Part shown: piece after piece, positions 1 through 64,000 of the stretch | How the letters are laid out: each line of letters starts with the position of its first letter | Numbering within the stretch: position 1 is the stretch's first letter | From: an uncultured Gammaproteobacteria bacterium | GTDB lineage: Bacteria > Pseudomonadota > Gammaproteobacteria > JBBQDK01 | Assembly: GCA_963778665.1 (NCBI GenBank) | Contig: CAVZVG010000003.1 | Span: 192,813-256,812, forward strand | Length of the DNA: 64,000 nt | Direction of reading: 5' to 3' | Made by a program: the position numbers and the translations under genes | The notes under the pieces: generated by a model | Databases searched by the model: none | Told to the model about the DNA's origin: nothing | Seen by the model: only the letters and a program-made list of their open reading frames with translations

Positions 1-458
1 GGACCGGGTTCGGCGGTCGCGTGACAAAATACCAGCATCGATTCTGCAATAACGAATTCGGCGGTCTGAAATTCACCGCGCAGGAGTTGGGTATCATCTG
101 CGTGCTGCTGCTGCGGGGCGCGCAGACGCCGGGAGAATTGCGCACCCGTACCGACAGGCTCTGCAAATTCGACGATGTGCACGCAGTCGAGGCGGTACTG
201 GAGCGCCTGTCGCAGCGCGATGACGGACCCTTCGTCATCAGGTTGGCACGTGAGCCCGGCAAACGGGAGTCGCGCTATAGGCACCTTTTCAGTGGTGCAG
301 CGGCAATCTCGGAACGATCCACGGCAACGCCCGCCACCCAGGCCGTCGCGCCGGAAGCGGATCCGGACCGGCTCGCCCGTCTGGAACGGCAGGTCGCCGG
401 ACTGCAAGAGGAAGTCGAGCGTCTCAAGACTTTGCTCGCGCAATTCGATGTTCGCTGA
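1..458 (+). CDS. yceH: YceH/DUF480 (UPF0502) family protein, C-terminal part; 5' end lies upstream of window
   Basis: Frame of ORF 21..458 stays open to position 1. Translation (FCNNEFGGLKF..LLLRGAQTPGELRTRTDR..DGPFVIRLAREPGKRESRYRHLFSG, acidic coiled C-terminus) matches the conserved YceH C-terminal half. Confidence 0.8.
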   Translation, partial: TGFGGRVTKYQHRFCNNEFGGLKFTAQELGIICVLLLRGAQTPGELRTRTDRLCKFDDVHAVEAVLERLSQRDDGPFVIRLAREPGKRESRYRHLFSGAAAISERSTATPATQAVAPEADPDRLARLERQVAGLQEEVERLKTLLAQFDVR

Positions 459-520
459 CTTGCGGATGGTGTGCGGATGCACTGTCTGTATGACAATCAG
501 CGTATCCGACAGAATGAGTT

Positions 521-557
521 CCCTGTCCCCTCGGGAGAGGGACAGGGTGAGGGTATC
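521..557. repeat. REP-like palindrome, family D (CCCTGTCCCCTC GGGA GAGGGACAGGG + GTGAGGG tail)
   Basis: Inverted repeat read directly. Same family as elements at 29897, 30049, 30242 and 30445. Lies in the yceH/GT2 intergenic region. Confidence 0.7.
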
Positions 558-763
558 AATAGCATCAAGACCGATGTTATATCCCCTCGCGCCAAGCCTA
601 TCCCGATGGAAGGAAGGTGGCAGGTCTATTCCTGTTTGATTTGCTTGCTTGCTGTTAATCAGAGCAGCCCTTGGGAATAATGCAGGTGTATAACGTAATT
701 GTCTTCACAGAACGAGAAGAACCCGCTGTCTGATTTGCAAGGATACGGAGAGGGAGAGTCTGA

Positions 764-1474
764 ATGAAAGTTGCCGTAATAACGCCTTATTACAAGACCC
801 CGGACGAGTGGTTGCTCGAGTGTCACCGCAGCGTCAAGGCGCAGACCCATCCCTGTACGCATATACTGATCGCGGACGGACGACCGCAGTCGGTGGTGGA
901 CACACTGGATGCGCAACATCTGTGCCTGCCTGCCAACATCGGCGACTATGGCGATACGCCGAGAGGCATGGGTTCGGTGCTGGCGATCAGTCAGGGCTTC
1001 GATGCCATCGCCTACCTCGATGCGGACAACTGGTACAGCCCCGAGCACATTGCAACAGTGGTTGCCTTGCATGAGAAGACTGGGGCGGCCGTCATCACAT
1101 CGGCAAGAAATCTGCACAGGCTGGACGGAACACTGCTCGGACCTTGCAATGAATCCGACGGCGATAGCTTTGTCGATACCAATTGTTATTTTCTGACGCG
1201 TGTCGCTTTCTCGATAGTGCCCACTTGGTGGATGATGGAGTCGTGGATGCATGCGATCGACGACCGCGTGATACTTGGACAAATAAAGCAGGCGGGACTG
1301 ACCCAGGCGCATTCATCCCTGCCGACCGTGGCGTATCGCACCGCCTTCAAATTTCACTATGAACGGTTTGGCGAAGCCCCGCCGCCGGGAACAAAAACAG
1401 GGCAGGATATATTCGTGGCTATGGAACGCATCACAAGGATACAGCAGGGCATGATGGGTGCTCGCACCCGGTGA
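764..1474 (+). CDS. family 2 glycosyltransferase (GT-A fold)
   Basis: 236-aa ORF with N-terminal VAVITPYYK and a DxD motif (AYLDADNW) typical of GT2. Confidence 0.6.
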   Translation: MKVAVITPYYKTPDEWLLECHRSVKAQTHPCTHILIADGRPQSVVDTLDAQHLCLPANIGDYGDTPRGMGSVLAISQGFDAIAYLDADNWYSPEHIATVVALHEKTGAAVITSARNLHRLDGTLLGPCNESDGDSFVDTNCYFLTRVAFSIVPTWWMMESWMHAIDDRVILGQIKQAGLTQAHSSLPTVAYRTAFKFHYERFGEAPPPGTKTGQDIFVAMERITRIQQGMMGARTR

Positions 1475-1640
1475 GCAAGATGCACTTGGCCTGCAAGTCT
1501 GTCAGCCGAACCTCAATAGAATCTCAATATGCAATCGCAGCGGTGCAGCAATCACCCTGCTGAGTGTATTGCGTATCGTCGTTACCATGGTGAGTGATCG
1601 CTAAGGAATATCAGCGCCTGCAGGGTAACCCTGGGGATGA

Positions 1641-3326
1641 TCAACCGACTGCGGTACCGGTTTGTGACCTGCGGCGGTGGGCGGCGGGCAAAGCCCGACC
1701 GTCCTGCAGTACATAGGAGCCGCGCTGTGGGCTGCGCAGAACTTCCGGTGGTACGAAGCTGCTGCCGACTCGATAGGTCTCCGTCAGTTCAGCGGCCAGT
1801 TCGGGCACGCCGAGATGCTCTCCGATGCGATTGAACAAGGACAGCCACGGCGCTGTCGAGGCGGGCTTCACGGAGAACCGTATGCACAGGTCCTGGTACT
1901 CCTCCAGGTCATTGGCCATCCGCAACAGCAGCAATTTGGCCAGGGGCAGGGGTATCAGGTCGGCATCGCGCTCCAGTGTCGGGATATCCGCATTGTTCCA
2001 GTCGAAGCGGGCATAGCTATACAGCCAGTGTTCCACTTCAGTGCCGATGGCGCTTGCCACATCGCGGCGTTTCTCCGGGGTTATGTCCGGGCCGAGTGCG
2101 CTGAACTCGTACAGTGAGTGCAGCAGTCCCGCCACCACCAATGTCACGGGTGTGCCCTGGGCCGCCAGTATGCTCGCGGTTCCCACCAGGTGCGCGAGGA
2201 AGGGTTTGCCGCAAACCCGATAGAGATCCCCGAACCAGCCTTGGGCGTGTTCGTAGGCATTGCGCAGCAGGGCGAGTTCGCTCTCCGAATAGCCCAGGTC
2301 CATGCATTGTCTGTAGAGCTGCACGTTGGTCTGGGCACAGTACCGGTGGCGAGTGGCGACGGCGTTCGAATCTTGTGGTGGCGAGGGTAGCTGTAAGTGT
2401 CGCTGGTGCTTGCCGAGCCAGCCCTGCATCTCGGTGAACAAGAGACTGTCCATGGTCACGTTCCAGCTGCCGGCGAAATGCTGCACGCTGCGTTCGTTCC
2501 AGTCATCACACCAGCGTAGCCGGAAGTAGTTCAGATCGGAAGCGAGGTAGGTTCTGAAGGCCAGATAGGAGACATGGGCGTCGGGCTCGAGCCAGACGCT
2601 GCCGCCGGCCTCGGTGACTCTGAGACAGAAATCGATGTGTTCCAGAACGCTGTACAGGCCTTCGTCAAAGGGGCCGACCCGTTCCAGTATGTCGCGGCTG
2701 GCCATCATGCAGTGAAATTCCATGAACGCAAAGGGCCCGCGCTTGATCTGATCGCGTACTTCGGGGTAATGGCGGTTGACATGCAGATGCTGCTCCTGCA
2801 TCCGACATTCTTCACCGATTCTTTCCAGGCGCAGAACGCCACCCGCCATGTGCACGATCTGATCAGCAAACTCACCGATGAAATACAGTGGGCCGACCAC
2901 GCCGGCGCCGGTTTCCTCGGCGCACTTGATCATCGCTTCCAGCCAGCCCGGTTTTACGATGGCGTCGTTGTCCATGAACACCAGGTAGCGGCCGTTGGCG
3001 TGCTGCATGCCGATATTGCGGGCCTGGTTGGGGCTTAAATACTGCGGTGTGCGGATCAGCTTGAAGCCTTTGGCGCGGGCTTGTTGTTCCAGGTAGCGCT
3101 GCAGATAGTCCGGGGATCCGCCGTCCACATACACCAGCTCGAAAGGCGTCGCCGTGTTTTGATAGATGCTCTCCAGGGAGGCCGGCGCGCAACTGAAGCG
3201 TTCCCGCGGTACCACGATGATGCTGACGGTGGGCCGTGTCGAGTCGACTGTACTCATGTTTATATTCTCGCTGGCATCCTGACTGCAGAGGGCTCCAGTC
3301 TTACGTACCACGGGGCGGTTGGTCAA
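1641..3326 (-). CDS. GT2 glycosyltransferase fused to a C-terminal RelA/SpoT-type HD-like domain (HD dyad replaced by HS); likely start at Met24 (~3257)
   Basis: N-terminal ~300 aa show GT2 features (SIIVVPRERF, FMDNDA). C-terminal region GKPFLAHLVGTASILAAQG..VVAGLLHSLYEFSALGPD follows the HD_4 pattern G.PYI.HPL.VA.ILA...AALLHDVVEDT but carries HS in place of HD. Confidence 0.6.
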   Translation of the reverse strand: MTNRPVVRKTGALCSQDASENINMSTVDSTRPTVSIIVVPRERFSCAPASLESIYQNTATPFELVYVDGGSPDYLQRYLEQQARAKGFKLIRTPQYLSPNQARNIGMQHANGRYLVFMDNDAIVKPGWLEAMIKCAEETGAGVVGPLYFIGEFADQIVHMAGGVLRLERIGEECRMQEQHLHVNRHYPEVRDQIKRGPFAFMEFHCMMASRDILERVGPFDEGLYSVLEHIDFCLRVTEAGGSVWLEPDAHVSYLAFRTYLASDLNYFRLRWCDDWNERSVQHFAGSWNVTMDSLLFTEMQGWLGKHQRHLQLPSPPQDSNAVATRHRYCAQTNVQLYRQCMDLGYSESELALLRNAYEHAQGWFGDLYRVCGKPFLAHLVGTASILAAQGTPVTLVVAGLLHSLYEFSALGPDITPEKRRDVASAIGTEVEHWLYSYARFDWNNADIPTLERDADLIPLPLAKLLLLRMANDLEEYQDLCIRFSVKPASTAPWLSLFNRIGEHLGVPELAAELTETYRVGSSFVPPEVLRSPQRGSYVLQDGRALPAAHRRRSQTGTAVG

Positions 3327-3366
3327 GGCCCGACAGGTCGATGACGGCGGGTGTGCGCCGGGGAGT

Positions 3367-3909
3367 TCAGGCGTGCATGCGCAGCGTCAGTTCCACTTGC
3401 ACGCTGTCGTTCTGATCGGCCAGCCAGATCTGGCCGTCCTGAATGGTGCATTGCAACTGCATGTTGCGCTGCGCCAGCCTGGCCAGCGCCTGCACCGTGG
3501 CCGCCGGCAGATCGATCACGGTCAGATTCTTCAGGCGTTCGAGCGTCGCATGAATTTTGTTCCACCAGATCTCGGCGCTATTGCCACTGTAGGTATAGAT
3601 GACAACCTGTCGGGCGCGGCCGCAGGCCTTGCGGATGCGTTTTTCATCGGGCTGGCCGAGATCGATCCACAGCTCGATGTCGCCGGTCAGATCCTTCCGC
3701 CACAGATCGGGTTCGTCTTCGGTGCTGAGACCCTTGCTGAATGTCAGTGCTTCATGGGCATGACGCGCGAAGGCCAATACCCGCACCATCATGCGCTCAT
3801 CCGTTTCCGAAGGATGGCGGGCGATGGTCAGGGCGTGCGTCTGATAGTAGTTGCGATCCATGTCGGCGATCTGCAGATCGGCTTTGAAGATGGTTGCTTT
3901 GGTGGCCAT
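3367..3909 (-). CDS. yaeQ: YaeQ family protein
   Basis: 180-aa product MATKATIFKADLQIADMDRNYY..LTIARHPSETDERMMVR.. is a near-textbook match to YaeQ. Confidence 0.85.
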   Translation of the reverse strand: MATKATIFKADLQIADMDRNYYQTHALTIARHPSETDERMMVRVLAFARHAHEALTFSKGLSTEDEPDLWRKDLTGDIELWIDLGQPDEKRIRKACGRARQVVIYTYSGNSAEIWWNKIHATLERLKNLTVIDLPAATVQALARLAQRNMQLQCTIQDGQIWLADQNDSVQVELTLRMHA

Positions 3910-3935
3910 GACGGTGCCTTGTTGTTATGGTCCAT

Positions 3936-4014
3936 GTAGCCTGGGTTGAGCGCAGCGAAACCCGGGTATCGCCTGCCATGCTTCCCGGGTTTCGCTGCGC
4001 TCAACCCAGGCTAC
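3936..4014. repeat. long hairpin repeat, family C (31-bp perfect stem GTAGCCTGGGTTGAGCGCAGCGAAACCCGGG, 17-nt loop)
   Basis: Perfect inverted repeat between yaeQ start and deaD stop. Two further copies lie at 62193 and 62605. Confidence 0.8.
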
Positions 4015-4019
4015 GTCTG

Positions 4020-6052
4020 CTACGTCTGCGCTGCATACGTCATCACTTGCGCGGCTGCGCCGCGTCCCTTGGGCGGACCTTTGCGGTGCGGTGCGCTGGT
4101 TCTGGATTTGGTTCTGACTTTATCGGGGTCCTTGTCTCTGGGCGGCAGCGTGAGCTTTTTCGTCGCGGGCTTGCCCGGCGCGTCATTGCCGTCGTACACG
4201 CTGATCTCCAATTGCCGGCCGCACACCCACACCTTGCGCAGATGTTTGAACACTTCCTTGGGCATGCCTTCCGGCAGATCGACGGTGCTGTAGGTCTCGT
4301 GCAGCTTCAGTTGGCCGATGTGCTTGCTGTCGAGTTCCGCTTCGTTGGCGATGGCGCCGACGATGTTCTTGGCCTGCACGCCGTGCTCGAGACCGACTTC
4401 GATGCGGTAACGCTCCATGCCCGGTTCCGGCGGTCTGAAAGCGTCGAGACGGTTGCGTTCCGGTGGCGGGCGGCTGGTGTCGCGCGGCGGCCGGGGTGTT
4501 ATAGCGGCATCGCTACGCGGTTTGTCCACGGGCGGTCGCGGCCGTTCCTCGGCATGCCTTGGCGGTGGGTTCGATTCGCGGGCCGGTCGGGGTGTGTAGC
4601 TTTCCGTGCGCGGTTTGTCCGCCTGCGGTCGCGATCGCTCTTCATCGCGCCGGGGTTTGCGCGTATCCGGGCGACGGTCATCCCGTTGCGGTCTGGCGGC
4701 AGACCTTTCGAACGGTGCCGGTTCGCTGGCGAAGGCCGGTGTCAGCGGACGTTCCTTCTGCACAAGATAGGCGAGGGCGGCGGCGATCTCGGTCAGGTCG
4801 GCGTTGTGCTCCTGCTGATAGCTCTCGATCACTTCCTGGAACTTGCCCAGTTCCTCTGCTTCGATGACGGCGCTGATGGTCTGCTTGAACTGCGCGATGC
4901 GATGATCGGCGATGTCTTCGTGACTGGGCAGCTGCATCGGCGTGATGGTCTGGCGCGTGGCGGCTTCGATGGCGCGCAGCATGCGCTTCTCGCGCGGCGA
5001 CACGAACAGGATGGCCACGCCCTTGCGACCGGCGCGACCGGTGCGGCCGATGCGGTGCACATAGGATTCGGTGTCGTTGGGGATGTCGTAGTTCACCACG
5101 TGGCTGATGCGTTCCACGTCCAGGCCGCGCGCGGCGACGTCGGTGGCGATGACGATATCGAGCGTGCCTTTCTTCAGGCGATCGACGGTGCGTTCGCGCA
5201 GCACCTGCGTCATGTCGCCGTTCAGCGCGCCGCAGGAAAAACCGCGCGCTTCGAGTTTCTCGGCCAGTTCCACGGTGGCGCTCTTGGTGCGCACGAAGAT
5301 CAGCATGCCGTCGAATTCCTCCACTTCGAGCATGCGCGTCAGCGCGTCGAGCTTGTGCACGCCGGTGACCTGCCAGTAACGCTGCGTGATGGTGTCGACG
5401 GTGCTGGTCTTGGACTTGAATGCGGATCTCGACCGGGTCGCGCAGGTATTTGCCGGCCACGCGGCGGATGACGGAGGGCATGGTCGCGGAGAACAAGCGC
5501 CACCTGTTTTTCCGTCGGCGTGTGTTCGAGAATCTGCTCGACGTCGTCGATGAAGCCCATGCGCAGCATTTCATCGGCCTCGTCGATGACCAGCGCCGAC
5601 AGGCGGTCGAGTTTCAATGTGCCGCGCCGCAGATGATCCTGAATGCGGCCCGGCGTGCCCACCACGACATGCACGCCGCGCTTCAACATGCGCAACTGCG
5701 TGTCCATGCCCTGACCGCCGTAGACCGGCAGCACATGGAAGTCCTGCAGATGCCGTGCATATTTCTGCATGGCCTCGGCGACCTGGATGGCCAGTTCGCG
5801 GGTCGGCGTCAGCACCAGAATCTGCGGCTGTTTGAGCGCGACATCCAGGCGGCTCAGCAGCGGCAGCGCGAAGGCGGCGGTCTTGCCGGTGCCGGTCTGG
5901 GCCTGACCGAGCAGGTCGCGACCCTCCAGCAGCGGCGGAATGGACTGGGCCTGGATGGGCGAGGGCGCTTCGTAGCCGACTTCCTCGACGGCCTTGAGAA
6001 CCGGGGCGGCGAGACCTAACTGCGCGAAGCGTATGACGGTGTCTGTGGACAT
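4020..6052 (-). pseudogene. deaD: DEAD-box RNA helicase DeaD/CsdA, disrupted by two 1-bp insertions (~5375 and ~5490)
   Basis: N-terminal helicase motifs ([15 protein letters not shown]) lie in frame of ORF 5339..6127. Residues [27 protein letters not shown] are found only in a second frame (ORF 4678..5574). The remainder, including [10 protein letters not shown] and the DbpA-like C-terminal domain, is in a third frame (ORF 4020..5360). Aligned against E. coli DeaD this implies an extra t in gcgcTtgttctcc and an extra g in attcaaGtccaag. Confidence 0.75.
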
Positions 6053-6177
6053 GGTGGGCCTGTGGCGGGGACGGGGCGGGTGCTGACGGTAATTATACGC
6101 CAGATGAAACGGGCAGTGGGGTGGCATCTGTGAGACAATAACGGGCTTTACGCCATCACATACTCTGGATTCACACC

Positions 6178-7823
6178 GTGTTAGCCACAGCCAACATCAC
6201 CATGCAGTTCGGGGCCAAGCCCCTGTTCGAAAACATCTCGGTCAAATTCGGCGACGGCAACCGTTACGGCCTGATCGGCGCCAACGGCTGCGGCAAGTCC
6301 ACCTTGATGAAGATCCTGGGCGGCGACCTGGAGCCGACCGCGGGCAATGTCTCGGTCGACGCCGACGAGCGCCTGGGCAAACTGCGCCAGGACCAGTTCG
6401 CCTTCGAAGACTTCACGTCGATCGACACGGTGATCATGGGCCACGCGCGAGCTGTGGGAGGTCAAGCAGGAGCGCGACCGCATCTATGGCCTGGCCGGAG
6501 ATGAGCGAAGACGACGGCATGAAGGTCGCCGACCTGGAAGTCGAGTTCGCCGAGCTGGACGGCTACACCGCCGAGGCCCGCGCCGGCGAACTGCTGCTCG
6601 GCCTGGGCATCCCCATCGAACAGCACTTCGGCCCGATGAGCGCCGTGGCGCCGGGCTGGAAACTGCGCGTGCTGCTGGCGCAGGCGCTGTTCGCCGATCC
6701 CGACATCATGCTGCTCGACGAGCCGACCAACAACCTGGACATCAACACCATCCGCTGGCTGGAAGACATGCTCAACGAGCGCAACAGCACCATGATCATC
6801 ATCTCGCATGACCGCCACTTTCTGAACAGCGTCTGCACCCACATGGCCGATCTCGATTACGGCGAGCTGCGCGTCTACCCCGGCAACTACGACGAGTACA
6901 TGACCGCCGTCGACCCAGGCGCGCGAGCAGCTGTACGCCGACAACGCCAAGAAGAAGGCCCAGATCGCCGAACTGCAGACCTTCGTCAGCCGCTTCTCCG
7001 CCAACGCCTCCAAGGCCAAGCAGGCCACCTCGCGCGCCAAGCAGATCGAGAAGATCAAGCTGGAGGACATCAAGCCGTCGAGCCGCGTCAACCCGTTCAT
7101 CCGTTTCGATCAGGACAAGAAGCTGCATCGCTGGCGCTGGAAGTGAAGCGACTGGCCAAGGGTTATGACGGCATGCCGCTGTTCAGCGACTCGACCTGAT
7201 GATCGAAGTCGGCGAACGCGTCGCCATCATCGGCCCCAACGGCATCGGCAAGACCACCCTGCTGCGCACCCTGGTGAGCGAGCTGACGCCGGATGCACGG
7301 CACGGTCAAATGGTCGGAGAACGCCAGCATCGGCTACTTCGCCCAGGATCATGCCGACGACTTTGCCGACGACATGACGCTGTTCGACTGGATGAGCCAG
7401 TGGAAAGCGCCCGGCGACGACGAGCAGGCCGTGCGCGCCACGCTGGGCCGGCATGCTGTTCTCGCACGGACGACATCAACAAATCCGTGAAGGTGCATCT
7501 CCGGTGGCGAACAGGGCCGCATGCTGTTCGGCAAACTGATGCTGCAGAAGCCCAACGTCCTGGTCATGGACGAACCGACCAACCACCTGGACATGGAATC
7601 CATCGAGTCGCTCAACCTGGCGCTGGAAAACTATCCCGGGCACGCTGATCTTCGTCAGCCACGACCGCGAGTTCGTATCATCGCTGGCCACGCGCATCAT
7701 CGAACTGACGCCACCGGCGTCGTCAACTTCAGCGGCAACTACGACGACTACCTGCACAGCCAGGGCGTGGAAGTGCCGGGCGCGGCGCCGGCCGGGAAGA
7801 AGACCGGTAGCGGCCGGAAATAA
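6178..7823 (+). pseudogene. ybiT: ABC-F ATPase (YbiT homologue) with ~11 single-base indels
   Basis: GTG start; [42 protein letters not shown].. matches E. coli YbiT end to end. Reading requires frame changes at ~6447 (+c), 6497 (+g), 6912 (+t), 7118 (-c), 7186 (-c), 7280 (+a), 7452 (+g), 7470 (+g), 7488 (+c), 7640 (+g) and 7700 (-c), inferred by alignment to the YbiT protein. ORF pieces are 6178-6504, 6486-7199, 7199-7648, 7293-7490 and 7521-7823. Confidence 0.8.
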
Positions 7824-7835
7824 CCGAATACCTCG

Positions 7836-7860
7836 CCCTTTCCCGCCTGCGGGAAGGGGG
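7836..7860. repeat. REP-like GC hairpin (CCCTTTCCCGC CTGC GGGAAGGGGG) directly after ybiT stop
   Basis: Inverted repeat read directly. No U-tract follows, so it looks REP-like rather than an intrinsic terminator. Confidence 0.5.
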
Positions 7861-8128
7861 CTAAGCAGACTGGCGGAGGCCGATCGGGATTCCGGTTGCA
7901 AAGGCATGCTGGCCGGGTTTAGTGCTGTTTGCGGAAGCCGACAAATCTTGCGCCGCTATGCGGACATTCTTTAGTCTGGAGCTGTTGCCGAAACCGACGC
8001 GCAGCGGCAGAGCCGGACGCACTCATGCCCCCTGCCAGCTGTTCCGAGACCTTACGTCGCAGTGTTGATCGATCGAGGTCCAATAAGCGTCGCTTGACTA
8101 TAACAAAATATAACCACATTATATAACC

Positions 8129-8389
8129 ATGACATGGAAAGTCATCATGCATCGTGATGCGAGAAAAGCGCTCCAACGCCTGGATAGGTCCACCCGGCAT
8201 CGCATCGCCGAGAAAATTCAGGCATTGGGCGACAATCCGGATGATCCTGCGCTGGATGTAAAAGCACTGGCGGGAATCAATGCCTTCCGGCTCCGCGTCG
8301 GAAGCTGGCGAATCATCTACCGGCGCGAACAGCTGGTAAGGATCATTGCGATCGAACAGATAAAACCCCGTGGGGATGCCTATAAATGA
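8129..8389 (+). CDS. type II toxin, RelE/ParE superfamily (HigB-like; toxin gene precedes antitoxin)
   Basis: 86-aa product with the RelE/ParE signature ..AFRLRVGSWRIIYRREQLVRIIAIEQIKPRGDAYK. Overlaps the downstream HTH gene by 4 bp. Confidence 0.75.
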   Translation: MTWKVIMHRDARKALQRLDRSTRHRIAEKIQALGDNPDDPALDVKALAGINAFRLRVGSWRIIYRREQLVRIIAIEQIKPRGDAYK

Positions 8390-8736
8390 ACGCCGCATTG
8401 AAAAAAGTCCAGGTGATAAATTCGCTCAGCGGCGAGCCTGAATATGTGCTGCTGCCGTACGCACTTTATCAAACACTGCGCGGCGAGCTTGACCGGAAAC
8501 TCTCCGCACGCAAGCCTCGGCAGGCGAGTGACTATGTTCCATTCAGTGTTGAAGACTATGTTGATAACCCGGTTGCCTTGGCACGTATCAAAGCGCGCCT
8601 ATCGCAATCCGAGCTTGCGCGACGCCTGGACGTGAGCCAGGCCTACATCAGCAAGGTCGAGCGCCAGGAAACGGTGACGGTGAAGTTGCTGTCGCGGGTG
8701 AACCGGGCATTGCGTGGCGGACGCGGCAAGGCATGA
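8386..8736 (+). CDS. HTH (XRE-family) antitoxin, HigA-like
   Basis: 116-aa product with a C-terminal HTH (RLSQSELARRLDVSQAYISKVERQE), translationally coupled to the upstream toxin. Confidence 0.7.
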   Translation: MNAALKKVQVINSLSGEPEYVLLPYALYQTLRGELDRKLSARKPRQASDYVPFSVEDYVDNPVALARIKARLSQSELARRLDVSQAYISKVERQETVTVKLLSRVNRALRGGRGKA

Positions 8737-8785
8737 AGTCATTTATCCTGGGGCTGATTCGTTCATAACGCGGTAGTCCATCGCA

Positions 8786-10210
8786 TCACAAATCATCAAG
8801 CGGACTCGGCACCGCCAGCCCGCCCCGATGCAGCACATGGGTGTAGATCATGGTGGTGCTGACATCCGCATGACCCAATATCTCCTGCACCAGACGGATG
8901 TCCTTGCCGCTTTCCAGCAAGTGTGTGGCAAACGAATGACGCAAGGTGTGGCTGGACACGCGTTTGGTGATCGCGGCGTCTCGTGCGGCCTGATGAACGG
9001 CTTTTTGCAGGCTGGACTCATGCACGTGATGGCGGCGCTGTTTGCCGGTCGTGAAATCCATCGCGAGGCGCGTCGCGGGAAAGGCGTATTGCCAGGGCCA
9101 GGTAGTGGCGGCTTTGCCCAGTTTTCTTGCCAGCGAAGGTGGTAACAGAACCTCACCGCAACCCAGCGCCAGGTCGTCCTCATGGAGTTTCCTGACCTGC
9201 TCGAGGTAGGCGGTCAACTTCGGCACGAGCTTTTTCGGCAGCGGCACGACTCTGTCCTTGCCGCCTTTGCCCGCGCGGACGGTGATCTGCAGGAAATCGA
9301 AATCGATATCCTGAACCCGCAGCCTGACGCATTCCATGACGCGCATCCCCGTGCCATACATCAACGACGCCATCAGTTGCGGGCGACCGTTCATCGCTGC
9401 CAGCAGCGCTCTCACCTCATGCCTGGATAGAACGCTGGGAATGCGCCGCGGTTTGCGGGCCTGCGTGTAACTGATCGCCTCGTCCATATTGCGGCCAAGC
9501 ACTTCGCGAAACAGGAAGATCAGGGCATTCAGGGCAATCTTCTGTGTGGACGTAGAGACCCGTCTGCGGACGGCGAGATGTTCCAGGTAAGCGCCGATGT
9601 CAGCGCTGCCCAGACCGTCGATGGGTCGCCAGGCATGAAACTGGAGAAAGCGAGTGATCCAGTGCTCATAGGTTTGCTCGGTACGGACTGCCATCTGTCG
9701 CAGCCGAACTGTTTTGACAAACGCCGCATGGCAGTCCGAGAGCGTCGCGCGAAACCGGGTGATCAGTGGGTTGCTGCTCGGCGCGACCAGCAGCGACGGA
9801 TTGGCATCCCGCATGAGGGTGGGGTGATCCGATTGCAATTCCCTGGCGAAAGCCCGCCAATGGTACCAGTCGTAGCCGGTCGCCCATTCGGGTCGTACCA
9901 GTTCACAGAACAGCAAGCGCAAGGAGTCGGCAATTTGACGAAACTGCCATTCCGAGACGCCGGCCATTCTGCCTTTTGCATTCAGATAGTCGTCGATCTG
10001 TGCCGGTGTATGCGCCGCCAAGCGCAGCCCCCGATGGGCCCGTATGTACGCCTCCGCATGTTTGCGGTACCATGGAATCGCCGCCTGGGTAATGCGGGCT
10101 TTTTCAAGGATGGAGAGATAGTTATGCCAAAAACGCTTAACAACAGCAGCATCGGCAACAGAGTGCTCGTCAGACATTGTCATGCCCTCCATGGCAAAGA
10201 CGAAAAACAT
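8786..10210 (-). CDS. intI: integron integrase IntI (tyrosine recombinase) with ~150-aa N-terminal extension
   Basis: C-terminal 320 aa align with IntI1. Shared segments include LMYGTGMRVMECVRLRVQDIDFDF..ITVRAGKGGKDRVVPLP, the IntI-specific extra segment (..PPSLARKLGKAATTWPWQYAFP..TGKQRRHH) and TLRHSFATHLLESGKDIRLVQEILGHADVSTTMIYTHV. attI and an attC array lie immediately downstream on the opposite strand. Confidence 0.9.
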   Translation of the reverse strand: MFFVFAMEGMTMSDEHSVADAAVVKRFWHNYLSILEKARITQAAIPWYRKHAEAYIRAHRGLRLAAHTPAQIDDYLNAKGRMAGVSEWQFRQIADSLRLLFCELVRPEWATGYDWYHWRAFARELQSDHPTLMRDANPSLLVAPSSNPLITRFRATLSDCHAAFVKTVRLRQMAVRTEQTYEHWITRFLQFHAWRPIDGLGSADIGAYLEHLAVRRRVSTSTQKIALNALIFLFREVLGRNMDEAISYTQARKPRRIPSVLSRHEVRALLAAMNGRPQLMASLMYGTGMRVMECVRLRVQDIDFDFLQITVRAGKGGKDRVVPLPKKLVPKLTAYLEQVRKLHEDDLALGCGEVLLPPSLARKLGKAATTWPWQYAFPATRLAMDFTTGKQRRHHVHESSLQKAVHQAARDAAITKRVSSHTLRHSFATHLLESGKDIRLVQEILGHADVSTTMIYTHVLHRGGLAVPSPLDDL

Positions 10211-10295
10211 AAAAACAGGCCAGACTATGTTAACAAGTTAACATAGTCTCCATCTATCTCAATATACATAGTCTCCACCTAATTCACTGTTAGGC
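10211..10295 (+). promoter_or_regulatory. attI recombination site plus divergent promoter region (candidate Pc: TTAACA 10238-43, 17-19 bp, TATACA 10263-68)
   Basis: Perfect palindrome AGACTATGTTAAC-AA-GTTAACATAGTCT at 10222-10249. Direct repeats CATAGTCTCCA at 10243 and 10267. Core GTTAGGC at 10289-10295 abuts the first cassette. The promoter hexamers are a guess. Confidence 0.6.
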
Positions 10296-10351
10296 AGTAA
10301 ATCGGAAATAAATATAAAATTTAAATAATCATTTTGGATGAGGGGAAAGTC

Positions 10352-10486
10352 ATGACAAGTAAAAATATAATTATTTTGTGGCTTGTATTTTTCGCACATA
10401 ACGTAAACGCGTCTTCATATTATCTTGAAAACATGCCGTCCAGGCGACTACATACACTAGTGGCGGCTGGGTGTTACGCGACGTAG
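10352..10486 (+). CDS. cassette 1: small ORF with signal-peptide-like N-terminus (MTSKNIIILWLVFFAHNVNA..); may be the N-terminus of the next ORF via a frameshift
   Basis: ATG at 10352 preceded by GAGGGGAAAG. Shorter than the 60-aa cut-off of the ORF track. Overlaps ORF 10471..10917 in another frame. Confidence 0.3.
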   Translation: MTSKNIIILWLVFFAHNVNASSYYLENMPSRRLHTLVAAGCYAT

Positions 10487-10917
10487 GGTTTATTGGGATT
10501 CGCTTTGATGTGGCAGAAGATGTGCATATAACTGGACTATTAGGGAACCTAGGTGGAAGTGGAAACTTCTTTGGCGCTATTGACAGAATAGTTGCGGGAA
10601 ACAATCTTCCTTCTGTATCGCCAGGATTTAACTCTACGGATGTGCTCGCGTATGGCACTGCGCCCTTTGCTGGCTCAGTGTCATCGGACAAGACCTTACC
10701 AATGAATATTGTGCTCACCCCAGGAAAGTATGTTGCTTTCTTTGGGGGCTTCGGTGGATTTGGCGTTAATGATTTCGGCTGGATGCCGATGGCGAAAAAT
10801 ACAGACGCCAATGGATTCCCTGTCGGATCACAAATTCCGCTGAGCGACGACCTAGAATACAGTTCAGACTCAGGATGGTCTGAATATCCATATTCTGGTG
10901 TAAGGAAGGGTTGCTGA
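10471..10917 (+). CDS. cassette 1: hypothetical Gly/Phe-rich protein (148 aa, GTG start; frame open upstream to 10402)
   Basis: ORF track entry; no recognisable domain. Confidence 0.45.
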   Translation: MLRDVGFIGIRFDVAEDVHITGLLGNLGGSGNFFGAIDRIVAGNNLPSVSPGFNSTDVLAYGTAPFAGSVSSDKTLPMNIVLTPGKYVAFFGGFGGFGVNDFGWMPMAKNTDANGFPVGSQIPLSDDLEYSSDSGWSEYPYSGVRKGC

Positions 10918-11022
10918 CTAGCGTCCCAGTGCCCTCGGCCATATGTCTTTTCCTTTCAGGGTTCAGTTTACTTATATTGCGATCGTGCCATCGCAATATA
11001 GAAGCATTGCTTGATAGGATGT

Positions 11023-11078
11023 CCTAACACGTTGGCCAAGTCGGACGGCTTCGCCGCCGCTTGCCTTGGTCGTTATAC
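11023..11078 (+). repeat. attC 1 (R'' CCTAAC 11023; R' GTTATAC 11072)
   Basis: Paralogous to attC 6 (shared ..ACACGTYGGCCMAGTCGGACGGCTTCGCCGCCGCT..). Confidence 0.7.
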
Positions 11079-11096
11079 GGCAAAGCCCATTCGCTG

Positions 11097-11429
11097 ATGA
11101 CTAAGGGAATAAAGATAGCAATTGTACTAAGCCTAGTAATGGCGATTATAGGTGTCGTATTTGGTGGTCTTGTCAATGGATTCACATTGCGCACAGTTAT
11201 TCTTTATGGAGTAATGGCGGCGTTTTTGGGGGCGGTAGGCGCGCCAGAGATTGAGCCAAAATATTTTAGGTACCCTACAATTTGGCAGGTTCTCTTTTCC
11301 ATAGCAGGTTGTTCTCTTTTCGCTTTTAGTATGCGAGCTCCATTGGAAGGCTATGTCTTAGCTGTCCTTATTGGAGGCTTTCTCGGCTTCACAGCTCATT
11401 ACTGGGTAAAGTATGTTTCATTTCCATAA
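11097..11429 (+). CDS. cassette 2: small integral membrane protein (111 aa, 3-4 TM)
   Basis: ATG 11097 (MTKGIKIAIVLSLVMAIIGVVFGG..). The ORF track's upstream start at 11061 lies inside attC 1. Confidence 0.5.
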   Translation: MTKGIKIAIVLSLVMAIIGVVFGGLVNGFTLRTVILYGVMAAFLGAVGAPEIEPKYFRYPTIWQVLFSIAGCSLFAFSMRAPLEGYVLAVLIGGFLGFTAHYWVKYVSFP

Positions 11430-11439
11430 AATATTGCCA

Positions 11440-11495
11440 TATAACACAAGCTTCCATCGGAGCGGCTTCGTCGTCCACTGAAGCTGGCGTTATGT
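11440..11495 (+). repeat. attC 2 (R'' TATAACA; R' GTTATGT 11489)
   Basis: Complementary R''/R' pair flanking an imperfect palindrome. Confidence 0.7.
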
Positions 11496-11507
11496 AACGA
11501 ATAGCGC

Positions 11508-11753
11508 ATGTCTCATATGAGTCTGCTTGAATGGACAATTACTCATTTTTTTACTGCCCTCTTTTGGCTTTGGATACTTATTTGGGGCGGGGCAAGACGG
11601 ATAGAGGGGTGGACTTCCTGGTTTTTACTCGGGTGGTTTTCTGGTGGATGGAACGCTGAGCAAATTCGCTTGTATGCACTATGCATGCTTGTAGTGCAAT
11701 TTGCCTGGTTTCTATTAGGTGCATTAAACCCACCATGGAGGGGATTCCCATGA
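11508..11753 (+). CDS. cassette 3: small Trp-rich membrane protein (81 aa)
   Basis: ORF track entry; two hydrophobic helices. Confidence 0.45.
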   Translation: MSHMSLLEWTITHFFTALFWLWILIWGGARRIEGWTSWFLLGWFSGGWNAEQIRLYALCMLVVQFAWFLLGALNPPWRGFP

Positions 11754-11761
11754 GAAAGCTA

Positions 11762-11820
11762 CATAACCCATCGCCCCAGTCCGACGCGCTGACGCGCGCG
11801 GCTGAGCTCACCCGTTATGA
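11762..11820 (+). repeat. attC 3 (R'' CATAAC; R' GTTATGA 11814)
   Basis: Paralogous to attC 16 and the remnant at 21521 (shared GACGCGCTGACGCGCG core). Confidence 0.7.
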
Positions 11821-11832
11821 GTCACAAATAGA

Positions 11833-12156
11833 ATGAGCCAAGAAGACATTAAGGCGCAGGTGGCGAGAAAGGCTCTCGTTCTTTGTGAAGATCGAATCAA
11901 AAACTATTCGGGTGTCGCAATACCAGAACTTCTTGATTCAATCCAAAGACAGCTTGAGTGGTTAGTTTCATATTTCGAAGGTCGAAACCACGAAAGGGAA
12001 AAACTGCATACCCTTGTATTTGGCCACTATGCCGCGCGAGAGATTGACGAGCGAGATGAAGAGTTTATTAAGGCGCTGTACAAAGCAAATTACGTAGCCT
12101 CACAAACGGCAAAAGGTCTAAAAATTGATTTGGGAGTAATCGAAAGTGACTCATAA
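11833..12156 (+). CDS. cassette 4: hypothetical soluble protein (107 aa)
   Basis: ORF track entry; the stop codon TAA overlaps the R'' CATAAC of attC 4. Confidence 0.45.
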   Translation: MSQEDIKAQVARKALVLCEDRIKNYSGVAIPELLDSIQRQLEWLVSYFEGRNHEREKLHTLVFGHYAAREIDERDEEFIKALYKANYVASQTAKGLKIDLGVIESDS

Positions 12157-12228
12157 CAATCACTTCAACTTCGCTCCCTTCGGTCGCCGGACGCTCCTAT
12201 CGTCGCGCCGGTTAAGTGAGCGTTATGT
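12152..12228 (+). repeat. attC 4 (R'' CATAACA 12152; R' GTTATGT 12222)
   Basis: Paralogous to attC 10 (shared TTCGCTCCCTTCGGTCGCCGGACG). Confidence 0.7.
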
Positions 12229-12241
12229 GTAATAAAGGAAT

Positions 12242-12631
12242 ATGATGGAGCCAGAACAAAAAGAAAGATATGTGCGTTGGCAAAATTACAGAATTACCCA
12301 GCTATCTTTTTCAATAAACCTGTTCTTAGGCTTTGCTGTTGCGTCTTTAGCATATGTAATTAATTTGAAACTTGGTGAAAACCCCAAGAATCCAGAACTC
12401 CTGGTTTTTATTATTAAATGGTGGTCTTGGAGTGCAGCTTTAGGCTGTCTTGCCACAATCTCCAGACTTCTTGATTTCCGGTATACAGCTAAAAAAATTA
12501 AATTTGGTGGTAAATTTAATACCTTCATGGCTAAGTGGCTTGGCCCTGTTACATGGGGGGCATTTTGGGGCCAGTTGCTAACATATATAGGTGGTGCATA
12601 TTGCTTTGTTTCGAGCGTCATAAACACATAA
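12242..12631 (+). CDS. cassette 5: membrane protein (129 aa, ~3 TM)
   Basis: ORF track entry. Confidence 0.45.
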   Translation: MMEPEQKERYVRWQNYRITQLSFSINLFLGFAVASLAYVINLKLGENPKNPELLVFIIKWWSWSAALGCLATISRLLDFRYTAKKIKFGGKFNTFMAKWLGPVTWGAFWGQLLTYIGGAYCFVSSVINT

Positions 12632-12710
12632 CAAATCAATCAAGATCGCCCGCAAAAAGCGCGGGCTGGGACCGCCGAAAAGCGGCGGCCCCTTATTTCA
12701 AACGTTAGCT
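12627..12710 (+). repeat. attC 5 (R'' CATAACA; R' GTTAGCT 12704)
   Basis: R''/R' pair with an internal palindrome (GCGGGCTGGGACCGCCG..CGGCGGCCCC). Confidence 0.7.
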
Positions 12711-12724
12711 GCAAAAAACAAAAA

Positions 12725-12961
12725 ATGAAACTCAACAAAGAGGAGTCGAGGAAACGATGGAATGAAATAAGGCAGTTGTGGGCTGAGTGGGATCCAATTG
12801 GAGTTTATGATGCTGATTGGGGTCCGGATGAATACGATAATTATTTAGGCCCATCGTTGCGGTTGCTTGAAGAGGGCGCCAGTAATCAACAAATAACCGA
12901 ATATTTGAGCCAGATCGTAGGCGAATACATGGGGCTTGGGGATAAAGGAATTGAAAATTAA
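12725..12961 (+). CDS. cassette 6: small cytoplasmic protein, DUF1871-like (78 aa)
   Basis: WDPIGVYDADWGPDEYDNYLGP pattern resembles DUF1871 (YugE-like). Confidence 0.4.
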   Translation: MKLNKEESRKRWNEIRQLWAEWDPIGVYDADWGPDEYDNYLGPSLRLLEEGASNQQITEYLSQIVGEYMGLGDKGIEN

Positions 12962-13037
12962 AAACCGGTCTTGTTCGCTGAAAAGCTCCGTTCATGGTAT
13001 GAAAAGATGTGGCCAGGTAGTCATGTTTGAAAAGACA

Positions 13038-13093
13038 GCTAACACGTCGGCCCAGTCGGACGGCTTCGCCGCCGCTGGCCTCAATCGTTAGAA
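13038..13093 (+). repeat. attC 6 (R'' GCTAAC; R' GTTAGAA 13087)
   Basis: Paralogue of attC 1. Confidence 0.7.
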
Positions 13094-13126
13094 GTCACAA
13101 GGATAGCTTCGGTAGAGAGAAAAATA

Positions 13127-13768
13127 ATGGGTGTAAATTCCACAACCGAAATGTATGAAAGGGCGCGACAGGATTTATACGCGAGCATCGTCTATTTCGG
13201 AATAATGAATGATCTATTTTATTCTGACACCGACCGATGTCTTAAGGCATGCATAGAAAAGAATGAGGCAATTCAGCGCAATGAGATAGATTATAACGAG
13301 CTTATGTTTTGGTACCGTTCTCTGATTCGTACATTCTTTGCTTATGTTGAAGGAATAACCTTCTTAATGAGGCAAATAATAATATGGGCGCATGAGCGAT
13401 CAGACATCGTGTTAAGCGATATTGAAGTACTGCGATTGCGTGAAGAAAGGCTAGTGCAAGATGGGGAATCAATCAAAACCTTCGCAAAATTCAATACTGT
13501 CCTTGAAAATGTGTCATTAGCATTCAAATATTTCCCTAAAATGTTTCATTCAAATTATCAGCTACAGAAAACCGATTATAGTTGGATTAGTTTTAGGTCA
13601 GCGTTGAAAGCGCGAGATTCAATTACTCATCCAAAACTGATTGAGGACTATTTACTGCCAGCAGAAGTATTGCAGCAACTTCAGGAGTCAATTGTGTGGT
13701 TCCATGAATCGATGGGCGAGCTAACGAAAAGTTGTATAGATGGGAGGAAATTAGGTAATGACTCCTAA
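13127..13768 (+). CDS. cassette 7: hypothetical 213-aa protein with C-terminal Rx4H (ARDSITHP) HEPN-like motif
   Basis: ORF track entry; predicted all-alpha. The motif call is tentative. Confidence 0.45.
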   Translation: MGVNSTTEMYERARQDLYASIVYFGIMNDLFYSDTDRCLKACIEKNEAIQRNEIDYNELMFWYRSLIRTFFAYVEGITFLMRQIIIWAHERSDIVLSDIEVLRLREERLVQDGESIKTFAKFNTVLENVSLAFKYFPKMFHSNYQLQKTDYSWISFRSALKARDSITHPKLIEDYLLPAEVLQQLQESIVWFHESMGELTKSCIDGRKLGNDS

Positions 13769-13837
13769 CAAGTCACTCCTGTCGACCGCCTACGTCGCTG
13801 GAGCTCCTTCGGAGACGGCAGAGTTTAATCGTTATGT
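13764..13837 (+). repeat. attC 7 (R'' CCTAACA; R' GTTATGT 13831)
   Basis: R''/R' pair read directly. Confidence 0.7.
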
Positions 13838-13852
13838 TGCTAAAGGATAGAT

Positions 13853-14122
13853 ATGGACTTTGAGTGGGACAAGGAAAAGGCCCTTACCAACCACCGTAAG
13901 CATAGCGTCACATTTTTTGAGGCGCGCGAGGCATTTGGTGACGAGTTGTCTCTGACAGTACCGGACCCTGATCACTCTATTGATGAGGATAGGTACTTGA
14001 TTTTCGGGAAATCGTTATCGGGGCGGTACCTTGTCGTGTCATATACTGAAAGAGCAAGCCGAATTCGGCTAATATCTGCTAGAGAAATGACGCCGCACGA
14101 GCGGAAAGCTTATGAAAATTAA
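13853..14122 (+). CDS. brnT: cassette 8: BrnT toxin (DUF497 ribonuclease)
   Basis: MDFEWDKEKALTNHRKHSVTFFEAREAFGDE..DPDHSIDEDRYLIFGKSLSGRYLVVSYTERASRIRLISAREMTPHERKAYE matches the BrnT consensus. Confidence 0.85.
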   Translation: MDFEWDKEKALTNHRKHSVTFFEAREAFGDELSLTVPDPDHSIDEDRYLIFGKSLSGRYLVVSYTERASRIRLISAREMTPHERKAYEN

Positions 14123-14315
14123 AGACGACGAAATGCGTGAAGAGTATCCCGAAGATCTCATCAAATCGGGTGAGCGCGGGAAGTATGCGAAGCAATATCG
14201 TGAAGGGACGAATGTAGTTCTTATCGATCCTGATTTGCACGAATTATTTCCAGACTCAGAATCAGTAAATAAGGCACTAAGGGACTATGTGGCCAAAAAA
14301 CGTAGCGCAACATAA
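14112..14315 (+). CDS. brnA: cassette 8: BrnA antitoxin (DUF4415/CopG-like)
   Basis: KDDEMREEYPEDLIKSGERGKY..VVLIDPDLHELF..ALRDYV matches BrnA. Overlaps brnT by 11 bp. Confidence 0.8.
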   Translation: MKIKDDEMREEYPEDLIKSGERGKYAKQYREGTNVVLIDPDLHELFPDSESVNKALRDYVAKKRSAT

Positions 14316-14397
14316 CAACAGGATCAACCCGACGCAAAACCGTTGCGCAGTTTTGTTCCCTCGCTGCACTCGGCGCGGGTTACCCTGACCGTTAGCT
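14311..14397 (+). repeat. attC 8 (R'' CATAACA; R' GTTAGCT 14391)
   Basis: R''/R' pair read directly. Confidence 0.7.
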
Positions 14398-14413
14398 CTC
14401 AAAAGGACACATC

Positions 14414-14764
14414 GTGAACTGGCTTGAAATGTCGGAATCTGAAATCTTGGCAATTGCCAACCCGATAATGGACAACCTCATGCAAGCCTCGACCGACATC
14501 GACCATGAACGGAATGTCAAAGACTTTACCGACCATCTAAAGTCAATTGTTACAAAAGAAAACCTAGAGGCACAGTGCAAGGAATACCAAGCCAAGCTCG
14601 GTTACTTCGAAAAAAGAGAATTCGTAGCTGTGTTTAGAAAAGAAACGGACGCCGCTATCTTCTGGAAGCAGAGATATACAAAATCCTCAGGAGAGCACAT
14701 CGCGTTTCTTCGGCTAATCTGCGTTGATGGAAAAATCTTAGTTCAAAATGTCTCCGTTACATAA
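14414..14764 (+). CDS. cassette 9: hypothetical protein (116 aa; GTG start or ATG 14429)
   Basis: ORF track entry. Confidence 0.45.
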   Translation: MNWLEMSESEILAIANPIMDNLMQASTDIDHERNVKDFTDHLKSIVTKENLEAQCKEYQAKLGYFEKREFVAVFRKETDAAIFWKQRYTKSSGEHIAFLRLICVDGKILVQNVSVT

Positions 14765-14769
14765 GGCGA

Positions 14770-14831
14770 GCTAACAAGCGCTTGGAGGCGGACGCGCAAA
14801 AGCAACGCGCCGCTTAAGTTGTTCGTTAGCT
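14770..14831 (+). repeat. attC 9 (R'' GCTAACA; R' GTTAGCT 14825)
   Basis: Read directly; shares TTGGAGGCGGACGCG with attC 15. Confidence 0.7.
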
Positions 14832-14843
14832 CCTAAAAATAAT

Positions 14844-15218
14844 ATGTTCATATTTAACTCGCAAAATGGAGATCCAATGCTTCTTGATTCTATTCAAGGG
14901 TTGCGTGATCTATGCGAGCGGTTTGTTCGGTTTCTAGAGTCATCGTCACAAGAGGTTTCGTTCCCGGCAATTACAGTCGGCGATCCAGCACCCTATGAGG
15001 AGCTTCTTGGTGGTCTGCGCGTCAAGAAAGATGAGAGCAATAATTGTCTATCCTTCTCAAATGACGGGTGGCTACTGTTATCGGCAACACACAAAGACCT
15101 TTCTGATTTCAGCAAGGCGCTGCTCGTAAAGAAAGATGGTGACCATAATCATTGGTATAGCCGTCCAGTTTCGCTCATCATAGAAGCAGATGAATGGAGG
15201 GCAAGCAGTGAGAGCTAA
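14844..15218 (+). CDS. cassette 10: hypothetical protein (124 aa)
   Basis: ORF track entry. Confidence 0.45.
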   Translation: MFIFNSQNGDPMLLDSIQGLRDLCERFVRFLESSSQEVSFPAITVGDPAPYEELLGGLRVKKDESNNCLSFSNDGWLLLSATHKDLSDFSKALLVKKDGDHNHWYSRPVSLIIEADEWRASSES

Positions 15219-15290
15219 CAAGCCAATCAAATTCGCTCCCTTCGGTCGCCGGACGTCGCTTCCGCTCCGCCGTTTATTGGAACGTTAGAT
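15214..15290 (+). repeat. attC 10 (R'' GCTAACA; R' GTTAGAT 15284)
   Basis: Paralogue of attC 4. Confidence 0.7.
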
Positions 15291-15301
15291 TTAGGAAGAA
15301 T

Positions 15302-15786
15302 ATGGAAGACATAATCAAAATTTTAGGAGGTACTGCGATAGCAATTGGTGCAGTAGCATGGCTTATAAAAGCCCTAGTGAGCCACTTGCTAGGTAAAGAT
15401 GTTGAAATATTTAAGTCTAAAATAAAATATGAAGCAGAGCATGGCAATCACCTCTTGATGCAAAAAATAGAACTATATAAAGAAGCATCTAATCCCATTA
15501 TTGACTTAATTGTAAAAGCACAACACCAAGGAACTTTAAGAAAAAAGAGGATCTACAAAAATTTGATAAAGATCGTCTTGCAACAACTTCGCTATTAGCA
15601 ATGTTCGCACCCGCTGAAGTATTTGATGAATTTAATAATATGATTGATTGTGTTTATGATTCCTTTGAAGGAAAGCAGGAATGGTCATTTAATACATTTC
15701 GGATTAAAGCGGTATCATTTCTGAGCAAAGTCAGAAAAGACATTGGGTTATTTGAAGATGTACTATCTTACAAAGGGACAAGATAA
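15302..15786 (+). pseudogene. cassette 11: ~160-aa protein with N-terminal TM helix, split by a frameshift at an A6 tract (15541-15546) into ORFs 15302-15598 and 15601-15786
   Basis: The second reading frame is open from 15505, so a single slip in the A-run joins ..GTLRKK to EDLQKFDKDRLATTSLLAMFAPAEVF.. Confidence 0.5.
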
Positions 15787-15787
15787 A

Positions 15788-15863
15788 TATAACAAGCGGG
15801 TCAAGGTCGCTTGCGGTCGCTGGGATAGCCAAAATGCGGCGGCCCCTTACCCTATCGTTAGAT
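15788..15863 (+). repeat. attC 11 (R'' TATAACA; R' GTTAGAT 15857)
   Basis: R''/R' pair read directly. Confidence 0.7.
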
Positions 15864-16440
15864 GCTCGCAAGGAAACGCATCACATGGCCACTGAAGAAG
15901 ACAGCACACCAGAGAATCGCGCACGACGCGTCGAGAAGCAGTGGCGCCACGAGGAACGCGCGCTTAGCAGCACACATGCCTTCTGGGAACACTGGTCGCG
16001 CTGCACGGCGCAATTGCCGGCTTAGCTGGTGTCCTAGTAGCTCTGCCATCGACTGAATTCCCGCCGCTTGCATTCGCGGTCATGGGGCTTCTATCGATAG
16101 GGTCTGTCTCCGCTTTGGCCGCATAAACGCGCTCTCGATAAAGGCAGACGAAGCTCGCGCGGCACATTTCGCAGTGACGAGCAGGCAAAAATGGCCGGAT
16201 GATTTTGACTCGAATAGATCTGATGGAGAGTCAAAGGCCTTAGAGCAAGAGTACAAGCGAGAACGATCGATCATTGAGCCGGTCGCGCTGTGGTTTCTCT
16301 TGGTTAACGCATTGATCTTTGCCATCTTCGCCGCATTGCCTAGCCTGTGCCGGGCGTGCATCTAACACATCGCTGGAGCGCACGCGTGGGATATAAAGTG
16401 CCAAGCCCAAACCGTTGCAGCCGCGCACCTAGCTCAACCG
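15858..16440 (+). other. cassette 12 (583 bp, GC ~55%): coding content ambiguous
   Basis: Candidate ORFs are + strand 15885-16025 (47 aa) and 16174-16365 (63 aa, hydrophobic), and - strand 16080-16361 (93 aa). None is convincing. Confidence 0.3.
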
Positions 16441-16446
16441 TTAGAT
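16362..16446 (+). repeat. attC 12 (R'' TCTAACA; R' GTTAGAT 16440)
   Basis: R''/R' pair read directly. Confidence 0.65.
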
Positions 16447-16455
16447 TCCAAAACT

Positions 16456-16791
16456 ATGAATACCAGACCAAAAAATCATTTGTTAATACTGGTCGTTTTG
16501 CTGGCAGTACTATTTCCTGTTCACACAATCGCAGCTTCAATTGAGAGGGCTGACAAAAAGGATGTCGAGATGCTACTTAATGCGGCCACTAGCATGAACT
16601 CCGCATATTGGGCCTCATTCATAGGTGAAACCAGAGGCAGGGTGTACATTGAATATACCACTGCAATTCAATCAGACAGCTTATTTTCCAATGAACCAAA
16701 ACACGTAGTTTATTGGCTACCTTCATCTGAATTAACAAAAGAACAACTTGAGAAATTCAAGGAATATAAGAAAAAATATGAAACACATTAG
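16456..16791 (+). CDS. cassette 13: secreted protein with signal peptide (111 aa)
   Basis: MNTRPKNHLLILVVLLAVLFPVHTIAAS.. looks like a typical signal peptide. Confidence 0.5.
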   Translation: MNTRPKNHLLILVVLLAVLFPVHTIAASIERADKKDVEMLLNAATSMNSAYWASFIGETRGRVYIEYTTAIQSDSLFSNEPKHVVYWLPSSELTKEQLEKFKEYKKKYETH

Positions 16792-16819
16792 GGGCGGGAG
16801 TCACTTAATAAAAAATCAT

Positions 16820-16908
16820 CTAACATCGCGTTCGAGGCCGACGCGGTGAGACATCACATCGTTTCCTGTTGTGCTCGTTCCCCGCGCGGGTTAACGCGGA
16901 CGTTAGGC
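16820..16908 (+). repeat. attC 13 (R'' TCTAACA; R' GTTAGGC 16902)
   Basis: R''/R' pair read directly. Confidence 0.65.
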
Positions 16909-16913
16909 GCGAG

Positions 16914-17180
16914 ATGAAAACAGGTATTACGTTAACTGTTATAGGCGGGCTTATGGTGGCAGCACCTGGAATACTGCTCGCAATACTGGCTATCCGCGTA
17001 GTGATTATTGAGTTGGGAATGTCCAGTCTGGTGCCATATGGTCAAGGCATGGTGTATGGTGCATTCGGAATGGCAGTTGTTATGTTCCTATTCATTGGTG
17101 TACCGGGGTTGTTTATTTTGCGAGCAGGTATGAGAAGCATCACATTACACAAAAATGAAATCAGTAACACTCATGCATAG
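16914..17180 (+). CDS. cassette 14: small membrane protein (88 aa, 2-3 TM)
   Basis: ATG 16914 (MKTGITLTVIGGLMVAAPGILLAILAI..). The ORF track's start at 16869 lies inside attC 13. Confidence 0.45.
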   Translation: MKTGITLTVIGGLMVAAPGILLAILAIRVVIIELGMSSLVPYGQGMVYGAFGMAVVMFLFIGVPGLFILRAGMRSITLHKNEISNTHA

Positions 17181-17187
17181 TCTTGCG

Positions 17188-17249
17188 CCTAACAATTCGG
17201 CCCAGTGCAACGGCTGCTACGCAGCCGCGCCTGGCCTTAGCCGTTAAGC
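17188..17249 (+). repeat. attC 14 (R'' CCTAACA; R' GTTAAGC 17243)
   Basis: R''/R' pair read directly. Confidence 0.65.
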
Positions 17250-17335
17250 GTTGTTCGCGTATCCTGTGATTCCAACCTGAAAAAAAATCGGCGGAACAGC
17301 CCAATCACAGACTTCAACAAAAAAATAAAAGGAGA

Positions 17336-17914
17336 ATGAATATGAGTAAAGTAATCGTAACCGAATTCGTCTCACTCGACGGCATTATTGAGGCCCCAGG
17401 CGGAGGCGAGGGCTTTAAACACGCAGGTTGGACGTTCAAGATCAGTCGCGGGAAGGATGGCGACCAATTCAAGCTCGACGAGACCCGCGACTCCGAGGCT
17501 CTGCTGTTGGGGCGGGTGACATATGAAGGCTTTGCCGCAGCCTGGCCGTCGCTGAAGGGCGACTTCGCTGATAAGTTAAACAGCATGCCCAAGTTCGTCG
17601 TCTCCTCGACACTCAAGGAGCCTGAATGGAACAACTCGACGGTGCTCAAGGGCGACGTGGTGGAGGAGGTCCAGAAGCTAAGGCAGAGGCTGGGTGGGAA
17701 CATCGTCGTCCACGGCAGCGCCCAACTCGTGCAGACGCTTGTCGAACACAACCTCGTTGACGAGTTGCGGCTGATGGTCTTCCCTGTCATCCTCGGGACG
17801 GGCAAGCGCCTCTTTGGCAACATGAGCGACAAAAAGTCCCTTCGGCTAGTCAGCTCGAAGACGGTTGGCGACGGCGTCGTCATCCTCATCTATGAGCTAG
17901 CACGGGATAAGTAA
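17336..17914 (+). CDS. cassette 15: dihydrofolate-reductase-like protein (RibD C-terminal domain family), GC ~55%
   Basis: SKVIVTEFVSLDGIIEAP..LLLGRVTYEGFAAAWP..MPKFVVSSTL..NIVVHGSAQLVQTLVEHNLVDELRLMVFPVILGTGKRLF matches the RibD_C/YwjB-type DHFR-like family. Confidence 0.6.
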   Translation: MNMSKVIVTEFVSLDGIIEAPGGGEGFKHAGWTFKISRGKDGDQFKLDETRDSEALLLGRVTYEGFAAAWPSLKGDFADKLNSMPKFVVSSTLKEPEWNNSTVLKGDVVEEVQKLRQRLGGNIVVHGSAQLVQTLVEHNLVDELRLMVFPVILGTGKRLFGNMSDKKSLRLVSSKTVGDGVVILIYELARDK

Positions 17915-17953
17915 GCAAGCCTTCCCTGAGGCGGCGACCACGAATCCGCAACG

Positions 17954-17985
17954 CCTAACAAAGAGCTGGAGGCGACGCGTTATAT
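17954..17985 (+). repeat. attC 15, atypically short (32 bp; R'' CCTAACA, R' GTTATAT 17979)
   Basis: Resembles only the left half of attC 9; probably internally deleted. Confidence 0.5.
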
Positions 17986-18008
17986 ATAGGGTAATTTGGT
18001 AATCGTCA

Positions 18009-18260
18009 ATGCCTGAAAGAACTCTAATAATTCTTGTAGGATTAATCTTGTCAGTGTTAGTTGGTTGCGTCATGATCAGGAATTGGCCGAAATCTGGGAA
18101 GATGGGTGTAAACACAAAAACAGTACATTGCCCTCGTTGTGGATTGAAAGCGCCGATGGTAAGAAAGCCAAAGAACCTAAGACAGATACTTTGGGGTGGA
18201 TGGACTTGCGAAGGTTGTAATTGTGAGTTCGATAAGTACGGAAATGAAGTTAATACATAA
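18009..18260 (+). CDS. cassette 16: membrane-anchored zinc-ribbon protein (83 aa, CPRC..CEGC)
   Basis: ORF track entry; N-terminal TM helix plus two CxxC pairs. Confidence 0.5.
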   Translation: MPERTLIILVGLILSVLVGCVMIRNWPKSGKMGVNTKTVHCPRCGLKAPMVRKPKNLRQILWGGWTCEGCNCEFDKYGNEVNT

Positions 18261-18329
18261 CAAGTCATTCGAGTACGCCCCTTCGAGGCCGGACGCGCTG
18301 ACGCGCGTCACACAAATCCGAACTTATGC
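18256..18329 (+). repeat. attC 16 with mutated core (R'' CATAACA; R' CTTATGC instead of GTTATG)
   Basis: Paralogue of attC 3. The conserved G of GTT is replaced by C. Confidence 0.55.
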
Positions 18330-18347
18330 ATCAAGGAGAAGATTCGA

Positions 18348-18743
18348 TTGAAATCACATCCGGTAATCACGCAGATTGAAAGGGCGGATAAAGCAATTGT
18401 TGCTGAAGATTTCGATACGCTTCTCGATATTTATACTGATGATGCAGTACTGGTTGTTGAGCCAGGAAGAAATGCTGTTGGAAAAGATGACATTAGAAAA
18501 GCATTTGAGGCCATAGCGGTATATTTTAGAAATGGGCTGCATGTTGAACAAGATGGCTTGGAGATTCTTGAGTCAGGTAATACTGCCTTAGTATTGGCAA
18601 ATACAATTCTATTAGCGCCTAATTACCCTGCAATAACTCGTAAAGCGACATACGTATTTATTAAGTCCTCTAACGGTAATTGGCTTTGTTCAATAGACAA
18701 TTCATATGGTCATGAAATTATTGGTACAGGAAATAATGCATAA
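18348..18743 (+). CDS. cassette 17: NTF2-like/SnoaL-like (DUF4440-type) protein, TTG start with AAGGAG RBS
   Basis: ..DFDTLLDIYTDDAVLVVEPGRNAVGKDDIRKAFEAI.. is the SnoaL-like fold pattern. Confidence 0.5.
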   Translation: MKSHPVITQIERADKAIVAEDFDTLLDIYTDDAVLVVEPGRNAVGKDDIRKAFEAIAVYFRNGLHVEQDGLEILESGNTALVLANTILLAPNYPAITRKATYVFIKSSNGNWLCSIDNSYGHEIIGTGNNA

Positions 18744-18809
18744 CAAGTCTCTCGTTTGGACGCAAACTACGCTGCGCTTCGTTTGCGCTGAACAGCTTCA
18801 ACGTTAGAC
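18739..18809 (+). repeat. attC 17 (R'' CATAACA; R' GTTAGAC 18803)
   Basis: R''/R' pair read directly. Confidence 0.7.
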
Positions 18810-18853
18810 ATCACAAGCGCGCACATTACTACCCCACACTGATCGGAGGCCCC

Positions 18854-19279
18854 ATGAACGCCACAAAGATCAAAGTAGGTCAATTGGGTATCGACTACAT
18901 CGTGGATGGCTCTCACACGGAGAGTCTCGGAATGTTCGAACTGACAGTGCCTCCAGGATCGAACGTTCCACCGCCGCATAGTCACACCAACAACGACGAA
19001 TGCGTGTATGTCCTCGCCGGAACACTTCGGTACTCGGTCGGAGCTGAGACGCGCGATCTGACAGTAGGGCAAGCGATGAGCACGCCAAGAGGCGCGGTTC
19101 ACGCTTTCTCGAACCCCTTCGCCGAGACCGCTCGCGCCTTGATCGTCATGTCTCCGGACATCGGAGCCCAGTACTTCAAGGACGTCGCTGCGGTGATCAA
19201 TGCCGGAGGGCCTCCGGACAAGGCCGCCCTGGTCTCGGTGATGTCCAGGTATGGGCTTGTCCCGGCTGCGCCGGCGTGA
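18854..19279 (+). CDS. cassette 18: cupin-domain protein (141 aa; GC ~60%)
   Basis: Cupin motifs PPHSHTNNDECVYVLAGT and GAVHAF. Confidence 0.55.
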   Translation: MNATKIKVGQLGIDYIVDGSHTESLGMFELTVPPGSNVPPPHSHTNNDECVYVLAGTLRYSVGAETRDLTVGQAMSTPRGAVHAFSNPFAETARALIVMSPDIGAQYFKDVAAVINAGGPPDKAALVSVMSRYGLVPAAPA

Positions 19280-19349
19280 CCACACCCAAGCCTTCCATCG
19301 AGCGGACGTCCTCCGGCAAGCTTCGTTTGCTTGCCGCCGCCGCTCATGT
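19279..19349 (+). repeat. attC 18 remnant (degenerate; homologous to left half of attC 2)
   Basis: CAAGCCTTCCATCGAGCGG matches CAAGCTTCCATCGGAGCGG of attC 2. R'' is ACCACAC and R' is CTCATGT. Confidence 0.4.
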
Positions 19350-19387
19350 CGAATGTCAGGCCCAGCAAGTACAGAGAGGAGAGCGCA

Positions 19388-19732
19388 ATGAGCAACGAAC
19401 AGGTGGCGCCCGAGACGAAAGGCGTTACGGTGAAGTTACTTTCAACGGTTGATCTTGGCCCTGAGATCGAGGGCATGGCAGGGCGCCAACTTCGAATGCG
19501 TATGGTGACTATCGAGCCTGGAGGCGTCTTCGGCCCGATTCACGACCATAAAGACAGACCAGGCACTGTCTACATACTGCAAGGAACGATCACTGACCAT
19601 CGAAATGGAGTCGCTACGGACTATGGGCCGGGAGTGGGCTGGCCCGAGGATAGGAACACCACACACTGGCTTGAGAACAGAGGAACGATTCCGGCGGTGG
19701 AGATCTCGGTCGATATAGTGAGGCATGAGTAA
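19388..19732 (+). CDS. cassette 19: cupin-domain protein (114 aa from ATG 19388, RBS AGAGGAGAG)
   Basis: GPIHDHKDRPGTVYILQGT..NTTHWLENRG matches the cupin_2 pattern. Confidence 0.55.
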   Translation: MSNEQVAPETKGVTVKLLSTVDLGPEIEGMAGRQLRMRMVTIEPGGVFGPIHDHKDRPGTVYILQGTITDHRNGVATDYGPGVGWPEDRNTTHWLENRGTIPAVEISVDIVRHE

Positions 19733-19762
19733 GCTCAGGCCCGACATCTGACACGGTCGGGT

Positions 19763-19867
19763 CTAACACACGGATCAACCGGACGCGATAGTCGCTACGC
19801 TTTGGTGGACACCCTGAACTAATGATTCAGGAGTGTCAAAGATGCCGAAGCCAGGCGTTGGTTGTTT
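19763..19867 (+). repeat. attC 19 (R'' TCTAACA; R' GTTGGTT/GTTGTTT)
   Basis: Paralogue of the attC-like sequence at 22322-22440 (shared TTTGGTGGACACCYTGAA..GGAGTGTMAAGATGCC). Confidence 0.55.
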
Positions 19868-19885
19868 TAAATTGGGAATAAATTC

Positions 19886-20284
19886 ATGAAGAAATTAAAA
19901 AATACAGCGTACAACGCATTGGTTATAGTAGAAGATATTGGCTTACTGGTCATAGCCATTTCGACAGTCATTGCAATGAGCTTTGAAATTGTATCTATGT
20001 TTGAAGCCATGAAGGTAACCTTGGCAGACCTTTTGTTACTTTTTATATACCTTGAGGTATTGGCAATGATTGGAATCTACCTTAAGTCAGGGCAGCTGCC
20101 TGTTCGTATGCCCCTTTACATTGCAATAGTAGCGGTGGCACGTTACATGATTCTTGATATGAAGAATTTGGATACATTAAGAGTTCTTGGTCTTTCAGGC
20201 GCAGTATTTATTCTTGCTGTATCTATTCTCGCTATTCGATATGGCCATATTAAATTCCCATATGATGATAAAGAAGACAGCTAA
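19886..20284 (+). CDS. psiE: cassette 20: phosphate-starvation-inducible protein PsiE family
   Basis: LFIYLEVLAMIGIYLKSGQLPVRMPLYIAIVAVARYMILD aligns with E. coli PsiE [41 protein letters not shown]. Confidence 0.65.
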   Translation: MKKLKNTAYNALVIVEDIGLLVIAISTVIAMSFEIVSMFEAMKVTLADLLLLFIYLEVLAMIGIYLKSGQLPVRMPLYIAIVAVARYMILDMKNLDTLRVLGLSGAVFILAVSILAIRYGHIKFPYDDKEDS

Positions 20285-20353
20285 CAAGCCAATCAAGTTT
20301 TCCTGTAATCAGCACGGGCTTGGACGTCACAAAAAGCATGGCGCCACTTATTT
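20280..20353 (+). repeat. attC remnant (R'' GCTAACAAGCCAATCAAG.. like attC 10; R' degenerate CTTATTT)
   Basis: Left end is identical to the attC 10 start. The right half is lost or degenerate. Confidence 0.35.
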
Positions 20354-20387
20354 ATGTCGGTTTGCCTTTTTTATATAGACGATATTC

Positions 20388-20561
20388 ATGCAAGCAGAGA
20401 AGCAGTTTCAATTGTTGGAATCAGTCCTTAACAAATGCAAGGGAGAGATTGGTAAAGATTTTGAAAGTTATAGAAATCATGTTTGCCGTATTGTTGATTT
20501 GTCAGGGTGTCCGGCGAGCGTTTCTGCATCGTTTCCCTTGCGGAATATTCTTTATCCGTAG
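20388..20561 (+). CDS. cassette 21: small ORF (57 aa, MQAEKQFQLLESVLNKCKGEIGKDFESYRNHVCRIVDLSGCP..)
   Basis: Below the ORF-track size cut-off; it is the only plausible ORF in this cassette. Confidence 0.3.
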   Translation: MQAEKQFQLLESVLNKCKGEIGKDFESYRNHVCRIVDLSGCPASVSASFPLRNILYP

Positions 20562-20638
20562 AAGGGAAATAATTTCAGTAATGGCAGTCACGCATACTGC
20601 ACGAAACTCCGCAAAGTGGCGCACGCCTTAGGACGCCC

Positions 20639-20722
20639 CATAACAAATCAGTCGAGTATGCCCGCCATTCTGGCGGGGCCCTACGCCTGCTTCGCAGGTG
20701 CGTCTCAATTCAATCGTTAATT
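20639..20722 (+). repeat. attC 21 (R'' CATAACA; R' GTTAATT 20716)
   Basis: R''/R' pair with an internal palindrome. Confidence 0.65.
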
Positions 20723-20746
20723 GCCAAAATAATGAAGCAATCCTAA

Positions 20747-21505
20747 ATGATTATGAAACTGCTCGAATTCCCACATTCTCACTATTGCGAAAAAGCGCGC
20801 TGGGCACTCGACTACAAAGGGATGCCATTTCAGGCCGTGGCAATTATGCCGGGGTTTCACATGATAACGGTACGCAAGTACGCTCCGGATACATCTGTTC
20901 CAGTGTTATTGGACCATGGTGAAGCAGTGCAAGGTTCGAGCGAAATCATAAACTACCTCGAACAGAGGCAGGCGTCATACCCTTTGAATCCTGCGGATGC
21001 TGATGAGCTCCGAGCATGCTTGGAAATAGAGCGCGCGATGGATGAAAGACTTGGGGAGAATATTCGTCAGGTTTTATACAATAGCCTGCTGGCTTACCCG
21101 GATTTTATCCGACATTGCTTTACCCATCCGATGTCCCGATTACGACAACTGATTTTCAGTCTCTTTTACCCGATTCTACGATACAAGATATATCAAACCT
21201 ATGTGATTTCCGCTGCGAAGGTAGAACAGGCGAGACGAGATTTCGATGTTGCCATGAGTGAAATAGAGAACATCCTTGAACAGAGACAGTATCTCGTTGG
21301 TGAGCGATTTACCCGTGCGGACTTGTCGGTAGCATCAATGCTCTCATTGCTTGTTATGCCGCCGGAGCATCCGTTTCCATGGCAAGAAATACCCGATCCG
21401 CAGGCAAGAGACTTTCTTGAAGGGTTTCAAGATCATCCCGTGTCTGAATGGGTTCGTAAAATGTATCGATGCCATCGATTGCGCGAGAGAGCACACTCCG
21501 AATGA
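20747..21505 (+). CDS. cassette 22: glutathione S-transferase family protein
   Basis: N-terminal thioredoxin-like GST fold (KLLEFPHSHYCEKARWALDYKGMPFQAV..VPVLLDHGE) followed by a helical GST C-terminal domain. Confidence 0.6.
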   Translation: MIMKLLEFPHSHYCEKARWALDYKGMPFQAVAIMPGFHMITVRKYAPDTSVPVLLDHGEAVQGSSEIINYLEQRQASYPLNPADADELRACLEIERAMDERLGENIRQVLYNSLLAYPDFIRHCFTHPMSRLRQLIFSLFYPILRYKIYQTYVISAAKVEQARRDFDVAMSEIENILEQRQYLVGERFTRADLSVASMLSLLVMPPEHPFPWQEIPDPQARDFLEGFQDHPVSEWVRKMYRCHRLRERAHSE

Positions 21506-21520
21506 TTAGCCATTCAGCCG

Positions 21521-21578
21521 GCGCGTCAAGTCATTCGCTTAGCTCATTGGGACGCTCAAAAGCTGCGCATTTATCGCG
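21521..21578 (+). repeat. attC 22 remnant (paralogue of attC 16; R'' decayed to GCGTCAA, R' CTTATGC)
   Basis: ..CAAGTCATTCG..CTTATGCGAACC mirrors attC 16. Confidence 0.4.
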
Positions 21579-21622
21579 ACCCTTATGCGAACCTTGGTCG
21601 TCGTGAGAACATCGACCCGATC

Positions 21623-22309
21623 ATGAGACTTCACAAGCTGGCTGACGGAATCTGGGTGCTGGACGGCAACCCCATTTCTTTTGTTACTTTCCCATACGAA
21701 ATACGCTCTACCGTTATCGAAATAGGGGGAGGTGAGCTGTTTATTCATTCTCCGGTGCAATTATCCGCAGTGGATCTATTGAAGACGCTGCCTGGTCAGG
21801 TGAAATACATCGTTTCGCCAAATAAGCTCCACAGTCTGTTTCTTGGGGATTGGAAAAAGGCGTTTCCGGAAGCCAAGCTTTACGCGCCGCCTGGCTTGAA
21901 AGCCAAGCGTCCGAACTTATCGTTCTATAAGGAGCTTGCAGATGAACCGGAACCGGAGTGGCGGGAAGTATTAAAGCAAAAGATAGTTCGAGGAAGTTGG
22001 TTCATGTCGGAAGTCGTTTTTTTTCACGCACCATCGGAAACCCTGATCCTTGGGGATCTGATAGAAAACCACAACCCACTGAGATTTGGGTTGCTTCACC
22101 GAGCAATTGGTTCAGCGAACGCCATGCTCGCGCCAAACGGAACCACGCCGCGCAATTATCGATGGACGTTCTTTCGACGCAAAGAGGTTCGCGAGGATTT
22201 GCAAGAAATTATGAGCTGGAATGCCAAACGCGTTGTTATGTCCCACGGCCCGATCGTGGAAATCGGAGCGCAAGAGTTTTTGAGGAATGCATTTCAATGG
22301 GCGCTGTAG
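21623..22309 (+). CDS. cassette 23: DUF4336 family protein (metallo-beta-lactamase-like fold)
   Basis: ELFIHSPVQL..KYIVSPNKLHSLFLGDWKKAFPEAKLYAPPGL..EVVFFHAPSETLILGDL matches the DUF4336 pattern. Confidence 0.55.
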   Translation: MRLHKLADGIWVLDGNPISFVTFPYEIRSTVIEIGGGELFIHSPVQLSAVDLLKTLPGQVKYIVSPNKLHSLFLGDWKKAFPEAKLYAPPGLKAKRPNLSFYKELADEPEPEWREVLKQKIVRGSWFMSEVVFFHAPSETLILGDLIENHNPLRFGLLHRAIGSANAMLAPNGTTPRNYRWTFFRRKEVREDLQEIMSWNAKRVVMSHGPIVEIGAQEFLRNAFQWAL

Positions 22310-22321
22310 GTCAAATGCGCC

Positions 22322-22440
22322 GCCTGACAAGCAGTTGCAGTGGAGCGTGATAGTTCCTACGGTTTGGTGGACACCTTGAATTGGCGGCTCTGGAGTGTAA
22401 AGATGCCTAAGCAAGGACCCGGAACAACGTATAAGTACAG
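22322..22440 (+). repeat. attC-like remnant (paralogue of attC 19; cores degenerate: CCTGACA .. CGTATAAG)
   Basis: Sequence homology to 19790-19850. Confidence 0.4.
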
Positions 22441-22506
22441 TGAGAAGTTTAAAGCAACCGCAACCATCGACCGCCGAAGAATGCGAATATTGGATTCAGA
22501 GAAACA

Positions 22507-22881
22507 ATGAAATACATCGGCACGGACTTTATTCATATAAGCATCCTGGACACACGATCTGTGCTGGTGGAAGCAATGGATGCAGTTGAAATCGATCTGG
22601 AGAAGGCAAAATACGCGAATCAACTGATCGAAAATGAGATGCCGGGTGACTATGGAATGATAATCGATAGAAAAGCCGATTACTCGATAGTGCCGGTCGA
22701 TGTATACAACATACTCAATAATATTGAGAAACTGAAGGCCATCGCAATCGTGACATATAATAAGAAGAGTTATTTTCCCATATCGATCGAGCAAAAATTA
22801 TATAAAGGCAAGTTGGAAGTGTTTCAATCGATACAACAGGCGCATGAATGGATCGATCAGGTATTGAATGAAACCATCTGA
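22507..22881 (+). CDS. cassette 24: hypothetical protein (124 aa, AT-rich)
   Basis: ORF track entry; no clear attC follows. Confidence 0.4.
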   Translation: MKYIGTDFIHISILDTRSVLVEAMDAVEIDLEKAKYANQLIENEMPGDYGMIIDRKADYSIVPVDVYNILNNIEKLKAIAIVTYNKKSYFPISIEQKLYKGKLEVFQSIQQAHEWIDQVLNETI

Positions 22882-23225
22882 CGATGCGGTTAAGACGCTG
22901 TATACGGACAACCAAGCTGACAATCGCATGCACACTGCCGGAACAAAGAATCGATAGTTTCATGCGCAGCTTTCTGCGCCCGGTGCTGCGGGTAGATATG
23001 TTTCAATCCCATCGCTGCATCGTATCGATGGTGGTTTTATCGGTGAAGCCGGAAGCATAACGATGCAATCCACCGGTCTGGGTTCGGTAGTCCGGCGATT
23101 TCAAGGGATATTACTAAAACACAGCAAGATCCGGGTTGCGGGCGAGTGCTTGATTCTCCATGATTGACTCGTAATGAGGTAAATACCTGTCAGTACGGGA
23201 AATGAAGTGTGAGAGGATTCGCAAG

Positions 23226-23369
23226 ATGTCTGCATTGCCTGAGAAATCGGCGATTATCATCGGAACAAGTTCCGGGATAGGGATTGTGGCCGCAAAGCGA
23301 TTCGCCCGGGAGATACCCGGCTTGCCGTACCGCACGCCGCCGATCGGCGCTCCCGGCCGACGGCAGTGA
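23226..23369 (+). pseudogene. short-chain dehydrogenase (SDR) gene remnant: N-terminal 27 aa then out-of-frame tail
   Basis: MSALPEKSAIIIGTSSGIGIVAAKRFAREIPG.. carries the TGxxxGIG Rossmann motif; the reading then degenerates and stops after 48 codons. Confidence 0.5.
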
Positions 23370-23373
23370 CTCC

Positions 23374-24267
23374 ATGAATCGCTCCGAATACATGATACAT
23401 GCGTCCAGCATCCCCATGGAAATCCAGATGTCCGACTATGATCGCATCGCCGCTGCAATTTCATTCATTGCCAGCCGGGTAGACCGGCAGCCCGGCTTGC
23501 AGGAAATCGCGGAACACTTGCATTTGAGTCCCTTTCACTTCCAGCGCCTGTTCTGCCGCTGGGCCGGCGTGACACCGAAAAGATTCCTGCAGGTGTTGAC
23601 CTTGGAACGCGCCAAACAATTACTGAGCGAATCGAGGCCGCTGCTTGACGTGTCGGACTCCCTGGGCTTGAGTAGCGGGTCGCGCCTGCATGACCATTTC
23701 GTTCATCTTGAAGCTGTTACACCGGGTGAGTTCAAGACGGGAGGCGCGGGTTTGACGATTGAATATGCAGTGCATGACACGCCTTTCGGAAGAGCATTCG
23801 TTGCCACCACCCCCAGAGGTGTCTGTAGTTTTGCGTTTCTGGATCATGCGGAAACCGATGATTGTCTGCCTGGCTTACAGAAGCGATGGCCGCATGCCAC
23901 GGTGCATGAAAATGCGAAAAGCACGCTTGCGGTAATCGATGCGATGTTCAGCCAGGAAAGTAAACCGGATCGCCCAGTGTCTTTGCACGTCTCCGGCACG
24001 AACTTTCAGGTCAGTGTGTGGAAGGCCTTGTTGCAGATACCTCCGGCGACAGTCGCGAGCTATTCTCAGGTGGCGACCGCCATCGGCCATCCGCGTGCCG
24101 CGAGAGCCGTAGGCCTGGCGGTAGGTGCAAACCCCGTCGCGTTCCTGATTCCCTGCCATCGTGTCATTCGGCAAAGCGGTAAGCTGGGAGGATATCGTTG
24201 GGGTGAGACACGGAAACAGGCGATCCATGCCTGGGAATCGGCAAGGTGCGAGCAAGCCGAGCCATGA
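23374..24267 (+). CDS. Ada-like bifunctional protein: AraC-type HTH regulator fused to O6-methylguanine-DNA methyltransferase
   Basis: HTH_AraC region (..LQEIAEHLHLSPFHFQRLFCRWAGVTPKRFLQVL..) plus MGMT active site IPCHRVI. The ORF track's start at 23284 overlaps the SDR remnant; ATG 23374 or 23416 is more likely. Confidence 0.75.
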   Translation: MNRSEYMIHASSIPMEIQMSDYDRIAAAISFIASRVDRQPGLQEIAEHLHLSPFHFQRLFCRWAGVTPKRFLQVLTLERAKQLLSESRPLLDVSDSLGLSSGSRLHDHFVHLEAVTPGEFKTGGAGLTIEYAVHDTPFGRAFVATTPRGVCSFAFLDHAETDDCLPGLQKRWPHATVHENAKSTLAVIDAMFSQESKPDRPVSLHVSGTNFQVSVWKALLQIPPATVASYSQVATAIGHPRAARAVGLAVGANPVAFLIPCHRVIRQSGKLGGYRWGETRKQAIHAWESARCEQAEP

Positions 24268-24478
24268 CACTGCATTCGAAAGGGTCGCACCAGGACCGGC
24301 AAGGCTCCCGGCTGCATGTTGCCGGCCACACTATCCGCCTGTTGTGATCGGTGTCGGCGCTATTCGGGAGACATCGAACAAGAAACCGGGGAGGGCGGCA
24401 AAGTCCGCGGTGGAGCGAATGCACGGATTCGCTTCTGTGGCATCGAATCCGTGCAGCTACTGAATATCCTGCCTTGAA

Positions 24479-25189
24479 TCAGCCCGGTCGGCGCAACAGA
24501 TCGACGCGCATCGGCATTCTGAAGTCCACGCCTTGCGGCGTCATGTGGGTAAGAAACCTTTCCCGCACCTCCTGATGCAGCTCGGGCGACAGCGCGTGCT
24601 GCGTATGCGTCACTTTCAGAATGCGTTGTTCGAAATGCGCAAAGTCGTCGAAATGGTTGGTCACGTCGAAGAAGCGTTCTTCGGCCAGTTCAAGCAGGCC
24701 ATTGGCGACGGCGCGTTGCAGCGCGGCGAAGGCCGCCTCACGCACCGCCTTTTCGTCATGGAACAGGCGCAGAATGGCGTTGAAGTCACCGTCGTACACC
24801 GGCTCGGAGAAGTAGGCGAGGCCGCCCGGTTTGAGAACACGGTGGATTTCGCCCAGTGCCTGGTCCATCAGGGCAACGGGAACATGATGCAGGGACTTGA
24901 ACATCATCACGATATCGAAGCTGCTGTCCGGGGCCGGTATCGCTTCCGCGCCGCCGGCGTCGAATGTCACATTTGGCGGTGCCGGCTGACGCAGATTCTC
25001 GGCATGCTGCACGGCATCCACTTCCAGTGCCAGTATGGATTCCACCTGGCCGGATTCGGCGATGCTGCGGGTATGTTCCGCCTTGCCGCAGCCAAGCTCC
25101 AGGACGCGGGCGCCCGGCAGGGGGAGCAGTTCGGTGTAGATGTCGCGCTCCACGCACAGTGCCTTGACTGTAGGATCGGCGATCTTCAT
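24479..25189 (-). CDS. class I SAM-dependent methyltransferase
   Basis: Motif I VLELGCGKAEH plus Methyltransf_11-like downstream motifs. Confidence 0.7.
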   Translation of the reverse strand: MKIADPTVKALCVERDIYTELLPLPGARVLELGCGKAEHTRSIAESGQVESILALEVDAVQHAENLRQPAPPNVTFDAGGAEAIPAPDSSFDIVMMFKSLHHVPVALMDQALGEIHRVLKPGGLAYFSEPVYDGDFNAILRLFHDEKAVREAAFAALQRAVANGLLELAEERFFDVTNHFDDFAHFEQRILKVTHTQHALSPELHQEVRERFLTHMTPQGVDFRMPMRVDLLRRPG

Positions 25190-25424
25190 CTGTATGTGTT
25201 CCGGTTGTCATGCTGAGACATTCATAGGTCGTTGCCTTCTACACGGGGTCGAGTTGTGGTGACACGTTCGGGATGGGAGCAGGGAGAATGGGGACCGATT
25301 GCATACCGCTACGCAGCTGATAGCTATTATGGCGCGTTTTTCATTTCATGGACAGTACGCAGGATCTGTTGCAGAATGCCGTTATTGTTTGGCATCAGGT
25401 ACAGCGAAATAATCAAAGCTTCCA

Positions 25425-26402
25425 TTATTTGATCCGGCGCACGTAGATCAGCGCGACGAGCAGCGCCAGCGAGATCACCCAGATCAAAATGTAGATGGTC
25501 ATGGCGCGCTTTGCTTTTTTCTTCTCCCACCAGGTGCGGGGATGAATGCCTTTGGCAAGAAACACCAACTTGGCGGAAAGATTGACACATACGATATTCA
25601 CCGCCAGCAGGAGTGCGGCTCCGGTGGCATGGTGGTATTGGCCGGCACCGAGCATCAGGCCCAGCGTGGCCGTGGGCGGCAGCAGCGCGACCGCCACCAT
25701 GACGCCGACCAGGATGCTGGACAGCCCGGTGGTGATCGACAGCACCGCCGCGGCGCCGGAGGCGAGGGCGAGGGCCACCGAATCCAGGCCGACATCCGTG
25801 CGTGCCATCAGTTCGTGGCTCTTGAGATCCACCGGCCAGATCAGCCCGATCGCCAGCGCGACCAGAAACGCCAGGCCGATGCCGGTACCGTTGGCGCGCA
25901 GCGCCTTCCACATCAGGCCGGTATCGCCGAGCGCGGTGCCCAGGCCCAGCGCCAGATTGGGGCCGAGCAGCGGCGCGATCACCATGCCGCCGATCACGAC
26001 CGCGACATTGTTCTCGATCAGACCGATGGCGGCCACAATGGTGGAGAGAATGACGAGGATGATGTAGTTGACGTCCATCCGTGCGATTTTTTCGATATCT
26101 TCATAGAGAGCCTCGCGCGTGGCGGTCGCGGTCTCTTCCTTGGTGCGTTCCGCCTCGGGCGGTCGTGGCAGGGTCGTTTCCACATCGAGCACAACGATGC
26201 GCGACTGGGGGTCATTGCCCAGCGTTTTCTGCAGTGAATCCAGCACCGCCTGCGCGTGATCGTCGGCGATCAGGATACGCATGATCTGACGCTCATCCTC
26301 GCCTTTGTAACCCAGGCGGAAATCGGCGGCTTCGTTGTGCTCTGCAATACCGGCGACGGTGTCGATATGGCCAGCGTCGGCATTCACTTCTACGAGTTTC
26401 AT
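25425..26402 (-). CDS. TIGR00341/DUF389 family membrane protein (likely start MKLVEVN..)
   Basis: Soluble N-terminal domain followed by a multi-TM Gly/Ala-rich C-terminus typical of DUF389. Confidence 0.5.
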   Translation of the reverse strand: MKLVEVNADAGHIDTVAGIAEHNEAADFRLGYKGEDERQIMRILIADDHAQAVLDSLQKTLGNDPQSRIVVLDVETTLPRPPEAERTKEETATATREALYEDIEKIARMDVNYIILVILSTIVAAIGLIENNVAVVIGGMVIAPLLGPNLALGLGTALGDTGLMWKALRANGTGIGLAFLVALAIGLIWPVDLKSHELMARTDVGLDSVALALASGAAAVLSITTGLSSILVGVMVAVALLPPTATLGLMLGAGQYHHATGAALLLAVNIVCVNLSAKLVFLAKGIHPRTWWEKKKAKRAMTIYILIWVISLALLVALIYVRRIK

Positions 26403-26550
26403 GATTCCACTATTAGAACAACGGTATTCCACAGTAGCAAGTAAATTTGGCTACATGCATCCGAATGCAACTTACATAAGTGAGATGTAACGTAGGGGCG
26501 GGTCGCGGACCCGCCCTGGTTGGCACACCCTCAAGCTCATGCAGGGCGGG

Positions 26551-26745
26551 CCTGAAAAATGATTTCTGAAAAGCATTCACCACAGAGGACACGGAGAGGT
26601 CTTTTTGAAAAGCATTGACCACGGGGAACACGGGGGACACGGGGATTACTGCTGAAAACCCCGTGCCCCCCGTGTTCCCCGTGGTAGTCGCTGTTCAATC
26701 TGGAAACAAATATTTCTCCGTGTCCTCCGTGGTGAATGCTTTTTG
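26551..26745. repeat. nested-hairpin repeat, family A (copy A1)
   Basis: Outer inverted repeat AAAAGCATTCACCACAGAGGACACGGAGAG / TTCTCCGTGTCCTCCGTGGTGAATGCTTTT. Inner inverted repeat ACCACGGGGAACACGGGGGACACGGGG / CCCCGTGCCCCCCGTGTTCCCCGTGGT. Confidence 0.8.
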
Positions 26746-26842
26746 TTAGGCACACGTAGAGTGCTTGTAGCCTAATCAACTGACTTCTGAGTGATTGCTG
26801 AATATTGTGTAATCAAGGACACGCCGATCTGCGAGGGTCCGA

Positions 26843-27874
26843 TCAGGGCGCCGGATTCGGGTAGCGGGCGTGCACGGCATCGATTTCCTTGAGCGTGTCC
26901 GCGCTCAACACGATTTTCGCACTGTCTAGATTTTCCTTGAGTTGATCCATCGTGGTTGCACCGACGATCGTGCTGGCCACGAACCAGCGACTGCGCACGA
27001 AGGCGAGTGCCAATGTGGCGGGTGTCACGCCGGCCTGGCGCGCGATCTCGGTATAGGCGCGGGTCGCCTCTTCGACGTTGGTTTTGTTATAGCGCTGGCC
27101 GAAACCCGGAAACAGCGTCAGTCGTCCCGTCGTGCCGGGTATCTGATACTTCCCCGTCAACATGCCGAAGGCCAGCGGACTGTAGGCCAGCAGGCCGATG
27201 TGCTCGCGCGCGCAGGTTTCGGCGAGTCCGTATTCGAATATCCGATTGATGAGGTTGTAGGCGTTCTGGATGCTGACCACGCGCTGCAGGCCGGTGTGCT
27301 CCGCTACTTTGATGAATTCACTGACGCCCCACGGGGTTTCGTTGCTGAGACCGATATGGCGGATCTTGCCGGCCTGGACGAGCCCGCCCAGTGCGGCAAG
27401 CTGCTCGCCGATCGGTGCGGCATCGCGTTCGGCTTCCGGATCGTAGGCGCTCTGGCCGAACATCGGCACGTTGCGGTCCGGCCAATGGATCTGGTAGAGA
27501 TCGATATAGTCGGTCTGCAGACGCTGCAGGCTGGTTTCGACGGCCTGTGCGATCTGTGTCGCCGTGACGCGTGGTCCGCCGCGCACCCATTCGAAACCGC
27601 GCGCCGGGCCGGTGATCTTGGTGGCGATGATCAGCCGGTCGCGTGCCTGGCGTTTCAGCCAATGGCCCAGATACTCTTCCGTGCGCCCTTGCGTCGTTGC
27701 GCGTGCCGGCACCGGGTACATTTCCGCGGCGTCGATGAAATTGATACCGTGCGCGACGGCGTAATCGAGTTGGCTGTGGGCGTCCTCTATCGTGTTCTGC
27801 TCGCCCCAGGTCATGGTGCCGAGGCAGAGTTCGGAGACGCGCAGGTTGCTGGTGCCGAGTTGACGAGTGTTCAT
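26843..27874 (-). CDS. tas: NADP(H)-dependent aldo-keto reductase Tas
   Basis: MNTRQLGTSNLRVSELCLGTMTWGEQNT..DAAEMYPVP..YLDLYQIHWP.. matches E. coli Tas along its full length. Confidence 0.85.
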   Translation of the reverse strand: MNTRQLGTSNLRVSELCLGTMTWGEQNTIEDAHSQLDYAVAHGINFIDAAEMYPVPARATTQGRTEEYLGHWLKRQARDRLIIATKITGPARGFEWVRGGPRVTATQIAQAVETSLQRLQTDYIDLYQIHWPDRNVPMFGQSAYDPEAERDAAPIGEQLAALGGLVQAGKIRHIGLSNETPWGVSEFIKVAEHTGLQRVVSIQNAYNLINRIFEYGLAETCAREHIGLLAYSPLAFGMLTGKYQIPGTTGRLTLFPGFGQRYNKTNVEEATRAYTEIARQAGVTPATLALAFVRSRWFVASTIVGATTMDQLKENLDSAKIVLSADTLKEIDAVHARYPNPAP

Positions 27875-28050
27875 GGTGCAGGCCTTATGAATAGCTGGAT
27901 GATCCACCCGCCGCCCATGGCGGTTATTGGCGGCGGATTGCCAGTCGAGCGGCTAAGTGTGATGCATCCGGCAAGGCGTGCGCAAGCGCGTCGCCCCGCA
28001 TGCACTATCGGGCGTCATTGTCGACAGCGCATAATCCGCGCCGAGCAGGT

Positions 28051-29955
28051 ACAATGACGCCGATGAATATCGCCACGGAAAATGTCATGGACGACATCCA
28101 CACCACACTGCGCCGCGTGTTCGGCTTTCCCGCCTTCCGTCCTCACCAGCAGGAGATTATCGAGGGTCTGCTGGAAGGGAAGGATGCCTTTGTGCTGATG
28201 CCGACGGGCGGCGGCAAATCGCTGTGTTACCAGATCCCGGCCCTGCACCGGCGCGGTGTCGGCATCGTGGTCTCGCCGCTGATTTCGCTGATGAAGGATC
28301 AGGTCGATGCGCTGCGTGCCAACGGTGTCGCCGCGGCCTTCTACAACTCGGCGCTGGAATCGCAGGAGGCCCGTCAGGTGCTGGCGCGGCTGCATGCCGA
28401 TGAGCTCGATCTGCTCTATGTCAGTCCCGAGCGACTGCTGACGCCGGCCTTCCTGGACCGCATCAGCGATATCGACATCGCCCTGTTCGCCATCGACGAG
28501 GCGCATTGCGTCTCGCAATGGGGACATGATTTCCGTCGCGAATATGCCCAGCTCGGCATGCTGCGCGAACACTTCCCCGCCGTGCCGCTGGTGGCGCTCA
28601 CGGCCACCGCCGATGCGCAGACCCGCGAGGATATCGTGCGCGTGCTCGGCCTGAGTGCGGCGACCCGTTATGTCACCGGCTTCGACCGGCCCAATATCCG
28701 TTATACCGTGCTGGAGAAGCACAAACCCTTCGATCAGTTGACGCGCTTTCTGCTGAATCGCCGCAGCCAGGCGGGCATCGTCTATGCCTTGAGCCGCAAA
28801 CGCGTCGACGAGATCGCGCAGAAGCTGCAGGACGAGGGCCTGCGCGCCGCGGCCTATCATGCCGGCCTGCCTGCGTCTCAGCGGCAGGATGTGCAGGAGC
28901 GCTTTCTGCGCGACGATGTGCTGATCGTCGTCGCGACGGTGGCCTTCGGCATGGGTATCGACAAACCCAACGTGCGCTTCGTCGTGCACTACGACATACC
29001 CAAGAACATCGAAGGCTATTACCAGGAAACCGGCCGCGCCGGCCGCGACGGTCTGCCCGCCGAGGCGCTGCTGCTGTACGGCGCGCAGGATATCATCACC
29101 GTGCGGCGCCTGATCGAGAACAGTGAAAGTCAGGAGCAGCAGCGCATCGAACTGCACAAGCTCAATGCCATGGCGGCGCTCGCCGAGAGCGTCAGCTGCC
29201 GACGCCGCGTGCTGCTGAATTATTTCGGCGAGCGCCTGGAACAGGATTGCGGCAACTGCGATATCTGCCTGGACCCGCCGGAACGCTTCGATGCCAGCGT
29301 CGATGCGCAGAAGGCCTTGTCCTGCGTCTATCGCGTCGGCCAGCGTTTCGGGGTCAAGCATGTGGTCGATGTGTTGCGCGGCGCGGACAACGAGCGCATC
29401 CGCTCTTTGGGTCATCACACGCTGTCGACCTACGGCGTGGGCAGCGACAGGAGCGAACCGGAATGGACGTCCATCCTGCGCCAGCTCATTCATCACGGTT
29501 ATCTGATCCAGGACATCGCCAACTACTCGGTGCTGAATCTGACCGAGGCGGCGCGGCCGCTGCTGCGCGGCGAGCAGCAGATCCAGCTCGCCAAGCCGCG
29601 CATCCGCGAACAGATCAAGAAGAAGGTGACGAAGTCACCGGCCAGTCAGGGGCCATACGACGAGGCGCTGTTCGAGGAGCTGCGCGCATTGCGCAAACGC
29701 CTGGCGGATACGCAAGGCGTGCCGCCCTACATCGTGTTCGGTGATGCCACGCTGATACAGATGGCGCGTGACAAACCGATGAGCGAAGGTGATCTGCTCG
29801 GCGTCATCGGCGTCGGCCAGCACAAGCTGGAGAAATACGGCAAGGATTTTCTGGATGCGATAACAGAGTACAGCCTGCCATCTTCAAACCGTAAGTCCCC
29901 TCTCCCTCCGGGAGAGGGCCAGGGTGAGGGGGGTAATGATCGCGAAGTCCAGTGA
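28051..29955 (+). CDS. recQ: ATP-dependent DNA helicase RecQ (start ambiguous: 28051, 28060 or 28087)
   Basis: FGFPAFRPHQQEIIEGLLEGKDAFVLMPTGGGKSLCYQIPAL.., DEAH, zinc-binding and HRDC regions align with E. coli RecQ. The last ~20 codons run into REP element D1. Confidence 0.9.
   Translation, partial: TMTPMNIATENVMDDIHTTLRRVFGFPAFRPHQQEIIEGLLEGKDAFVLMPTGGGKSLCYQIPALHRRGVGIVVSPLISLMKDQVDALRANGVAAAFYNSALESQEARQVLARLHADELDLLYVSPERLLTPAFLDRISDIDIALFAIDEAHCVSQWGHDFRREYAQLGMLREHFPAVPLVALTATADAQTREDIVRVLGLSAATRYVTGFDRPNIRYTVLEKHKPFDQLTRFLLNRRSQAGIVYALSRKRVDEIAQKLQDEGLRAAAYHAGLPASQRQDVQERFLRDDVLIVVATVAFGMGIDKPNVRFVVHYDIPKNIEGYYQETGRAGRDGLPAEALLLYGAQDIITVRRLIENSESQEQQRIELHKLNAMAALAESVSCRRRVLLNYFGERLEQDCGNCDICLDPPERFDASVDAQKALSCVYRVGQRFGVKHVVDVLRGADNERIRSLGHHTLSTYGVGSDRSEPEWTSILRQLIHHGYLIQDIANYSVLNLTEAARPLLRGEQQIQLAKPRIREQIKKKVTKSPASQGPYDEALFEELRALRKRLADTQGVPPYIVFGDATLIQMARDKPMSEGDLLGVIGVGQHKLEKYGKDFLDAITEYSLPSSNRKSPLPPGEGQGEGGNDREVQ
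29897..29934. repeat. REP-like palindrome, family D (copy D1)
   Basis: CCCCTCTCCCTCC GGGAGAGGGCCAGGGTGAGGGGGG; overlaps the recQ 3' end. Confidence 0.7.
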
Positions 29956-30048
29956 CTCGCGCTGGCGCCAAAAATTGTTGGAGTTCACCGGGTGGGATCC
30001 AATCTTGGCCGTGTTAATCCACCGCAATGCAGGACTGCCTTAATTGAT

Positions 30049-30084
30049 CCCCCTCACCCTGGCCCTCTCCCGAAGGGAGAGGGG
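30049..30084. repeat. REP-like palindrome, family D (copy D2, inverted orientation)
   Basis: CCCCTCACCCTGGCCCTCTCCCGAAGGGAGAGGGG read directly. Confidence 0.7.
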
Positions 30085-30136
30085 ATTATTTCTTTTTACG
30101 GCTGTTCAATTTTTCAGAATTTTGCAGGCGAAGGGC

Positions 30137-30290
30137 GGGCAAACGCGGTTTTATTTGCCCACAGAGATTCGGAGCTGGATTGGAACACGTGGGCAACGAG
30201 TTGCCCACCCTGCTTGGCTCTGGATTATACAAACCCCGGCTCCCCTCTCCCACGCGTGGGAGAGGGGTTGGGGGAGAGGGAAGTTAACCG
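30137..30290. repeat. composite tandem repeat unit 1 (three hairpins: GGGCAAA..TTTGCCC, GTGGGCAA..TTGCCCAC, CCCCTCTCCC..GGGAGAGGGG)
   Basis: ~75% identical to unit 2 (30327-30486), with the same hairpin order. Confidence 0.65.
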
Positions 30291-30326
30291 CTTGTAGCTT
30301 GTTGCAACAGCTACCCGCGTCGGTTG

Positions 30327-30486
30327 GACAAACGGGTTGTATTTGCCCACGCGGATTCAGCACCGGAATGGAGCATGTGGGCAACTTGTGCCCACCCTAC
30401 TTGGCTGTCTGACAGCGGTACCGGGCGTTGTGGCCGCGATTCGCCCTCTCCCCCGGCCCCTCTCCCGCTGGCGGGAGAGGGGAGTT
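30327..30486. repeat. composite tandem repeat unit 2 (ends with REP D4 CCCCTCTCCCGCTGGCGGGAGAGGGG)
   Basis: Homologous to unit 1; abuts the rhlE stop. Confidence 0.65.
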
Positions 30487-30488
30487 CT

Positions 30489-32024
<1,536 letters not shown>

Positions 32025-32220
32025 GCGGGGTGATGCTCCTAGTATGGCCTACCCAGCGTTGTTCACGTGGGCCGGTCTAGGCGGGATTGTTTGAGTGCTT
32101 CGAGGCGAGGCAGAGAGCTTGTCGCTACGGGGTCGGTGCAGACCGGAGTGCGCCGAGTGGCGGCACTATAACAGATAAAGTGGTGCGTGCGTGCGGTTAA
32201 TGCAGAAAAAAGCATTTTGG

Positions 32221-32428
32221 GCCGCCAAGGACGCCAAGAACGCCAAGAACGCCAAGAAATGCAAAAATAGCTGCTCTGACTGATTGTCATTCCCGCATGT
32301 GCGGAATGACAGAGTTCGAATCAATCAATAGTGCGAAAAATGATACGGCCTTGTCTCTGCCGTCCCGATATACGGTGTAGTGGATGCTCGAATCGGATTT
32401 TCTTGGCGCTCTTGGCGTCCTTGGCGGC
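32221..32428. repeat. MITE-like element, family B (copy B1, 208 bp) with 9-bp iteron-like inverted termini and internal palindrome 32285-32311
   Basis: Left end GCCGCCAAGGACGCCAAGAACGCCAAGAACGCCAAGAAA; right end TCTTGGCGCTCTTGGCGTCCTTGGCGGC. The internal sequence TGTCATTCCCGCATGTGCGGAATGACA is a perfect inverted repeat. Confidence 0.7.
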
Positions 32429-32458
32429 TCAAAAGAAATTTCATAGGATAATGCGCCC

Positions 32459-33217
32459 ATGCTCTATCAAGTCTGTCCAAGTTGCGGTTACCGGCGTCAG
32501 GCGCAGGACACGGCACCGGAGAGTGTCTGTCCGCGTTGCGGCTTGGTATTCGAAAAGTGGCTGCACCGGCGGTTGGCGGTAGAGGCGGAGCCGCAGACCG
32601 AGTCCGTGGATGAGCGACTCTCCAATGGCTGGTCCTGGCTGCGCGCCCGCCTGTTCGCGGTTCCCGAGTCGACGGATGCGTTGACATTCTACGGGCGGCT
32701 GCTTGTCTATCTGTTGTTCTTCGTCTGGGGTTGGTACTTCATCTGGCTGGACATGTCGTCCAATGCCATCGGTGCGTCCTTCATGCACAACATCGATCTG
32801 GTCTTTCATGAGGCCGGTCACGTGATCTTCCGGCCGTTCGGCTGGTTCATGACGGTGCTGGGCGGTTCGCTGATGCAGTTGATCGTTCCGGCGGTGGTGA
32901 CCGGCGCGTTCCTGTTTCGCGAAGGCAATGCCTTCGGCGCGTCCATCGGCCTGTGGTGGCTGGCGCAGAGCCTGATGGACCTGGCGCCGTACATCAACGA
33001 CGCACGCGCACAGCAACTGATGCTGCTCGGCGGTGGTACCGGCGCCGACATGCCGGGCATGCACGACTGGAACAATATCCTCGGTTATCTCGACCTGCTG
33101 GCGCAGGATCACCGCATCGCGGTTGTAACCGACGCACTCGGCGAAACGTTGATGCTGGTGGCGTTGCTCTGGGGTGGATGGCTGTTGTTGCTCATGTCCC
33201 GGCGACGGCGCGTGTGA
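32459..33217 (+). CDS. membrane protein with N-terminal zinc ribbon (CPSCG..CPRCG) and intramembrane HEAGH motif (putative metalloprotease)
   Basis: 252-aa ORF; two CxxC pairs, then 4-5 TM helices, one containing LVFHEAGHVIF. Confidence 0.5.
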   Translation: MLYQVCPSCGYRRQAQDTAPESVCPRCGLVFEKWLHRRLAVEAEPQTESVDERLSNGWSWLRARLFAVPESTDALTFYGRLLVYLLFFVWGWYFIWLDMSSNAIGASFMHNIDLVFHEAGHVIFRPFGWFMTVLGGSLMQLIVPAVVTGAFLFREGNAFGASIGLWWLAQSLMDLAPYINDARAQQLMLLGGGTGADMPGMHDWNNILGYLDLLAQDHRIAVVTDALGETLMLVALLWGGWLLLLMSRRRRV

Positions 33218-33493
33218 CTTGCGGCTGCTGCCGGTATTACCGAGGCAGTCGCAGGGTAATACCGAAGCTTGTGTTGTGCCGATGCCATCCCCGAGTGGGC
33301 GGTTTGTCGCGCGGATATAATTCACCACGTACAGTGGATGCGATGACAAGGTGCAGTCACACATTCAATTGAACGATCCATGCATCACAAAGCAACGCCC
33401 GGAGCGTTCGCTGCACCATGGCAATGCGTAACTGTCGTCGGAAGAAATGCGAGAACAGTAATAAGCCACTGTCCGTATTCGCTATTGGATATC

Positions 33494-33508
33494 TGGCACA
33501 AGTGTTGC
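33494..33508 (+). promoter_or_regulatory. sigma-54 (-24/-12) promoter TGGCAC-N5-TTGC upstream of fmdA
   Basis: TGGCACaagtgTTGCC read directly; the -12 element lies 70 bp upstream of the fmdA ATG. Confidence 0.55.
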
Positions 33509-33577
33509 CCTCTCGGAATCAGTATGCGGTGGAATCTTTCCATCTCAGAGTCACCAACACGCCGATGAGGATACGCC

Positions 33578-34806
33578 ATGCCAAAGACACTGATCAAAGT
33601 TGACCTGAACAAAACACCGGAGGAGCAGGGCGATGTTCTGCATAATCGCTGGCATCCCGACATCCCGATGGTGGCCATGGTCAAGCCGGGTGACGAGTTC
33701 CGCGTCGAGTGCATCGACTGGACCGGCGGTCAGATCAATAACGACAACAGTGCCAACGATATTCGCGATGTCGATCTGACCAAGGTGCATTACCTGAGCG
33801 GACCCATCGGCGTGGAAGGCGCCGAGCCGGGCGACCTGCTGGTCGTGGATATTCTCGATATCGGCACCCTGGCCGGATCGGAATGGGGCTTCACCGGACT
33901 TTTCGCCAAGGAAAACGGCGGCGGTTTCCTCACCGAGCACTATCCTGATGCGCGCAAGGCATGCTGGGATTTCCACGGCATATACACCACCTCGCGGCAC
34001 ATACCCGGATGTGGAATTCGCCGGCATCATGCATCCGGGACTGATCGGCTGTCTGCCATCCAAGGAGTTGCTGGATACCTGGAACAAGCGCGAGGCGGAA
34101 CTGATCGCCACCGATCCGGATCGTGTGCCGCCCTTGGCCGCGCCACCCTATGCGGACACCGCGCTGATGGGTCGATTGACCGGCGAGGCGGCGAAGATCG
34201 CGGCGCGGAAGGGGCGCGTACCGTGCCGCCGCGCGAACATGGCGGCAATTGCGACATCAAGAACCTTACCCGCGGTTCGAAGGTTTATTTCCCTGTCTAC
34301 GTGAAGAACGCCGGTCTGTCGATGGGCGATATTCACTTTTCCCAGGGCGATGGCGAGATCAGTTTCTGCGGCGCCATCGAGATGGCCGGATGGATCGATA
34401 TTCATGTCGAGATGATCAAGGGCGGCATGAGCAAGTACGGCGTGGTCAATCCGATCTTCCAGCCCAGTCCCGATGGAGCCGCACTATACCAACCATCTTA
34501 TTTTCGAAGGCATATCGGTCGATGAGGACGGCAAGCAATATTATCTGGATGCGCATGTCGCTTATCGACGCGCCTGCCTCAACGCCATCGAGTATCATGA
34601 AGAAATTCGGCTACAGCGGCGAACAAGCCTACGCGATTCTCGGTACGGCGCCGGTGGAAGGTCACATCAGCGGCATCGTCGACATTCCCAATGCCTGCGC
34701 GACGCTGTGGTTGCCGACCGAAATCTTCGACTTCGATATCAAGCTCAATGCCAATGGTCCGACCAAATACCTGGCCGGCGATGTCGATCTGGCGGTGACC
34801 AAGTGA
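33578..34806 (+). pseudogene. fmdA: formamidase FmdA (acetamidase/formamidase family), reading frame broken by 4 single-base indels
   Basis: MPKTLIKVDLNKTPEEQGDVLHNRWHPDIPMVAMVKPGDEFRVECIDWTGGQI.. matches Methylophilus FmdA throughout. Frame changes occur at ~34005 (+t), ~34200 (-1), ~34472 (+g) and ~34597 (+c). ORF pieces are 33578-34525, 33948-34304, 34473-34829 and 34249-34806. Confidence 0.8.
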
Positions 34807-34919
34807 ACAACGTCGTCAATAAGAGATGATTGCGGGGAGGCGGACCCGGCAGGCCGGTTCGGCCTGCCGGGTCTACGAATCCCCGATACGATGACGGCCG
34901 AAGAACGAGGAGAGGTGTT

Positions 34920-35234
34920 ATGCCTATATATGAATATGCTTGCAACGTGTGCGGTCCGTTCAGTCAGTTGCGCAGGCTCGCGGAATATGAGCAGCCCGCG
35001 CTGTGCCCGCATTGTCAAACGCAGTCGCCGCGGATCATCTCCGCTCCGCGTCTTGCGCTCATGGAAGTGGGGAACCGCACGGCCTGGGAGCGCAATGAAC
35101 GCAGCGCCCATGAACCGCGCCAATCGCAACCGCATCGCCACCATCCGGGTTGCGGCCATGATCACGGGCAGACCAAAAAGCAACCGGTGAAGCGCGAAGT
35201 CGGGCGTGGCAGACCCTGGATGCTGGGCCATTGA
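34920..35234 (+). CDS. fmdB: FmdB family zinc-ribbon regulatory protein
   Basis: MPIYEYACNVCGPFSQLRRL..CPHCQ is the FmdB zinc-ribbon signature. Confidence 0.75.
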   Translation: MPIYEYACNVCGPFSQLRRLAEYEQPALCPHCQTQSPRIISAPRLALMEVGNRTAWERNERSAHEPRQSQPHRHHPGCGHDHGQTKKQPVKREVGRGRPWMLGH

Positions 35235-35813
35235 CCATGTCCTGATCGTTGCGCATGTAACGAGATCTGCGGATGCAGATCGAGACGAAGCGGCCGAAAG
35301 GCCGCTTTTTTATTTTGGTCTTCCGGAAAGCTGTGTGCGTGATGCTGTCTTTGACGGGTCCGGCATGTAACGCTGTCGATATATGCATGCCGCGCTGTGC
35401 GCTGTGCTGTTGTCGGGGCGGTCATGCTGCGTTTTTGTTCGTCTTCGTGCTGGTGATCGTATTGGCGCACCGTAATGGCCGTCATTCTTTTCGGTAGGCA
35501 CCGACATGATGCGCAATCCCCGAAAGAGGCACGCGTTATTTTGTTGCAAGTGCGCGGGTATGAATGACCAAATCAGAGCATGCTGCAAAAAATGCTTTAA
35601 ACACCGTGTCGTGCGTACGTACTTATGTTCTCTATCAGTGCGCGCGACAGGTCCTGAAGATTTTTCTCCCTAAACCGAATGCGGGCACACTCTTTGCAAA
35701 ATTGCTCGGTAGCGCGAGCAATTGTGCTCGCGCAGGCTGGCATCAGATGTTGTGTCGCGAACAGTAGCAATGAGTTGACTGCCGCGACAGTGACGCTGAT
35801 ATCGTAACGGGGG

Positions 35814-37061
35814 TTGCACACTATGAATTGCATTAAGAGTAACTGGCGGAAGCGCGCACTGCCTGTTGTGATGGGCGCGGTACTGGCAGCAACACTATCG
35901 ACTTCACAGGCTGCCGGTCCGGCAACGGCAACGGTCAATACGACCGGCCTGGCGGTCACCGACGATACCGTCACTGTCGGCATTCTCCACTCTCTGACCG
36001 GCACCATGGCGATCAGTGAAACCGGTGCCCAGGAGGCCGAGAAACTCGCCATCGCTCAGATCAACGCCATGGGCGGCGTGCTCGGTCGCCAGGTCAAGTT
36101 CATCCAGGAGGACGGTGCCAGCGACTGGCCGACCTTCGCGGAAAAAGCCAAGAAGCTGCTCGAGAACGACCATGTGGCCGCCATCATGGGCTGCTGGACC
36201 TCCGCTTCGCGCAAGGCGGTGCTGCCGGTGCTGGAACGCGACAACGGTCTGCTTTACTACCCGACCTTCTATGAAGGTCTGGAACAGTCCAAGAACGTCA
36301 TCTATACCGGCCAGGAGGCGACGCAACAGGTGTTCGCCGGTCTCGACTGGGTGGCCAAGACCAAGGATGCCAAGACCTTCTACCTGATCGGTTCGGACTA
36401 CATCTGGCCCCGCACCACCATGAAGCTTGCCCGCAAGTACATCGAGACGGTGTTGCACGGCAAGATCGTGGGTGAGGAATACGCCGCTCTGGGCAGCACC
36501 CAGTTCGGTTCGACCATCAACAAGATTCGTCTGAAGAAACCCGACGTGATCTACGCGGCTGTGGTGGGTGGTTCCAACGTGGCATGGTTCAAACAGCTCA
36601 AGGCCGCCGGTATCACCGGCAAGAAGCAGACGCTGCTGACCCTGTCGGTCACCGAGGATGAGGCCCACGGTATCGGTGGTGAAAACCTGCTCGGTTTCTA
36701 CTCCGCCATGAAGTACTTCCAGTCCCTGGATACGCCGGAGAACAAGACGTTCGTGGCCGAGTTCAAGAAGATGTGGGGTGCCGATGCGCCGATCGGCGAC
36801 GTGACCCAGGCCGCCTATGAAGGTCCTTGGTTGTGGAAGGCGGCGGTCGAGAAGGCCGGCAGCTTCGATACCGACAAGGTCGTGAAGGCCGAAGAGAGCG
36901 GCACCATTACTTTCGATGCACCGGAAGGCATGGTCTATCTCGAGCCCAATCATCACTTGAAGACACGGTTGCGGATCGGCGAATGGCGTGCCGACGGTCA
37001 GGCGGATATCGTCTACACCTCCGACTACATCATGCCTAACCCGTTCCCCAAGGGCTATTGA
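35814..37061 (+). CDS. urtA: urea/short-chain-amide ABC transporter substrate-binding protein (UrtA/FmdD-like)
   Basis: TVGILHSLTGTMAISETGAQEAEKLAIAQINAMGGVLGRQV..GCWTSASRKAVLPV..GSDYIWPRTT.. aligns along the whole length of UrtA. Confidence 0.85.
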   Translation: MHTMNCIKSNWRKRALPVVMGAVLAATLSTSQAAGPATATVNTTGLAVTDDTVTVGILHSLTGTMAISETGAQEAEKLAIAQINAMGGVLGRQVKFIQEDGASDWPTFAEKAKKLLENDHVAAIMGCWTSASRKAVLPVLERDNGLLYYPTFYEGLEQSKNVIYTGQEATQQVFAGLDWVAKTKDAKTFYLIGSDYIWPRTTMKLARKYIETVLHGKIVGEEYAALGSTQFGSTINKIRLKKPDVIYAAVVGGSNVAWFKQLKAAGITGKKQTLLTLSVTEDEAHGIGGENLLGFYSAMKYFQSLDTPENKTFVAEFKKMWGADAPIGDVTQAAYEGPWLWKAAVEKAGSFDTDKVVKAEESGTITFDAPEGMVYLEPNHHLKTRLRIGEWRADGQADIVYTSDYIMPNPFPKGY

Positions 37062-37148
37062 TCCCAGTATGACGTCTGCTCCCCGGGGTTGCTGAACCCC
37101 GGGGACAGCCTGGCGATGCTGCACTGTATATAGAACTGGAGAATCCTT

Positions 37149-38072
37149 ATGTTTGGCTATTCGCTATCGGATTTAGGATCGATTGTGGTGATGCAGGGCT
37201 TTTCCGGCCTGAGTCTCTTCAGCGTCTTATTGTTGATGGCGCTCGGACTGGCGATCATCTTCGGCCAGATGGGCGTGATCAATATGGCCCACGGCGAATT
37301 CATGACCATCGGCGCCTACACCATCTACATGATGGGCAAAATGACCGATCAATATTTTCCCGCATTCACTGCCCTACTATTTCTTCTTCGCGATCGCCGT
37401 GGCGTTCGCGATTGCCTTCGTGGTCGGCTATCTCGTCGAGTTTCTGATGATACGCCACCTCTACAAGCGACCTCTGGATCGCTGTTGGCGACCTGGGGAT
37501 TGAGTCTGATCATGCAGCAGGTATTCCGCACCGTCTTCGGCGGTCGCGAAGTCAGCCCGCATCTGCCCGATTGGCTGATGGGTTCGTGGTCGGCATCGCC
37601 CACCATCGACATCCCCATCAACGGCATGGTGGTGATGGTCGTTACCATCGTGGTGACCGGCGCGGTGATCGGGTTCCTGTACAAGTCACGCTGGGGTCTC
37701 AAGGTCCGGGCGACGACCCAGAACCGGGTCATGGCCGGATCCGTCGGCATCAACACCAAAATGGTTGACCGCATGACCTTCGCCGTCGGCTGTGGCATCG
37801 CCGGTATCGCCGGCGCCGCATTCACCACCATCGCTTCCACCGGTCCGACCAGCGGCTCCCAGTACATCGTGGATACCTTCCTGGTGGTGGTGTTCGGCGG
37901 CGCAACCAGCCTGATGGGTGCGGTGGCGTCGGCCTTCTCCATCGCCCAGACGCAGTCGATTCTCACCTTCTTCCTGACCAATGCCATGGGCAAGGTGGTG
38001 ACCCTGCTGATCGTTATCGTGATCCTGATGCTGCGGCCCGAGGGCCTGTTCGCCAGCAAGGTTCGGAAGTAA
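37149..38072 (+). pseudogene. urtB: urea ABC transporter permease UrtB with two frameshifts (~37365 and ~37480)
   Basis: Conserved LPYYFFFAIAVAFAIAFVVGYLVEFLMIRHLYKRPLD is readable only in an alternate frame, between in-frame HGEFMTIGAYTIYMMG.. and ..LLATWGLSLIMQQ.. Confidence 0.7.
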
Positions 38073-38085
38073 TGCAAGTGCAACT

Positions 38086-39331
38086 GTGGGAGAGCCGATG
38101 AATACGTTCTATGAAAGATGGTTGGGTGGTCGGCAGGGTGCCCTCGGGATCGCGATCCTGTCACTGTTTATCTTCGCGGTCATGCCCATGTGGCTGGATA
38201 TCTTCCGTCTCAACCTGGTGGGGAAATATCTCACCTATGCCTTCGCCGCCGTCAGTCTGGTGATGGTGTGGGGTTATGGCGGTGTGCTCAGCCTCGGCCA
38301 GGGTATCTTCTTCGGTCTCGGCGGCTACTGCATGGCGATGTTCCTGAAGCTCGAGGCATCGGACCTGACGAGCACCGCGCACCAGACCACGCCGGGGATT
38401 CCGGACTTCATGGACTGGAACCAGATCACCCATCTGCCGCTGTTCTGGGAACCGTTCCACAGCCTCACCTTCACCATCGTGATGATCTTCGTGGTGCCGT
38501 CGGTATTCGCCTATATCATCGGCGCGGCCATGTTCAAGCGCCGGGTGGGTGGTGTGTACTTCTCCATCATCACCCAGGCGATCGCGTCGATTCTGACCAT
38601 CCTGATCGTGGGTCAACAGGGTTACACGGGCGGCATCAACGGCATCACCGACCTCAAGACCCTGCACGGTTGGAACATCAACACGACATCGGCGAAATAC
38701 ATTCTCTACTTCGTCAACGGTGCGCTGCTGATCGGCGTCATCATGGCGTGCCGCTACGTGTTGTCCTCCAAGCTCGGGCGTCTGCTCCTGGCGATGCGCG
38801 ACAAGGAGGATCGGGTCCGGTTCTCCGGCTACGATGTGTCGAACTTCAAGATCTTCATCTTCTGCCTGGGCGCGATGATCTCCGCCATCGGCGGCGCCAT
38901 GTTCACCCTCCAGGTCGGGTTCATGTCGCCTTCCTTCGTCGGCATCGTGCCCTCCATCGAGATGGTGATCTTCGCCGCGGTCGGCGGGCGCATGTCGCTG
39001 ATCGGGGCGGTGTTCGGCACGCTGCTGGTGAACTACGGCAAAACCGCATTCTCGGAGTCGTTCCCGGCACTGTGGCTGTTCCTGATGGGCGCCCTGTTCA
39101 TCGCCGTGGTGATGTTCTTCCCCAACGGCCTTGCCGGACTCTATGAGCAGTACGGCAGTCGTTTTGCCAAGCTGTTGCCGAAGCGTTTTGCGAAAGCCAA
39201 TACCGGCGCTGTGCCGCCGCCGGAGGACAGTACGCCACCGCAAGCTGGCGGTGGTCCACAAGCTGGCCGAAAAGCCTGTCGCCGATGAACCGGTACCCGA
39301 TGAAGATCTGCGCACCAGGAGGCCTGCATGA
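38086..39331 (+). CDS. urtC: urea ABC transporter permease UrtC; probable frameshift near 39240 at the 3' end
   Basis: Typical UrtC TM core. Alternate-frame ORF 39131-39331 ends in ATGA, overlapping the urtD start (translational coupling), which suggests it is the true C-terminus. Confidence 0.7.
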
Positions 39332-40101
39332 ACGCCGCAAACGCAAGCGAAGTCGCAAGTGAAAAGAAGGAATTCATTCTCACCGTTGAAGACCTGACCG
39401 TATCCTTCGACGGTTTCAAGGCGGTCGACGGACTCAATCTGTACGTGGACAAGAATGAACTGCGGGTGGTGATCGGTCCCAACGGCGCGGGTAAGACCAC
39501 GGTGTTGGACCTGATCTGCGGCAAGACCAAGGCGACCGCCGGCTCGATTCAATTCAAAGGCAAGGAACTGACCAAGCTGGCGGAGCACGAAATCGTGCGC
39601 GCCGGGGTGGGGCGTAAATTCCAGACGCCGTCGATCTATGAGAATCTCACGGTATTCCAGAATCTGGAGATCTCCTTTCCGCGCGGTCGCGGTGTGTTCG
39701 GTTGCCTGACCTTTCGCCGCACGCCGGATGTGGTGGAACGCGTGCAACTGATCGCCGAGGAGATTCAACTCCAGGATCATCTGGAAATGGATGCGGCACT
39801 GCTCAGTCACGGTCAGAAGCAATGGCTGGAGATCGGCATGCTGCTCATGCAGGACCCGGAACTGTTGATGCTCGACGAACCGGTCGCCGGCATGAGCGTC
39901 AAGGAACGCGAGCAGACCGCGGATCTGCTGAATCGCATCTGCAAGGGCAGGTCGGTGATCGTCATCGAGCATGACATGGAATTCGTCAAGCGCATCGCGC
40001 ACAAGGTCACGGTATTGCATCAGGGCAGGATCCTGGCGGAAGGCAGCATGGAACACGTGCAGGCCGACGAGAAGGTCATCGAAGTCTATTTGGGTCACTA
40101 A
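39328..40101 (+). CDS. urtD: urea ABC transporter ATP-binding protein UrtD
   Basis: Walker A GPNGAGKTT, signature and Walker B LLMLDEP; intact. Confidence 0.85.
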   Translation: MNAANASEVASEKKEFILTVEDLTVSFDGFKAVDGLNLYVDKNELRVVIGPNGAGKTTVLDLICGKTKATAGSIQFKGKELTKLAEHEIVRAGVGRKFQTPSIYENLTVFQNLEISFPRGRGVFGCLTFRRTPDVVERVQLIAEEIQLQDHLEMDAALLSHGQKQWLEIGMLLMQDPELLMLDEPVAGMSVKEREQTADLLNRICKGRSVIVIEHDMEFVKRIAHKVTVLHQGRILAEGSMEHVQADEKVIEVYLGH

Positions 40102-40122
40102 CCGCGACGCGGGAGGCACGTT

Positions 40123-40814
40123 ATGTTTCAAGTATCCGGTTTACATGTCAGTTACGGTCAAAGCGAGGTCATACACGGTCTCGACCTGACGGCCAACAAT
40201 AATGAAACCATCGCAGTGATGGGCCGCAACGGTATGGGCAAGACCACGCTGTTCAAGGCATTGATGGGCGTTCTGCCGAGCGGTGCCGGTTCGATCACGA
40301 TCGATGGCAACGATGTCACGAAGAAGGAAAACTACGAGCGCGTCGCGAGCGGCCTGGCCTACGTGCCGCAGGGCCGGATGATTTTCTCCAATTTAACGGT
40401 GCAGCGAAAACATCGAGACCGGCCTGGAGAATTCATCGTCGCGCCAGGTGCCGGACGATATCTACGCATTGTTCCCGGTATTGTTCGAGATGCGTCATCG
40501 CAAGGGCGGCAATCTGTCCGGCGGTCAGCAGCAGCAATTGGCCATTGCCCGAGCCCTGGTCACCGATCCCAAAGTGTTGCTGCTCGACGAGCCGACCGAA
40601 GGTATTCAGCCGTCGATCATCAAGGACATCGCCAAGGTCCTGCAATGAAATACGCAAGATGCGCGACATCACCATCATCGTCTCCGAGCAGGTGCTGAGC
40701 TTCGCACTTGCCATCGCCGACCGTTTGCTGGTGATCGACAAGGGCCGCTTTATCCACGAGGACCTGCGCGCAAATGTCGACACGGCCAAGATCTCCGGCT
40801 ATCTCTCGGTGTGA
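40123..40814 (+). pseudogene. urtE: urea ABC transporter ATP-binding protein UrtE with two frameshifts (~40400 and ~40640)
   Basis: N-terminus GRNGMGKTT is in the ORF 40123 frame. [43 protein letters not shown] is in the ORF 40448 frame. The C-terminus is in the ORF 40545 frame; the second shift is an extra c in ctgCaatg. Confidence 0.7.
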
Positions 40815-40871
40815 ATCCTGTTGATCGGATCGAGTGCCGGATGGGTGTTTTATGCCAAGAGCGACAAAAAT

Positions 40872-40998
40872 AAAAAAAAACCGTCAACCGCCAAGGACGC
40901 CAAGAGCGCCAAGATCTTTCCTCTTGAATTTCAAAACAGATTTTCTTGGCGTCCTTAGCGTCCTTGGCGGTTCAAGTAATTAATCAGGGTTTCCTTAA
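40872..40998. repeat. MITE-like element, family B (copy B2; core 40888-40970)
   Basis: CCGCCAAGGACGCCAAGAGCGCCAAGA ..62 bp.. TCTTGGCGTCCTTAGCGTCCTTGGCGG plus shared flank TTCAAGTAATTAATCAGGGTTTCCTTAA. Lies in the amiE upstream region. Confidence 0.75.
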
Positions 40999-41046
40999 TT
41001 GGAAGACAGCTGACATGAAAACCATTTGCAGACAGAGGAGACGAAC

Positions 41047-42102
41047 ATGAGACACGGTGATATTTCATCCAGCAAAGACTGCGTCGGTGTGGCGGTGGTC
41101 AATTACAAGATGCCCCGCCTGCATACCAAGGCGGAGGTTCTGGACAATGCCCGCAAGATCGCCGATATGATCGTCGGCATGAAGGTCGGCTTGCCGGGCA
41201 TGGATCTGGTGATTTTTCCCGAGTACAGCACGCACGGTATCATGTACGACACGCAGGAGATGTTCGATACCGCGGCGACCATTCCCGGCGAGGAGACGGA
41301 AATCTTCGCGGCGGCCTGCCGCAAGGCGAAAACCTGGGGTGTGTTCTCCTTGACCGGGGAGCGGCATGAGGAGCATCCAAAGAAGGTGCCCTACAACACG
41401 CTGATACTCATGAACGATCAGGGCGAGATCGTGCAGAAATACCGCAAGATCATGCCCTGGTGTCCGATCGAAGGCTGGTATCCCGGCGATACGACTTATG
41501 TTTCCGAAGGTCCGAAAGGACTGAAGATCAGTCTGATCATCTGCGACGACGGCAATTACCCGGAGATCTGGCGTGACTGCACCATGCGCGGCGCCGAGCT
41601 GGTGGTGCGTTGTCAGGGTTATATGTATCCGTCGAAGGATCAGCAGGTGATCGTCGCCAAGGCGATGGCCTGGATGAACAACTGTTATGTCGCCGTGGCC
41701 AATGCCAGCGGCTTCGATGGCGTGTATTCGTATTTCGGCCACTCGGCCATCGTCGGTTTCGACGGCCGGACCCTCGGCGAGTGCGGCGAAGAGGAGTACG
41801 GCATCCAGTATGCCGAGTTGTCGACCTCCATGATCCGTGATTCGCGCCGTAACGGCCAGTCGCAGAACCATCTCTATAAGCTGTTGCACCGCGGCTATAC
41901 CGGCAAGATCAATTCCGGTGAAGACGCGAACGGTGTCGCCGAATGCCCGTTCGAGTTCTATCGCACCTGGATAACCGATCCGAACAAGGCGCGTGAGAAC
42001 GTCGAGGCCATCACGCGCAGCACCGCGGGCGCGCCGGAATGTCCGATCGAGGGCATTCCCAACGGTTCGGTGGTGGAGTTCCGCAAGAGTGGTTCTTCGT
42101 AA
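41047..42102 (+). CDS. amiE: aliphatic amidase AmiE (nitrilase superfamily)
   Basis: [46 protein letters not shown].. matches Pseudomonas aeruginosa AmiE along its full length. Confidence 0.9.
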
Positions 42103-42129
42103 GTATTCAATTCGCCACAGTTGGTAGCA

Positions 42130-42163
42130 GACGCAGCCGTCGATTCACATCGACGGCTGCGTC
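42130..42163. terminator. bidirectional stem-loop between convergent amiE and nemA (15-bp perfect stem, 4-nt loop)
   Basis: GACGCAGCCGTCGAT TCAC ATCGACGGCTGCGTC followed by GTTTCAGG; the U-tract is weak. Confidence 0.5.
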
Positions 42164-42250
42164 GTTTCAGGCTCCGCGCAGTTCATTCGGAATAGAATTG
42201 ATAAACGCTTTTCGATGCGTGGTGATTTCCGGTATCGTCCGCCGCTCATC

Positions 42251-43342
42251 TCAGTCCGGCAGGGCGGGGTAGTCCGTGTATCCCTTGGCCGTGCCGCCGT
42301 AGAAGGTGGCCTGATCCGGCGTATTGAGCGGAGCATTGCGCGCAAAGCGCACCGGCAGATCGGGATTGGCGAGAAATAACTTCGCGAAGGAGATGAGGTC
42401 GGTAGCACCGGCGGCCAGAGTCGCATTGGCACGCGCCAGGTCATATCCGGCATTGCAGATATACGGGCCGTTGAAAAGCCGGCGCAGCGTGCGCAGATCG
42501 AACGCCGGTCCGGCGGCACCCGGATTCTCCAGACCCTGTTCATTGATGTGCAGGTAGGCCAGATCGAATTGATTCAGCGCCGTGGCGGTATGACTGAACA
42601 GCGCCTCGGGATTCGAATCGCGCATGTCGCTGAAGGGATTCAGCGGTGACAGGCGCACGCCGATGCAATTGCGTGTCCACACATCGCAGACCGCCGCGAC
42701 GATCTCCAGTAACAGGCGGGCGCGGTTCTCCATCGCACCGCCGTAGGCATCGTCGCGCTGATTGCTGCCATCACGCAGAAACTGATCGATGAGATAGCCG
42801 TTGGCGGCGTGAATCTCGACGCCGTCGAAACCGGCTTCGAGGGCATTGGCGGCAGCGTTGCGGAATTGCTCGAGGATGTCCGGGATCTCGTCGATAGTCA
42901 GTGCCCGCGGAGTGACGAAGTCCTGCAAACCCTGATCGGTGACGGCCTGACCGGCGGGTTTGACGGCGGAGGGCGCCACCGGCAGCGCGCCATCCGGTTG
43001 CAGCGACGGGTGCGAGATGCGGCCCACATGCCAGAGTTGCAGAAAGATGCGTCCGCGACGCGCGTGCACGGCATCGGTGATCTGCTGCCAGCCGTGAATC
43101 TGTGCGCGGTTATGAATGCCGGGCGTGGCCGGATAACCCACGCCCTGCGGTGAAACCTGTGAACCTTCTGTGATGATCAGACCGGCGCCGGCGCGCTGCG
43201 CGTAGTATTCGACATTGAGGGCTTGCGGCACATTGCCGGGACCCGCGCGGTTGCGGGTCATGGGTGCCATCACCAGGCGATTGGACAGACTATAAGGCCC
43301 GATCTGCACCGGGGTGAATACAGTCACAGGGGAGTTGCCCAT
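42251..43342 (-). CDS. nemA: NADH:flavin oxidoreductase / N-ethylmaleimide reductase (Old Yellow Enzyme family)
   Basis: FTPVQIGPYSLSNRLVMAPMTRNRA.. and HAANGYLIDQFL are OYE hallmarks. Confidence 0.8.
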   Translation of the reverse strand: MGNSPVTVFTPVQIGPYSLSNRLVMAPMTRNRAGPGNVPQALNVEYYAQRAGAGLIITEGSQVSPQGVGYPATPGIHNRAQIHGWQQITDAVHARRGRIFLQLWHVGRISHPSLQPDGALPVAPSAVKPAGQAVTDQGLQDFVTPRALTIDEIPDILEQFRNAAANALEAGFDGVEIHAANGYLIDQFLRDGSNQRDDAYGGAMENRARLLLEIVAAVCDVWTRNCIGVRLSPLNPFSDMRDSNPEALFSHTATALNQFDLAYLHINEQGLENPGAAGPAFDLRTLRRLFNGPYICNAGYDLARANATLAAGATDLISFAKLFLANPDLPVRFARNAPLNTPDQATFYGGTAKGYTDYPALPD

Positions 43343-43489
43343 GTCGGTGTTCCTTGCCATGAGAGCGAGCCAGTCTACGCCTTCTCATCGCCAATGACCC
43401 GTGTGATTTTCAGCCGGACCGGAGCGCTTGTACCGGTTACGGTTCCACGCGACGGTTCGCCCGGAAAGCCGACGTCGAGTTTCCTTGGA

Positions 43490-43672
43490 GCGCCTGAGAA
43501 AACAAAAGCCATCACCACGGAGGACACGGAGAATTTTTTGTCCAATGCAAAAAAGCGATTACCACGGGGGACACGGGGAACACGAGGTTATCAGCGGTTA
43601 CCCTCGTGTTCCCCGTAGTGAATGCTTTTAATAAACATCTCCGTGTCCTCCGTGGTCAATGCTTTTCAGAAA
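43490..43672. repeat. nested-hairpin repeat, family A (copy A2)
   Basis: ACCACGGAGGACACGGAGAA.., ACCACGGGGGACACGGGGAACACGAGG-loop-CCTCGTGTTCCCCGTAGTG, ..TCTCCGTGTCCTCCGTGGT. The loop GGTTATCAGCGGTTACC is the reverse complement of the A6 loop. Confidence 0.8.
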
Positions 43673-43745
43673 TAATTTTGTGAGACGCTGCTTAAGCTGA
43701 CAGGCACCGGCATCACGTATAATCTTCCGCCGGAACCGGACCGAC

Positions 43746-44699
43746 ATGACAACCGAAAACACCACATTGCAGCAAAGCATCGCCCGTCAACGCGACGAGC
43801 TTGGCGTGCTGTTGCGTGAGCCGTTGCGGCAGCTGGCGCTGCGCTGCAGTCAGGTGTGGGGCGATCGTGCCGGGCTGGAGGCCGTGCTGGGCGAGGCGCT
43901 GAACAGTCTGGCGCATTGCAAGTTCCTCTATGCATTGGACACCGATGCCGTACAGGTCAGCGCCAATGTCAGCCGTGACGGCCTGATCGATGCCGACTAC
44001 GGGCGGGACCGTTCGCAGCGTCCGTATATGCGCGAAGTGGTCCCCGGCGAGGATTTCCTGTTATCGGGAGCGTATATCAGCATGCGGGCGCGACGCCCGT
44101 CGTTGACGGCAATCCAGGTCGTGCGCGATGCGCAGGGTGTCGCGCTCGGCTATGTCGGTGCGGACTATGATCTGCGCGACCTGCCGCTGACCCGGGAGCT
44201 TTATGAAGAACCGCGCCAATGGCGGCAGCTGCGCGGCGATCCGTCGATACGCGGCTCGGTGTTTCACCAGACTCGCGCCGAGAGTCAGATGGACCAGCAT
44301 CTCGACACAGTGCTGGGCGTGGTGGAGGAGTTGATGCGCGATCACGGTCTGTTTCATGTGATCCTGCATTTTTCCAGCAGCCGTGCCGTCATCTGGCAGT
44401 ATGACGATCCTTACCGTTACCGCCTGCTGGATATCGAGGCGCTGATCGATCCCGATATCTGTCTGGCCTATCCGCGCAGGGCCTATCCTGCGGACGCGCT
44501 GGTGGCTGCGGAACATATCCGCGCAGTGCTGGAAAAATTCCGGGAATTGCGCTTCATGGACGAGATGCTCTACCTGCGTTCCGGCACATTGAACATCTTC
44601 AACGGCATGGTCGGTCTGACGTTTTCCTGCGATGGTTCGCACTACATCCCGGTCGACGAGTTTCTCGCCATGGGCAGTGATTTCTGGAGTACGGGTTGA
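43746..44699 (+). CDS. hypothetical protein (317 aa), possibly a sensory/ligand-binding domain protein
   Basis: ORF track entry; no motif recognised. Confidence 0.4.
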   Translation: MTTENTTLQQSIARQRDELGVLLREPLRQLALRCSQVWGDRAGLEAVLGEALNSLAHCKFLYALDTDAVQVSANVSRDGLIDADYGRDRSQRPYMREVVPGEDFLLSGAYISMRARRPSLTAIQVVRDAQGVALGYVGADYDLRDLPLTRELYEEPRQWRQLRGDPSIRGSVFHQTRAESQMDQHLDTVLGVVEELMRDHGLFHVILHFSSSRAVIWQYDDPYRYRLLDIEALIDPDICLAYPRRAYPADALVAAEHIRAVLEKFRELRFMDEMLYLRSGTLNIFNGMVGLTFSCDGSHYIPVDEFLAMGSDFWSTG

Positions 44700-44718
44700 G
44701 GGTGGGGTGCTGAGGCCG

Positions 44719-45987
44719 TCAGGCCAGCTTGATGAGGTGTGCGCCGCAGTTTTTGAGTTGTGCCGTGCCGATCTGGCGCAGCTGTTCCTTGATGTCGATG
44801 TTGTATGAACCGGGCGGCAATACCGCCTTGATGCCGTAGCTCGGTTCCGGATCGTCACCGGCGCAGGCGGCCAGGTCGATGATGCGCGCCGGATTGTAGG
44901 GCGATTTGTTCGCGTCGAGTACCAGCGAGATCTTGGGACGCAGGCGCTGGATGTCGTTCAGGGCGATGGTTACGCCGATCTCGCCGCTGGTCAGTTCCAC
45001 CAGCGTACCGACCGGATAAATCCCGACGCACTGGATGAAGCGCTCCAGCAGCGAGGGATCGAAATCGGTGTGCCGCCAGCTGTACATCTTGGTCAGTGCC
45101 TCGGTCGGCGAAATGCCCTTGTGATAGCAACGGTCGCTGGTGATGGCGTCGTAGACATCGACGATGGAGACCAGCCGGTTCCAGAAGGAAATCTCGGTAC
45201 TGCTCAGGCCGCGCGGGTAGCCGCCGCCGCCGATGCGTTCGTGATGCGAGAAGGCGATGTCGATCACGTCGAAGGGCAATTCGTGGAAGCGCGACAGGAT
45301 GTTCCGGCCGTGTTCCGGATGAGCCTTCATCATGTTCATCTCTTCATCCGTGAGGCGATCGGGTTTATTGAGCACATCCAGCGGGGTCTTGATCTTGCCG
45401 ATGTCGTGCATCAGCGCGCCGACGCCGAGCATGCTGAGTTGATCCTGCGACAGGCCGACATGCCGGCCCAGGGCCAGGGCCAGTACGCAGACGTTGATGG
45501 AATGCTGGGCCGTGTATTCGTCGCGGTTCTTCAGGTGGGTCAGGCAGACATGGGCGTCGGGATTGCGCAGTATGCCGTCCACCAGGCCGTGAACCACCTT
45601 CTTGACGCCGACCAGATCGATGACGCGCCCGTGCGTGATGTCATCGAACACCTCGTCGACACAGTTGCGGCTTGCCACGCGGATCTCGCTGGCCGTGGTG
45701 ATTTCATCCTCGATCGCGGTGCTGACCAGGTAGCGGCTTTGGTACTTGGGCTTTTCGTGCTTGGCTGCGGCGCTGTAACCGCGCACGCTCGGTTTGATGA
45801 CGATGCTCTTCTCGACGTCCACCTGCACATACTCGCAGTACTTGCGGATTCTATCGATGTCTTCGACGCGCTGAATGCGAAACCCCTGGAACACGAACGG
45901 CGTCTCCAGCCACGGTCGATCCAGATCGGAGACGAACATGCCGAGCTTGAGCTGATTGACGTGAACGTGGATCTTGCTGGTGACCAT
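44719..45987 (-). CDS. HD-GYP domain c-di-GMP phosphodiesterase with N-terminal DUF3391
   Basis: LMHDIGKIKTP, HHERIGGGGYPRG (HD-GYP) and N-terminal VHVNQLKLGMFVSDLDRPWLETPF (DUF3391). Confidence 0.8.
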   Translation of the reverse strand: MVTSKIHVHVNQLKLGMFVSDLDRPWLETPFVFQGFRIQRVEDIDRIRKYCEYVQVDVEKSIVIKPSVRGYSAAAKHEKPKYQSRYLVSTAIEDEITTASEIRVASRNCVDEVFDDITHGRVIDLVGVKKVVHGLVDGILRNPDAHVCLTHLKNRDEYTAQHSINVCVLALALGRHVGLSQDQLSMLGVGALMHDIGKIKTPLDVLNKPDRLTDEEMNMMKAHPEHGRNILSRFHELPFDVIDIAFSHHERIGGGGYPRGLSSTEISFWNRLVSIVDVYDAITSDRCYHKGISPTEALTKMYSWRHTDFDPSLLERFIQCVGIYPVGTLVELTSGEIGVTIALNDIQRLRPKISLVLDANKSPYNPARIIDLAACAGDDPEPSYGIKAVLPPGSYNIDIKEQLRQIGTAQLKNCGAHLIKLA

Positions 45988-46423
45988 ATGTTCTTCGTGC
46001 CCGTCTGTTAGGTATTTGCCTGGCATCCGGGGAGGGGACTGCAACGCGAATCCGTTCCCGGGAGGGCAAGGTATTTCAGGGTGTATTCATTCATCGGCCG
46101 AGTCTGTGCAGACTTTAGATACGTTCCGGGGCGGTTGGGAAACAGGCGCTTGGGTAAGGCGCCTGCCGCTCCGGCAAACCGGTTCCGTGCCGGCTTTCGC
46201 ATTGGCCATGCCCGGGTCGCGGCATTATTAGCTGGTACTAATGTTCCGGAGCAGGTATAGTGCCGGCTCCTCCTGACGGAGGATGAAGACGTTTCTGACC
46301 TTCCGCTGTAGATAGTTATCACAGTCATCCCGGTTGGCGACGTACGGCGACTCCCAGCACCGAGTCGCCATGGCTGAACCAGGCGCTGTGATTGCCCCCG
46401 CGTAATTCCGCTGAGTTCAATTC

Positions 46424-47752
46424 GTGTTTTTCATTCACGCTTCACCCTTGGCGGTGGACGGGGTATTTATTGTGTCTTTCAAAGAACTGAATCTGGATTC
46501 CAAACTCCTGCAGGCCATCGAGGCCAGCGGCTTCACCGCGCCGACCGACATACAGCGCGCCGCGATTCCTGTCGTCCTGGCCGGCCGCGACCTGATGGCC
46601 TCGGCGCAGACCGGCACCGGCAAGACGGCGGCCTTCGTGCTGCCGGCCATGCAGCGCCTGTTGAGCCCGCCCGCGGTGCAGGGCCACGGCCCGCGCGTGC
46701 TGGTGCTGACACCGACGCGCGAACTCGCCAATCAGGTCAACGACAACATCCGCACACTCGGCAAGTTCTGCCGTTACACCGCCGGCAGCGTCGTCGGCGG
46801 CATGCCTTATCCGCCGCAGATCAAAATGCTGCGTCAACCGCTGGATCTGCTGGTCGCCACACCGGGTCGTCTCATGGACCATATGTCGCAGGGTCGCATC
46901 GACTTCTCGCGCCTGGAAGTCCTGGTGCTGGACGAAGCCGATCGCATGCTCGATCTCGGCTTCGTCGATGCCGTGCGTGACATCGCCGCCGCCACACCGG
47001 CCAATCGCCAGACGCTGCTGTTCTCCGCGACGCTGGAAGGCAAGGTGATGACCATCGCCAAGCAATTGCTGCGCAATCCCGAGCGCGTGCAGCTGGCCGC
47101 CAATCACGAAAACCATTCCTCGATTACCCAGCACGTGCATATCGCCGACAGTTTCGGTCACAAGCATCGTCTGCTGGCGCATCACCTCGCCGACATCGAG
47201 CTGACCCAGGCCGTCATCTTCACCGCCACCAAGCGCGGTGCCGATGCGCTGGCCGAGAAACTCGCCGAGCAGGGCCACATCAGTGCCGCGCTGCACGGCG
47301 ACATGAACCAGGGCGCGCGCAAGCGCACCGTGGATCGCATGCGGCGTGGCGGTGTGCGCCTGCTGGTGGCGACCGATGTCGCCGCGCGCGGTCTCGACAT
47401 CCGCGGCATCAGTCACGTCATCAACTTCGATCTGCCCATGGTCGCAGAGGACTACATTCACCGCATCGGCCGCACCGGCCGCGGCGGCGACTCCGGCATC
47501 GCCATCTCGCTGGTCGGTCCCGACGACCGCGGCAAGCTCGCCGGTATCGAACGCCTGACCGGCCGCAAGCTGGAACGCAGCGTCATTCCGGGTCTCGAGC
47601 CCAGTGCGCGCGAGTACAGCGGCGCCCCGCGTAAACCGGCTCGCGGCAAGCCGCCGATCCGGCACAAGAGCGGCACGCGTTCCAGTCATGCACCGCAGCG
47701 TAATGAAAACGGCGGCAGCCGCTTCGCACGCAATGCCCGCAGCACGGGTTGA
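46424..47752 (+). CDS. srmB: DEAD-box RNA helicase, SrmB-like (true start probably near 46478)
   Basis: [54 protein letters not shown].., DEAD, SAT and [10 protein letters not shown] motifs; closest to E. coli SrmB. Confidence 0.75.
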   Translation: MFFIHASPLAVDGVFIVSFKELNLDSKLLQAIEASGFTAPTDIQRAAIPVVLAGRDLMASAQTGTGKTAAFVLPAMQRLLSPPAVQGHGPRVLVLTPTRELANQVNDNIRTLGKFCRYTAGSVVGGMPYPPQIKMLRQPLDLLVATPGRLMDHMSQGRIDFSRLEVLVLDEADRMLDLGFVDAVRDIAAATPANRQTLLFSATLEGKVMTIAKQLLRNPERVQLAANHENHSSITQHVHIADSFGHKHRLLAHHLADIELTQAVIFTATKRGADALAEKLAEQGHISAALHGDMNQGARKRTVDRMRRGGVRLLVATDVAARGLDIRGISHVINFDLPMVAEDYIHRIGRTGRGGDSGIAISLVGPDDRGKLAGIERLTGRKLERSVIPGLEPSAREYSGAPRKPARGKPPIRHKSGTRSSHAPQRNENGGSRFARNARSTG

Positions 47753-47770
47753 TCCTCTGCGGTAAACTCG

Positions 47771-47808
47771 AGCGCCTGATCGAATCATTCGGTCAGGCGC
47801 TTTTTTTA
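47771..47808 (+). terminator. rho-independent terminator after srmB-like gene
   Basis: GCGCCTGA-13 nt-TCAGGCGC followed by TTTTTTT. Confidence 0.7.
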
Positions 47809-47824
47809 TGAGTACGATTCAAGA

Positions 47825-48076
47825 ATGAACTGCCGAACCCACTGCGGCGCCTGCTGTATCGCGCCGTCCATTACATCGCCGATCCCGGGATTGCCGCACG
47901 GCAAACCCGCGGGCGTACGCTGCGTGCAGCTCGATGCCGACCTGCGCTGCCGCCTGTTCGGCCTGCCGGAACGCCCGGCCGTGTGCGCTTCGTTCAAACC
48001 GATGGCCGATGTGTGCGGGACATCAGGCAGTGAGGCGCTGCTTCTTCTAGGCGGACTGGAAGCCAGCACCCGCTAG
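47825..48076 (+). CDS. YkgJ family cysteine-cluster (zinc/iron-chelating) protein
   Basis: MNCRTHCGACCIAPSITSP..CRLFGLPERPAVCASF is the UPF0153/YkgJ Cys pattern. Confidence 0.6.
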   Translation: MNCRTHCGACCIAPSITSPIPGLPHGKPAGVRCVQLDADLRCRLFGLPERPAVCASFKPMADVCGTSGSEALLLLGGLEASTR

Positions 48077-48199
48077 GCAGAATCGTTCGCTTCTTAGTAC
48101 ACTCATGATTCCATGACGGCGCCGGCAGTGCGCGGCTTGCCGGAATATTATGCAGTGACGGTTCATCGCCAACAGAAAAATACGGGGAGCTAACGCCGC

Positions 48200-49351
48200 A
48201 TGAACCGGAATGTCCATCTGCTGCTGGCCGCGCAGTTCCTCAGTGCCTTCGCCGACAATGCACTGCTGTTCACCGCCATAGCCATGGTTTTGCACAGCGC
48301 ACACCTGGCGGCCTGGTATATCCCGGCATTGCAGGCCTCGTTTCTGGTGGCGTTCGTGATCTTCGCGCCGTGGGTCGGCGTGGTGGCGGACCGGCACAGC
48401 AAGGTCCGGGTGCTGTTCGGCGCCAACGGCATCAAGGCATTGGGCGCGGGTTTGCTGATGATCGGTATCGATCCGCTCGCGGCCTATGCCGTGGCCGGTA
48501 TCGGCGCCGCGTTCTACGGGCCGGCGAAGTACGGGATTCTGCCGGAACTGTTGGGCCGCGAGCGGCTGGTCGCCGCCAACGGACTGATCGAAGGCACGAC
48601 CATCGTGGCCATCGTCACCGGTGCGCTGGCCGGCGGCTTTGCCGCGGACCGCTCGGTGCCGCTGGCGCTGATGGCGGTGATCGCCTGTTACCTGGTCTCC
48701 GCCTTGATCGTGCTCGGCATGACACTCACACCGGTGCGCGTCACGGAGCGTCTTCCCGCGGTGCGTTACTTCGCCGGCATGACGCGCACTTTGCTCAGTA
48801 CCTCGCGGGCGATGTTCGCGACGCTGGGCGTGACGCTGTTCTGGTCATCGGCCGCGGTGTTGCGGGTCATGGTGGTGGCGTGGGCGCCGATCGTGCTGGC
48901 GCTGCACAGTACCGAGGATATCGCCGCGCTGACCCTGTTCAGTGCCATCGGTGTCGCGCTCGGCGCCTTCATCGCGCCACGGCTGATACCGCTCGACAAT
49001 CTGCGACGCGCGCGCATTGCCGCTTACGGCATGGGTATATGCATCATTCTGCTCGCCATCACCGCCGCGTTATGGCCGGCGCGTCTGGCGCTGTTGGCGG
49101 TGGGCATCGCAGGCGGCATCTTCGTCGTGCCGGTGAATGCGACCTTGCAGGAGATCGGGCATCGCACGCTGGGTGCGGGTGGCGCGGTCGCGGTGCAGCA
49201 GTTCTTCGAAAACCTCGGCATGCTGACGGCCACCGGCGTTTATGCTTTCGCAGCCGGGCAGGGCGCCGACCCGTTGTTATCGATATTCTGCGCTTGGTGT
49301 GCTGGTGATGTTGGCGACTGCGCTGTTGTCATGGCATCTGCCGGATGTTGA
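48200..49351 (+). CDS. lplT: lysophospholipid transporter LplT (MFS); 3' end disturbed by two 1-bp indels at ~49270-49300
   Basis: LLLAAQFLSAFADNALLFTAIAMV..FAPWVGVVADRHSKVRVLFGANGIKALGAGLLMIG.. matches LplT. The C-terminus ..QGADP / VVIDILRL / GVLVMLATALLSWHLP is distributed over three frames. Confidence 0.65.
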   Translation: MNRNVHLLLAAQFLSAFADNALLFTAIAMVLHSAHLAAWYIPALQASFLVAFVIFAPWVGVVADRHSKVRVLFGANGIKALGAGLLMIGIDPLAAYAVAGIGAAFYGPAKYGILPELLGRERLVAANGLIEGTTIVAIVTGALAGGFAADRSVPLALMAVIACYLVSALIVLGMTLTPVRVTERLPAVRYFAGMTRTLLSTSRAMFATLGVTLFWSSAAVLRVMVVAWAPIVLALHSTEDIAALTLFSAIGVALGAFIAPRLIPLDNLRRARIAAYGMGICIILLAITAALWPARLALLAVGIAGGIFVVPVNATLQEIGHRTLGAGGAVAVQQFFENLGMLTATGVYAFAAGQGADPLLSIFCAWCAGDVGDCAVVMASAGC

Positions 49352-49387
49352 AAACGCTGGCGAGTGTTTAATCCGCATCCATATATT

Positions 49388-49417
49388 GTTCCGTGTCCTC
49401 CGTGGTGATGGCTTTTT
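49388..49417. repeat. family A repeat fragment (copy A3: TTCCGTGTCCTCCGTGGTGATGGCTTTTT)
   Basis: Matches the outer arm of family A. Confidence 0.6.
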
Positions 49418-49554
49418 GTCGGGCGCGTCAGTTTTTCGCTGCCTTGCGACTTTTCGGTTGACCATGCGACGTGTAGGATAGGCCTGTGCCTCGATCGCAC
49501 GGCCGCGTCGGGACTGGCATCTGGTGCGGCGTGCTTATCTGACAGGAAAACCCC

Positions 49555-49797
49555 ATGCGCGGTATGGTACCCGACGATCCTCAGACGCATGTTTCCGACA
49601 TGCAGTACGCGGTTGTGTATGCACCGCGCCGCGTGCGCAATCGCGTGCCGGCCGGCTGCGTCGAGGTGATGGATTCGCTGGATGCCGCGCTGGCGGCGTC
49701 CGATCCTGACAAGAACCGTTATGCGGCGCAGGTGCACGGGCCGTCGAAATCCTCGGAAGGGCAGTTCCTCTATTACATCCTTGCCTGGTATGAGTAA
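49555..49797 (+). CDS. hypothetical small protein (80 aa)
   Basis: ORF track entry; no motif recognised. Confidence 0.35.
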   Translation: MRGMVPDDPQTHVSDMQYAVVYAPRRVRNRVPAGCVEVMDSLDAALAASDPDKNRYAAQVHGPSKSSEGQFLYYILAWYE

Positions 49798-49886
49798 TCG
49801 CGCAGTGACGGACAAGACGCTTGTTCACGCGGCGCCGTCTTTGCGCGCGGCTCGATAATAATCTGCTGTAGAGGACCCTGCCTGTC

Positions 49887-50801
49887 ATGATCACCGCCCT
49901 GCTGCAAATGGCCGCGCTCATCGCCTGCGGTGTGTTGTGGCGCTTCGTGCGCCCCGGCGGTTTCGATATCGACAGCGTGCGCCGGATATTGACGACCCTG
50001 GTCTATTACCTGCTGCTGCCGGCGCTGGTGCTGGTGGTGTTGTGGAAATCGCCGCTCGGACTGGACACGCTGCGCACCTCGTTCGTCGCGGCGTCCTGCG
50101 TGCTGGCCGGCATGGCCGTGAGCTGGCAGATCTGCCGCTTGTGCGGCACGACCAAGGCGGCGCGCGGTGCCATGATTCTGGCCGCGGCCTTTCCCAATGC
50201 CACCTATCTCGGTCTGCCGGTACTGGAGGCCACGTTCGGCAAGTGGGCGCGCAGTGTCGCGATCCAATACGACTTGTTCGCCTGCCTGCCCTTGCTGCTG
50301 ACCATCGGCATGATGGTGGCGCAGGCGCACGGTGACGGCCTGGAGCGCACGCATCCCATACGCGCCTTGCTGCGTGTTCCGCCGTTATGGGCGGCAGTGC
50401 TGGCGATAGTGCTCAACAAAAGCGGTGTGCCCTTGCCGCAAGGTCTCGCCGATACGCTGCGCATGCTGGCGGCGGGCGTGGTGCCCTTGATGCTGCTGTC
50501 GCTGGGCATGAGTCTGCGTTGGGACACCATGTTGACCGTGCATACCCGCGCGGTATTGCCGGTGCTGGTGATTCAGTTGTTCATGCAGCCGGCGCTGGCC
50601 GTGGTATTGGCGCACACCGTCGGCTTGAGCGGGCAGGTGCTGATGGCGGTGGTGCTGGAAGCGGCCATGCCGAGCATGGTGCTCGGCATCGTCATCAGCG
50701 ATCGCTACGGTCTGGATACGCCTTTGTACGCGGCGGCGGTGACGCTGTCGACCCTGTGCAGTCTGGTGACATTGCCGTTGTGGTATGGCTGGCTGAGTTG
50801 A
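49887..50801 (+). CDS. AEC (auxin efflux carrier / malate permease) family transporter
   Basis: 10-TM profile and the Mem_trans-like N-terminus MITALLQMAALIACGVLWRF.. Confidence 0.6.
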   Translation: MITALLQMAALIACGVLWRFVRPGGFDIDSVRRILTTLVYYLLLPALVLVVLWKSPLGLDTLRTSFVAASCVLAGMAVSWQICRLCGTTKAARGAMILAAAFPNATYLGLPVLEATFGKWARSVAIQYDLFACLPLLLTIGMMVAQAHGDGLERTHPIRALLRVPPLWAAVLAIVLNKSGVPLPQGLADTLRMLAAGVVPLMLLSLGMSLRWDTMLTVHTRAVLPVLVIQLFMQPALAVVLAHTVGLSGQVLMAVVLEAAMPSMVLGIVISDRYGLDTPLYAAAVTLSTLCSLVTLPLWYGWLS

Positions 50802-50843
50802 TGCAATGGCCGATATCGTCCCGGCGCACTGACACCGGCATTG

Positions 50844-52136
50844 TCAACGCATACTGCCGCTGATCTCGTCGGCCCAGGCGATGCTGTCCAGATAGGCGCT
50901 CGACACGACATCCGCGACCAGACCGGCAAAGGCGACATGATTCCAGTCGCCGCGTTCGTAGGCGATGGTGCAGGCCAGCGCGTCGCCGAGCGGGCCTTGC
51001 CGGTGGAGCAGGGCGTCGCGTACTTCGTTGGTGAAGGGCAGCGCGTTGAGAACACGCTCCATCGGTACGTCCATCATGGCATCGACGACCGAAAACAGTC
51101 CCACCGTGAAATAGGTCTCCGGATCGCCGGCGCGACCGTTGATGGCCAGCTGTTCGCACATCTTGGCGCGTGCCAGCGCCGTGTTGGTCAGGGCGCTGGG
51201 TTTGTCTTCGATGCCTCTCATGACCAGCAAAGTGACCCAGGTCTTGATGGCGCGATTGCCGATGTATACCAGTGCCTGCTGGATGGATTCGATCTTCCTG
51301 GGCAGTGCGAAGAAGGCCGAGTTGATGTAGCGCATCAGTTTGTAACTCAGCGACAGATCCTGGCTGATGATCTTTTCCAGCTCGCTGGGTTGCGTGTTCG
51401 GGTCTTGCAGCTGGGACAGCAGCCGCAGGATGGAGAGCTTGTTGTCGGGAATGCTCTGGCCGGTCAGTACCCGCGGCAGGCACAGGAAATATCCCTGGAA
51501 ATAGTCGAATCCGAGGTCGCGGCACAGGTCGAATTCCTGCTGGGTCTCGACCTTCTCGGCGACCAGCTTGACGGGATGCCTGCGGAACAGTTCGACATGC
51601 TCCCGGACCTTGTCCATGCCCAGCGCCTGGACGTCGATCTTTACGATCCTGGCGTACTCGAGCAGCTTTTCGAGACATTCGCTGTAGACGCAATCATCGA
51701 GGGCGATGGTATAGCCCTGCTCTGCGAGCGCGCGGACGCCTTCGACCAGTTCGGCGTCGATAGTGATATCTTCGAGCACCTCCAGGATGACCTTTTCCTT
51801 GGGGAAAGGTAAGGCGTGTTCGCCGGTGAGGAAGTTGCGAGTCAGGTTGATGAAGGCGAGATGCGTGCCGACCACCTGGTCGAGACCTATTTCCATGAAG
51901 GCGTTGACAACGACCTGCGAGGTGGCGTGATCGCCGTTGAAATCACCGGCGCTGTTGGTGCTGCTGCTGCGGTACAGCAGTTCGTAACCGAAGATCCCCA
52001 TGTTGCTGTCGAAGATGCCCTGCCGGCCGATGAAGATATCCTTGGTCGCGGAGGAACGCGGCGTCGATTCCGAATTACCTGAGACCGGGCCGCTGCACGC
52101 GGGTCGACTGAAGCTGGGTCGTGGTACGTCACGCAT
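50844..52136 (-). CDS. EAL + HDOD domain protein (c-di-GMP signalling, probably degenerate EAL)
   Basis: ..GYELLYR.. and ..ILEVLEDI.. with KIDVQALG (EAL), followed by an HDOD-like C-terminus. Confidence 0.65.
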   Translation of the reverse strand: MRDVPRPSFSRPACSGPVSGNSESTPRSSATKDIFIGRQGIFDSNMGIFGYELLYRSSSTNSAGDFNGDHATSQVVVNAFMEIGLDQVVGTHLAFINLTRNFLTGEHALPFPKEKVILEVLEDITIDAELVEGVRALAEQGYTIALDDCVYSECLEKLLEYARIVKIDVQALGMDKVREHVELFRRHPVKLVAEKVETQQEFDLCRDLGFDYFQGYFLCLPRVLTGQSIPDNKLSILRLLSQLQDPNTQPSELEKIISQDLSLSYKLMRYINSAFFALPRKIESIQQALVYIGNRAIKTWVTLLVMRGIEDKPSALTNTALARAKMCEQLAINGRAGDPETYFTVGLFSVVDAMMDVPMERVLNALPFTNEVRDALLHRQGPLGDALACTIAYERGDWNHVAFAGLVADVVSSAYLDSIAWADEISGSMR

Positions 52137-52244
52137 GTTATTGAATGGCGCTCATTCTTCCTACTGATATGACGTATGCCCGGTGAGGATGGGGAATCAG
52201 CCTGGCTGGAATGATAGCGGCAATATAGAGAATTTCTTTAGAGC

Positions 52245-52313
52245 GTCTGACAAAACGATTTCTGAAAAGCATTGAACACGGAGAACACAGAGAAACTTTT
52301 TGTAAAAAGCATT
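52245..52313. repeat. family A repeat, copy A4 left half (interrupted by MITE B3)
   Basis: AAAAGCATTGAACACGGAGAACACAGAGAAACTTTTTGTAAAAAGCATT read directly. Confidence 0.6.
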
Positions 52314-52448
52314 AAGGAAGGTCTGAAAAAATCGTCAACCGCCAAGGACGCCAAGAGCGCCAAGATATTTCTTCTTGAATTTCAAAACAGATTTCTTGGC
52401 GTCCTTGGCGTACTTGGCGGTTCAAGTAATTAATCAGGGTTTCCTTAA
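52314..52448. repeat. MITE-like element, family B (copy B3; core 52339-52420), inserted inside family A copy A4
   Basis: ~95% identical to B2, including the flank TTCAAGTAATTAATCAGGGTTTCCTTAA. Outer ends TTAAGGAAGG../..GGTTTCCTTAA form an inverted repeat. Confidence 0.7.
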
Positions 52449-52535
52449 AGCGATTACCACGAGGGCACGGGAATCAAGTGGGGTTCCCGGTTATTCCCTG
52501 TGTTCTCCGTGGTGATGGCTTTTTCTCAGGCGCTC
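52449..52535. repeat. family A repeat, copy A4 right half
   Basis: AGCGATTACCACGAGGGCACGGG..CCCGGTTATTCCCTGTGTTCTCCGTGGTGATGGCTTTTT read directly. Confidence 0.6.
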
Positions 52536-52662
52536 TTGGAGGTTTGTCGGAAAACGTGGTCGTCATCGAACAGGCTTGGAGGCCTGCGGATGATGCTTGT
52601 CGGGATATGCGTAACGCTTATAATCACTGTCGTCCGTGGCTGTCCACGGGCGTCCTGGCTGA

Positions 52663-53061
52663 TTGCGTGCGGGTTCTCTGTCGATGACTGCAACACCGAT
52701 GTGCTGGAAATGCGGCGCCGCCTTGACGGAGCTGCTGCTGCCATTGCCGCGCCTGGCCGAATGTCCGGCCTGCCGTGCCGAATTGCATGTGTGCAGATCC
52801 TGTGTCTATTACGATACGGGTGTCGCCAATCAATGCCGCGAACCGGTGGCCGAACCGGTCAGTGACAAGACCCGGGCCAATTTCTGTGGTTATTTCCAGT
52901 TGCGCGCGGATGCCTGGCAGCCCCAGGCCGCCGGGCAGGCGCAGAGTGCGCAGGCGCAGTTGGACTCGCTGTTCGGTGGCCCGGCGGATGCGACGCAAGA
53001 CCGGGAAGACAGTGCACGCACCGCACTCGATCGATTGTTCGGAAACAAGCCTGATAACTGA
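52663..53061 (+). CDS. zinc-ribbon domain protein (CWKCG..CPACR..CRSC) with Gln/Ala-rich C-terminus; start probably 52687
   Basis: ORF track entry; three Cys pairs in the first 60 aa. Confidence 0.4.
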   Translation: MRAGSLSMTATPMCWKCGAALTELLLPLPRLAECPACRAELHVCRSCVYYDTGVANQCREPVAEPVSDKTRANFCGYFQLRADAWQPQAAGQAQSAQAQLDSLFGGPADATQDREDSARTALDRLFGNKPDN

Positions 53062-53100
53062 TCGGCAGTGCGTTTCGATTCACGTCTTTCCTTCCTTTGA

Positions 53101-53290
53101 GCGCCTGAAAGAAAACCATTACCACGGAGGACACGGAGAGGTTCTATTGAAAAAGCATTGACCACTGGGGATACGGGGAACACAGGGATACCGACTGGTA
53201 AGCCCCGTGTTCCCCGTGTCCCCGGTGCGGTAATCGCTTTTCCTCATCGACAAATATTCTCCGTGTCCTCCGTGGTAATGGTTATTTATT
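53101..53290. repeat. nested-hairpin repeat, family A (copy A5)
   Basis: ACCACGGAGGACACGGAGAGG .. ACCACTGGGGATACGGGGAACACAGGG-loop-CCCCGTGTTCCCCGTGTCCCCGGTG .. TCTCCGTGTCCTCCGTGGT. Lies between the convergent zinc-ribbon gene and nhaD. Confidence 0.8.
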
Positions 53291-53298
53291 AGACACGC

Positions 53299-54690
53299 TC
53301 AGAATTGACTCGCATTGATCCAGAAATGCATGGCGATACTCGCCGCATACCCCAGCGCCACGACCGGCGTCCAGCGCAGATGACTGAAGAAGGTGTACTG
53401 ACCGCGCGAAGCACCCATCAGCGCGACACCCGCCGCCGAACCGATCGAGAGCAGACTGCCACCCACGCCGGCGGTCAGTGTCACCAGCAGCCACTGACCC
53501 TGCGACATATCCGGATGCATGGTCAGGACCGCGAACATGATCGGGATGTTATCGATTATTGCCGACAGTGCGCCGATGGTGATGTTGGCGTGTGTCGGAC
53601 CCCAGCCGGTATAAAGCAGATGCGAGGCCTGTGCCAGATAGCCGATGAAACCCAGCGCTCCGACACACAGCACCACGCCATAGAAGAACAGCAGCGTGTC
53701 CCATTCGGCGCGTGCCACCAGCGAGAAGACATCGAAAGAGGTAAGGCTGCCCAGTTGACCATCGGCAGGGTCGGTGTACCAGCCGGTGGTTTTCTTCAGG
53801 TAATAACCGGTGATCTGCAGGTACGCCAGACCGGTCATCATGCCCAGCATGGGCGGCAGTCGCAGGATATGATAGAACGCCACGGCGGTGGCGATGGTCA
53901 GTCCGAACAACAATATGATGCGGCGCGCTCCGCGCTTCATGCGCACCTGTTCCTTGATCGGCGCCGGCGCACCGTCGGGTATCGCGAAATGCATGATTGC
54001 CGCGGGTACCAGGAAATTCACCGCCGATGGGATGAACAGCAGGAAGAAACTCCAGAAATCCACCACGCCCTTCTGCCAGACCATCAGCGTGGTGATGTCG
54101 CCGAACGGGCTGAACGCACCGCCGGCATTGGCGGCCACCACCAGATTGATGCACGACAGCGAGATGAAGCGCTTGTTGCCGACGCCGACCGCGATGATCA
54201 CCGCGCACATCAGCAGGGCCGTGGTGAGATTGTCCGCCGCCGCCGAGATGAAGAAGGCCAGCACGCCGGTGATCCAGAACAGTTGCCTGTAGCTGAAGCC
54301 TTTGTGCGTCAACCAGGCGCGCAAGGCCTCGAACACACGCCGCTCTTCCATGGCATTGATATACGTCATCGCCACCAGCAGGAACAGCATCAGCTCGGCG
54401 AAATCGGTGATGTTCTCGCGCAGCGCGACGCTTACCTGTTCGGACATGCCAGTGTCGCGATACACCCAGGCGATCATCGCCCATAACACGCCGGCCAGCA
54501 GAATCACCGGTTTTGATTTGCGCAGCTGCGTGAACTCCTCGGCCATCACCAGCAGATAGGCGAGCACGAACAGACCGAGCGCGATATAACCGACACTCTG
54601 ATGGGTCAGGTCGAGACGCGGTGCGGCCCAGGCGGGCAGGGCGGTGAGACCGGCGCACAGGCCGGCGAACGTGATGAGCTGGCGTTTCAC
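53299..54690 (-). CDS. nhaD: Na+/H+ antiporter NhaD family (ArsB/NhaD permease superfamily) with signal peptide
   Basis: 463 aa, ~12 TM, MKRQLITFAGLCAGLTALPAWA signal, ion-transporter-superfamily repeats. Confidence 0.5.
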   Translation of the reverse strand: MKRQLITFAGLCAGLTALPAWAAPRLDLTHQSVGYIALGLFVLAYLLVMAEEFTQLRKSKPVILLAGVLWAMIAWVYRDTGMSEQVSVALRENITDFAELMLFLLVAMTYINAMEERRVFEALRAWLTHKGFSYRQLFWITGVLAFFISAAADNLTTALLMCAVIIAVGVGNKRFISLSCINLVVAANAGGAFSPFGDITTLMVWQKGVVDFWSFFLLFIPSAVNFLVPAAIMHFAIPDGAPAPIKEQVRMKRGARRIILLFGLTIATAVAFYHILRLPPMLGMMTGLAYLQITGYYLKKTTGWYTDPADGQLGSLTSFDVFSLVARAEWDTLLFFYGVVLCVGALGFIGYLAQASHLLYTGWGPTHANITIGALSAIIDNIPIMFAVLTMHPDMSQGQWLLVTLTAGVGGSLLSIGSAAGVALMGASRGQYTFFSHLRWTPVVALGYAASIAMHFWINASQF

Positions 54691-54932
54691 GAAGTACTCG
54701 GACTCGGGTCAGGTTGGCATCGCGCCCATCATACCGTGAAATACCGTGCCGCTCGCAAACGGATCGCGAAATTTTCCATCCTTGCCTGCTTGCATGACAC
54801 ATCACGACATGCCGCCCGCATATTGAGAACGAGGCGCGAGCGCATAACCACAGTCCCGCCGGGGTGGACGCTGAGCGCACGGTTGATTAAGGTGAGCGCT
54901 GCCAATCGTGGTACAGATCAGAGCCCAATCCC

Positions 54933-56156
54933 GTGACCCAGACCACCCGCAATGTCAGATTGGAAACCGCGCTGCACTGGCGCAGCGCCGATGCCGAGCA
55001 TACCGAACACCGCTACTTCAACCGCAGCAATCTGTGGCGCGATCTTTTTCCCGGCGATCTGGGCGAGCGTCTGATGCAGACCGGGCCGGGCGAGTGGCTG
55101 GGTCAAGCGGTCGCCGCGGGCGAGTTGGTGCCCGGCTATGACAAGAGTCAGGTGAAAGGTATCAAGAGCGCCCAGTTCAAGCGACAGCCGCGTCCCGGCA
55201 CGACCGTGATACCCGCCACCGGGCGTTTTTATCCGCGCAATCTGCTGGACGGCATGACCGATTTTTTCGCGCAGGATCGCCGACCGTTTCGACTGCTGGC
55301 GCAGGACGAGCAGCAGATGAGCATCGATCTGAATCATCCCTGGGCGCGCTATCCGGGAAATTTTCAGGCGCGCGTTATCGAACCCTTGCCGGGCTATGCC
55401 GAGCACGGTGGACGCTGTATCGATATGGGTGAGGAACTGACCGCCCGTGGTCCGGGCATGCAGGCACGCATGCAGGAGGGCGCGACGGATTTCTTCAACA
55501 ACGATCCCTTCGCGCGCCTGGACCCGCGTGCCGATCCGCTGTTTTATGCCGAGCCGCGCCTGGTGCAACACATCGACAGTGCCGCGATCGCCGTGGTGAG
55601 TGGTATCTATGCGCGCTTTCTGCAGCCGGGCATGCGGGTGCTCGATCTGATGAGCAGCTGGGTGTCGCACCTGCCGGAGTCCTGCGGCGAGCTGATAGTG
55701 ACCGGGCTGGGCATGAATGCGTCGGAGCTGGAGCAGAACCCGCGACTCGGCGAGCGCGTGGTGCAGGACATCAACGCCGATCCGGTGTTGCCGTTCGCGG
55801 ATGCATCTTTCGATGCGGTGCTGTGCAGCATGTCCGTCGAATACCTGACCCGGCCTTTCGAAGTGTTCGCCGAGGTGGCGCGCGTGCTGAAGCCGGGCGC
55901 GCCGTTCGTGCTGACGTTTTCCGAACGTTGGTTTCCGAGCAAGGTCATTCAGCTCTGGATCGACATTCATCCCTTCGAGCGCATGGCCGTGGTGCTGGAT
56001 TATTTCCGTGCCTCGGGTCTTTATGCCGATCTCGCGACGGAGTCGCGCCGCGGTCTGCCGCGACCGGAAGACGACAAGTACGCCGCGACCCTGGCAGAGG
56101 CGGATCCGGTATATGCGGTGTGGGGACGCCGCGCGGAGCGTGAGCGGTCTGCGTAG
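54933..56156 (+). CDS. two-domain protein: N-terminal domain of unknown function + C-terminal class I SAM-dependent methyltransferase
   Basis: C-terminal Methyltransf_11-like region (RVLDLMSSWVSHLPE..VLCSMSVEYL..LKPGAPFVLTF). Confidence 0.5.
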   Translation: MTQTTRNVRLETALHWRSADAEHTEHRYFNRSNLWRDLFPGDLGERLMQTGPGEWLGQAVAAGELVPGYDKSQVKGIKSAQFKRQPRPGTTVIPATGRFYPRNLLDGMTDFFAQDRRPFRLLAQDEQQMSIDLNHPWARYPGNFQARVIEPLPGYAEHGGRCIDMGEELTARGPGMQARMQEGATDFFNNDPFARLDPRADPLFYAEPRLVQHIDSAAIAVVSGIYARFLQPGMRVLDLMSSWVSHLPESCGELIVTGLGMNASELEQNPRLGERVVQDINADPVLPFADASFDAVLCSMSVEYLTRPFEVFAEVARVLKPGAPFVLTFSERWFPSKVIQLWIDIHPFERMAVVLDYFRASGLYADLATESRRGLPRPEDDKYAATLAEADPVYAVWGRRAERERSA

Positions 56157-56191
56157 GAATGTCACCGGAGGTGTTCTTGCGAGCATCCGAC

Positions 56192-56340
56192 GAAAAGCAT
56201 TGACCACGGGGAACACGGGGAACACGGGGGTAACCGCTGATAACCCCGTGTTCCCCGTGTTCCCCGTGGTCATCGCTTTAATGCTTTTTACAAAAACTCT
56301 CCGTGTTCTCCGTGGTGATGGCTTTTTCTCAGGCGCTCTT
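56192..56340. repeat. nested-hairpin repeat, family A (copy A6)
   Basis: ACCACGGGGAACACGGGGAACACGGGGG-TAACCGCTGATAACC-CCGTGTTCCCCGTGTTCCCCGTGGT plus TCTCCGTGTTCTCCGTGGTGATGGCTTTTT. Confidence 0.8.
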
Positions 56341-56490
56341 GAACGAGTCGCGCTCGGCCCTTGGCCAGGCTCCACACCGTGCCGTTTTGCGTTACCCTGT
56401 CCGGCGTGGTGAAATAATCCGGCGCCCGGCCGCTACAGCGCTGACACCCTCTGAATTTCCAGCTTTACCCAACCGACGGACAGACGCGCT

Positions 56491-57348
56491 ATGAGTATAG
56501 AAATGCAGGCGATGGTGGCGGATGCCGGCACCTTGATCTCCTTCCCGGATGTGTTCCTGCGCGTCAATGAGATGGTCAGCGACCCGCATGCGAGCTCGGA
56601 CGATATCGCCGGACTGATCAGTCAGGACCCGGGACTGACGGTGCGTCTGCTGAAGGTCGCCAACAGTCCGCTGTACGGTAGCTCGCGGCAGATCGAAACC
56701 GTCGCGCGTGCGGTGACGCTGCTGGGCACGGCGCAGATCCGTGATCTGGTGCTGGCCACCTCCACCAGTCAGATGTTCGCCAAGGTCACCAACGATGTGA
56801 TCTTCATCGACGACTTCTGGCATCACAGTATCTTCTGCGGCCTGGCCGCCAAGCGGCTCGCCACCGCCAGCCGCAAGGTGACCACCGACTTCGCCTTCGT
56901 CGCCGGCCTGCTGCACGATGTCGGCCAGTTGGTGCTGTTTCACGAGCAACCCGGCCAGATGCGCGTGGCCTTGGACATGGTGTCCGATGCGCGTAATGAA
57001 ATGGAGATGTGTCAGGCCGAGCAGGCGGTATTCGGCTTCGACCACATGCAGCTTGGCGGCGCATTGCTGCGTGCCTGGCATCTGCCGGAGCGCTTGCAGG
57101 AGTGCGTCGAATTCCATCACACACCGGGCGCGGCGCAGAAATATCCCGTCGAGGTCGCGCTGGTGCACATCGCCAATGGCCTGGCCTCGTATGCGGCCGT
57201 GCGCAAGGTCAACGATCAGGCCTTGCCGGCTATCGAGGCCGACAGCTGGGCCGTGGTGGGACTTTCGCCCGACATCATCGAGTCCATCATCGAAGTCACC
57301 GAAGCCGGCGTCACCGAAGTGAAGAACCTGCTGTCGCTGAACGGCTGA
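56491..57348 (+). CDS. HDOD domain signalling protein
   Basis: LPSFPDV-like FPDVFLRVNEMVSDP.. and GLLHDVGQLVL are HDOD features. Confidence 0.7.
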   Translation: MSIEMQAMVADAGTLISFPDVFLRVNEMVSDPHASSDDIAGLISQDPGLTVRLLKVANSPLYGSSRQIETVARAVTLLGTAQIRDLVLATSTSQMFAKVTNDVIFIDDFWHHSIFCGLAAKRLATASRKVTTDFAFVAGLLHDVGQLVLFHEQPGQMRVALDMVSDARNEMEMCQAEQAVFGFDHMQLGGALLRAWHLPERLQECVEFHHTPGAAQKYPVEVALVHIANGLASYAAVRKVNDQALPAIEADSWAVVGLSPDIIESIIEVTEAGVTEVKNLLSLNG

Positions 57349-57412
57349 GCCCGCACAACACGGCTGTTGCTGTCGCGGTGCGATGAAGTCATGCCCGGCC
57401 ATTGAACTCGAA

Positions 57413-57441
57413 GACCCCGCTGCGGCGGGGTTTTTGTTTTT
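57413..57441 (+). terminator. rho-independent terminator after HDOD gene
   Basis: CCCCGC TGCG GCGGGG followed by TTTTTGTTTTT. Confidence 0.8.
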
Positions 57442-57592
57442 GAAGAATGTCCGTGTACTGCGTATCGCCGCTTCGGATTCACTGATATTGAACGAGATCA
57501 GCAGAAAGTTTGACTTTCATTCGCCGTAAGCACTGCCCACACTATCCGCTACTGGATCCGTATCCTGCGATCGTCCGCGAAGGAGAGACTTC

Positions 57593-58492
57593 ATGACCAT
57601 GCCAAACGAAATCAGTACCGGACAACGTGCTGTCGCCACCGTGATCCGTGCCGAGCAGACCCTGGAAGGCGGCGGCTTCCCGGTGCGTCGGCCGTTTCCC
57701 ACGCGGCAGTTGCGCGAGCTCGATCCCTTCCTGCTGCTCGACGAGATGGGCCCGGTGGAGTGGCCGCCGGGCGAGGCGCTCGGGGCGCCGGATCATCCAC
57801 ATCGCGGTTTCGAGACGGTCACCTATCTGCTGGCGGGCAAGATGCAGCACCGCGACTCGCAGGGACATGCGGGGCTGCTCGGTCCCGGCGACGTGCAATG
57901 GATGACGGCGGGCGCGGGCGTGGTGCATTCCGAATTGCCCGAGCCCGACTTCAAGCAGCGGGGCGGTGTGCTGCATGGCGTGCAACTGTGGGTGAATCTG
58001 CCGGCGCGCGACAAGATGATGAAGCCGCGTTACCAGGATATCCCGACGGCACAAATCCCCGAAGCGGTGACTGACGATGGTCTGGTGCGCGTGCGCGTTA
58101 TCGCGGGTGAAGCTTTGGGACACACGGCGGTGATCGACACACGCATACCCATCCAGTATCTGCATTACACCCTGCAAGCCGGCGGGAGTGTCGAACAGGC
58201 GGTGCCCGCGGCGCACAACGCCATGGTGTATGTGCTGTCGGGACAGGTGCAACTGGGCGAGGCGGCCACGCCGGTGCATTCCGGTGAACTGGCGCATCTG
58301 GGTGCCGGCGAGTCATTGCGTATGCAGGTGCCCGCGACGGCAACGGCTGCGGCGGATCTGCTGTTGCTGAGTGCCGCGCCGCTGCATGAGCCGGTGGTGC
58401 GTCACGGGCCGTTCGTCATGAACACGCAGGCGGAGATACAGCAGGCGATCAAGGACTATCAGGCCGGCCGCATGGGTCGGATTACAGCCTGA
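57593..58492 (+). CDS. pirin family protein (bicupin)
   Basis: RRPFPTRQLRELDPFLLLDEMG..HPHRGFETVTYLLAG matches pirin. Confidence 0.8.
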   Translation: MTMPNEISTGQRAVATVIRAEQTLEGGGFPVRRPFPTRQLRELDPFLLLDEMGPVEWPPGEALGAPDHPHRGFETVTYLLAGKMQHRDSQGHAGLLGPGDVQWMTAGAGVVHSELPEPDFKQRGGVLHGVQLWVNLPARDKMMKPRYQDIPTAQIPEAVTDDGLVRVRVIAGEALGHTAVIDTRIPIQYLHYTLQAGGSVEQAVPAAHNAMVYVLSGQVQLGEAATPVHSGELAHLGAGESLRMQVPATATAAADLLLLSAAPLHEPVVRHGPFVMNTQAEIQQAIKDYQAGRMGRITA

Positions 58493-59417
58493 GCAGCCCT
58501 TCGGCAGGCGTTGCCGGAATGATGAAATCGGCGAACAGCGCCGGATCCGAGAGCCGTTCCAGAAACCAGCCCAGCGCCTTGCCGATGTCCTGGTTGCGCC
58601 ACACCAGTTGCAGCGTCGGTGTCGGCGACGGGTTCTCGGTGCGCTTGGCGATCAAGCGTCCCTGGGCGAGATCCTCCGCCACCAGATAACGCGGCACATA
58701 ACCGACGCCAAGACCGTGACGATGTGCCGCACATTTGGCGCTCATGGTCGGGACGGTGAGCACATCCTGGCCGGACAGAATGGACGATGTCAGCGGTGGC
58801 AGCGTGCGCGAGCTGTCCGCGGCGGCCACCACGCGATGGCCCTGGATGTCCTGTTCGTGCAGCGGTTCAGGCTCGGCAGCCAGCGGATGATCGGGCGCGA
58901 CCACGAACACGAACTCCATCGAACCCAGTACGCGGCAGGTGTAGCCGCCGCCGGCCGGGCCTTCGCCGGTCGCGCCGATGACCAGGTCGGCGCGACCGGA
59001 CATCAAGGCATCCCAGGTGCCGCTCAGCAGTTCGGTGCCGAGACTCAACGCGGTACCGCAATCCTCCCGGTAAAAGTCCGTACACAGTGGATAGATGCGT
59101 TCCAGCGGGATGAGATCGCCGACCGCGATCTTGAGTTCGCGCTCCCAGCCCTTGGCGACGCGCCGCACGGCCGATTCCAGTTGTCCGGCGGCCTGCAGCA
59201 GATGACGCCCGTCATGCAGCAGCTTCTCGCCGGCAGCCGTCAGTTTTGCGCGGTGGCCGCTGCGGTCGTACAAGACCACGTCCAGATCCTGTTCCAGCTT
59301 CTGCAAGGTGTAGGTGACGGCGGAAGGTACCCGGTGCAGTTCTTCGGCGGCCGCGGCGAAGCTGCCGCGCCGGTCGATGGCGTCGAGAACCGCCAGTGCG
59401 TCCAAGGTCAAGCGCAT
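58482..59417 (-). CDS. LysR family transcriptional regulator
   Basis: N-terminal HTH MRLTLDALAVLDAIDRRGSFAAAAEELHRVPSAVTYTLQKLEQDL. Convergent with pirin; the 3' ends overlap by 11 bp. Confidence 0.8.
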   Translation of the reverse strand: MRLTLDALAVLDAIDRRGSFAAAAEELHRVPSAVTYTLQKLEQDLDVVLYDRSGHRAKLTAAGEKLLHDGRHLLQAAGQLESAVRRVAKGWERELKIAVGDLIPLERIYPLCTDFYREDCGTALSLGTELLSGTWDALMSGRADLVIGATGEGPAGGGYTCRVLGSMEFVFVVAPDHPLAAEPEPLHEQDIQGHRVVAAADSSRTLPPLTSSILSGQDVLTVPTMSAKCAAHRHGLGVGYVPRYLVAEDLAQGRLIAKRTENPSPTPTLQLVWRNQDIGKALGWFLERLSDPALFADFIIPATPAEGLLRL

Positions 59418-59844
59418 CGGTGTTACTCCGGTAAAGAGGCTGGGTTCAGGGGCGAAGTTCGTCTTTCGTCAGACTATATCACCCCGCGGGCATGGCATCG
59501 GCGCTCTCCGCGCGGCCGGCGGCGGTCGGCGCAGAGCCGTCCCGGACAAGCGGGATAGTCCCGGTTGTCCGAAACTGGCAACAATATTGCTTTGTTGAAT
59601 ACCTGTCCGGGCAGGAGCAGTCGGGCGCGGCGGCACGGTTAACTTAAGGCAACAGTTTATGTGACGTGCGCAACAGACTGACGGATAAAGGCTAGGGTAT
59701 TCTCGAATGTGGTAATCCCTGCTAGACTGCTCGCAGATTCAGAGGAGGAATCGGGTCCCGGATAACGACACTACTCATCGCGCAGGGAATTGATGAGGTT
59801 CGGACATTATAAAACGACAGGCTGACCTGATTGAGAGGTGGATC

Positions 59845-60855
59845 ATGCGTATAAGCTGGACTGTACTGTGTGCTGCTGGCATCGCCTTGGCGCTGTGCAT
59901 CAATCCGGCCTATTCCGCTACGCAGGATGCGCATCAGCAGCGTCACCACGTCAAGCACCACACCGTGCGGTCAGTGACAGTGACGCACACATCGAAGCAT
60001 CATCACGTCCGCAAGCACCACCGTAAAAGTATTACAGCGAATGCCAAAATCAAACCGCGTTTGATCTCCGCTTCCGCGCTGGTCATCGATCAGCAGGCCG
60101 GCAGTACCGTCATTCAGAAAAACGCCGACACGCCGATGCCGATCGCTTCGATCACCAAGCTGATGACTGCGATGGTGGTGTTGGATGCACATCAATCGAT
60201 GCAGGCCATGCTGACCATCAGCGATGCCGATATCGATCGCCTGCGCAACAGCTCTTCGCGGCTGCGCCCGGGGACCACGCTGTCGCGTCGTGAATTGCTG
60301 CAGCTGTCGTTGATGTCTTCAGAGAATCGCGCGACCTCGGCCTTGTCGCGTTACTATCCCGGCGGCAAGCCGGCCTGCGTCCTCGCCATGAACAAGAAAG
60401 CGAAACTGCTGGGAATGAACAGCAGCAACTTCGCCGACCCCACCGGTCTGGACGGAGATAACATGGCCACCGCCGAGGACCTCGCCCGGATGGTCAAGGC
60501 CGCGGACCGTTATGCGCTGATCAGGCAGATCACCACCACCTCGTCCTATCAGGTCGACGCGGCGCACCGCGCACCCATGGAATTCCGCAACACCAACGTA
60601 CTGGTGAAGAACCAGGACAGCAATGACTGGCGCATCAATCTCAGCAAGACCGGCTATATCAACGAGGCCGGGCATTGCCTGGTCATGCAGGCGCAGATCG
60701 TCAACCGGCCGATGATCATCGTGCTGCTCAACGCGCAGGGCAAATACTCCGGCTTCGGCGATGCCAACCGTATCAAGAAATGGCTCGAGGCCTCCGGTTA
60801 TGGGCGTAACAGCACGGCCCGCATTACCTCCTTCGTTACCGCCAACGCGTATTAG
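59845..60855 (+). CDS. pbpG: D-alanyl-D-alanine endopeptidase (PBP7/PbpG, peptidase S11) with His-rich N-terminal linker
   Basis: Active-site SITKLMTAMVVLDA, SEN and KTG motifs, plus signal peptide. Confidence 0.75.
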   Translation: MRISWTVLCAAGIALALCINPAYSATQDAHQQRHHVKHHTVRSVTVTHTSKHHHVRKHHRKSITANAKIKPRLISASALVIDQQAGSTVIQKNADTPMPIASITKLMTAMVVLDAHQSMQAMLTISDADIDRLRNSSSRLRPGTTLSRRELLQLSLMSSENRATSALSRYYPGGKPACVLAMNKKAKLLGMNSSNFADPTGLDGDNMATAEDLARMVKAADRYALIRQITTTSSYQVDAAHRAPMEFRNTNVLVKNQDSNDWRINLSKTGYINEAGHCLVMQAQIVNRPMIIVLLNAQGKYSGFGDANRIKKWLEASGYGRNSTARITSFVTANAY

Positions 60856-61379
60856 TTGCCGGTTGCGCTGGGAGAGCGTCTGAAGGCGTAGCCCGCCGCG
60901 AGCTCCTCCGCGTTGGCTGCGCGTATCGCCACCACTTCGAGAACAAACCTCACTGTCCGTCCCGCCAGGGCGTGGTTGCCGTCCAGAGCGACCATGCCGT
61001 TCTCGACATTGAGGACGCGAAACTTCACCACCTTGCCGTCCTCGGCCTGACCTTCCAGCTGTGCGCCGACCTGTTGTGCCTGTTCGGGCAGTTCCGTCGC
61101 CGGCAGCGTCATCAGCAGGTGCGGGTCATGCGCGCCGTAGCCTTCCTCCGGACTCAGCGTCACTTCGACTTTGCTGTCTACCGTCAGGCCTTCGAGGGCC
61201 TGTTCGACCTTGGCGGGCGCGCCGCCGTAGCCGCCGTGCAGATAGGTCAGATCGGCGCGGTATTCGATCAGCGCCTCGGTCGTGGCATCGATTACCGCCG
61301 ATTTCAGCGTGACGACCTTGTCCTTGGCGATACGCGAGTACTGGCGTTTGCGGATGAAATGCAGGGGTTGTTCAGTCAT
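60852..61379 (-). CDS. FKBP-type peptidyl-prolyl cis-trans isomerase (SlyD/FkpB-like)
   Basis: ..VTLKSAVIDATTEALIEY.. and ..NHALAGRTVRFVLEVVAIRAA resemble the FKBP core with IF-domain insertion. Confidence 0.55.
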   Translation of the reverse strand: MTEQPLHFIRKRQYSRIAKDKVVTLKSAVIDATTEALIEYRADLTYLHGGYGGAPAKVEQALEGLTVDSKVEVTLSPEEGYGAHDPHLLMTLPATELPEQAQQVGAQLEGQAEDGKVVKFRVLNVENGMVALDGNHALAGRTVRFVLEVVAIRAANAEELAAGYAFRRSPSATGN

Positions 61380-61452
61380 GGCTGTTGTGCGCGTCGAGTG
61401 TACGTCTATGGAGAGCTGCTGCGGATGCTCCCTAGCATAGTGGTTTTATGTC

Positions 61453-62190
61453 ATGCTTCACAACATCAGGCTAGTGCGCGGAACCCGAACCATGACCTTG
61501 AAATTCAGTGAAACACCCGGCGCTTTCGAGCGGCAGTTGCAGCGTCAGCACGGCAACCCGCTGTTTTCCCCGGCGGCGCGCGTCGTTACGCAAGATCAGA
61601 TTGACGCCGCGCGGCACCGCGATCAGGAAGAGCGGCGCGACTTTCAGGCGGCCTTGCGCGCGACGCTGCGCGAAGCGCTGGACATGCCGCCGCAGGTGGA
61701 GAGCGACGTGCTGCTCAAGCTGAAAGAGCGCCTGGATCAGCTCTACGATCAGTGCGCCGGGCTGCCCGGCGATCATGACAACGAGAAGTTGAGCCTGACG
61801 CGCATGATCGGCGTCATCATGAAGGCGGTCTGGACCGGGGCCGGTGATGATCCGCGTGCCCGCGCCGAACTGGAACAGGAAGAACACGCCCGCACCCTGC
61901 ATCACGAGTTGTTGCAGCAGCCACTGGTCGCCAACCTGCTGCGACCCGATTCACCGATCGCCGAAGACGCGCTCGTACCCACGCTGCTCAGCGAGACCGA
62001 GGACGCCGTGCGCACGGTACTCATGCTGTTCGATGCAAGGCAGTTGCAGGCCTTATGCCAGCAGGCGCGCGAACTGCTGGAGCAGCTCGATTCCACCGGA
62101 CAGGCATTGCCCGAAGCAAGGCGGCGCCTGCAGCAGATGGAAGAGGTCGCGCATCACGCCGGCCTGATCGATCCCACCGCCACGCAATAA
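61453..62190 (+). CDS. hypothetical protein (245 aa; start possibly 61495)
   Basis: ORF track entry; no motif recognised. Confidence 0.4.
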   Translation: MLHNIRLVRGTRTMTLKFSETPGAFERQLQRQHGNPLFSPAARVVTQDQIDAARHRDQEERRDFQAALRATLREALDMPPQVESDVLLKLKERLDQLYDQCAGLPGDHDNEKLSLTRMIGVIMKAVWTGAGDDPRARAELEQEEHARTLHHELLQQPLVANLLRPDSPIAEDALVPTLLSETEDAVRTVLMLFDARQLQALCQQARELLEQLDSTGQALPEARRRLQQMEEVAHHAGLIDPTATQ

Positions 62191-62192
62191 AT

Positions 62193-62271
62193 GTAGCCTG
62201 GGTTGAGCGCAGCGAAACCCGGGTCTGTGCCAAGATTGTTCCCGGGTTTCGCTGCGCTCAACCCAGGCTAC
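62193..62271. repeat. long hairpin repeat, family C (copy C2)
   Basis: Stem identical to C1; loop TCTGTGCCAAGATTGTT. Confidence 0.8.
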
Positions 62272-62276
62272 ATTAT

Positions 62277-62600
62277 CTACGTTATCACCAATCGAAACTT
62301 CACGACGAACAGCTCACCGCAATCTCGCCGGCCCAATCCGGCGGCGCGGCGGCGTAGTTGCCGGTCCGGTTGCTCGTCGTAGGGGTGTTGCAATACCGCC
62401 AGCAAGCGATCGATCTCGCTGAAATCGTGTGCCTGGGCGCGGCGGATGGCGGTCTCGGCCAGGTAATTGCGCAATACGTATTTCGGATTGACACGATTCA
62501 TGCGTGCGCGCCGCTCCTGATCATCGCTGTGCTCGGCAGCCAGGCGCGCGCGGTAGTCCGCGGCCCAGTCATCGAAGGCGGTGCGATCCAGGAACTGAAT
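62277..62600 (-). pseudogene. duplicated 3' fragment of selO (frameshifted relative to the functional copy)
   Basis: Encodes ..[49 protein letters not shown], then goes out of frame because of the 2-bp indel. Confidence 0.7.
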
Positions 62601-62604
62601 AAAT

Positions 62605-62683
62605 GTAGCCTGGGTTGAGCATAGCGAAACCCGGGAACAGTGGTGCCACAGACCCGGGTTTCGCTATGCTCAACCCAGGCTAC
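62605..62683. repeat. long hairpin repeat, family C (copy C3, with compensatory stem changes GCATAGCG/CGCTATGC)
   Basis: 31-bp stem preserved despite two substitutions per arm; loop AACAGTGGTGCCACAGA. Confidence 0.8.
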
Positions 62684-62711
62684 GTTATCTACGTTATCAC
62701 CAATCGAGACT

Positions 62712-64000
62712 TCACGACGAACAGCTCACTGCAATCTCGCCGGCCCAATCCGGCGGCGCGGCGGCGTAGTCTTGCCGGTCCGGTTGCTCGTCGTAGGGGT
62801 GTTGCAATACCGCCAGCAAGCGATCGATCTCGCTGAAATCGTGTGCCTGGGCGCGGCGGATGGCGGTCTCGGCCAGGTAATTGCGCAATACGTATTTCGG
62901 ATTGACACGATTCATGCGTGCGCGCCGCTCCTGATCATCGCTGTGCTCGGCAGCCAGGCGCGCGCGGTAGTCCGCGGCCCAGTCGTCGAAGGCGGTGCGA
63001 TCCAGGAACTGATCACGCAGTGCGGTATTGTGCGCGTCCGGGCTGGAATCGAAATCGCCGAGGGCACGGAACAGCAGGGTGTAATCGACACGGTTGGCAT
63101 GCATCGCGTGCAGCAGTGTATGGGCCAGCTCCTCATCGGCGGGATGCGCGCTGCGCAGTCCCAGCTTGGCGCGCAGTTCCGCCAGGTAGTACATAGTGAA
63201 TTGTGCTTCATACTCCGCCAGCAGTTCGGTGCAACGCGCGGCCGGTAGCAGCGGCGTCAATGCCTGCGCCAGCCGACCCAGATTCCACAGTCCGACGCCC
63301 GGTTGCTGATCGAAGGCGTAACGGCCGCGGTGATCGGAGTGATTGCAGATGAAACCCGGATCATACGTGTCGAGAAAGCCGTAAGGGCCGTAATCCAGGG
63401 TCAGTCCCAGGATCGACATGTTATCGGTATTCATCACGCCGTGCGCGAAACCCACCGACTGCCATTGCGCCATCAGTCGCGCCGTGCGTCGAATCACCGC
63501 GGCAAGCAGCAGGGCGTAGCGATCCTCGGCGTCCGCCAGTTCCGGGTAATGTGCGTCGATGACGAAATCCGCGAGTTGCTTGATCGCGTCGTACTGGTGC
63601 CGGTGATAGAACACCTCGAAACTGCCGAAGCGCACGTGCGAAGGCGCCATGCGCAGCAATACCGCGGCGGTTTCTATGGTTTCGCGATACACCTCTTCAT
63701 CGCTGCCGACGATGCACAGCGCGCGCGTGGTGGGAATGCCCAGGCCGTGCAGGGCTTCGCTGCACAGGTATTCGCGGATGGTCGAACGCAGCACGGCACG
63801 GCCGTCGCCGGAGCGCGAATAGGGCGTCGGTCCCGCGCCTTTGAGTTGCAGTTCCCAGCGTTCGCCCGCGTTGTTGCGTACCGCGCCGAGCAGTATGGCG
63901 CGGCCGTCGCCGAGCTGCGGAACGAAGTGGCCGAACTGATGGCCGGCATAGAGCATGGCCAGCGGCTCGCTGCCGGCCAGCAGACGATTGCCGACCAGAT
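62712..64000 (-). CDS. selO: protein adenylyltransferase SelO (YdiU/UPF0061), N-terminus beyond window end
   Basis: ..LAGSEPLAMLYAGHQFGHFVPQLGDGRAILLG.. through C-terminal ..[18 protein letters not shown] matches SelO. Frame is open to position 64000. Confidence 0.85.
   Translation of the reverse strand, partial: LVGNRLLAGSEPLAMLYAGHQFGHFVPQLGDGRAILLGAVRNNAGERWELQLKGAGPTPYSRSGDGRAVLRSTIREYLCSEALHGLGIPTTRALCIVGSDEEVYRETIETAAVLLRMAPSHVRFGSFEVFYHRHQYDAIKQLADFVIDAHYPELADAEDRYALLLAAVIRRTARLMAQWQSVGFAHGVMNTDNMSILGLTLDYGPYGFLDTYDPGFICNHSDHRGRYAFDQQPGVGLWNLGRLAQALTPLLPAARCTELLAEYEAQFTMYYLAELRAKLGLRSAHPADEELAHTLLHAMHANRVDYTLLFRALGDFDSSPDAHNTALRDQFLDRTAFDDWAADYRARLAAEHSDDQERRARMNRVNPKYVLRNYLAETAIRRAQAHDFSEIDRLLAVLQHPYDEQPDRQDYAAAPPDWAGEIAVSCSS

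What the first reader, a model, noticed from the sequence alone, without database searches (positions are those of the whole stretch)
8786..23225. Chromosomal integron with ~24 cassettes, most of them ORFans
An IntI-type tyrosine recombinase gene is followed on the opposite strand by an attI-like site (GTTAGGC core). A ~12.9-kb array of short + strand ORFs follows, each separated from the next by a 57-105-bp imperfect palindrome that begins YTAAC and ends GTTRRRY, which is the attC architecture. Array GC is ~35-45% (three cassettes reach ~55-60%) against ~64% in the flanks, so the cassette pool is heterogeneous. About 15 of the cassette proteins have no recognisable family: small membrane proteins, secreted proteins, a zinc-ribbon membrane protein and all-alpha proteins. 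These are uncharacterised functions held in an expression/capture platform, and they are the best candidates in this window for novel biology. Candidate roles include stress response, defence and TA-like modules.
Basis: partly seen in the sequence, partly recalled or inferred. Interest (0 to 1): 0.85.

Follow-up and report, generated by a model that had tools for sequence, protein, structure and literature searches.

The report
Chromosomal integron with long-form integrase
This is a genuine but ordinary kind of bacterial gene-capture platform (a chromosomal integron with about 24 small captured genes) in an uncultured sulfur-type gammaproteobacterium. Its one unusual trait is an integrase that carries an extra, duplicated DNA-binding domain.

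Summary
Window 8786-10183(-) encodes an integron integrase: TIGR02249 scores 413 bits against a cutoff of 265, and the IntI-specific insert is present. An attI site follows, with its crossover at GTT 10290-10292. After it comes a 12.6-kb array of about 24 cassettes, all on the + strand.

Sixteen attC sites are intact. A covariance model built only from attC sites of other organisms' integrons recovers all 16 (E 4e-12 to 2e-4) and finds nothing else in the 64 kb. The distal third of the array is decayed. It holds mutated or truncated attC sites and two IS3-family scars.

About 15 cassette products match no Pfam, NCBIfam or PADLOC family. They are not true ORFans, because all nine tested have full-length homologs. 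One of them, C7, is a HEPN-fold protein with an Rx4H motif. Several frameshifts are probably assembly errors.

The flanks are chromosomal (RecQ, DeaD, Ada) and the host is related to Thiohalobacteraceae and Thiogranum. This is a new member of a known kind.

The most unusual feature is the 463-aa long-form IntI, which has a conserved extra N-terminal core-binding-like domain. I found no paper describing it.

The parts
8786..10183 (-). intI, a long-form integron integrase of 463-465 aa
   Evidence: TIGR02249 scores 413 bits against a cutoff of 265. 2a3v aligns to residues 159-463. The catalytic R281, K306, H412, R415, H438 and Y447 are invariant in 37 homologs.
9830..10183 (-). Extra N-terminal domain of IntI (residues 1-118), with a core-binding (SAM-like) fold
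10223..10248 (.). 12+12 bp palindrome GACTATGTTAAC-AA-GTTAACATAGTC between the intI start and attI
   Evidence: Read directly from the sequence. It is not conserved in L001 or L002. Function unknown.
10241..10296 (+). attI: two direct repeats ACATAGTCTCC (10241 and 10266), an L-like CCTAAT, and the R core GTTAGGC with the crossover at G|TT 10290-10292
   Evidence: Repeat family D20. Homology with L001 and L002 ends at GTT. The CTGTT core is conserved in five long-form loci.
10352..11027 (+). Cassette 1 gene: secreted protein with a signal peptide and a PEP-CTERM-like tail. Two 1-nt indels break it in the window.
   Evidence: P0161 and L083 read through both breaks. Homologs of 221-342 aa exist. 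No Pfam family.
11022..11078 (+). attC 1
   Evidence: R2 37.2 bits, E 4e-7.
11097..11429 (+). Cassette 2: small membrane protein, no family
11439..11495 (+). attC 2
   Evidence: R2 26.9 bits, E 1.7e-4.
11508..11753 (+). Cassette 3: small membrane protein, no family
11761..11820 (+). attC 3
   Evidence: R2 E 1e-5.
11833..12156 (+). Cassette 4: Tsi6-family protein (a T6SS immunity family)
   Evidence: Pfam PF18660, 78 bits against a cutoff of 26.9.
12151..12228 (+). attC 4
   Evidence: R2 E 3.8e-8.
12242..12631 (+). Cassette 5: membrane protein, no family, has homologs
   Evidence: P0122, 63% identity
12626..12710 (+). attC 5
   Evidence: R2 57 bits, E 3.8e-12.
12725..13030 (+). Cassette 6: 101-aa family protein interrupted by an in-frame TAA at 12959-12961
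   Evidence: Homologs P0241 and P0261 continue through the stop.
13037..13093 (+). attC 6
   Evidence: R2 E 4.5e-8.
13127..13768 (+). Cassette 7: 213-aa HEPN-fold protein with an invariant R163-x4-H168 motif
13763..13837 (+). attC 7
   Evidence: R2 E 8.4e-9.
13853..14315 (+). Cassette 8: BrnT toxin (13853-14122) plus an overlapping 67-aa putative antitoxin (14112-14315)
   Evidence: Pfam BrnT_toxin, 90 bits. The same gene pair is adjacent in L034.
14310..14397 (+). attC 8
   Evidence: R2 E 3.6e-7.
14414..14764 (+). Cassette 9: no family, has homologs
14769..14831 (+). attC 9
   Evidence: R2 E 3.5e-7.
14844..15218 (+). Cassette 10: no family, has homologs
15213..15290 (+). attC 10
   Evidence: R2 E 9.3e-8.
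15302..15786 (+). Cassette 11: 159-aa protein with an N-terminal TM segment. Split in the window and intact in L083.
   Evidence: PADLOC RTasTM matches the N-terminal 61 aa, E 1e-6. L083 carries it as one ORF.
15787..15863 (+). attC 11
   Evidence: R2 E 7e-9.
15885..16365 (+). Cassette 12: 160-aa two-TM protein, GC 56%. Frameshifted in the window and intact in L083.
16360..16446 (+). attC 12
   Evidence: R2 E 3.2e-8. 81% identical to an attC in L038.
16456..16791 (+). Cassette 13: secreted protein, no family, has homologs
16818..16908 (+). attC 13
   Evidence: R2 E 1.4e-4.
16914..17180 (+). Cassette 14: small membrane protein, no family
17187..17249 (+). attC 14
   Evidence: R2 E 2.2e-9.
17336..17914 (+). 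Cassette 15: RibD_C (dihydrofolate-reductase-like), GC 55%
   Evidence: Pfam, 107 bits.
17915..17987 (+). attC remnants: a 5' half followed by an internally deleted 33-bp attC (17953-17985)
   Evidence: R2 15.8 bits, E 0.11. Read from the sequence.
18009..18260 (+). Cassette 16: TM plus Cys-rich zinc-ribbon-like protein, no family, has homologs
18255..18329 (+). Degenerate attC. The R' core reads CTTATGC, so the crossover G is lost.
   Evidence: R1 19.2 bits, E 0.076. R2 E 2.8.
18348..18743 (+). Cassette 17: DUF4440/SnoaL-like
18738..18809 (+). attC 15 (intact)
   Evidence: R2 E 2.7e-7.
18854..19279 (+). Cassette 18: cupin, GC 60%
   Evidence: Pfam Cupin_2, 65 bits.
19290..19361 (+). Degenerate attC (R'' AAG, R' GTCAGGC)
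   Evidence: R2 18.7 bits, E 0.02.
19388..19732 (+). Cassette 19: cupin
19762..19856 (+). attC 5' half (19762-19785) interrupted by an IS3-family left-end remnant (19786-19856). The attC 3' half is deleted.
   Evidence: Repeat D6. Alignment A2. Homology to the IS end and orfA start in L028.
19886..20284 (+). Cassette 20: PsiE family membrane protein
   Evidence: Pfam, 88 bits.
20279..20366 (+). Degenerate attC
   Evidence: R1 E 0.09. R2 E 0.049.
20320..20631 (+). Cassette 21: broken ORFs. The C-terminal 45 aa resemble a toxin C-terminus. No family hit.
   Evidence: tblastn to L066 E 3e-6
20638..20722 (+). attC 16 (intact)
   Evidence: R2 E 4.9e-6.
20747..21505 (+). Cassette 22: glutathione S-transferase-like
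21520..21610 (+). attC remnant. No covariance-model hit.
   Evidence: Read from the sequence only.
21623..22309 (+). Cassette 23: DUF4336
22317..22461 (+). attC 5' half (R'' CCTGAC) interrupted by a second IS3-family left-end remnant (22348-22461) that includes the first ~35 codons of orfA
22507..22881 (+). Cassette 24: no family, has homologs. Last gene of the array.

Best explanation
This is a complete chromosomal integron in an uncultured gammaproteobacterium related to Thiohalobacteraceae and Thiogranum.

**How it works.**
- The tyrosine recombinase IntI is transcribed leftward.
- IntI recombines the double-stranded attI site (crossover G|TT at 10290-10292) with the folded bottom strand of attC hairpins.
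- New promoter-less cassettes are therefore inserted next to attI.
- attC x attC recombination excises cassettes.
- Genes close to attI are read from a promoter in the intI/attI region. Distal genes are mostly a silent reserve.

**State of the array.**
- The proximal 14 cassettes (10291-17249) have intact attC sites and are presumably still mobile.
- The distal ~10 genes (17250-22890) are largely fixed in place. Their attC sites have lost the crossover G, are internally deleted, or were cut by IS3-family insertions followed by deletions.

**Cargo.** The cargo is typical for environmental integrons:
- a BrnT/BrnA toxin-antitoxin pair;
- a Tsi6-family immunity protein;
- a HEPN-fold putative RNase;
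- small membrane and secreted proteins;
- a few enzymes (RibD_C, two cupins, a GST, DUF4336, a SnoaL-like protein, PsiE).

**What is shown and what is inferred.**
- Shown: IntI family membership and catalytic residues, the attI boundary, attC structure and covariation, and the mobility of one cassette as a unit.
- Inferred: recombination activity, expression from Pc, silence of the distal genes, and the functions of the cassette products.
For: **Integrase.**
- IntI profile at 413 bits, with the additional domain present.
- The catalytic residues are invariant across 37 homologs.

**attI.** The attI boundary is defined by where homology with L001 and L002 ends.

**attC sites.**
- Sixteen attC sites show the R/L-box architecture and compensatory changes.
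- Bottom-strand DNA folds place single-base bulges on the R''/L'' arm.
- The window-derived model finds attC sites upstream of intI in other genomes. 24 of 29 are in the expected orientation.
- The model built only from foreign attC sites recovers all 16 window sites and nothing else below E 2.6.

**Array organisation.**
- All cassette ORFs are on the + strand, and at least 10 have stop codons supplied by the TAA of R''.
- The cassette 7 unit recurs at 78% identity in a different array, with homology starting at the R' core.
- The same C1-C13 order occurs in a public metagenome contig at 97.8% identity.
- GC is 46.6% in the array and 60.5% in the flanks.

**Context.** The neighbours are chromosomal genes.
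Against: - No promoter for the cassettes could be identified. The only + strand consensus match lies inside cassette 1.
- No LexA box lies near intI.
- The attC sites are heterogeneous, with 47% mean column identity. This differs from classical sedentary chromosomal integrons.
- Seven or so boundaries are not functional-looking attC sites.
- The window carries indels, for example a split DeaD and breaks in C1, C11 and C12. Fine details of single genes are therefore uncertain.
- No activity data exist.
- The attC sites used to train R2 were picked with R1, so that test is reciprocal rather than fully independent.
Confidence: 0.93

Rival explanations
1. The array is an inactive fossil. The integron no longer recombines, and the cassettes are ordinary, vertically inherited chromosomal genes separated by decaying repeats.
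For: - The distal third has mutated, truncated or IS-disrupted attC sites.
- C6 has a premature stop.
- Cassette order C1-C13 is identical in a second assembly at 97.8% identity.
- No LexA box or clear promoter was found.
Against: - The intI ORF is intact with all catalytic residues, and it is conserved under constraint.
- The 14 proximal attC sites are intact and score as well as those of other integrons.
- Cassette 7 occurs as a discrete unit in a different array.
- The closest relatives L001 and L002 carry different first cassettes after the same attI.
Confidence: 0.15
2. It is a mobile integron (like classes 1-5) carried on a transposon or plasmid, not a chromosomal one.
For: The attC sites are heterogeneous in length and sequence, as in mobile integrons. 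IS3 remnants are present.
Against: - There are 24 cassettes and no resistance genes.
- No transposase, tni, plasmid replication or transfer genes were seen next to it.
- Housekeeping genes flank it on both sides within 64 kb at uniform 60% GC.
- IntI is only 42-48% identical to any non-clade IntI.
Confidence: 0.04
3. The intergenic palindromes are generic REP/MITE-type repeats or terminators, and the recombinase is an unrelated Xer or phage integrase.
For: Each site is a GC-rich imperfect hairpin placed right after a stop codon, as terminators are.
Against: - The sites are confined to one strand of one 10-kb stretch beside intI, with none elsewhere in the 64 kb.
- They carry the invariant TAAC...GTTA cores, with a covarying L stem and a bulge.
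- The same model finds sites beside intI in other phyla.
- The XerC and XerD profiles score far below their cutoffs.
Confidence: 0.01

Closest known systems
Vibrio cholerae integron integrase VchIntIA/IntI4 (PDB 2a3v) and its chromosomal integron
   Same: - Same enzyme family: phmmer E 4e-83 over residues 159-463, including the IntI-specific helix and patch (W..RRHH) that binds extrahelical attC bases.
- Same layout: a divergent intI, then attI, then a same-strand cassette array with TA cassettes.
   Different: - This IntI has about 155 extra N-terminal residues that form a second core-binding-like domain.
- The attC sites are heterogeneous 57-91-bp sites, not near-identical ~128-bp VCRs.
- There are 24 cassettes rather than ~180.
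Environmental chromosomal integrons with heterogeneous attC sites (I recall Nitrosomonas as an example; Xanthomonas-type decaying arrays are described in bioRxiv 10.1101/2025.06.18.660453, known here from its abstract)
   Same: Chromosomal location, tens of cassettes, mostly uncharacterised cargo, and partial decay of the array.
   Different: A different host lineage (near Thiohalobacteraceae and Thiogranum) and the long-form IntI clade.
Class 1 mobile integron (IntI1/attI1)
   Same: attI has two upstream direct repeats plus a simple site with a GTTRRRY core. The attC sites are of the short ~60-bp type with an R''-L''...L'-R' layout.
   Different: It has no Tn402/tni context, no resistance cassettes and no 3'-CS. 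IntI belongs to a different clade. No Pc was identified.
HEPN-domain toxins (for example SO_3166, PDB 5yep, and the HEPN/MNT systems 7ae2 and 8xdj), compared with cassette 7
   Different: - The protein is longer at 213 aa, with an inserted beta-hairpin.
- No MNT or other partner gene lies in the cassette.
- C7 itself matches no Pfam HEPN model. Only 4 of 35 relatives match, and weakly.
- RNase activity is untested.
IS1111-attC elements and group IIC-attC introns (mobile elements that target attC), compared with the IS scars
   Same: The insertion lies inside the attC stem-loop at a recurrent position. Three independent attC sites share the ...GACG|TGA junction: two in the window and one in Solimonas flava.
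   Different: The inserted element is IS3-family (orfA with an HTH, termini starting TGA), not IS110/IS1111 and not an intron. Here only the left ends remain.

Membership tests
Integron (complete: intI + attI + attC array) | Tyrosine recombinase of the IntI family carrying the IntI-specific additional domain | tested here: met
   TIGR02249 scores 413 bits against a cutoff of 265 in a single stretch. The XerC/D models split around residues 348-390. 2a3v aligns continuously through that insert.
Integron (complete: intI + attI + attC array) | Catalytic R-K-H-R-H-Y residues intact | tested here: met
   R281, K306, H412, R415, H438 and Y447 are invariant in the 37-sequence alignment A3 and align with VchIntIA.
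Integron (complete: intI + attI + attC array) | attI next to intI with a GTTRRRY crossover core | tested here: met
   GTTAGGC lies at 10290-10296. Conservation with L001 and L002 ends exactly after GTT. The CTGTT core is shared by five related loci.
Integron (complete: intI + attI + attC array) | Two or more attC sites (R''-L''...L'-R', imperfect hairpin with extrahelical bases) in one orientation, spaced by cassettes | tested here: met
   There are 16 sites. Structure and covariation are shown and the bulges. The covariance models give E down to 4e-12. IntegronFinder's own model was not available.
Integron (complete: intI + attI + attC array) | Cassette promoter Pc in intI or attI | tested here: inconclusive
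   The consensus scan gives only one weak + strand match, at 10291-10320 inside cassette 1.
Integron (complete: intI + attI + attC array) | IntI-mediated attI x attC and attC x attC recombination | not testable with these tools
   There is only indirect support. The cassette 7 unit occurs in another array, and different first cassettes follow the same attI in relatives.
Sedentary chromosomal integron / superintegron (classical definition) | Chromosomal, non-mobile location | tested here: met
   Housekeeping genes flank it (DeaD, Ada-like, RecQ, glycosyltransferase). No transposition or plasmid genes were found in the flanks examined. This is an inference from 64 kb only.
Sedentary chromosomal integron / superintegron (classical definition) | Large array (more than 20 cassettes) | tested here: met
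   About 24 gene units lie between 10291 and 22890.
Sedentary chromosomal integron / superintegron (classical definition) | Highly similar, species-specific attC repeats | tested here: not met
   Lengths are 57-91 bp and mean column identity is 47%. Only small sub-families exist, for example a1/a6 at 85% and a4/a10 at 73%.
Mobile integron classes 1-5 | Association with a transposon or plasmid, a short array, and resistance cassettes | tested here: not met
   No such genes are present. There are 24 cassettes, and none has a resistance family.
HEPN domain superfamily (cassette 7) | R-x4-6-H motif and an all-alpha HEPN fold | tested here: met
HEPN domain superfamily (cassette 7) | Significant match to a curated HEPN profile | tested here: not met
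   C7 itself has no Pfam hit even at E<=10. Only 4 of 35 relatives hit HEPN_RiboL-PSP or HEPN_Apea, at E 3e-4 to 3e-3.
BrnT/BrnA type II toxin-antitoxin (cassette 8) | BrnT toxin plus an adjacent small antitoxin gene | tested here: met
   BrnT_toxin scores 90 bits. The downstream overlapping 67-aa ORF has no Pfam match, but the same pair is adjacent in L034.
Tyrosine-recombinase core-binding (SAM-like) domain (IntI residues 1-118) | Four-to-five-helix CB fold | tested here: met
   - AF2 pLDDT is above 90.
- At the sequence level the signal is only weak: Pfam SAM_4 E 0.1, hhalign P 0.006, and the domain HMM hits CB domains of short IntIs at E 0.007-0.04.

The most novel reading that the evidence does not exclude
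The integrase belongs to a distinct, apparently undescribed long-form clade of integron integrases. They are about 463 aa, with more than 100 homologs in Chromatiales-type Gammaproteobacteria and related N-domains in Nitrospira and Omnitrophota IntIs.

The clade arose by tandem duplication of the core-binding domain. The extra domain may act as an additional DNA-binding module, for example by recognising the conserved direct repeats of attI much as an arm-binding domain would. That would give these integrons a mechanistically different attI synapse or regulation.
Probability: 0.25. Interest if true: 0.55.

Novelty: new member of a known kind. Interest (0 to 1): 0.3.

Why it matters
As an integron, this adds one more environmental example of a well-understood gene-capture system. 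It does not change the picture. It is still useful in three modest ways.

1. It documents an IntI clade with a second, conserved core-binding-like domain. If that domain binds attI accessory repeats or a host factor, it would be a new variation on how integrases assemble on attI. This is directly testable.

2. It supplies defined cassette families without annotation, including a compact single-gene HEPN-fold protein. Recent work shows that integron cassettes are enriched in small anti-phage systems (bioRxiv 10.1101/2024.07.02.601686 and 10.1101/2024.07.02.601719).

3. It shows array decay in progress, with an IS3-type element that seems to favour attC loops.

Tried and rejected
- **Rfam.** Rfam at gathering thresholds gave no hit in the window. 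Nothing in that library reached threshold for these sites.
- **Crude hairpin scan.** My own AAC...GTT hairpin scan was unspecific, with 45 candidates across the window, so I dropped it in favour of covariance models.
- **Split-half model.** A covariance model from half the sites was abandoned because MAFFT misaligned the L boxes of the short and long sites. I used a reciprocal model built from foreign attC sites instead.
- **Word-index search.** The search of five concatenated unannotated proteins found nothing. This was a false negative of that method. The exhaustive HMMER search found homologs for all of them.
- **Exact IntI look-up.** The exact protein was not on record.
- **LexA box.** A CTGT-N8-ACAG search gave counts no higher than chance and no site near intI.
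- **BLASTP of the IntI N-domain against the rest of IntI.** No signal. Only profile and fold methods show the relationship.
- **PDB sequence searches.** The C7 family profile found nothing.
- **The repeat at 19.8 and 22.4 kb.** I first considered a conserved long attC loop or a small-ORF element. I rejected both once the Solimonas flava locus showed the same sequence continuing into an IS3-family orfA.
- **Literature.** Searches for N-terminally extended integron integrases, and for IS3-family elements that target attC, returned nothing relevant.
- **Remaining unannotated proteins.** Pfam, NCBIfam and PADLOC on the reconstructed C1, C6, C11 and C12 added nothing above threshold.

Full report
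**1. The observation**

*Integrase.*
- The ORF at 8786-10210(-) encodes a tyrosine recombinase.
- It matches NCBIfam TIGR02249 'integron integrase' at 413 bits (cutoff 265) in one stretch, residues 166-474.
- The XerC and XerD models score far below their cutoffs. They split in two around residues 348-390, which is the IntI-specific insert.
- Pfam gives Phage_int_SAM_4 plus Phage_integrase.
- The solved Vibrio cholerae IntI4 (2a3v) aligns continuously to residues 159-463 at E 4e-83. The alignment includes the W...RRHH patch.
- The catalytic R, K, H, R, H and Y are invariant in an alignment with 36 homologs.
- Homologs start at 'MSD', so the true start is 10177 or 10183, after a GGAGG.

*attI.*
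- GTTAGGC lies at 10290-10296.
- Two direct repeats ACATAGTCTCC precede it, at 10241 and 10266.
- In an alignment with the two closest integrons (L001 and L002, IntI 77-78% identical), conservation runs from intI through CTAATTCACTGTT. It stops exactly after GTT, and unrelated first cassettes follow.
- That is the signature of the attI crossover point.
- Five long-form loci share the CTGTT core.

*attC sites.*
- I delimited 16 intact sites of 57-91 bp.
- MAFFT plus RNAalifold recover four invariant R''/R' pairs (TAAC/GTTA), an unpaired spacer, and a six-pair L''/L' stem with one bulged column. All six L pairs show compensatory changes.
- For my 14-pair structure, 79.5% of cells pair, against 21-49% when partners are slid by 1-3 columns. 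0 of 500 shuffles reach the observed pairing or covariation.
- Bottom-strand DNA folds show the hairpin, with single-base bulges on the R''/L'' arm.
- Model R1, built from these sites, finds nothing else in the window below E=3 except three weaker sites at array boundaries.
- On 80 IntI-containing loci from other genomes, R1 finds 29 sites at E<0.01. Of these, 24 are upstream of intI in the expected orientation.
- The reciprocal model R2 was built only from 39 attC sites of 19 other loci. It recovers all 16 window sites with exact ends, at E 4e-12 to 2e-4.
- R2 also picks up 19290-19361 (E 0.02), 20279-20366 (E 0.049) and 17953-17985 (E 0.11). Nothing else in 64 kb on either strand scores below E 2.6.
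- The R2 training sites were selected with R1, so this test is reciprocal rather than fully independent.
- Rfam gave no hit.

*Composition.* The array is 46.6% GC, the individual cassettes are 36-60%, and the flanks are 60.5%.

**2. Anatomy of the array**

- There are about 24 gene units, all on the + strand, each 325-893 bp.
- At least ten ORFs take their stop codon from the TAA of R''.
- The proximal 14 cassettes (10291-17249) each end in an intact attC.
- Beyond 17249, only two attC sites are intact: 18738-18809 and 20638-20722.

The other distal boundaries are degraded as follows:

| Coordinates | State |
|---|---|
| 17915-17987 | attC 5' half, then an internally deleted 33-bp site |
| 18255-18329 | R' core reads CTTATGC, so the crossover G is lost |
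| 19290-19361 | AAC changed to AAG and GTT changed to GTC |
| 20279-20366 | Degenerate |
| 21520-21610 | Degenerate, no model hit |
| 19762-19856 | attC 5' half followed by an IS3 remnant |
| 22317-22461 | attC 5' half followed by an IS3 remnant |

*The two IS3 scars.*
- In each, an attC 5' half is followed by a shared 56-110-nt sequence.
- That sequence matches a stretch of the Solimonas flava integron locus L028.
- In L028 it continues into an ORF (MPMPGPRTTYRFSPEFKATAV...) whose relatives are annotated as IS3-family transposase.
- The two window copies are therefore left-end remnants of an IS3-family element. The rest of each IS and the 3' half of the attC have been deleted.
- All three insertions share the junction ...GACG|TGA in the attC loop. 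This hints at target preference, but three cases do not prove it.

**3. Cargo**

*With a Pfam family above threshold:*

| Cassette | Family |
|---|---|
| C4 | Tsi6 |
| C8 | BrnT, with an overlapping 67-aa partner. The same pair is adjacent in L034. |
| C15 | RibD_C |
| C17 | DUF4440/SnoaL |
| C18, C19 | Cupin_2 |
| C20 | PsiE |
| C22 | GST |
| C23 | DUF4336 |

*Without a family.* Nothing was found in Pfam, NCBIfam or PADLOC for C1, C2, C3, C5, C6, C7, C9, C10, C12, C13, C14, C16, C21 and C24. C11 has only an N-terminal transmembrane match to PADLOC 'RTasTM', at E 1e-6.

*Are they ORFans?*
- The exhaustive HMMER search used nine of these products joined end to end.
- It found 2935 proteins at E<=1e-3.
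- Every segment had full-length homologs of similar size at 40-80% identity.
- These are therefore uncharacterised families, not ORFans.
- An earlier word-index search that found nothing was a false negative.

*Cassette 7, examined further.*
- Its family has invariant R64, R163, H168, P169 and W191, and a motif R-[ND]-x-[IL]-T-H-P-K. This is an R-x4-H motif.
- Four of 35 members weakly hit HEPN_RiboL-PSP or HEPN_Apea.
- The AF2 model is confident, with pLDDT 95 and pTM 0.90.
- I infer a HEPN-type RNase, possibly a toxin or an abortive-infection effector. Activity is untested, and no partner gene lies in the cassette.
- The whole cassette recurs at 78% nucleotide identity in two metagenomic contigs with different neighbours. 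Homology starts at the R' core, position 13086. This is direct evidence that it moves as a cassette.

**4. Sequence quality**

- A public contig (ENA ERZ25039495 contig_83995, locus L083) carries the same attI-C1...C13 array. It is 97.8% identical, with 49 gap columns.
- C11 (159 aa) and C12 (160 aa) are intact in L083 and split in the window.
- Cassette 1 is broken at different places in the two assemblies.
- The reconstructed cassette 1 is a 225-aa protein with a signal peptide and a PEP-CTERM-like tail (VPVPSA, then a hydrophobic stretch, then basic residues). Its stop lies in R''.
- The housekeeping DeaD helicase in the flank is also split between two frames.
- I therefore treat the frameshifts as probable assembly errors.
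- The in-frame TAA in C6 is a substitution and may be real.

**5. Context and host**

- The left flank has a glycosyltransferase, DeaD, ABC ATPase fragments and an HTH protein.
- The right flank has an Ada-like AraC/MGMT gene, a methyltransferase, DUF389 and RecQ.
- RecQ is 96-97% identical to unnamed metagenomic proteins, 80% to a Thiohalobacteraceae MAG and 78% to a Thiogranum MAG.
- IntI's best named relative is from Thiogranum, at 77%.
- No transposition or plasmid genes were seen.
- The locus fits a chromosomal integron. However, the classical 'superintegron' criterion of near-identical attC repeats is not met, because mean column identity is 47%.

**6. The unusual part: a long-form IntI**

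- Typical IntIs have 10-25 residues before the core-binding domain. This one has about 155.
- The extension is conserved across at least 36 sampled homologs of about 463 aa. Its invariant residues include F18, W19, Y22, Y39, G71, R72, W79, R82, Q83, W100, D105 and W106.
- AF2 predicts a five-helix domain for residues 6-116 at pLDDT above 90, followed by a disordered linker.
- At the sequence level the link to the canonical CB domain is weak but consistent and in register:
  - Pfam SAM_4 gives E 0.1 over profile positions 10-84.
  - hhalign gives P 0.006 over 82 ungapped columns.
  - An HMM of the extension hits the CB domain of short IntIs at E 0.007-0.04.
  - The same HMM hits the N-termini of a Nitrospira IntI (6e-11) and an Omnitrophota IntI (2e-6).
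- I conclude that the extension is a second, tandem core-binding-like domain of ancient origin.
- I found no paper describing it. Its role is unknown. Binding to the attI direct repeats is a speculation.

**7. Verdict**

This is a complete chromosomal integron, and most of its cargo is unannotated. That is a known kind of system.
- Integrons occur in about 17% of genomes.
- Cassettes of unknown function are the rule.
- Defence functions in cassettes have been reported.
These statements come from bioRxiv 10.64898/2026.03.17.712381, 10.1101/2024.07.02.601686 and 10.1101/2024.07.02.601719, known here from their abstracts.

Interest is therefore modest. The long-form integrase and the HEPN cassette family are the items worth following up.

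Noticed in passing
window 9830-10183 (-), IntI residues 1-118: IntI has a conserved extra N-terminal domain with a core-binding (SAM-like) fold, so it carries tandem CB domains. More than 100 homologs of ~463 aa share it, and related N-domains occur in Nitrospira and Omnitrophota IntIs. I found no literature on it.
   Followed up: yes
window 19786-19856 and 22348-22461; L028 214-329: Two left-end remnants of an IS3-family element sit inside attC loops at the same junction (...GACG|TGA) as a copy in the Solimonas flava integron. This may be an IS3-type element that targets attC. The rest of each IS and the attC 3' half are deleted.
   Followed up: partly
window 5339-5360 (DeaD), ~10438 and ~10906 (C1), ~15590 (C11), 15885-16365 (C12): Single-base indels split a housekeeping DeaD helicase and several cassette genes. 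The 97.8%-identical contig L083 has indels at different places. Both assemblies probably carry long-read errors, so apparent pseudogenes here are unreliable.
   Followed up: partly
L083 (ENA ERZ25039495 contig_83995), matching window 10290-16632: The same cassette order C1-C13 directly after attI occurs in a public metagenome assembly. The array is therefore shared by a natural population.
   Followed up: partly
window 13127-13768; L081 89-730, L082 135-776: Cassette 7 encodes a HEPN-fold protein with an invariant Rx4H motif. Some relatives are tandem duplications of ~410-460 aa. The cassette recurs as a unit in other arrays.
   Followed up: yes
window 11833-12156: A Tsi6-family (T6SS immunity) gene stands alone as a cassette, with no toxin gene beside it. 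It may be an orphan immunity gene.
   Followed up: no
window 10352-11027: Once two indels are corrected, the first cassette encodes a secreted protein with a PEP-CTERM-like C-terminal anchor. Its homologs are 221-342 aa. This would need an exosortase in the host.
   Followed up: partly
window 12959-12961: There is an in-frame TAA in cassette 6. Homologs read on for ~22 more residues that are still recognisable downstream, so this may be a real nonsense mutation.
   Followed up: partly
window 10223-10248: A perfect 12+12 palindrome, GACTATGTTAAC-AA-GTTAACATAGTC, lies between the intI start and attI and overlaps a promoter-like site for intI. One arm shares ACATAGTC with the attI direct repeats. 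It is not conserved in L001 or L002. No LexA box is nearby.
   Followed up: partly
window 15302-15786: The first 61 residues of cassette 11 (a TM helix plus a coiled segment) match the PADLOC 'RTasTM' model of DRT-associated membrane proteins (E 1e-6). No reverse transcriptase is present.
   Followed up: no
window 17244-19869: Four cassettes have host-like GC of 55-60%: C12 (56%, proximal, with an intact attC), C15 RibD_C, and the two cupins C18 and C19. C15, C18 and C19 sit in the decayed distal part, and C15 and C18 are followed by related degenerate attC 5' halves (CAAGCCTTCC...).
   Followed up: no
(method): The word-index protein search returned nothing for a concatenated query whose parts have homologs at up to 79% identity in the exhaustive search. 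Concatenated queries should not be trusted with that tool.
   Followed up: yes

Follow-up and report, generated by a model that had tools for sequence, protein, structure and literature searches.

Nested gene-less hairpins in a gammaproteobacterial contig as probable relatives of palindromic cassettes around PDDEXK_3 nuclease genes

Introduction

Interspersed palindromes partnered with an enzyme gene are already known. In the intervening sequences of 23S rRNA, a small and patchily distributed ORF (PF05635 family) lies in the loop of a long stem, and ORF-less stems also exist. The STRR heptamers of heterocystous cyanobacteria are tandem intergenic arrays of a short unit, sometimes inverted, with a unit of 7 nt and a distribution within one lineage; we know of no gene associated with them. 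By definition, a REP sequence is a palindrome of 20–40 bp that bears the tetranucleotide GTAG or CGTC as a tag at one end (PMC3733652). Here we describe a family of nested palindromes, Family A, from a window of 64,000 nt (the whole stretch of DNA that was analyzed) of an uncultured gammaproteobacterium, along with a wider class of hairpins of the same design and with inverted repeats of this kind that enclose genes for PDDEXK_3 proteins (PF13366), a family classed as “Unknown” with “multiple transfers” between bacterial divisions (PMC3424549). Against the known partnerships, what is new is the enzyme family, the periodic arms, and the breadth across phyla.

Results

Family A copies in the window

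An earlier note, made from the sequence of the window, had described Family A as large nested hairpins occurring in both orientations at six sites. The sequences were found at all six positions, and a repeat finder recovered both the repeat families and the nested inverted repeats, in agreement with folding. The extents originally assigned to the copies did not hold, as the palindrome runs further out to an outermost stem, GAGCGYCTGA...TCAGRCGCTC, in A1, A2, and A5. All six sites are intergenic according to a heuristic, self-trained codon-usage gene caller that gave sensible output on the window, although their description as promoter-proximal and convergent spacers has been revised to three co-directional, two divergent, and one convergent (Table 1). 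Searches of the window with CACGGGGAACACGGGG (up to two mismatches) and ACCACGGAGGACACGGAGA (up to three mismatches) gave 16 and 14 matches, as compared to 0.07 and 0.03 in shuffled sequence.

Three copies are complete, one is split by another repeat, and two are truncated. A complete copy consists of a CACGGGG-unit hairpin within a CACGGAG-unit hairpin, itself within a GAGCGCCTGA/TCAGGCGCTC stem. The arms of the outer hairpin read AAAAGC(A/C)(T/A)T(C/G)ACC-ACGGAGGA-CACGGAGA and those of the inner hairpin AAAAGCATTGACC-ACGGGGAA-CACGGGGGA-CACGGGG. Two or more tandem 9-nt units (NN-C-R-C-R-R-R-G) make up each arm (CACGGAG outer and CACGGGG inner, in A1, A2, A5, and A6), the 5′ arm carrying the purine-rich array and the 3′ arm the complementary one. 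This polarity is that of the wider class described below, as are the end flanks, A-rich on the 5′ side and T-rich on the 3′ side. Because inner and outer arms share a common design, a Family A element can be seen as one hairpin placed inside the loop of a second, related type. The inner hairpins of A2 and A6 are reverse complements of one another (82 nt, 89%), and Family A copies therefore do occur in both orientations. Predicted structures are very stable, both for A1 folded as RNA (−128.9 kcal/mol versus −67.6 ± 4.6 for shuffles; z −13.4) and for A5 folded as DNA (−68.4 versus −25.7 ± 3.2; z −13.3). Rfam and tRNA scans of the window returned no matches; in an Rfam follow-up, only sub-threshold, generic long-hairpin matches to miRNA precursor models appeared.

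Table 1. Coordinates and contexts of hairpin elements in the window
Feature	Position	Strand	Architecture	Context
A1, complete	26550–26751		outer arms 26567–26598, 26715–26751; inner CACGGGG hairpin 26607–26692	spacer between two minus-strand genes
A2, complete, inverted relative to A1, A5, and A6	43488–43689		outer arms 43488–43533, 43637–43689; inner hairpin 43550–43629	divergent-gene spacer
A3, truncated	49388–49427		outer 3′ arm only	co-directional gene spacer, 37 nt past stop of gene 48200–49351
A4, split	52241–52535		outer arms 52241–52294, 52493–52535; inner hairpin degenerate; Family B element inside	divergent-gene spacer
A5, complete	53099–53299		inner hairpin 53150–53241	fills convergent-gene spacer
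A6, truncated	56192–56338		no outer 5′ arm; inner hairpin 56192–56279; outer 3′ arm 56298–56338	co-directional gene spacer
Simple terminator-like hairpin	47770–47802	+	GAGCGCCTGA...TCAGGCGCTT, then T-run; stem is the Family A outermost stem	
Family B element	52314–52448		CGCCAAG 9-nt units; same hairpin class	nested inside A4
Family B hairpin	32213–32455		145-nt interior containing another small hairpin	
Family B hairpin	40875–40998		from repeat finder	

Also present in the window are a GTAG-tagged, REP-like family (family C) and, separate from Family A, an integron-like array at 8.8–23 kb. Two related genomic loci were available for comparison. In L241, a close relative with an ortholog 91% identical in protein, hairpins of CGCAGAG units occupy sites different from those in the window but retain the same outermost stem. 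At the site orthologous to A2, both L241 and L242 are without the element. L242 also has none at the A5 site, where its ortholog shows only a short plain hairpin. Family A thus turns over between related genomes. No clean filled/empty junctions were found, the orthologous spacers of L241 and L242 being too diverged to place junctions. A six-frame HMM search detected no PDDEXK_3/PF13366-like ORF in the window, L241, or L242.

A wider class of 9-nt-array hairpins

The pattern ACCACGGRGRACACGGRG was scanned in one genome per species and yielded at least 120 loci. By our own arithmetic, approximately 140 single chance matches would be expected in 596 Gb. Among the 139 matches listed, however, 75 were followed by a third in-register unit (chance ∼0.0005 per site) and 70 had a complementary arm within 450 nt, which argues that these matches are not due to chance. 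Strict hairpins, with at least two exact units in each arm and arms no more than 250 nt apart, were present in 57 of the 120 loci listed. Carriers, with taxonomy as named in the database records, include Acidobacteriota, Verrucomicrobiota, Planctomycetota, beta- and gamma-Pseudomonadota, Myxococcota/delta, Chloroflexota, Spirochaetota, Actinomycetota, and Gemmatimonadota. The hairpin type of Family A is not lineage-specific; rather than being restricted to the window, as the earlier note had allowed, related hairpins occur in at least nine phyla.

Arrays of period 9 predominate in the sampled loci (295, as compared to 54 of period 8 and 15 of period 10), an excess that is partly circular because loci were chosen for containing one such array. 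The unit cores form a network of types separated by one or two transitions (CACGGAG, CACGGGG, CACAGAG, CGCAGAG, CACGAAG, CGCGAAG, CGCAAAG, and CGCCAAG), which includes Family B of the window and the CGCAGAG family of L241. Polarity is largely fixed on both strands: of the adjacent pairs, 112 have the purine-rich array as the 5′ arm and only 12 the reverse. Nested hairpins are found in other lineages too (L032 and L035; by eye also L003, L004, L054, and L115).

The arms covary strongly, where the earlier note had considered that structural covariation might be lacking. With hairpins picked on invariant positions only (n = 272 unit pairs), Watson-Crick pairs were formed at the four variable core positions in 251, 212, 265, and 251 cases, as compared to 194, 157, 216, and 175 expected under independent arms. 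These positions use both A-T and G-C pairs. Mismatches of the G.T and A.C kinds are balanced (104 versus 114), and RNA folds of the sense and antisense strands do not differ in stability (28 versus 30; p = 0.63).

IMG/VR contigs carry arrays of a solitary kind, 122 of 129 matches being without a complementary arm. Many of these (CTCCGTG.. in mRNA sense) lie 6–35 nt upstream of a conserved gene pair encoding proteins of 91 and ∼485 aa. A supply of Shine-Dalgarno sequences by purine-rich arrays was considered and set aside, as it was seen in a few IMG/VR contigs that are a minority once dereplicated, and the majority of phage copies run antisense to the genes beside them. A coding origin of the 9-nt period was likewise rejected: across loci, the three possible frames between array and ORF are used 13/21/13 times, and the array is in frame solely in a beta/gamma clade. 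The 9-nt tandem DNA of DRT10-type reverse transcriptases (bioRxiv 10.1101/2025.10.16.682844) differs in motif, nothing was found to connect it with these arrays, and the shared period is treated as a coincidence. Separately, several common sequence signals were considered as readings of the unit: to our knowledge, none of CsrA, Hfq, DnaA-box, sigma −35, KOPS, and Chi fits its conserved positions.

Hairpin arms around PDDEXK_3 genes

In a Chthoniobacter MAG (L089), an ORF is enclosed by two CACGGGG arms 390 nt apart, and a second locus (L095) likewise has an ORF between arms. Both ORFs belong to PF13366 (PDDEXK_3) and TIGR04256 (GxxExxY protein). A set of 80 metagenomic loci encoding relatives of the PDDEXK_3 protein was collected, and in 71 of them the gene is bordered by 120 nt or more both upstream and downstream. 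Around 51 of these 71 genes, the two flanks pair as an inverted repeat with a score of at least 12, as compared to 5.4 with shuffled flank partners and 5 of 99 neighboring complete ORFs; at a score of at least 16, the corresponding values are 33, 2.4, and 1 of 99. The arms are 9-mer arrays of many core types, including the CGCCAAG type of Family B (L274 and L302).

Strict period-9 arrays were detected upstream at 30 and downstream at 41 of the PDDEXK_3 loci. In these, a purine-rich arm lies upstream of the ORF in 22 versus 5 cases and a pyrimidine-rich arm downstream in 28 versus 6. The 5′ arm ends 0–60 nt ahead of the ORF in most loci, and in L243, L244, and L258, the 3′ arm begins a few nucleotides past the stop codon. 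The ORF is co-oriented with its upstream neighbor in 51 versus 9 cases, as would be expected if the cassette were expressed by read-through transcription. Array cores are shared in 18 of 104 protein pairs that are at least 60% identical, as compared to 59 of 1431 pairs overall. For each gene-bearing hairpin in the sampled loci there are ∼30 gene-less ones, and no transposase was found between such arms at any of these loci. A literature search by array sequence and by repeat and protein keywords found no description of the arrays or of their link with PF13366; the free text of the TIGR04256 and PF13366 curators lay outside this search.

The gene product is a protein of ∼125 aa whose family has 29,346 representatives at 50% identity (E ≤ 0.001). 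Residues D70, E80, and K82 of the PD-(D/E)XK motif are invariant in a 30-sequence alignment, and an AlphaFold model (pLDDT 95.7) assumes the PD-(D/E)XK fold. Neighbors in a fold search are generic for this fold, namely lambda exonuclease, the AdnA nuclease domain, and Cas4 (E 0.006–0.05, TM ≤ 0.53). There was no sequence match for the protein among solved structures or in PADLOC, and its PHROG match, to a Cas4-like entry, was weak.

Several cassettes connect these genes with Family A. In L243, L244, L323 (GCA_900089805.1), and L324 (GCA_964484585.1), the cassette sits between T2SSE- and T2SSF-type pilus genes. The arm in L243, L323, and L324 (TGCATTTACCACGGGGAACACGGGGGGCACGGGG) is near-identical to the inner arm of Family A (AAGCATTGACCACGGGGAACACGGGGGACACGGGG), that of L244 at the same pilus-gene site is a more diverged CACGGGG arm, and in L243 an arm of the outer type (CCTCCGTGTCGCCGTGGTGAAGCATT) adjoins the inner one. 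Translation runs in frame through the 5′ arm in 14 of 18 proteins of this beta/gamma clade, giving ..NHGEHGGHGE.., and translation of the A1 arm (IDHGEHGGHGDYC, then a stop) matches these N termini. Gene-less hairpins with matching arms also occur close to cassettes: L324 has one with the flank GAAAAGCAATTGACC ∼2.3 kb from the cassette, and in L290, trpG lies between a cassette and a gene-less hairpin whose flanks are identical. The Family A flank GAAAAGCATTGACC is matched in L324 and in L039/L055. As judged by sequence similarity, the arms of Family A and the inverted repeats around PDDEXK_3 nuclease genes in other genomes are homologous.

Alternative explanations of Family A

Family A is probably the local, ORF-less form of widespread palindromic elements whose full-length arms enclose a PDDEXK_3/GxxExxY gene. 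Since the window holds no PDDEXK_3 gene, its copies are taken as ORF-less relatives of the nuclease cassettes. Four other explanations were weighed against this reading.

In the main rival explanation, the hairpins would have come first and served the host, as amplified bidirectional intrinsic terminators or as REP-like stabilizers of mRNA 3′ ends, with the PDDEXK_3 gene as a passenger lodging in their loops in the way that ORFs lodge in 23S rRNA intervening sequences. The placement of the hairpins in bacterial loci speaks for such a role. Contexts, assigned with the heuristic gene caller used for the window, are co-directional in 42 cases, convergent in 14, and divergent in just 3 of 59, as compared to 58/22/20% predicted from spacer length; the hairpin starts a median of 26 nt past the upstream stop codon, and 29 hairpins versus 13 are nearer to that stop than to the next start. 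Flanks are A-rich on the 5′ side (..TTNA-CC) and T-rich in mirror image on the 3′ side (GG-TNAA..), and the structure is identical on either strand. The outermost stem of Family A by itself forms a terminator-like hairpin with a T-run at 47770–47802, and in L242 the short plain hairpin stands in place of the element at the A5 site. However, the stems far exceed the length of intrinsic terminators, the T-run is weak (40–47% T) and 7–11 nt away from the array, and a terminator scan called only the 47770–47802 hairpin and a fragment of A5 rather than the full elements. Two of the five window copies lie between divergent genes. The occurrence of identical 9-nt cores across phyla also speaks against a host role of this kind, because any stable hairpin would serve. 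Nor does it account for the flanking of one gene family in 72% of cases, versus 5% of neighbors, or for loops that the gene nearly fills, the 3′ arm following within a few nucleotides of the stop in L243, L244, and L258. We consider an origin of the hairpins as host structures rather unlikely.

Classical REP/BIME sequences mobilized by a RAYT (an IS200/IS605-like Y1 HUH transposase) would also be interspersed intergenic palindromes in both orientations, mosaic and nested, and without target duplication, and the GTAG-tagged family C shows that REP-like sequences exist in the same window. The ends of Family A arms, by contrast, lack a GTAG or CGTC tag, and the arms are tandem 9-mer arrays of 30–45 nt rather than simple palindromes of 20–40 bp. 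The earlier note had suggested a partner of the IS200/IS605 TnpA-REP type; the gene found between such arrays encodes a PD-(D/E)XK nuclease instead, and no Y1 transposase was found there. This identity for Family A is very improbable.

A conventional MITE of a DDE-transposase IS, moving by cut-and-paste with terminal inverted repeats and target-site duplication, would match the size of 150–200 bp, the long terminal inverted repeats, the multiple copies, and the presence or absence among relatives. Against it, direct repeats at the ends of 140 hairpins were no more common than in shuffled controls, most of the trinucleotide pairs next to the arms are neither direct nor palindromic, so that no target-site duplication (TNA included) is apparent, and the sampled loci have no transposase between such arms; we give this possibility almost no weight. 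Just as little weight goes to the option, also raised in the earlier note, of a discrete structured RNA at every copy, either a non-coding RNA gene or a cis-regulatory RNA, which would fit the very stable predicted structure and covarying arms, but no Rfam family reached threshold, sense and antisense folds and the two mismatch types are balanced as given above, loops and interiors are not conserved, and copies lie in both orientations relative to adjoining genes.

Discussion

Our preferred reading of Family A, as gene-less relatives of PDDEXK_3 nuclease cassettes, can be extended to a working model. A cassette would lie in an intergenic spacer, in most cases directly behind a stop codon and oriented like the host operon, and read-through would transcribe it. 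In the read-through transcript, the arms would pair as a long RNA stem that occludes the start region of the nuclease gene; alternatively, they could pair as a DNA hairpin or cruciform. Loss of the interior would then leave gene-less hairpins, which persist. The nuclease, acting on the hairpin as a DNA cruciform, ssDNA hairpin, or RNA stem, is the probable means by which the hairpin is spread or maintained, and new units would sometimes enter the loops of existing hairpins to give the nested architecture. Each of these steps (derivation of gene-less copies by ORF loss, mobilization of hairpins by the PDDEXK_3 nuclease, nesting by insertion into loops, and masking of the nuclease start region by arm pairing) is one that we infer. 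The derivation may run either way, with a cassette losing its gene or a gene entering a pre-existing hairpin.

Several observations sit less easily with this reading. Neither the window nor L241 or L242 has a PDDEXK_3 gene, and gene-less hairpins are ∼30-fold more common than gene-bearing ones in the sampled loci. Divergent spacers, seldom occupied in the class as a whole, contain two of the five paired window copies. The reading leaves the 9-nt period, fixed polarity, and identical cores across phyla unaccounted for. With no target-site duplication and no clean filled/empty junction found, movement of Family A is something that we infer rather than observe.

Of the three options offered in the earlier note, a novel non-autonomous mobile element comes closest: the homology of the arms to nuclease cassettes and the lack of a gene in the window copies favor it, whereas the lack of target-site duplication does not. 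A structured non-coding RNA is disfavored by the absence of anything specific in Rfam, the strand symmetry of the hairpins, and the variable loops. The third option, a protein-binding module, is possible in the form of a putative nuclease substrate. More broadly, it is conceivable, and for now a tentative suggestion, that PDDEXK_3/GxxExxY genes and 9-nt hairpins together constitute a hitherto unrecognized, pan-bacterial class of nuclease-driven mobile element that acts on or targets hairpins without target-site duplication, with gene-less hairpins such as Family A mobilized in trans as its counterparts of REPs and MITEs.

If the link between arrays and nuclease genes is true, it would provide a first functional context for PF13366/TIGR04256 and explain intergenic repeats in Acidobacteriota, Planctomycetota, Verrucomicrobiota, Proteobacteria, and other phyla. 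It would also constitute a second partnership of enzyme and palindrome beside REP/RAYT, in which the spread of palindromes could be tested with a small nuclease and a defined substrate, either DNA or RNA. Should the pan-bacterial mobile-element reading hold, a function would be assigned to a family of ∼29,000 clusters at 50% identity. In practical terms, the 9-nt arrays yield spurious ORFs and N-terminal extensions in annotations; they are a simple, searchable signature for cassettes and should be masked when genes, terminators, or sRNAs are predicted.

Comparison with known systems

Two familiar classes of structure were considered as candidates for Family A and rejected. Integron attC sites have RYYYAAC...GTTRRRY ends and stand in co-oriented arrays by intI, whereas the copies of Family A are scattered among housekeeping genes and do not share one orientation. 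Intrinsic terminators have a stem of 5–14 bp, a loop of 3–8 nt, and an immediate U-tract, in contrast to the element stems of 30–45 bp with a displaced T-tract. Bidirectional intrinsic terminators do share with the elements symmetric GC-rich hairpins that closely follow stop codons and stand between an A-tract and a T-tract; the stems described here are 3–5 times longer and nested, the T-tract is weak as well as displaced, and some copies lie in promoter-only spacers. The STRR sequences differ in having a unit of 7 nt rather than 9 nt. The arrangement of a small ORF of unknown function in a stem inserted into a host transcript is reminiscent of 23S rRNA intervening sequences, although the cassettes lie in intergenic spacers rather than rRNA helices and encode another protein family.

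MITEs such as Correia/NEMIS, ERIC/IRU, RUP, and Nezha are non-coding, measure 100–300 bp, and have long terminal inverted repeats; they are paired with or derived from a gene-bearing element, polymorphic between relatives, and able to nest. All of these traits are reminiscent of the present elements, which differ in lacking a target-site duplication and a DDE transposase and in having repeats with an internal period of 9 nt.

By analogy, the relation of Family A to the cassettes resembles that of REP to RAYT or of a MITE to its IS. Like REP/BIME sequences and their RAYT genes (REPtrons; REPINs), the present elements are short intergenic palindromes in many copies, accompanied by a much rarer enzyme gene that itself lies between inverted repeats; both lack target-site duplication, lie mostly at gene 3′ ends, and adopt mosaic or dimeric arrangements. 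The enzyme, however, is a ∼125-aa PD-(D/E)XK nuclease (PF13366) where RAYT is a Y1 HUH transposase, and the arms consist of tandem 9-nt units and bear neither a GTAG nor a CGTC tag. REPs are lineage-specific, whereas the unit cores described here recur across phyla, and, unlike RAYT, the PDDEXK_3 gene is present in many copies per metagenome, inside host operons.

Related hairpins in the window and at other loci

Family B hairpins are of the same hairpin class as Family A, and one family B copy is nested within the Family A copy A4. The interior of the family B copy at 32.2 kb spans 145 nt and includes an additional small hairpin (TGTCATTCCCGCATGTGCGGAATGACA). The outermost stem of Family A (GAGCGCCTGA/TCAGGCGCTT) also forms the stem of a solitary, terminator-like hairpin in the window, and it is likewise the outermost stem of the CGCAGAG-unit hairpins of L241, a close relative. 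At the L241 site orthologous to the complete Family A copy A2 (about 9700-9990), another inverted-repeat element, CTAGAAACGGCAG...CTGCCGTTTCTAG, stands where a 9-mer hairpin would be expected from the window.

Many viral contigs (IMG/VR) conserve three-unit arrays that stand alone and lack the complementary arm. Directly downstream of these arrays lies a gene pair (91 aa and about 485 aa), and the arrays might represent a packaging or regulatory site. Among representatives of the PDDEXK_3 nuclease family, many (P0242-P0257) have a length of about 275 aa and match over two stretches, so that each is either a gene-caller fusion of tandem cassettes or a true tandem duplication. At a further IMG/VR locus (L327, 1350-2000), direct, not inverted, repeats (gaaatggtatttagaattggtatttaaaatttgatttaaaat) lie on both sides of a distant PDDEXK_3-like gene.

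Features of the window and example viral loci
Feature	Position	Strand	Details
Family B hairpins	32213-32455, 40875-40998, 52314-52448		CGCCAAG 9-nt units
Plain terminator-like hairpin	47770-47802		T-run; 3' of DEAD-box helicase gene
Separate hairpin family	3934-4025, 62191-62282, 62603-62694		ATGTAGCCTGGGTTGAGCGCAGCGAAACCCGGG...
Additional hairpin family	511-553, 29896-29932, 30049-30093, 30240-30280, 30444-30484		CCCTCACCCTGGCCCTCTCCC...GGGAGAGGG
Tyrosine recombinase gene	8786-10210	minus	PF00589 + PF13495
Solitary three-unit arrays (IMG/VR)	L184 2150-2300; L161; L150; L123		

Integron-like region and other repeats

The region 8786-23000 resembles a chromosomal integron that carries an attC-type cassette array. 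After its tyrosine recombinase gene comes a stretch of low GC content (0.43-0.51) with small plus-strand ORFs, which include RibD_C, PsiE, GST, cupin, and DUF4336 members as well as several without a family, and related 60-80-nt repeats (D13, D15, and D19) are found between these ORFs. Two further hairpin families occur in the window. The separate family is adjoined by a 241-nt exact direct repeat (62358-62598 and 62772-63012), and its hairpins carry a GTAG tag, which is typical of classical REPs.

Follow-up and report, generated by a model that had tools for sequence, protein, structure and literature searches.

The fmdCABDEF cluster of Methylophilus methylotrophus has a known layout (Wyborn et al. 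1996; Mills et al. 1998, summarized in PMC10781810), with fmdA followed by fmdB and accompanied by a binding-protein-dependent transporter; FmdB is its putative regulator. In the blr0968–blr0973 cluster of Bradyrhizobium japonicum, the five genes of a Urt-like ABC transporter lie together with those for an 'AmiE' amidase and a PF03069 formamidase/acetamidase, and the substrate was inferred to be not urea but an amide, for example formamide or acetamide (PMC3098086). The Urt family itself has been tied to urea through its genomic association with urease (PMC3098086).

The locus described here lies at 33494–42102 of a 64 kb stretch of DNA (called the window here). Its elements are arranged in the order P1, fmdA, fmdB, terminator, P2, urtABCDE and amiE, where P1 and P2 are predicted σ54 sites (Table 1). 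Gene identities were assigned using NCBIfam and Pfam profiles. The fmdA–fmdB pair and the transporter are placed as in M. methylotrophus, but no FmdC porin gene was found, each of the five Urt-type subunits is annotated for the transporter, and amiE is appended. A gene for the FmdC outer-membrane porin was found neither in the locus nor among the scanned ORFs; the upstream ORF (32447–33217), which no Pfam or NCBIfam profile matches, resembles a membrane protein with a zinc ribbon and a HEAGH motif. The B. japonicum system has three components in common with the locus (the Urt-like transporter, an FmdA-family enzyme and a nitrilase-family aliphatic amidase), but it belongs to another phylum-level lineage and has another gene order, and the two are likened here by their descriptions. 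The locus is an ordinary, already-described type of cluster for the import and hydrolysis of formamide and small amides as a nitrogen source. Such fmdAB–Urt–amiE modules are widespread in Gammaproteobacteria and Betaproteobacteria, and the biology is that of a further instance under σ54 promoters.

Table 1. Features of the amide-utilization locus (positions in the window).
Feature	Position	Strand	Remarks
σ54 (-24/-12) promoter P1, TGGCACAAGTGTTGC	33494..33508	+	70 nt 5' of the fmdA ATG
fmdA, FmdA/AmdA family formamidase	33578..34806	+	three frames; pieces match NF045496 and PF03069
fmdB, zinc-ribbon / RPWMISH-domain protein	34920..35234	+	intact; TIGR02605
intrinsic terminator-like hairpin	35287..35318	+	9-pair stem, then T run; closes the fmdA–fmdB unit
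σ54-like site P2, GGGCACACTCTTTGC	35683..35697	+	1 mismatch; 117 nt 5' of urtA
urtA/fmdD-type periplasmic amide/urea-binding protein	35814..37061	+	intact; TIGR03407
urtB, permease	37149..38072	+	ORF open, 37-codon stretch out of frame; TIGR03409
urtC, permease	38098..39331	+	ORF as read stops at 39288; TIGR03408
urtD, ATPase	39328..40101	+	intact; TIGR03411
urtE, ATPase	40123..40814	+	three frames; TIGR03410
amiE, aliphatic amidase, nitrilase superfamily	41047..42102	+	intact; NF009802

The sequence as given does not contain fmdA in a single uninterrupted frame, and its largest ORF scores 450.4 bits, under the NF045496 cutoff of 500. When three bases were removed and one was added, the resulting protein of 408 residues scored 789.6 bits and covered positions 2–406 of the 407 in the profile. 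FmdB scores 56.3 bits with TIGR02605 (cutoff 31.3) and 113.2 bits with NF053663, just under the cutoff of 120. The five transporter subunits are all present and adjacent, and each exceeds its curated equivalog or exception cutoff. UrtA does so narrowly (501.6 bits with TIGR03407; cutoff 492.75), UrtC and UrtD score 438.3 and 381.6 bits (cutoffs 296.2 and 304.1), UrtB rises from 319.7 bits as read to 388.7 bits after correction (cutoff 250.3), and UrtE passes only after correction (117.1 bits as read; 333.5 bits for the corrected protein of 229 residues; cutoff 285.8). Judged by these profiles (TIGR03407–TIGR03411), the subunits resemble the canonical, urease-linked UrtABCDE, UrtB and UrtE more clearly once corrected. 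AmiE matches NF009802 over its full length (720.7 bits; cutoff 427), and the Glu-Lys-Cys triad is present (E59 in FPEYS, K134 in RKIMPW and C166 in an ICDDG context).

We fetched 80 related genome loci. The fmdA–urtABCDE(–amiE) architecture recurs in most of them, and fmdA is present, next to the transporter, in 72 of the 80; in all 72 it is an unbroken ORF. The fmdA–fmdB pair with an adjacent amide/urea transporter, by which an fmd cluster is recognized, is found here, as it is in those 72 loci. Since this transporter subfamily adjoins fmdA in 72/80 relatives, amides are indicated as its main substrates. No urease genes or family matches were found among the scanned window ORFs. In the amide/urea scavenging proposed in the initial annotation, the case for urea is weaker than that for amides. 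Two syntenic loci, from uncultured Gammaproteobacteria (CAWEOA010000001.1 and JARRQJ010000027.1, called L001 and L002 here), have the same order, fmdA–(fmdB)–urtABCDE–amiE, at 82–87% nucleotide identity, with flanking genes unrelated to those in the window. UrtA is 90–95% identical to Halothiobacillus-like UrtA proteins, but only about 73–76% identical to UrtA from Methylophilaceae loci.

P1 is the sole zero-mismatch TGGCAC-N5-TTGC match in the window. It has the GG-N10-GC core and the upstream placement of a σ54 promoter, and sites of this kind are kept in relatives: L001 and L002 carry GG-N10-GC sites at equivalent positions, and in 300-nt upstream regions we found σ54 sites with at most one mismatch in 14 of the 72 loci with fmdA (5' of that gene) and in 19 of 80 loci 5' of urtA. 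Neither a σ54-activator domain nor an NtrC-type activator was found among the scanned window ORFs. Under nitrogen limitation, σ54 RNA polymerase would be expected to fire both P1 and P2, with an NtrC-type activator presumably encoded elsewhere. Transcription from P1 would cover fmdA and fmdB and end at the terminator, and transcription from P2 would cover urtABCDE and possibly continue into amiE. Formamide, other short-chain amides and perhaps urea would enter through the importer, which is of the Urt/FmdDEF type. FmdA would convert formamide to formate and ammonia, and AmiE would convert acetamide-like amides to the corresponding acid and ammonia. The family scores, the conservation of the promoters in relatives and the literature all support scavenging of short-chain amides, and possibly of urea, under σ54/nitrogen control, as first proposed from the sequence. 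The M. methylotrophus-type cluster is marked by induction with formamide and urea and by repression with ammonia; for the present locus, the σ54 motifs are indirect evidence of such control.

Half of the genes in this locus are out of frame as read. The frame breaks were located by codon-usage Viterbi decoding, which is homologue-free, by tblastn with the intact proteins of L002, and by nucleotide alignment to L001, L002 and a further relative, L081. The three independent methods were concordant. Four single-base indels lie in fmdA (+1 at 34004, −1 after 34205, +1 at 34472 and +1 at 34595), two in urtB (+1 at 37368 and −1 after 37479) and two in urtE (+1 at 40405 and +1 at 40646). urtC carries a single 7-nt insertion, AAGCTGG, at 39242–39248 near its 3' end. 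The numbers of breaks given in the initial annotation were thereby confirmed gene by gene, as was the uninterrupted state of urtA, urtD, fmdB and amiE. Its ratio of four frameshifted genes out of nine is correct in the four but not in the nine; the σ54 element is a promoter, so the locus has eight genes plus a promoter and the ratio is 4/8. The urtC insertion is a copy of sequence 16 nt downstream. A C-terminal comparison with L001 and L002 shows that its removal restores the conserved tail ...LRTRRPA and an ATGA overlap with urtD. This 7-nt duplication resembles a real mutation or a mis-join more than a base-calling slip.

The comparison with related strains, recommended when the breaks were first noticed, showed that no relative shares the indels. 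L001, L002 and L081 have none of those indels that fall within the part of the locus that each covers, and all genes are intact in L001, L002 and the syntenic loci of Halothiobacillus MAGs (L003/L004), unlike in the window. Each of the 80 metagenome matches to the corrected FmdA ran as a single segment over almost the whole length. A copy from the same species was sought (UrtA against genome contigs, UrtA against 5.8 billion proteins and corrected FmdA against metagenome contigs) but not found, the best matches being 95% identical in amino acids for UrtA and 90% for FmdA, and an exact-sequence look-up found no identical AmiE or UrtD protein on record. The indels could thus be checked only indirectly, from the assembled sequence and against relatives of which the best are 82–87% identical in DNA.

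We therefore looked at what the broken genes encode apart from the breaks. Deleting six bases and adding two gave full-length, stop-free FmdA (408 residues), UrtB (307 residues) and UrtE (229 residues) with normal ends, and all three then match their NCBIfam equivalog profiles from end to end and above cutoff. At sites with at least 97% invariance among 71–76 homologues, the corrected proteins keep 191 of 192 residues in FmdA, 162 of 163 in UrtB and 114 of 114 in UrtE, 467 of 469 in total. The corresponding counts for intact genes are 223/224 (urtA), 139/140 (urtD) and 198/198 (amiE); urtC keeps 178/178. Neutral decay at five substitutions per indel would have changed approximately 14 invariant sites, and at most two changes are observed (P ~7e-5). 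On the window's own branch, dN/dS is 0.07 for fmdA, 0.24 for urtB and 0.10 for urtE, compared with 0.08–0.14 for the intact genes. This branch is long (dS 0.13–0.85), so the test could hardly detect a very recent inactivation. The marks of a pseudogene are thus missing: there is no excess replacement at conserved sites, no stop after correction and no rise in dN/dS. Long-standing pseudogenes are ruled out by the invariant-site and dN/dS counts.

The indels of the locus have a counterpart elsewhere in the window. At 5.4–7.8 kb, a cluster covers all of ybiT but only part of the neighbouring deaD-like helicase gene, and it thus runs along the sequence regardless of where genes begin and end. The deaD-like gene has two indels of like kind, and ybiT, with 11 indels in 1.6 kb, nevertheless shares 79.8% identity with E. 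coli YbiT across 519 codons. The ybiT indels were resolved by a frameshift-aware dynamic-programming alignment, as standard tblastn merged the frames. Outside the low-GC cassette region at 10–23 kb, we located 22 indels in six genes, which roughly agrees with the approximately 25 in about eight genes first estimated for the window. They are strongly clustered; the approximately 22 kb from 42 to 64 kb contain none (P ~5e-4 under a uniform rate). Gene-wise clustering of this sort is also expected from true pseudogenes.

The spectrum of the indels is skewed. Insertions outnumber deletions by 7 to 2 in the locus and by 17 to 5 in the window (P = 0.008 against 1:1). The affected genes contain 17 homopolymer runs of at least four bases, and none of the eight single-base indels falls inside one. 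Homopolymer slippage, whether biological or of the 454/Ion/nanopore type, was rejected, as 0/8 single-base indels touch such a run. No shared motif, such as a methylation site, was evident around the indels on inspection.

We conclude that, most likely, the DNA of the organism lacks the nine indels that break the frames of fmdA, urtB, urtC and urtE, that these are localized base-calling, consensus or assembly errors, and that the same defect caused the ybiT and deaD-like indels. Errors are favoured because there is no substitutional decay, because the spectrum is insertion-biased and avoids homopolymers, and because the same defect appears in ybiT and deaD, which are unrelated conserved genes. 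Against this stand the clustering of the indels and the form of the urtC duplication; moreover, non-homopolymer insertion errors are unusual in polished modern assemblies. The initial annotation had left the choice between loss of the pathway and local indel errors open; our results favour errors and lend no support to loss. What is seen here, through localized sequence errors, is probably a functional module for scavenging nitrogen. As read, the sequence suggests a sulfur-oxidizer-like gammaproteobacterium that is losing the ability to scavenge nitrogen from formamide and other amides; most likely, it retains the whole pathway, and what needs polishing is the sequence. The case is chiefly a caution about reading broken genes as loss. 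Automated annotation would label at least fmdA, urtE, ybiT and the deaD-like gene as pseudogenes, and nitrogen metabolism would thus be understated.

Real indels would mean that fmdA, urtB, urtE and the tail of urtC were inactivated very recently, that AmiE, UrtA and UrtD are intact by chance, and that the pathway is being lost. The breaks are indeed concentrated in particular genes, over 20 further genes of the window being free of them, and they affect half of the genes in the locus. The 7-nt local duplication in urtC is a plausible replication or template-switch mutation, and loss would be unremarkable because the locus is accessory, its flanks not being syntenic with L001 and L002. This reading has to accommodate several independent indels per gene (four in fmdA) with conserved codons and frames otherwise preserved. 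Among spontaneous indels in bacteria, deletions usually predominate and slippage in runs is the usual driver, the opposite of the insertion bias and homopolymer avoidance seen here. It would also turn ybiT, a conserved translation factor gene, into a pseudogene with 11 indels that is still 80% identical to its E. coli homologue. We regard very recent inactivation as improbable.

If the indels were real and the genes were still expressed, recoding by programmed frameshifting, transcriptional slippage or RNA editing would be required. Its sole support is that purifying selection appears to act on the coding information in each frame segment. The sites have no slippery heptamers or homopolymer tracts and are conserved in no relative, and nine or more separate recoding events in differing contexts have no known precedent in bacteria. 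This explanation is extremely unlikely. Programmed frameshifting in particular was rejected on the lack of slippery sequences and of conservation of the sites in relatives. Scarcely more credible, and still highly improbable, is the proposal that the indels are real and that purifying selection was kept because the cell makes good the defects in its RNA or during translation, through a bacterial system for single-nucleotide deletion/insertion editing or multi-site recoding of fmdA, urtB, urtE, ybiT and deaD, or, in a weaker version, that a real, localized, indel-only mutational burst took place.

Among the possible sources of error, the sequence may be a consensus of a mixed population, in which the alleles of co-existing strains or paralogous copies were merged at the insertions. 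We consider this special case of an artefact rather unlikely. It does not account for the two deletions or for the insertions at 40405 and 40646, heterogeneity is without direct evidence, and third codon positions vary anyway, so that matching alleles are easily found by coincidence. In its favour, at four of the six single-base insertions the extra base and its neighbour correspond to two alternative alleles of relatives. The sequence reads CCCG at 34472 and at 34004, both synonymous third positions of Pro codons, TATC at 34595 (TAC in L001 and L081, TAT in L002) and ACTG at 37368 (ACG in L081, CTG in L001).

Profile searches placed eight genes at 33494–42102, all on the plus strand, where the initial annotation had counted nine; the correct count is eight genes plus promoters. 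The Urt-type ABC importer is complete, with UrtA, UrtB, UrtC, UrtD and UrtE all encoded, and AmiE carries the Glu59/Lys134/Cys166 triad. The frame breaks in this locus were positioned by three independent approaches, whose results differed by no more than a few bases. A codon-usage Viterbi path, trained on the long ORFs of the window and free of homologues, switched frame in fmdA at 33990/91, 34197/98, 34464/65 and 34593/94, and elsewhere in the locus at 37347/48, 37480/81, 39230/31, 40402/03 and 40641/42. In tblastn searches with the intact proteins of L002 (JARRQJ010000027.1, a syntenic gammaproteobacterial locus), FmdA and UrtE were each split over three frames. Nucleotide alignment to L002, to a second syntenic locus, L001 (CAWEOA010000001.1), and to a partial related contig, L081, gave the single-base positions in the table; L081 covers part of fmdA, fmdB, urtA and the 5′ part of urtB. 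The breaks are truly present in the sequence as supplied. The earlier indel counts (four in fmdA, two in urtB, one in urtC and two in urtE) are thereby confirmed, and urtA, urtD, fmdB and amiE are intact, as had been listed. The urtB ORF remains open because its two indels compensate, leaving approximately 37 codons out of frame between them.

Features of the locus and of other parts of the window (+1 and −1, single-base insertion and deletion relative to relatives; cutoffs are curated NCBIfam bit scores)
Feature	Position	Strand	Remarks
DeaD-like DEAD-box helicase	4024–6148	−	adjoins ybiT, divergent; two insertions
ybiT, ABC-F translation factor	6202–7790	+	11 single-base indels (8 insertions, 3 deletions)
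Integron integrase	8786–10237	−	413 bits on TIGR02249, cutoff 265
Integron array	10300–23000	+	
Ada-like fusion	23281–24267	+	TIGR00589, 97.9 bits; PCHRV motif
256-aa ORF	32447–33217	+	GC3 0.80
Sigma54 −24/−12 element	33494–33508		TGGCACAAGTGTTGC
fmdA, FmdA-family formamidase	33578–34806	+	in pieces; +1 at 34004, −1 after 34205, +1 at 34472, +1 at 34595
fmdB, zinc-ribbon/RPWMISH protein	34920–35234	+	
Terminator-like hairpin	35287–35308		
Sigma54-like site	35683–35697		GGGCACACTCTTTGC
urtA, Urt-type ABC importer	35814–37061	+	
urtB	37149–38072	+	+1 at 37368, −1 after 37479
urtC	38098–39288	+	as read; 7-nt insertion at 39242–39248
urtD	39328–40101	+	
urtE	40123–40814	+	in pieces; +1 at 40405, +1 at 40646
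amiE, aliphatic amidase	41047–42102	+	720.7 bits, cutoff 427

The origin of the indels was approached indirectly. An exact-sequence look-up found neither an identical AmiE nor an identical UrtD on record; the closest UrtA is 95 % identical, the closest FmdA 90 % and the closest DNA 82–87 %. With six bases removed and two added, FmdA (408 aa), UrtB (307 aa) and UrtE (229 aa) read through at full length with no internal stop. These corrected proteins scored 789.6, 388.7 and 333.5 bits, respectively; each score exceeds its curated cutoff, with an end-to-end match. At columns at least 97 % invariant among 71–76 homologues from the fetched loci, they keep 191/192 (FmdA), 162/163 (UrtB) and 114/114 (UrtE) residues; the values for urtA, urtC, urtD and amiE are 223/224, 178/178, 139/140 and 198/198. 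The corrected and intact proteins are thus indistinguishable in this respect. Bacterial mutation-accumulation studies give about ten substitutions per indel. Under a neutral model with five per indel, eight indels should be accompanied by approximately 14 replacements at invariant codons, and at most two were observed (P≈7×10−5); with ten per indel, P is approximately 2×10−10. Three-taxon Nei–Gojobori estimates on the window's own branch gave dN/dS values of 0.07 (fmdA), 0.24 (urtB) and 0.10 (urtE), with 0.08–0.14 for the intact genes; since this branch is long, these ratios exclude long-standing decay only. We consider a real, very recent inactivation unlikely. None of the locus indels is shared with relatives: fmdA is unbroken in all 72 related genome loci that have it, and each of the 80 metagenome hits covers nearly all of it in a single segment.

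The spectrum of the locus indels is wrong for spontaneous mutation, as seven of the nine are insertions and homopolymer runs are avoided (the affected genes contain 17 runs of four or more, and the eight single-base events all fall outside them). The Viterbi path showed further frame switching at 5.4–7.8 kb. The densest indel cluster of the window is in ybiT, as placed by frameshift-aware alignment to E. coli YbiT (PDB 9njf_Y). The aligned codons are 79.8 % identical to that protein over 519 positions, a conservation so high that ybiT is not an old pseudogene. In the neighbouring DeaD-like gene, two insertions at approximately 5419 and 5497 (78 nt apart, placed by codon usage only) leave the other 1.4 kb or so clean. 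As this gene is hit in part only, the cluster tracks a stretch of sequence and not a gene. Across the window outside the integron cassette array, there are 22 events in six genes, with 17 insertions against five deletions (P=0.008 versus 1:1). No frame switch was found at 42–64 kb, which is about 22 kb and some 20 genes (P≈5×10−4 for a uniform rate). The source of the indels is patchy along the window, not uniform. The clean genes at 42000–64000 include those for an OYE-type oxidoreductase, an HD-domain protein, a DEAD-box helicase, an MFS transporter, pirin, a LysR regulator, a D-Ala-D-Ala carboxypeptidase and SelO.

Because the indels are patchy, insertion-rich, outside homopolymers and without accompanying substitutions, localised errors in consensus building or base calling (e.g. 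in low-coverage or unpolished stretches) would explain them best, and a sequence artefact is in our judgement quite likely. Four insertions are also suggestive of a consensus from mixed templates, since they resemble two alleles side by side: TATC at 34595 (TAC or TAT in relatives), ACTG at 37368 (ACG or CTG in relatives) and CCCG at two synonymous Pro codons at 34004 and 34472. Between the pathway loss and local errors offered initially, the four frameshifted genes of eight most probably reflect sequence quality, not pathway erosion. A read check is needed before fmdA, urtB, urtC, urtE, ybiT and deaD are annotated as pseudogenes.

The urtC event is different in kind from the single-base events. 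The inserted AAGCTGG is a copy of sequence 16 nt downstream. Without it, urtC regains the conserved tail ...VVHKLAEK...LRTRRPA and ends in an ATGA overlap with urtD, as in relatives; with it (region 39221–39269), the poorly conserved C-terminal tail alone is replaced and the ATGA coupling is gone. Among the indels, this duplication is the likeliest to be a genuine mutation.

A perfect sigma54 element forms the left edge of the locus, 70 nt before the fmdA start codon (ATG); it is the sole zero-mismatch match across the 64 kb. Together with the strong hairpin 3′ of fmdB and the second sigma54-like site upstream of urtA, it points to fmdAB and urtABCDE as separate transcription units, the latter possibly also including amiE. 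Among relatives, 14 of 72 have a sigma54-type site (at most one mismatch) in the 300 nt preceding fmdA, and 19 of 80 have one in the 300 nt preceding urtA; over the whole window, such sites occur at approximately 0.016 per 300 nt.

The reading of the locus as an amide/urea scavenging system is sound, and systems of this kind are already known. Of the 80 related genome loci, most have fmdA-(fmdB)-urtABCDE(-amiE) or permutations of it, and 11 match the gene order of the window exactly. In B. japonicum, a Urt-like transporter adjoins a PF03069 enzyme and an AmiE-type amidase, and the cluster was read as an amide, not a urea, system (PMC3098086). Nitrogen limitation would induce sigma54-dependent transcription, formamide, acetamide and perhaps urea would be taken up by high-affinity ABC transport, and hydrolysis by FmdA and AmiE would yield ammonia. 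The window ORFs scanned yielded no activator, urease or FmdC porin. L001 and L002 share only the fmdA-to-amiE block with the window (33566–42064 compared); their flanks are unrelated to its own (RecQ and DEAD-box genes on one side, an OYE gene on the other). The module thus occurs in different genomic contexts and, judging from these comparisons, may be mobile between genomes.

The urtE–amiE spacer (40816–41022) has insertions specific to the window relative to L001 and L002, one of which, CTTGGCGTCCTTAGCGTCCTTGGCGG (40945–40979), is 35 nt long and contains an internal repeat. Directly upstream of the sigma54 promoter, the 256-aa ORF shows good codon bias and encodes a CxxC...CxxC zinc ribbon at the N terminus, along with hydrophobic segments and an HEAGH motif; it matched no Pfam or NCBIfam family. 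In M. methylotrophus this position is held by the fmdC porin gene, whereas the ORF is not a porin. The window also contains a chromosomal integron, in which the integrase is followed by approximately 13 kb of low-GC DNA (43–50 %) with many small same-strand ORFs between attC-like repeats (e.g. 12145–12225/15207–15287 and 11024–11082/13039–13097). At the GC-rich end of the cassette region lies an Ada-like AraC-type regulator fused to an O6-methylguanine-DNA methyltransferase.

Follow-up and report, generated by a model that had tools for sequence, protein, structure and literature searches.

Three short inverted-repeat elements, designated B1, B2 and B3, are ORF-less and probably represent MITE-like, non-autonomous derivatives of a palindromic element that is widespread in bacteria and, when complete, carries a GxxExxY gene. 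They lie in the window, i.e. the whole stretch of DNA that was analysed (64 kb of the uncultured Gammaproteobacteria contig CAVZVG010000003.1), to which all statements about the source genome refer. The parent element class is apparently undescribed in the open-access literature, within which no account of the repeats, or of an association between such arrays and GxxExxY genes, was found.

Each of the three copies (B1, 32217-32432; B2, 40872-40996; B3, 52314-52446) contains inverted arms in which a 9-bp unit (CGCCAAGNN) recurs two to four times, and Tandem Repeats Finder recovered a period of 9 in six of six arms, at 32223-32258 (4.0 copies) and 32401-32426 in B1, 40889-40914 and 40945-40969 in B2, and 52340-52365 and 52395-52419 in B3. 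The original prediction had reported three copies built from inverted arrays of 9-bp units, and repeat finding, shuffles and folding bore out both the places and the design, with the ends refined such that B2 stops at 40996 and B3 at 52446. Across the window, CCAAGRRCGCCAAG matched 21 times with up to two mismatches, compared with 1.94 matches expected and a count of 21 reached by 0 of 100 shuffles; 13 of these matches, including all ten exact ones, fall inside B1-B3. A regular expression for two consecutive units, (CRCNRRGNN)x2, likewise returned 23 arrays in the window versus 1.2 in simulated sequence. Folding energies were -51.3 kcal/mol for the plus strand and -60.7 for the minus strand of B2 (z about -9 relative to shuffles), -64.8 and -61.3 kcal/mol for B3 (z -10.1 and -9.3), and -101.1 kcal/mol for B1 (z -7.9).

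B2 (40872..40996) is composed of a left flank, left arm, loop, right arm and a right flank ending in ...CAGGGTTTCCTT, and is without the left terminus AAGGAAGGTCTGA that is present in B3. Its left module (40883..40915, plus strand) begins with the prefix GTCAAC followed by CGCCAAGGA CGCCAAGAG CGCCAAGAT, and its right module (40943..40975), read on the minus strand, begins with the prefix TTGAAC followed by CGCCAAGGA CGCTAAGGA CGCCAAGAA. The intervening AT-rich loop, CTTTCCTCTTGAATTTCAAAACAGATT (40916..40942), contains a small inner palindrome, TTGAA-T-TTCAA, and is common to B3 and to an element in another gammaproteobacterial MAG (locus L036). B3 (52314..52446) is a full-length copy of the B2 type, with arms at 52340-52366 and 52393-52419, a loop at 52367-52392, and the left and right termini AAGGAAGGTCTGA... 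and ...TCAGGGTTTCCTT. The two copies are 96% identical over a 69-nt stretch comprising the left part and centre and 96% identical over a 57-nt right part, upholding the earlier proposal of a common centre and right flank. B1 (32217..32432) has arms as in B2 and B3 around a different interior of 141 nt; its left module consists of TTGGGC and four units (32223-32258), its right module of 32400-32426 and GCTCAA, and its outer motif AAAAGCATT is common to all the 9-mer families of the window. Within that interior, at 32285-32311, lies a TGTC-tagged REP-like hairpin (TGTCATTCCCGCATGTGCGGAATGACA) present as a single copy in the window; this had been described as a perfect 27-bp palindrome, and is really a hairpin with 9 perfect outer pairs.

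B1 is located between a DEAD-box helicase gene on the minus strand and a zinc-ribbon ORF on the plus strand, B2 in the livF-amiE spacer, 72 nt past the ABC-transporter ATPase gene and 76 nt ahead of the amidase start, and B3 beside an EAL/HDOD gene. One copy had been assigned to a divergent region between EAL and zinc-ribbon genes; the zinc-ribbon ORF, together with the DEAD-box helicase, does flank B1, but the EAL/HDOD gene adjoins B3 and not B1.

To place the three copies in a wider context, one genome per species was scanned for GCCAAGNNCGCCAAGNNCGCCAAG, yielding at least 120 loci. Among the matches listed, about half were AK-rich coding repeats of Actinobacteria and similar, irrelevant here, and the rest were non-coding arrays with the same prefix. 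At least 10 phyla have the module, T-[G/T]-A-[A/G]-C and then (CGCCAAGNN)n, in their intergenic DNA, the non-coding arrays deriving from Planctomycetota, Chloroflexota, Cyanobacteria, Acidobacteriota, Myxococcota, Lentisphaerota and Kiritimatiellia, and further from Verrucomicrobiota, Armatimonadota, WOR-3 and the Alpha-, Beta- and Gammaproteobacteria. The matches listed include 41 hairpin elements, with two to five units per arm and loops of 11-170 nt that are mutually unrelated in sequence. The five bases ahead of the first unit have the logo T-[GT]-A-[AG]-C and always contain TGA, TAA or TAG, and in 8 of 67 arrays a frame of 100 codons or more terminates at this prefix stop, compared with 2.1% at random positions. 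Array subfamilies are lineage-specific; the Burkholderiales copies, for instance, begin TTAGC-CGCCAAGGC.

The unit itself is a fixed heptamer with a free dinucleotide (CGCCAAG-NN), and the dinucleotide varies between elements. Judging from the sequence, such a pattern fits the original suggestion of tandem protein binding at the 9-bp units. Among the matches listed, the free positions form Watson-Crick pairs with the opposite arm in 65% of cells (74 of 114), and because of this base pairing a structural constraint appears to be present as well.

Phage contigs and plasmids contained very few of the arrays. A viral collection gave at least 120 pattern matches, only two of which were of the non-coding type among the matches listed, the rest being AK-rich coding repeats, and a GxxExxY search of viral contigs gave no match. 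Plasmids yielded two weak array matches only, and the B2/B3 loop found no match in metagenomes. One locus of the viral-contig collection (L232:5466-5720), of a different lineage, has outer CGCCAAG arms around an inner hairpin of the CGCAAAG family, arranged head-to-head; composite architecture of the kind seen in the window is therefore not peculiar to its genome.

The identity of the parent element rests on the gene found between such arms. At 11 loci, 9-nt-array arms accompany a 130-147-aa GxxExxY nuclease gene (PF13366, TIGR04256) or a remnant of one. At L095, from a Myxococcales MAG, a 139-aa full GxxExxY ORF lies amid CGCCAAG arrays, inserted between fliR and flhB, and matches PF13366 (PDDEXK_3, E 5e-40) and TIGR04256 ‘GxxExxY protein’. 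This ORF, and then a profile, was searched against the array-selected loci, the TIRYT control loci, the viral loci, the relatives' loci and the window, which revealed three further cases, all within the array-selected loci: a full GxxExxY ORF between CGCAGAGG-type arms at L106, a remnant of 45 N-terminal residues at L044, flanked by an array on one side and the opposite arm's terminal GGCGGTTCAA on the other, which is an internal-deletion product, and a C-terminal remnant beside an arm at L012. Four loci chosen for their repeats (L095, L106, L044 and L012) thus carry a GxxExxY gene or remnant of one. No such gene or remnant was detected in the 64-kb window at E<=1.

The association was also approached in reverse, by taking protein homologues regardless of their DNA and fetching seven independent loci. 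Arms were present at the ORF borders in all seven (L326, L336, L344, L354, L356, L358 and L359), which include a Verrucomicrobiota locus (L336), a Bacillota MAG with CACCAAG/CACGAAG units (L354) and an Ignavibacteria locus at which the ORF start is ATGAACCGCCAA (L356), while L359 has the layout TTGAACCGCCAAGACGCCAGGGACGCCAAG - ORF - CTTGGCGTCCCTGGCGTCTTGGCGGTTCAA. ATGA-type junctions are frequent (L344, L356), and several GxxExxY N-termini are translated arrays, e.g. MNRQNRQSRQT and NRQGRQGRQE. Across the first six protein-chosen loci, heptamer density was 11.5 per kb at the ORF borders versus 0.34 per kb elsewhere in them, and 0.41 per kb in 274 kb of TIRYT control loci. The arm design of the window copies, namely inverted arms with a T-K-A-R-C prefix and two or more CGCCAAGNN-type units, is identical to that of L326, L336, L356, L358 and L359. 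In place of the transposase-bearing full-length element for which the original prediction had proposed a search, the full-length relatives encode a PD-(D/E)XK nuclease and not a DDE or HuH transposase.

The GxxExxY family comprises 21,350 clusters at 50% identity, with invariant residues D82, E92 and K94 forming the D...ELK catalytic motif and G40, E43 and Y46 forming the GxxExxY motif. The structural model is confident (pLDDT 88) and has a minimal PD-(D/E)XK fold, and a fold search with it returned generic PD-(D/E)XK neighbours only, the nearest solved structures being lambda-exonuclease-like enzymes and Cas4; no sequence relative of the GxxExxY protein was found among solved structures. The only comparative study found in the open-access literature gives the function as ‘Unknown’ and reports multiple horizontal transfers (PMC3424549). 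Many members are tandem double-domain fusions of 250-295 aa, and many lie on contigs of 0.5-1.1 kb, possibly as a result of assembly breaks at the flanking repeats.

An alternative explanation is that the elements serve their host, either as gene-end RNA hairpins (3'-end stabilisers, terminators or translation modulators) or as binding arrays for a host protein. Their placement is REP-like: 31 of the 33 classifiable elements adjoin a gene 3' end, often 2-40 nt past the stop codon, and among the matches listed 25 are in tandem, six in convergent and two in divergent positions. Furthermore, the hairpins are very stable, the heptamer is kept across phyla while the loops are free, and the sister families of the window end in AAAAGC...GCTTTT, resembling bidirectional terminators. 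However, the two divergent cases are B1 and B3 of the window itself, no sense-strand U-tract follows the stem in B2 or B3, no Rfam family was matched beyond chance hairpins, and selection on structure alone would not hold one heptamer constant across lineages as far apart as Cyanobacteria and Proteobacteria. In a small sample, single modules showed no preferred orientation with respect to genes.

Host function is also at odds with the turnover seen among relatives. The closest relatives of the amidase are in Gammaproteobacteria MAGs, of which three (L122-124, amidase 90% identical) have an empty livF-amiE spacer of 58 bp, and a fourth (L121, 94% identity) has a CGCAGAGGA-family hairpin in the place of B2. 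A composite repeat at 43491-43666 of the window is also absent from the syntenic spacer of L121, where unrelated sequence is found. With orthologous sites in close relatives either empty or holding another family, no locus depends on these elements, and a host-serving role accordingly seems unlikely. Nor was any evidence obtained for a regulatory role at amiE, as relatives manage without the element in the livF-amiE spacer; B2 most likely sits ahead of amiE as a passenger, without regulating the gene.

An isolated degenerate unit in the window, CCAAGAGCGACAAA (40855..40868, plus strand), preceded by TTTTATG, is at the same position as the left arm of the L121 hairpin and may be the relic of an older element. 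The L121 hairpin (L121:9820-9920, orthologous to window 40815-41046) has a right flank, GCCCTTTTTGTTAGAC, that resembles the flank of the CACGGAGGA family of the window. Either one family replaced the other in this spacer, or the same spot has been targeted repeatedly.

The elements could instead be classical MITEs, i.e. insertion sequences reduced by deletion and mobilised by a DDE transposase, which would bind the terminal inverted repeats and duplicate the target site. Small size, an AT-rich centre and the presence of the B2 type in more than one copy are all consistent with this, as is the insertion site of B3. The window also holds CACGGGGAA and CACGGAGGA arrays of the same 9-nt design as the CGCCAAG family, which form nested composites of outer CACGGAGGA arms and an inner CACGGGGAA hairpin at 26556-26751, 43491-43666 and 53098-53286, and a partial one at 56192-56326. 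Repeats of the composite type were also marked at 49388-49416 and 52252-52523, and the composites as a group have the bounds AAAAGCATT...AATGCTTTT. Alignment with uninterrupted copies demonstrated that B3 sits in a composite, breaking ...AAAAAGCGATTACCAC..., and has the ends AAGGAAGG... and ...TTTCCTT, flanked by an imperfect 8/9-bp duplication (AAAGCATT at 52306..52313 and AAAGCGATT at 52447..52455, both plus strand). Excision of B3 with one copy of the duplication recreates ...AAAAAGCGATTACCAC... as in the composite at 43550, and so restores the interrupted repeat, and the ends of B3 are inverted (AAGGAA...TTCCTT).

This duplication is found at B3 only; B2 is truncated on the left, and there is none at B1 or L036. 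Against a DDE-driven origin, no consistent duplication occurs in the 41 hairpin elements of other lineages among the matches listed. The AAGGAA...TTCCTT termini are present in B2, B3 and L036 and were not seen in other lineages; conservation resides in the inner array and not in the outer termini. A Pfam scan of the window's ORFs found no transposase, and no HuH/Y1 motif was detected there, the sole recombinase being an integron-type integrase (8786-10210). There was no recurrent protein family beside the arrays across 39 loci, no pair of arms 0.4-4 kb apart in the fetched loci encloses a transposase, and the full-length relatives hold the nuclease gene instead. A classical MITE origin is consequently rather improbable. 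The description as MITE-like stands insofar as these are short, non-autonomous and dispersed inverted-repeat elements; the cognate transposase that it presupposed was found neither in the window nor as a recurrent neighbour.

It is also conceivable that the short elements arose in place, as GxxExxY cassettes that lost their gene and never moved as a short form. The deletion intermediates at L044 and L012 and the lack of a nuclease gene in the window are in keeping with such decay. However, B2, B3 and L036 have a common loop and flanks at different loci, with the L036 core 92-93% identical, and the same deletion product at separate loci requires copying after the deletion; B3, moreover, cleanly interrupts another repeat. 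Decay in place is therefore improbable, and the recurrence of one deletion product at two window loci and in L036 indicates that the ORF-less form itself multiplied, a behaviour like that of MITEs or REPINs. Compared with B2 and B3, L036 (1578-1700) has its loop turned round within the flanks (core 92-93% on the plus strand, whole element 73-74% on the minus strand), which suggests flipping between inverted arms. Microsatellite-like slippage or chance palindromes without common origin, to which the variable unit number (2 to 5 per arm) might point, are scarcely credible given an excess of about tenfold or more over shuffles, the recurrence of the same prefix and heptamer in many phyla, units within one arm that differ at the free dinucleotide unlike in pure slippage, and the specific association of the arrays with one gene family.

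Bacterial MITEs such as Correia/NEMIS, Nezha and the RU-1/ERIC type resemble the array elements in size (about 130-210 bp), in their terminal inverted repeats, AT-rich centre, lack of an ORF and origin by internal deletion, and in the duplication flanking B3. They differ in that the parent of the array elements is without a DDE transposase, duplications are not regular, and the inverted repeats are periodic and found across phyla while what remains of each element is specific to its lineage. Homing-endonuclease genes and ORF-bearing 23S rRNA intervening sequences are alike in comprising a small selfish nuclease ORF in a hairpin-forming insert, in multiple copies with patchy spread across phyla and expression from the host transcription unit; the array elements, unlike these, lie outside introns, inteins and rRNA helices, have arms made of 9-nt arrays, and multiply as ORF-less derivatives. 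The contiguous fixed-core units, direct or inverted, recall MetJ metboxes, the heptads of omega proteins and plasmid iterons, suggesting cooperative binding with one protein per unit, but the arrays occur at hundreds of unrelated sites, instead of a single regulated promoter or origin, with no adjacent regulator or rep gene.

REP/REPIN sequences with their tyrosine-transposase partners, RAYT (TnpA-REP) or the TIR-flanked TIRYT, have several features in common with the array elements: they too are short, extragenic, many-copy palindromes, mostly downstream of genes and in nested or mosaic clusters (PMC3733652, PMC3116915, PMC6006769), with several families per genome, spread across phyla and a single-gene partner between repeats. 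By the published family descriptions (PMC3733652, PMC6006769), however, the 9-nt-array arms are without a GTAG, CGTC or CnGA tag; they are tandem 9-nt units that are not themselves palindromic, and the gene between them encodes a PD-(D/E)XK nuclease and not a HuH/Y1 enzyme. TIRYTs were attractive candidates for a partner because their inverted repeats share GGGGWSAS and some of them have a DnaA-like DNA-binding domain (PMC3733652, PMC6006769). However, 80 loci (274 kb) retrieved with an alignment of 11 TIRYTs (supplement of PMC3733652) have GGGGTCAGA-type inverted repeats and only five array matches, at chance level, and a TIRYT/RAYT partner was rejected. The repeats of class 3 Y1 genes, with a CnGA foot, are of a different sequence from the arrays.

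Several other identities were set aside. A terminator scan found nothing at B2, and T-runs are antisense only and 7-8 nt past the stem, unlike in an intrinsic terminator; a promoter scan at B2 also found nothing. Rfam 15 gave no match in the window at gathering score, only sub-threshold hairpin models of miRNA precursors. A sigma-54 promoter (wrong spacing), DnaA boxes and parS were dropped on sequence alone, and Shine-Dalgarno mimicry on the grounds that SD-like cores are present in only some families. As integron attC sites, the elements fail at their ends, GTCAAC and GTTCAAG, which break GTTRRRY, and they lie 10-30 kb from the integron-like region at 8.8-22.3 kb.

That region opens with an integron-type tyrosine recombinase (PF13495 and PF00589) at 8786-10210 on the minus strand, after which come roughly 12 kb of small, low-GC3 plus-strand ORFs, extending to 22309 and separated by attC-like repeats (12145/15207; 12627/15214/18256/20639; 11024/13039); 8786-22309 is probably a chromosomal integron cassette array. 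The window additionally contains GTAG-tagged REP-like palindromes (ATGTAGCCTGGGTTGAGCGCAGCGAAACCCGGG...) at 3934-4025, 62191-62282 and 62603-62694, two of them within a 414-bp tandem duplication (62186-63012), and a palindromic family of CCCTCTCCC / GGGAGAGGG blocks at 511-553, 29896-29932, 30049-30093, 30240-30280 and 30444-30484, which may be related to the G/C-rich triplex motifs of PMC4666352.

Under the preferred explanation, that B1-B3 are ORF-less copies of a nuclease-bearing element, each arm is a module consisting of the stop-codon prefix T-[G/T]-A-[A/G]-C and two to four CGCCAAG-NN units, and two such modules arranged tail to tail form a hairpin, the loop of which holds the small PD-(D/E)XK GxxExxY gene in the full-length relatives. 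Internal deletion of the full-length element would generate short-looped derivatives like B1-B3. A trans-acting GxxExxY nuclease, assumed to be encoded outside the window in this organism, would recognise the heptamers or the extruded hairpin and may move or copy the ORF-less elements, with the usual landing place being just past a host stop codon and any effects on neighbouring genes such as amiE being incidental. The prefix stop, the ATGA-type junctions and the position past host stops together suggest insertion at the 3' ends of host genes, with read-through or coupled expression. Since most of the free dinucleotides are paired, the constraint may lie in structure and not in recognition of each unit by a protein, and the nuclease could either be a passenger or itself target hairpin loops. 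A bolder possibility, advanced here tentatively, is that the arrays and GxxExxY together represent a previously unrecognised class of mobile element, in which a PD-(D/E)XK enzyme, and not a DDE, HuH, serine or tyrosine recombinase, would recognise the heptamers or cruciform, insert at host stop codons and spawn ORF-less hairpins in at least 10 phyla.

The link to the nuclease proposes an origin for intergenic repeats found from Cyanobacteria to Planctomycetota and Proteobacteria. It may also explain a source of spurious ORFs, these ORF-less hairpins being sequences that give ‘NRQDAKDAK / LGVLGVLG’-type ORFs in annotations, and possibly of breaks in metagenome assemblies. Should the nuclease prove to move the elements, a new enzymatic route to bacterial mobile DNA would be added. 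The tie between GxxExxY and a defined, recognisable DNA structure provides a concrete substrate for testing a large family that is annotated without a function.
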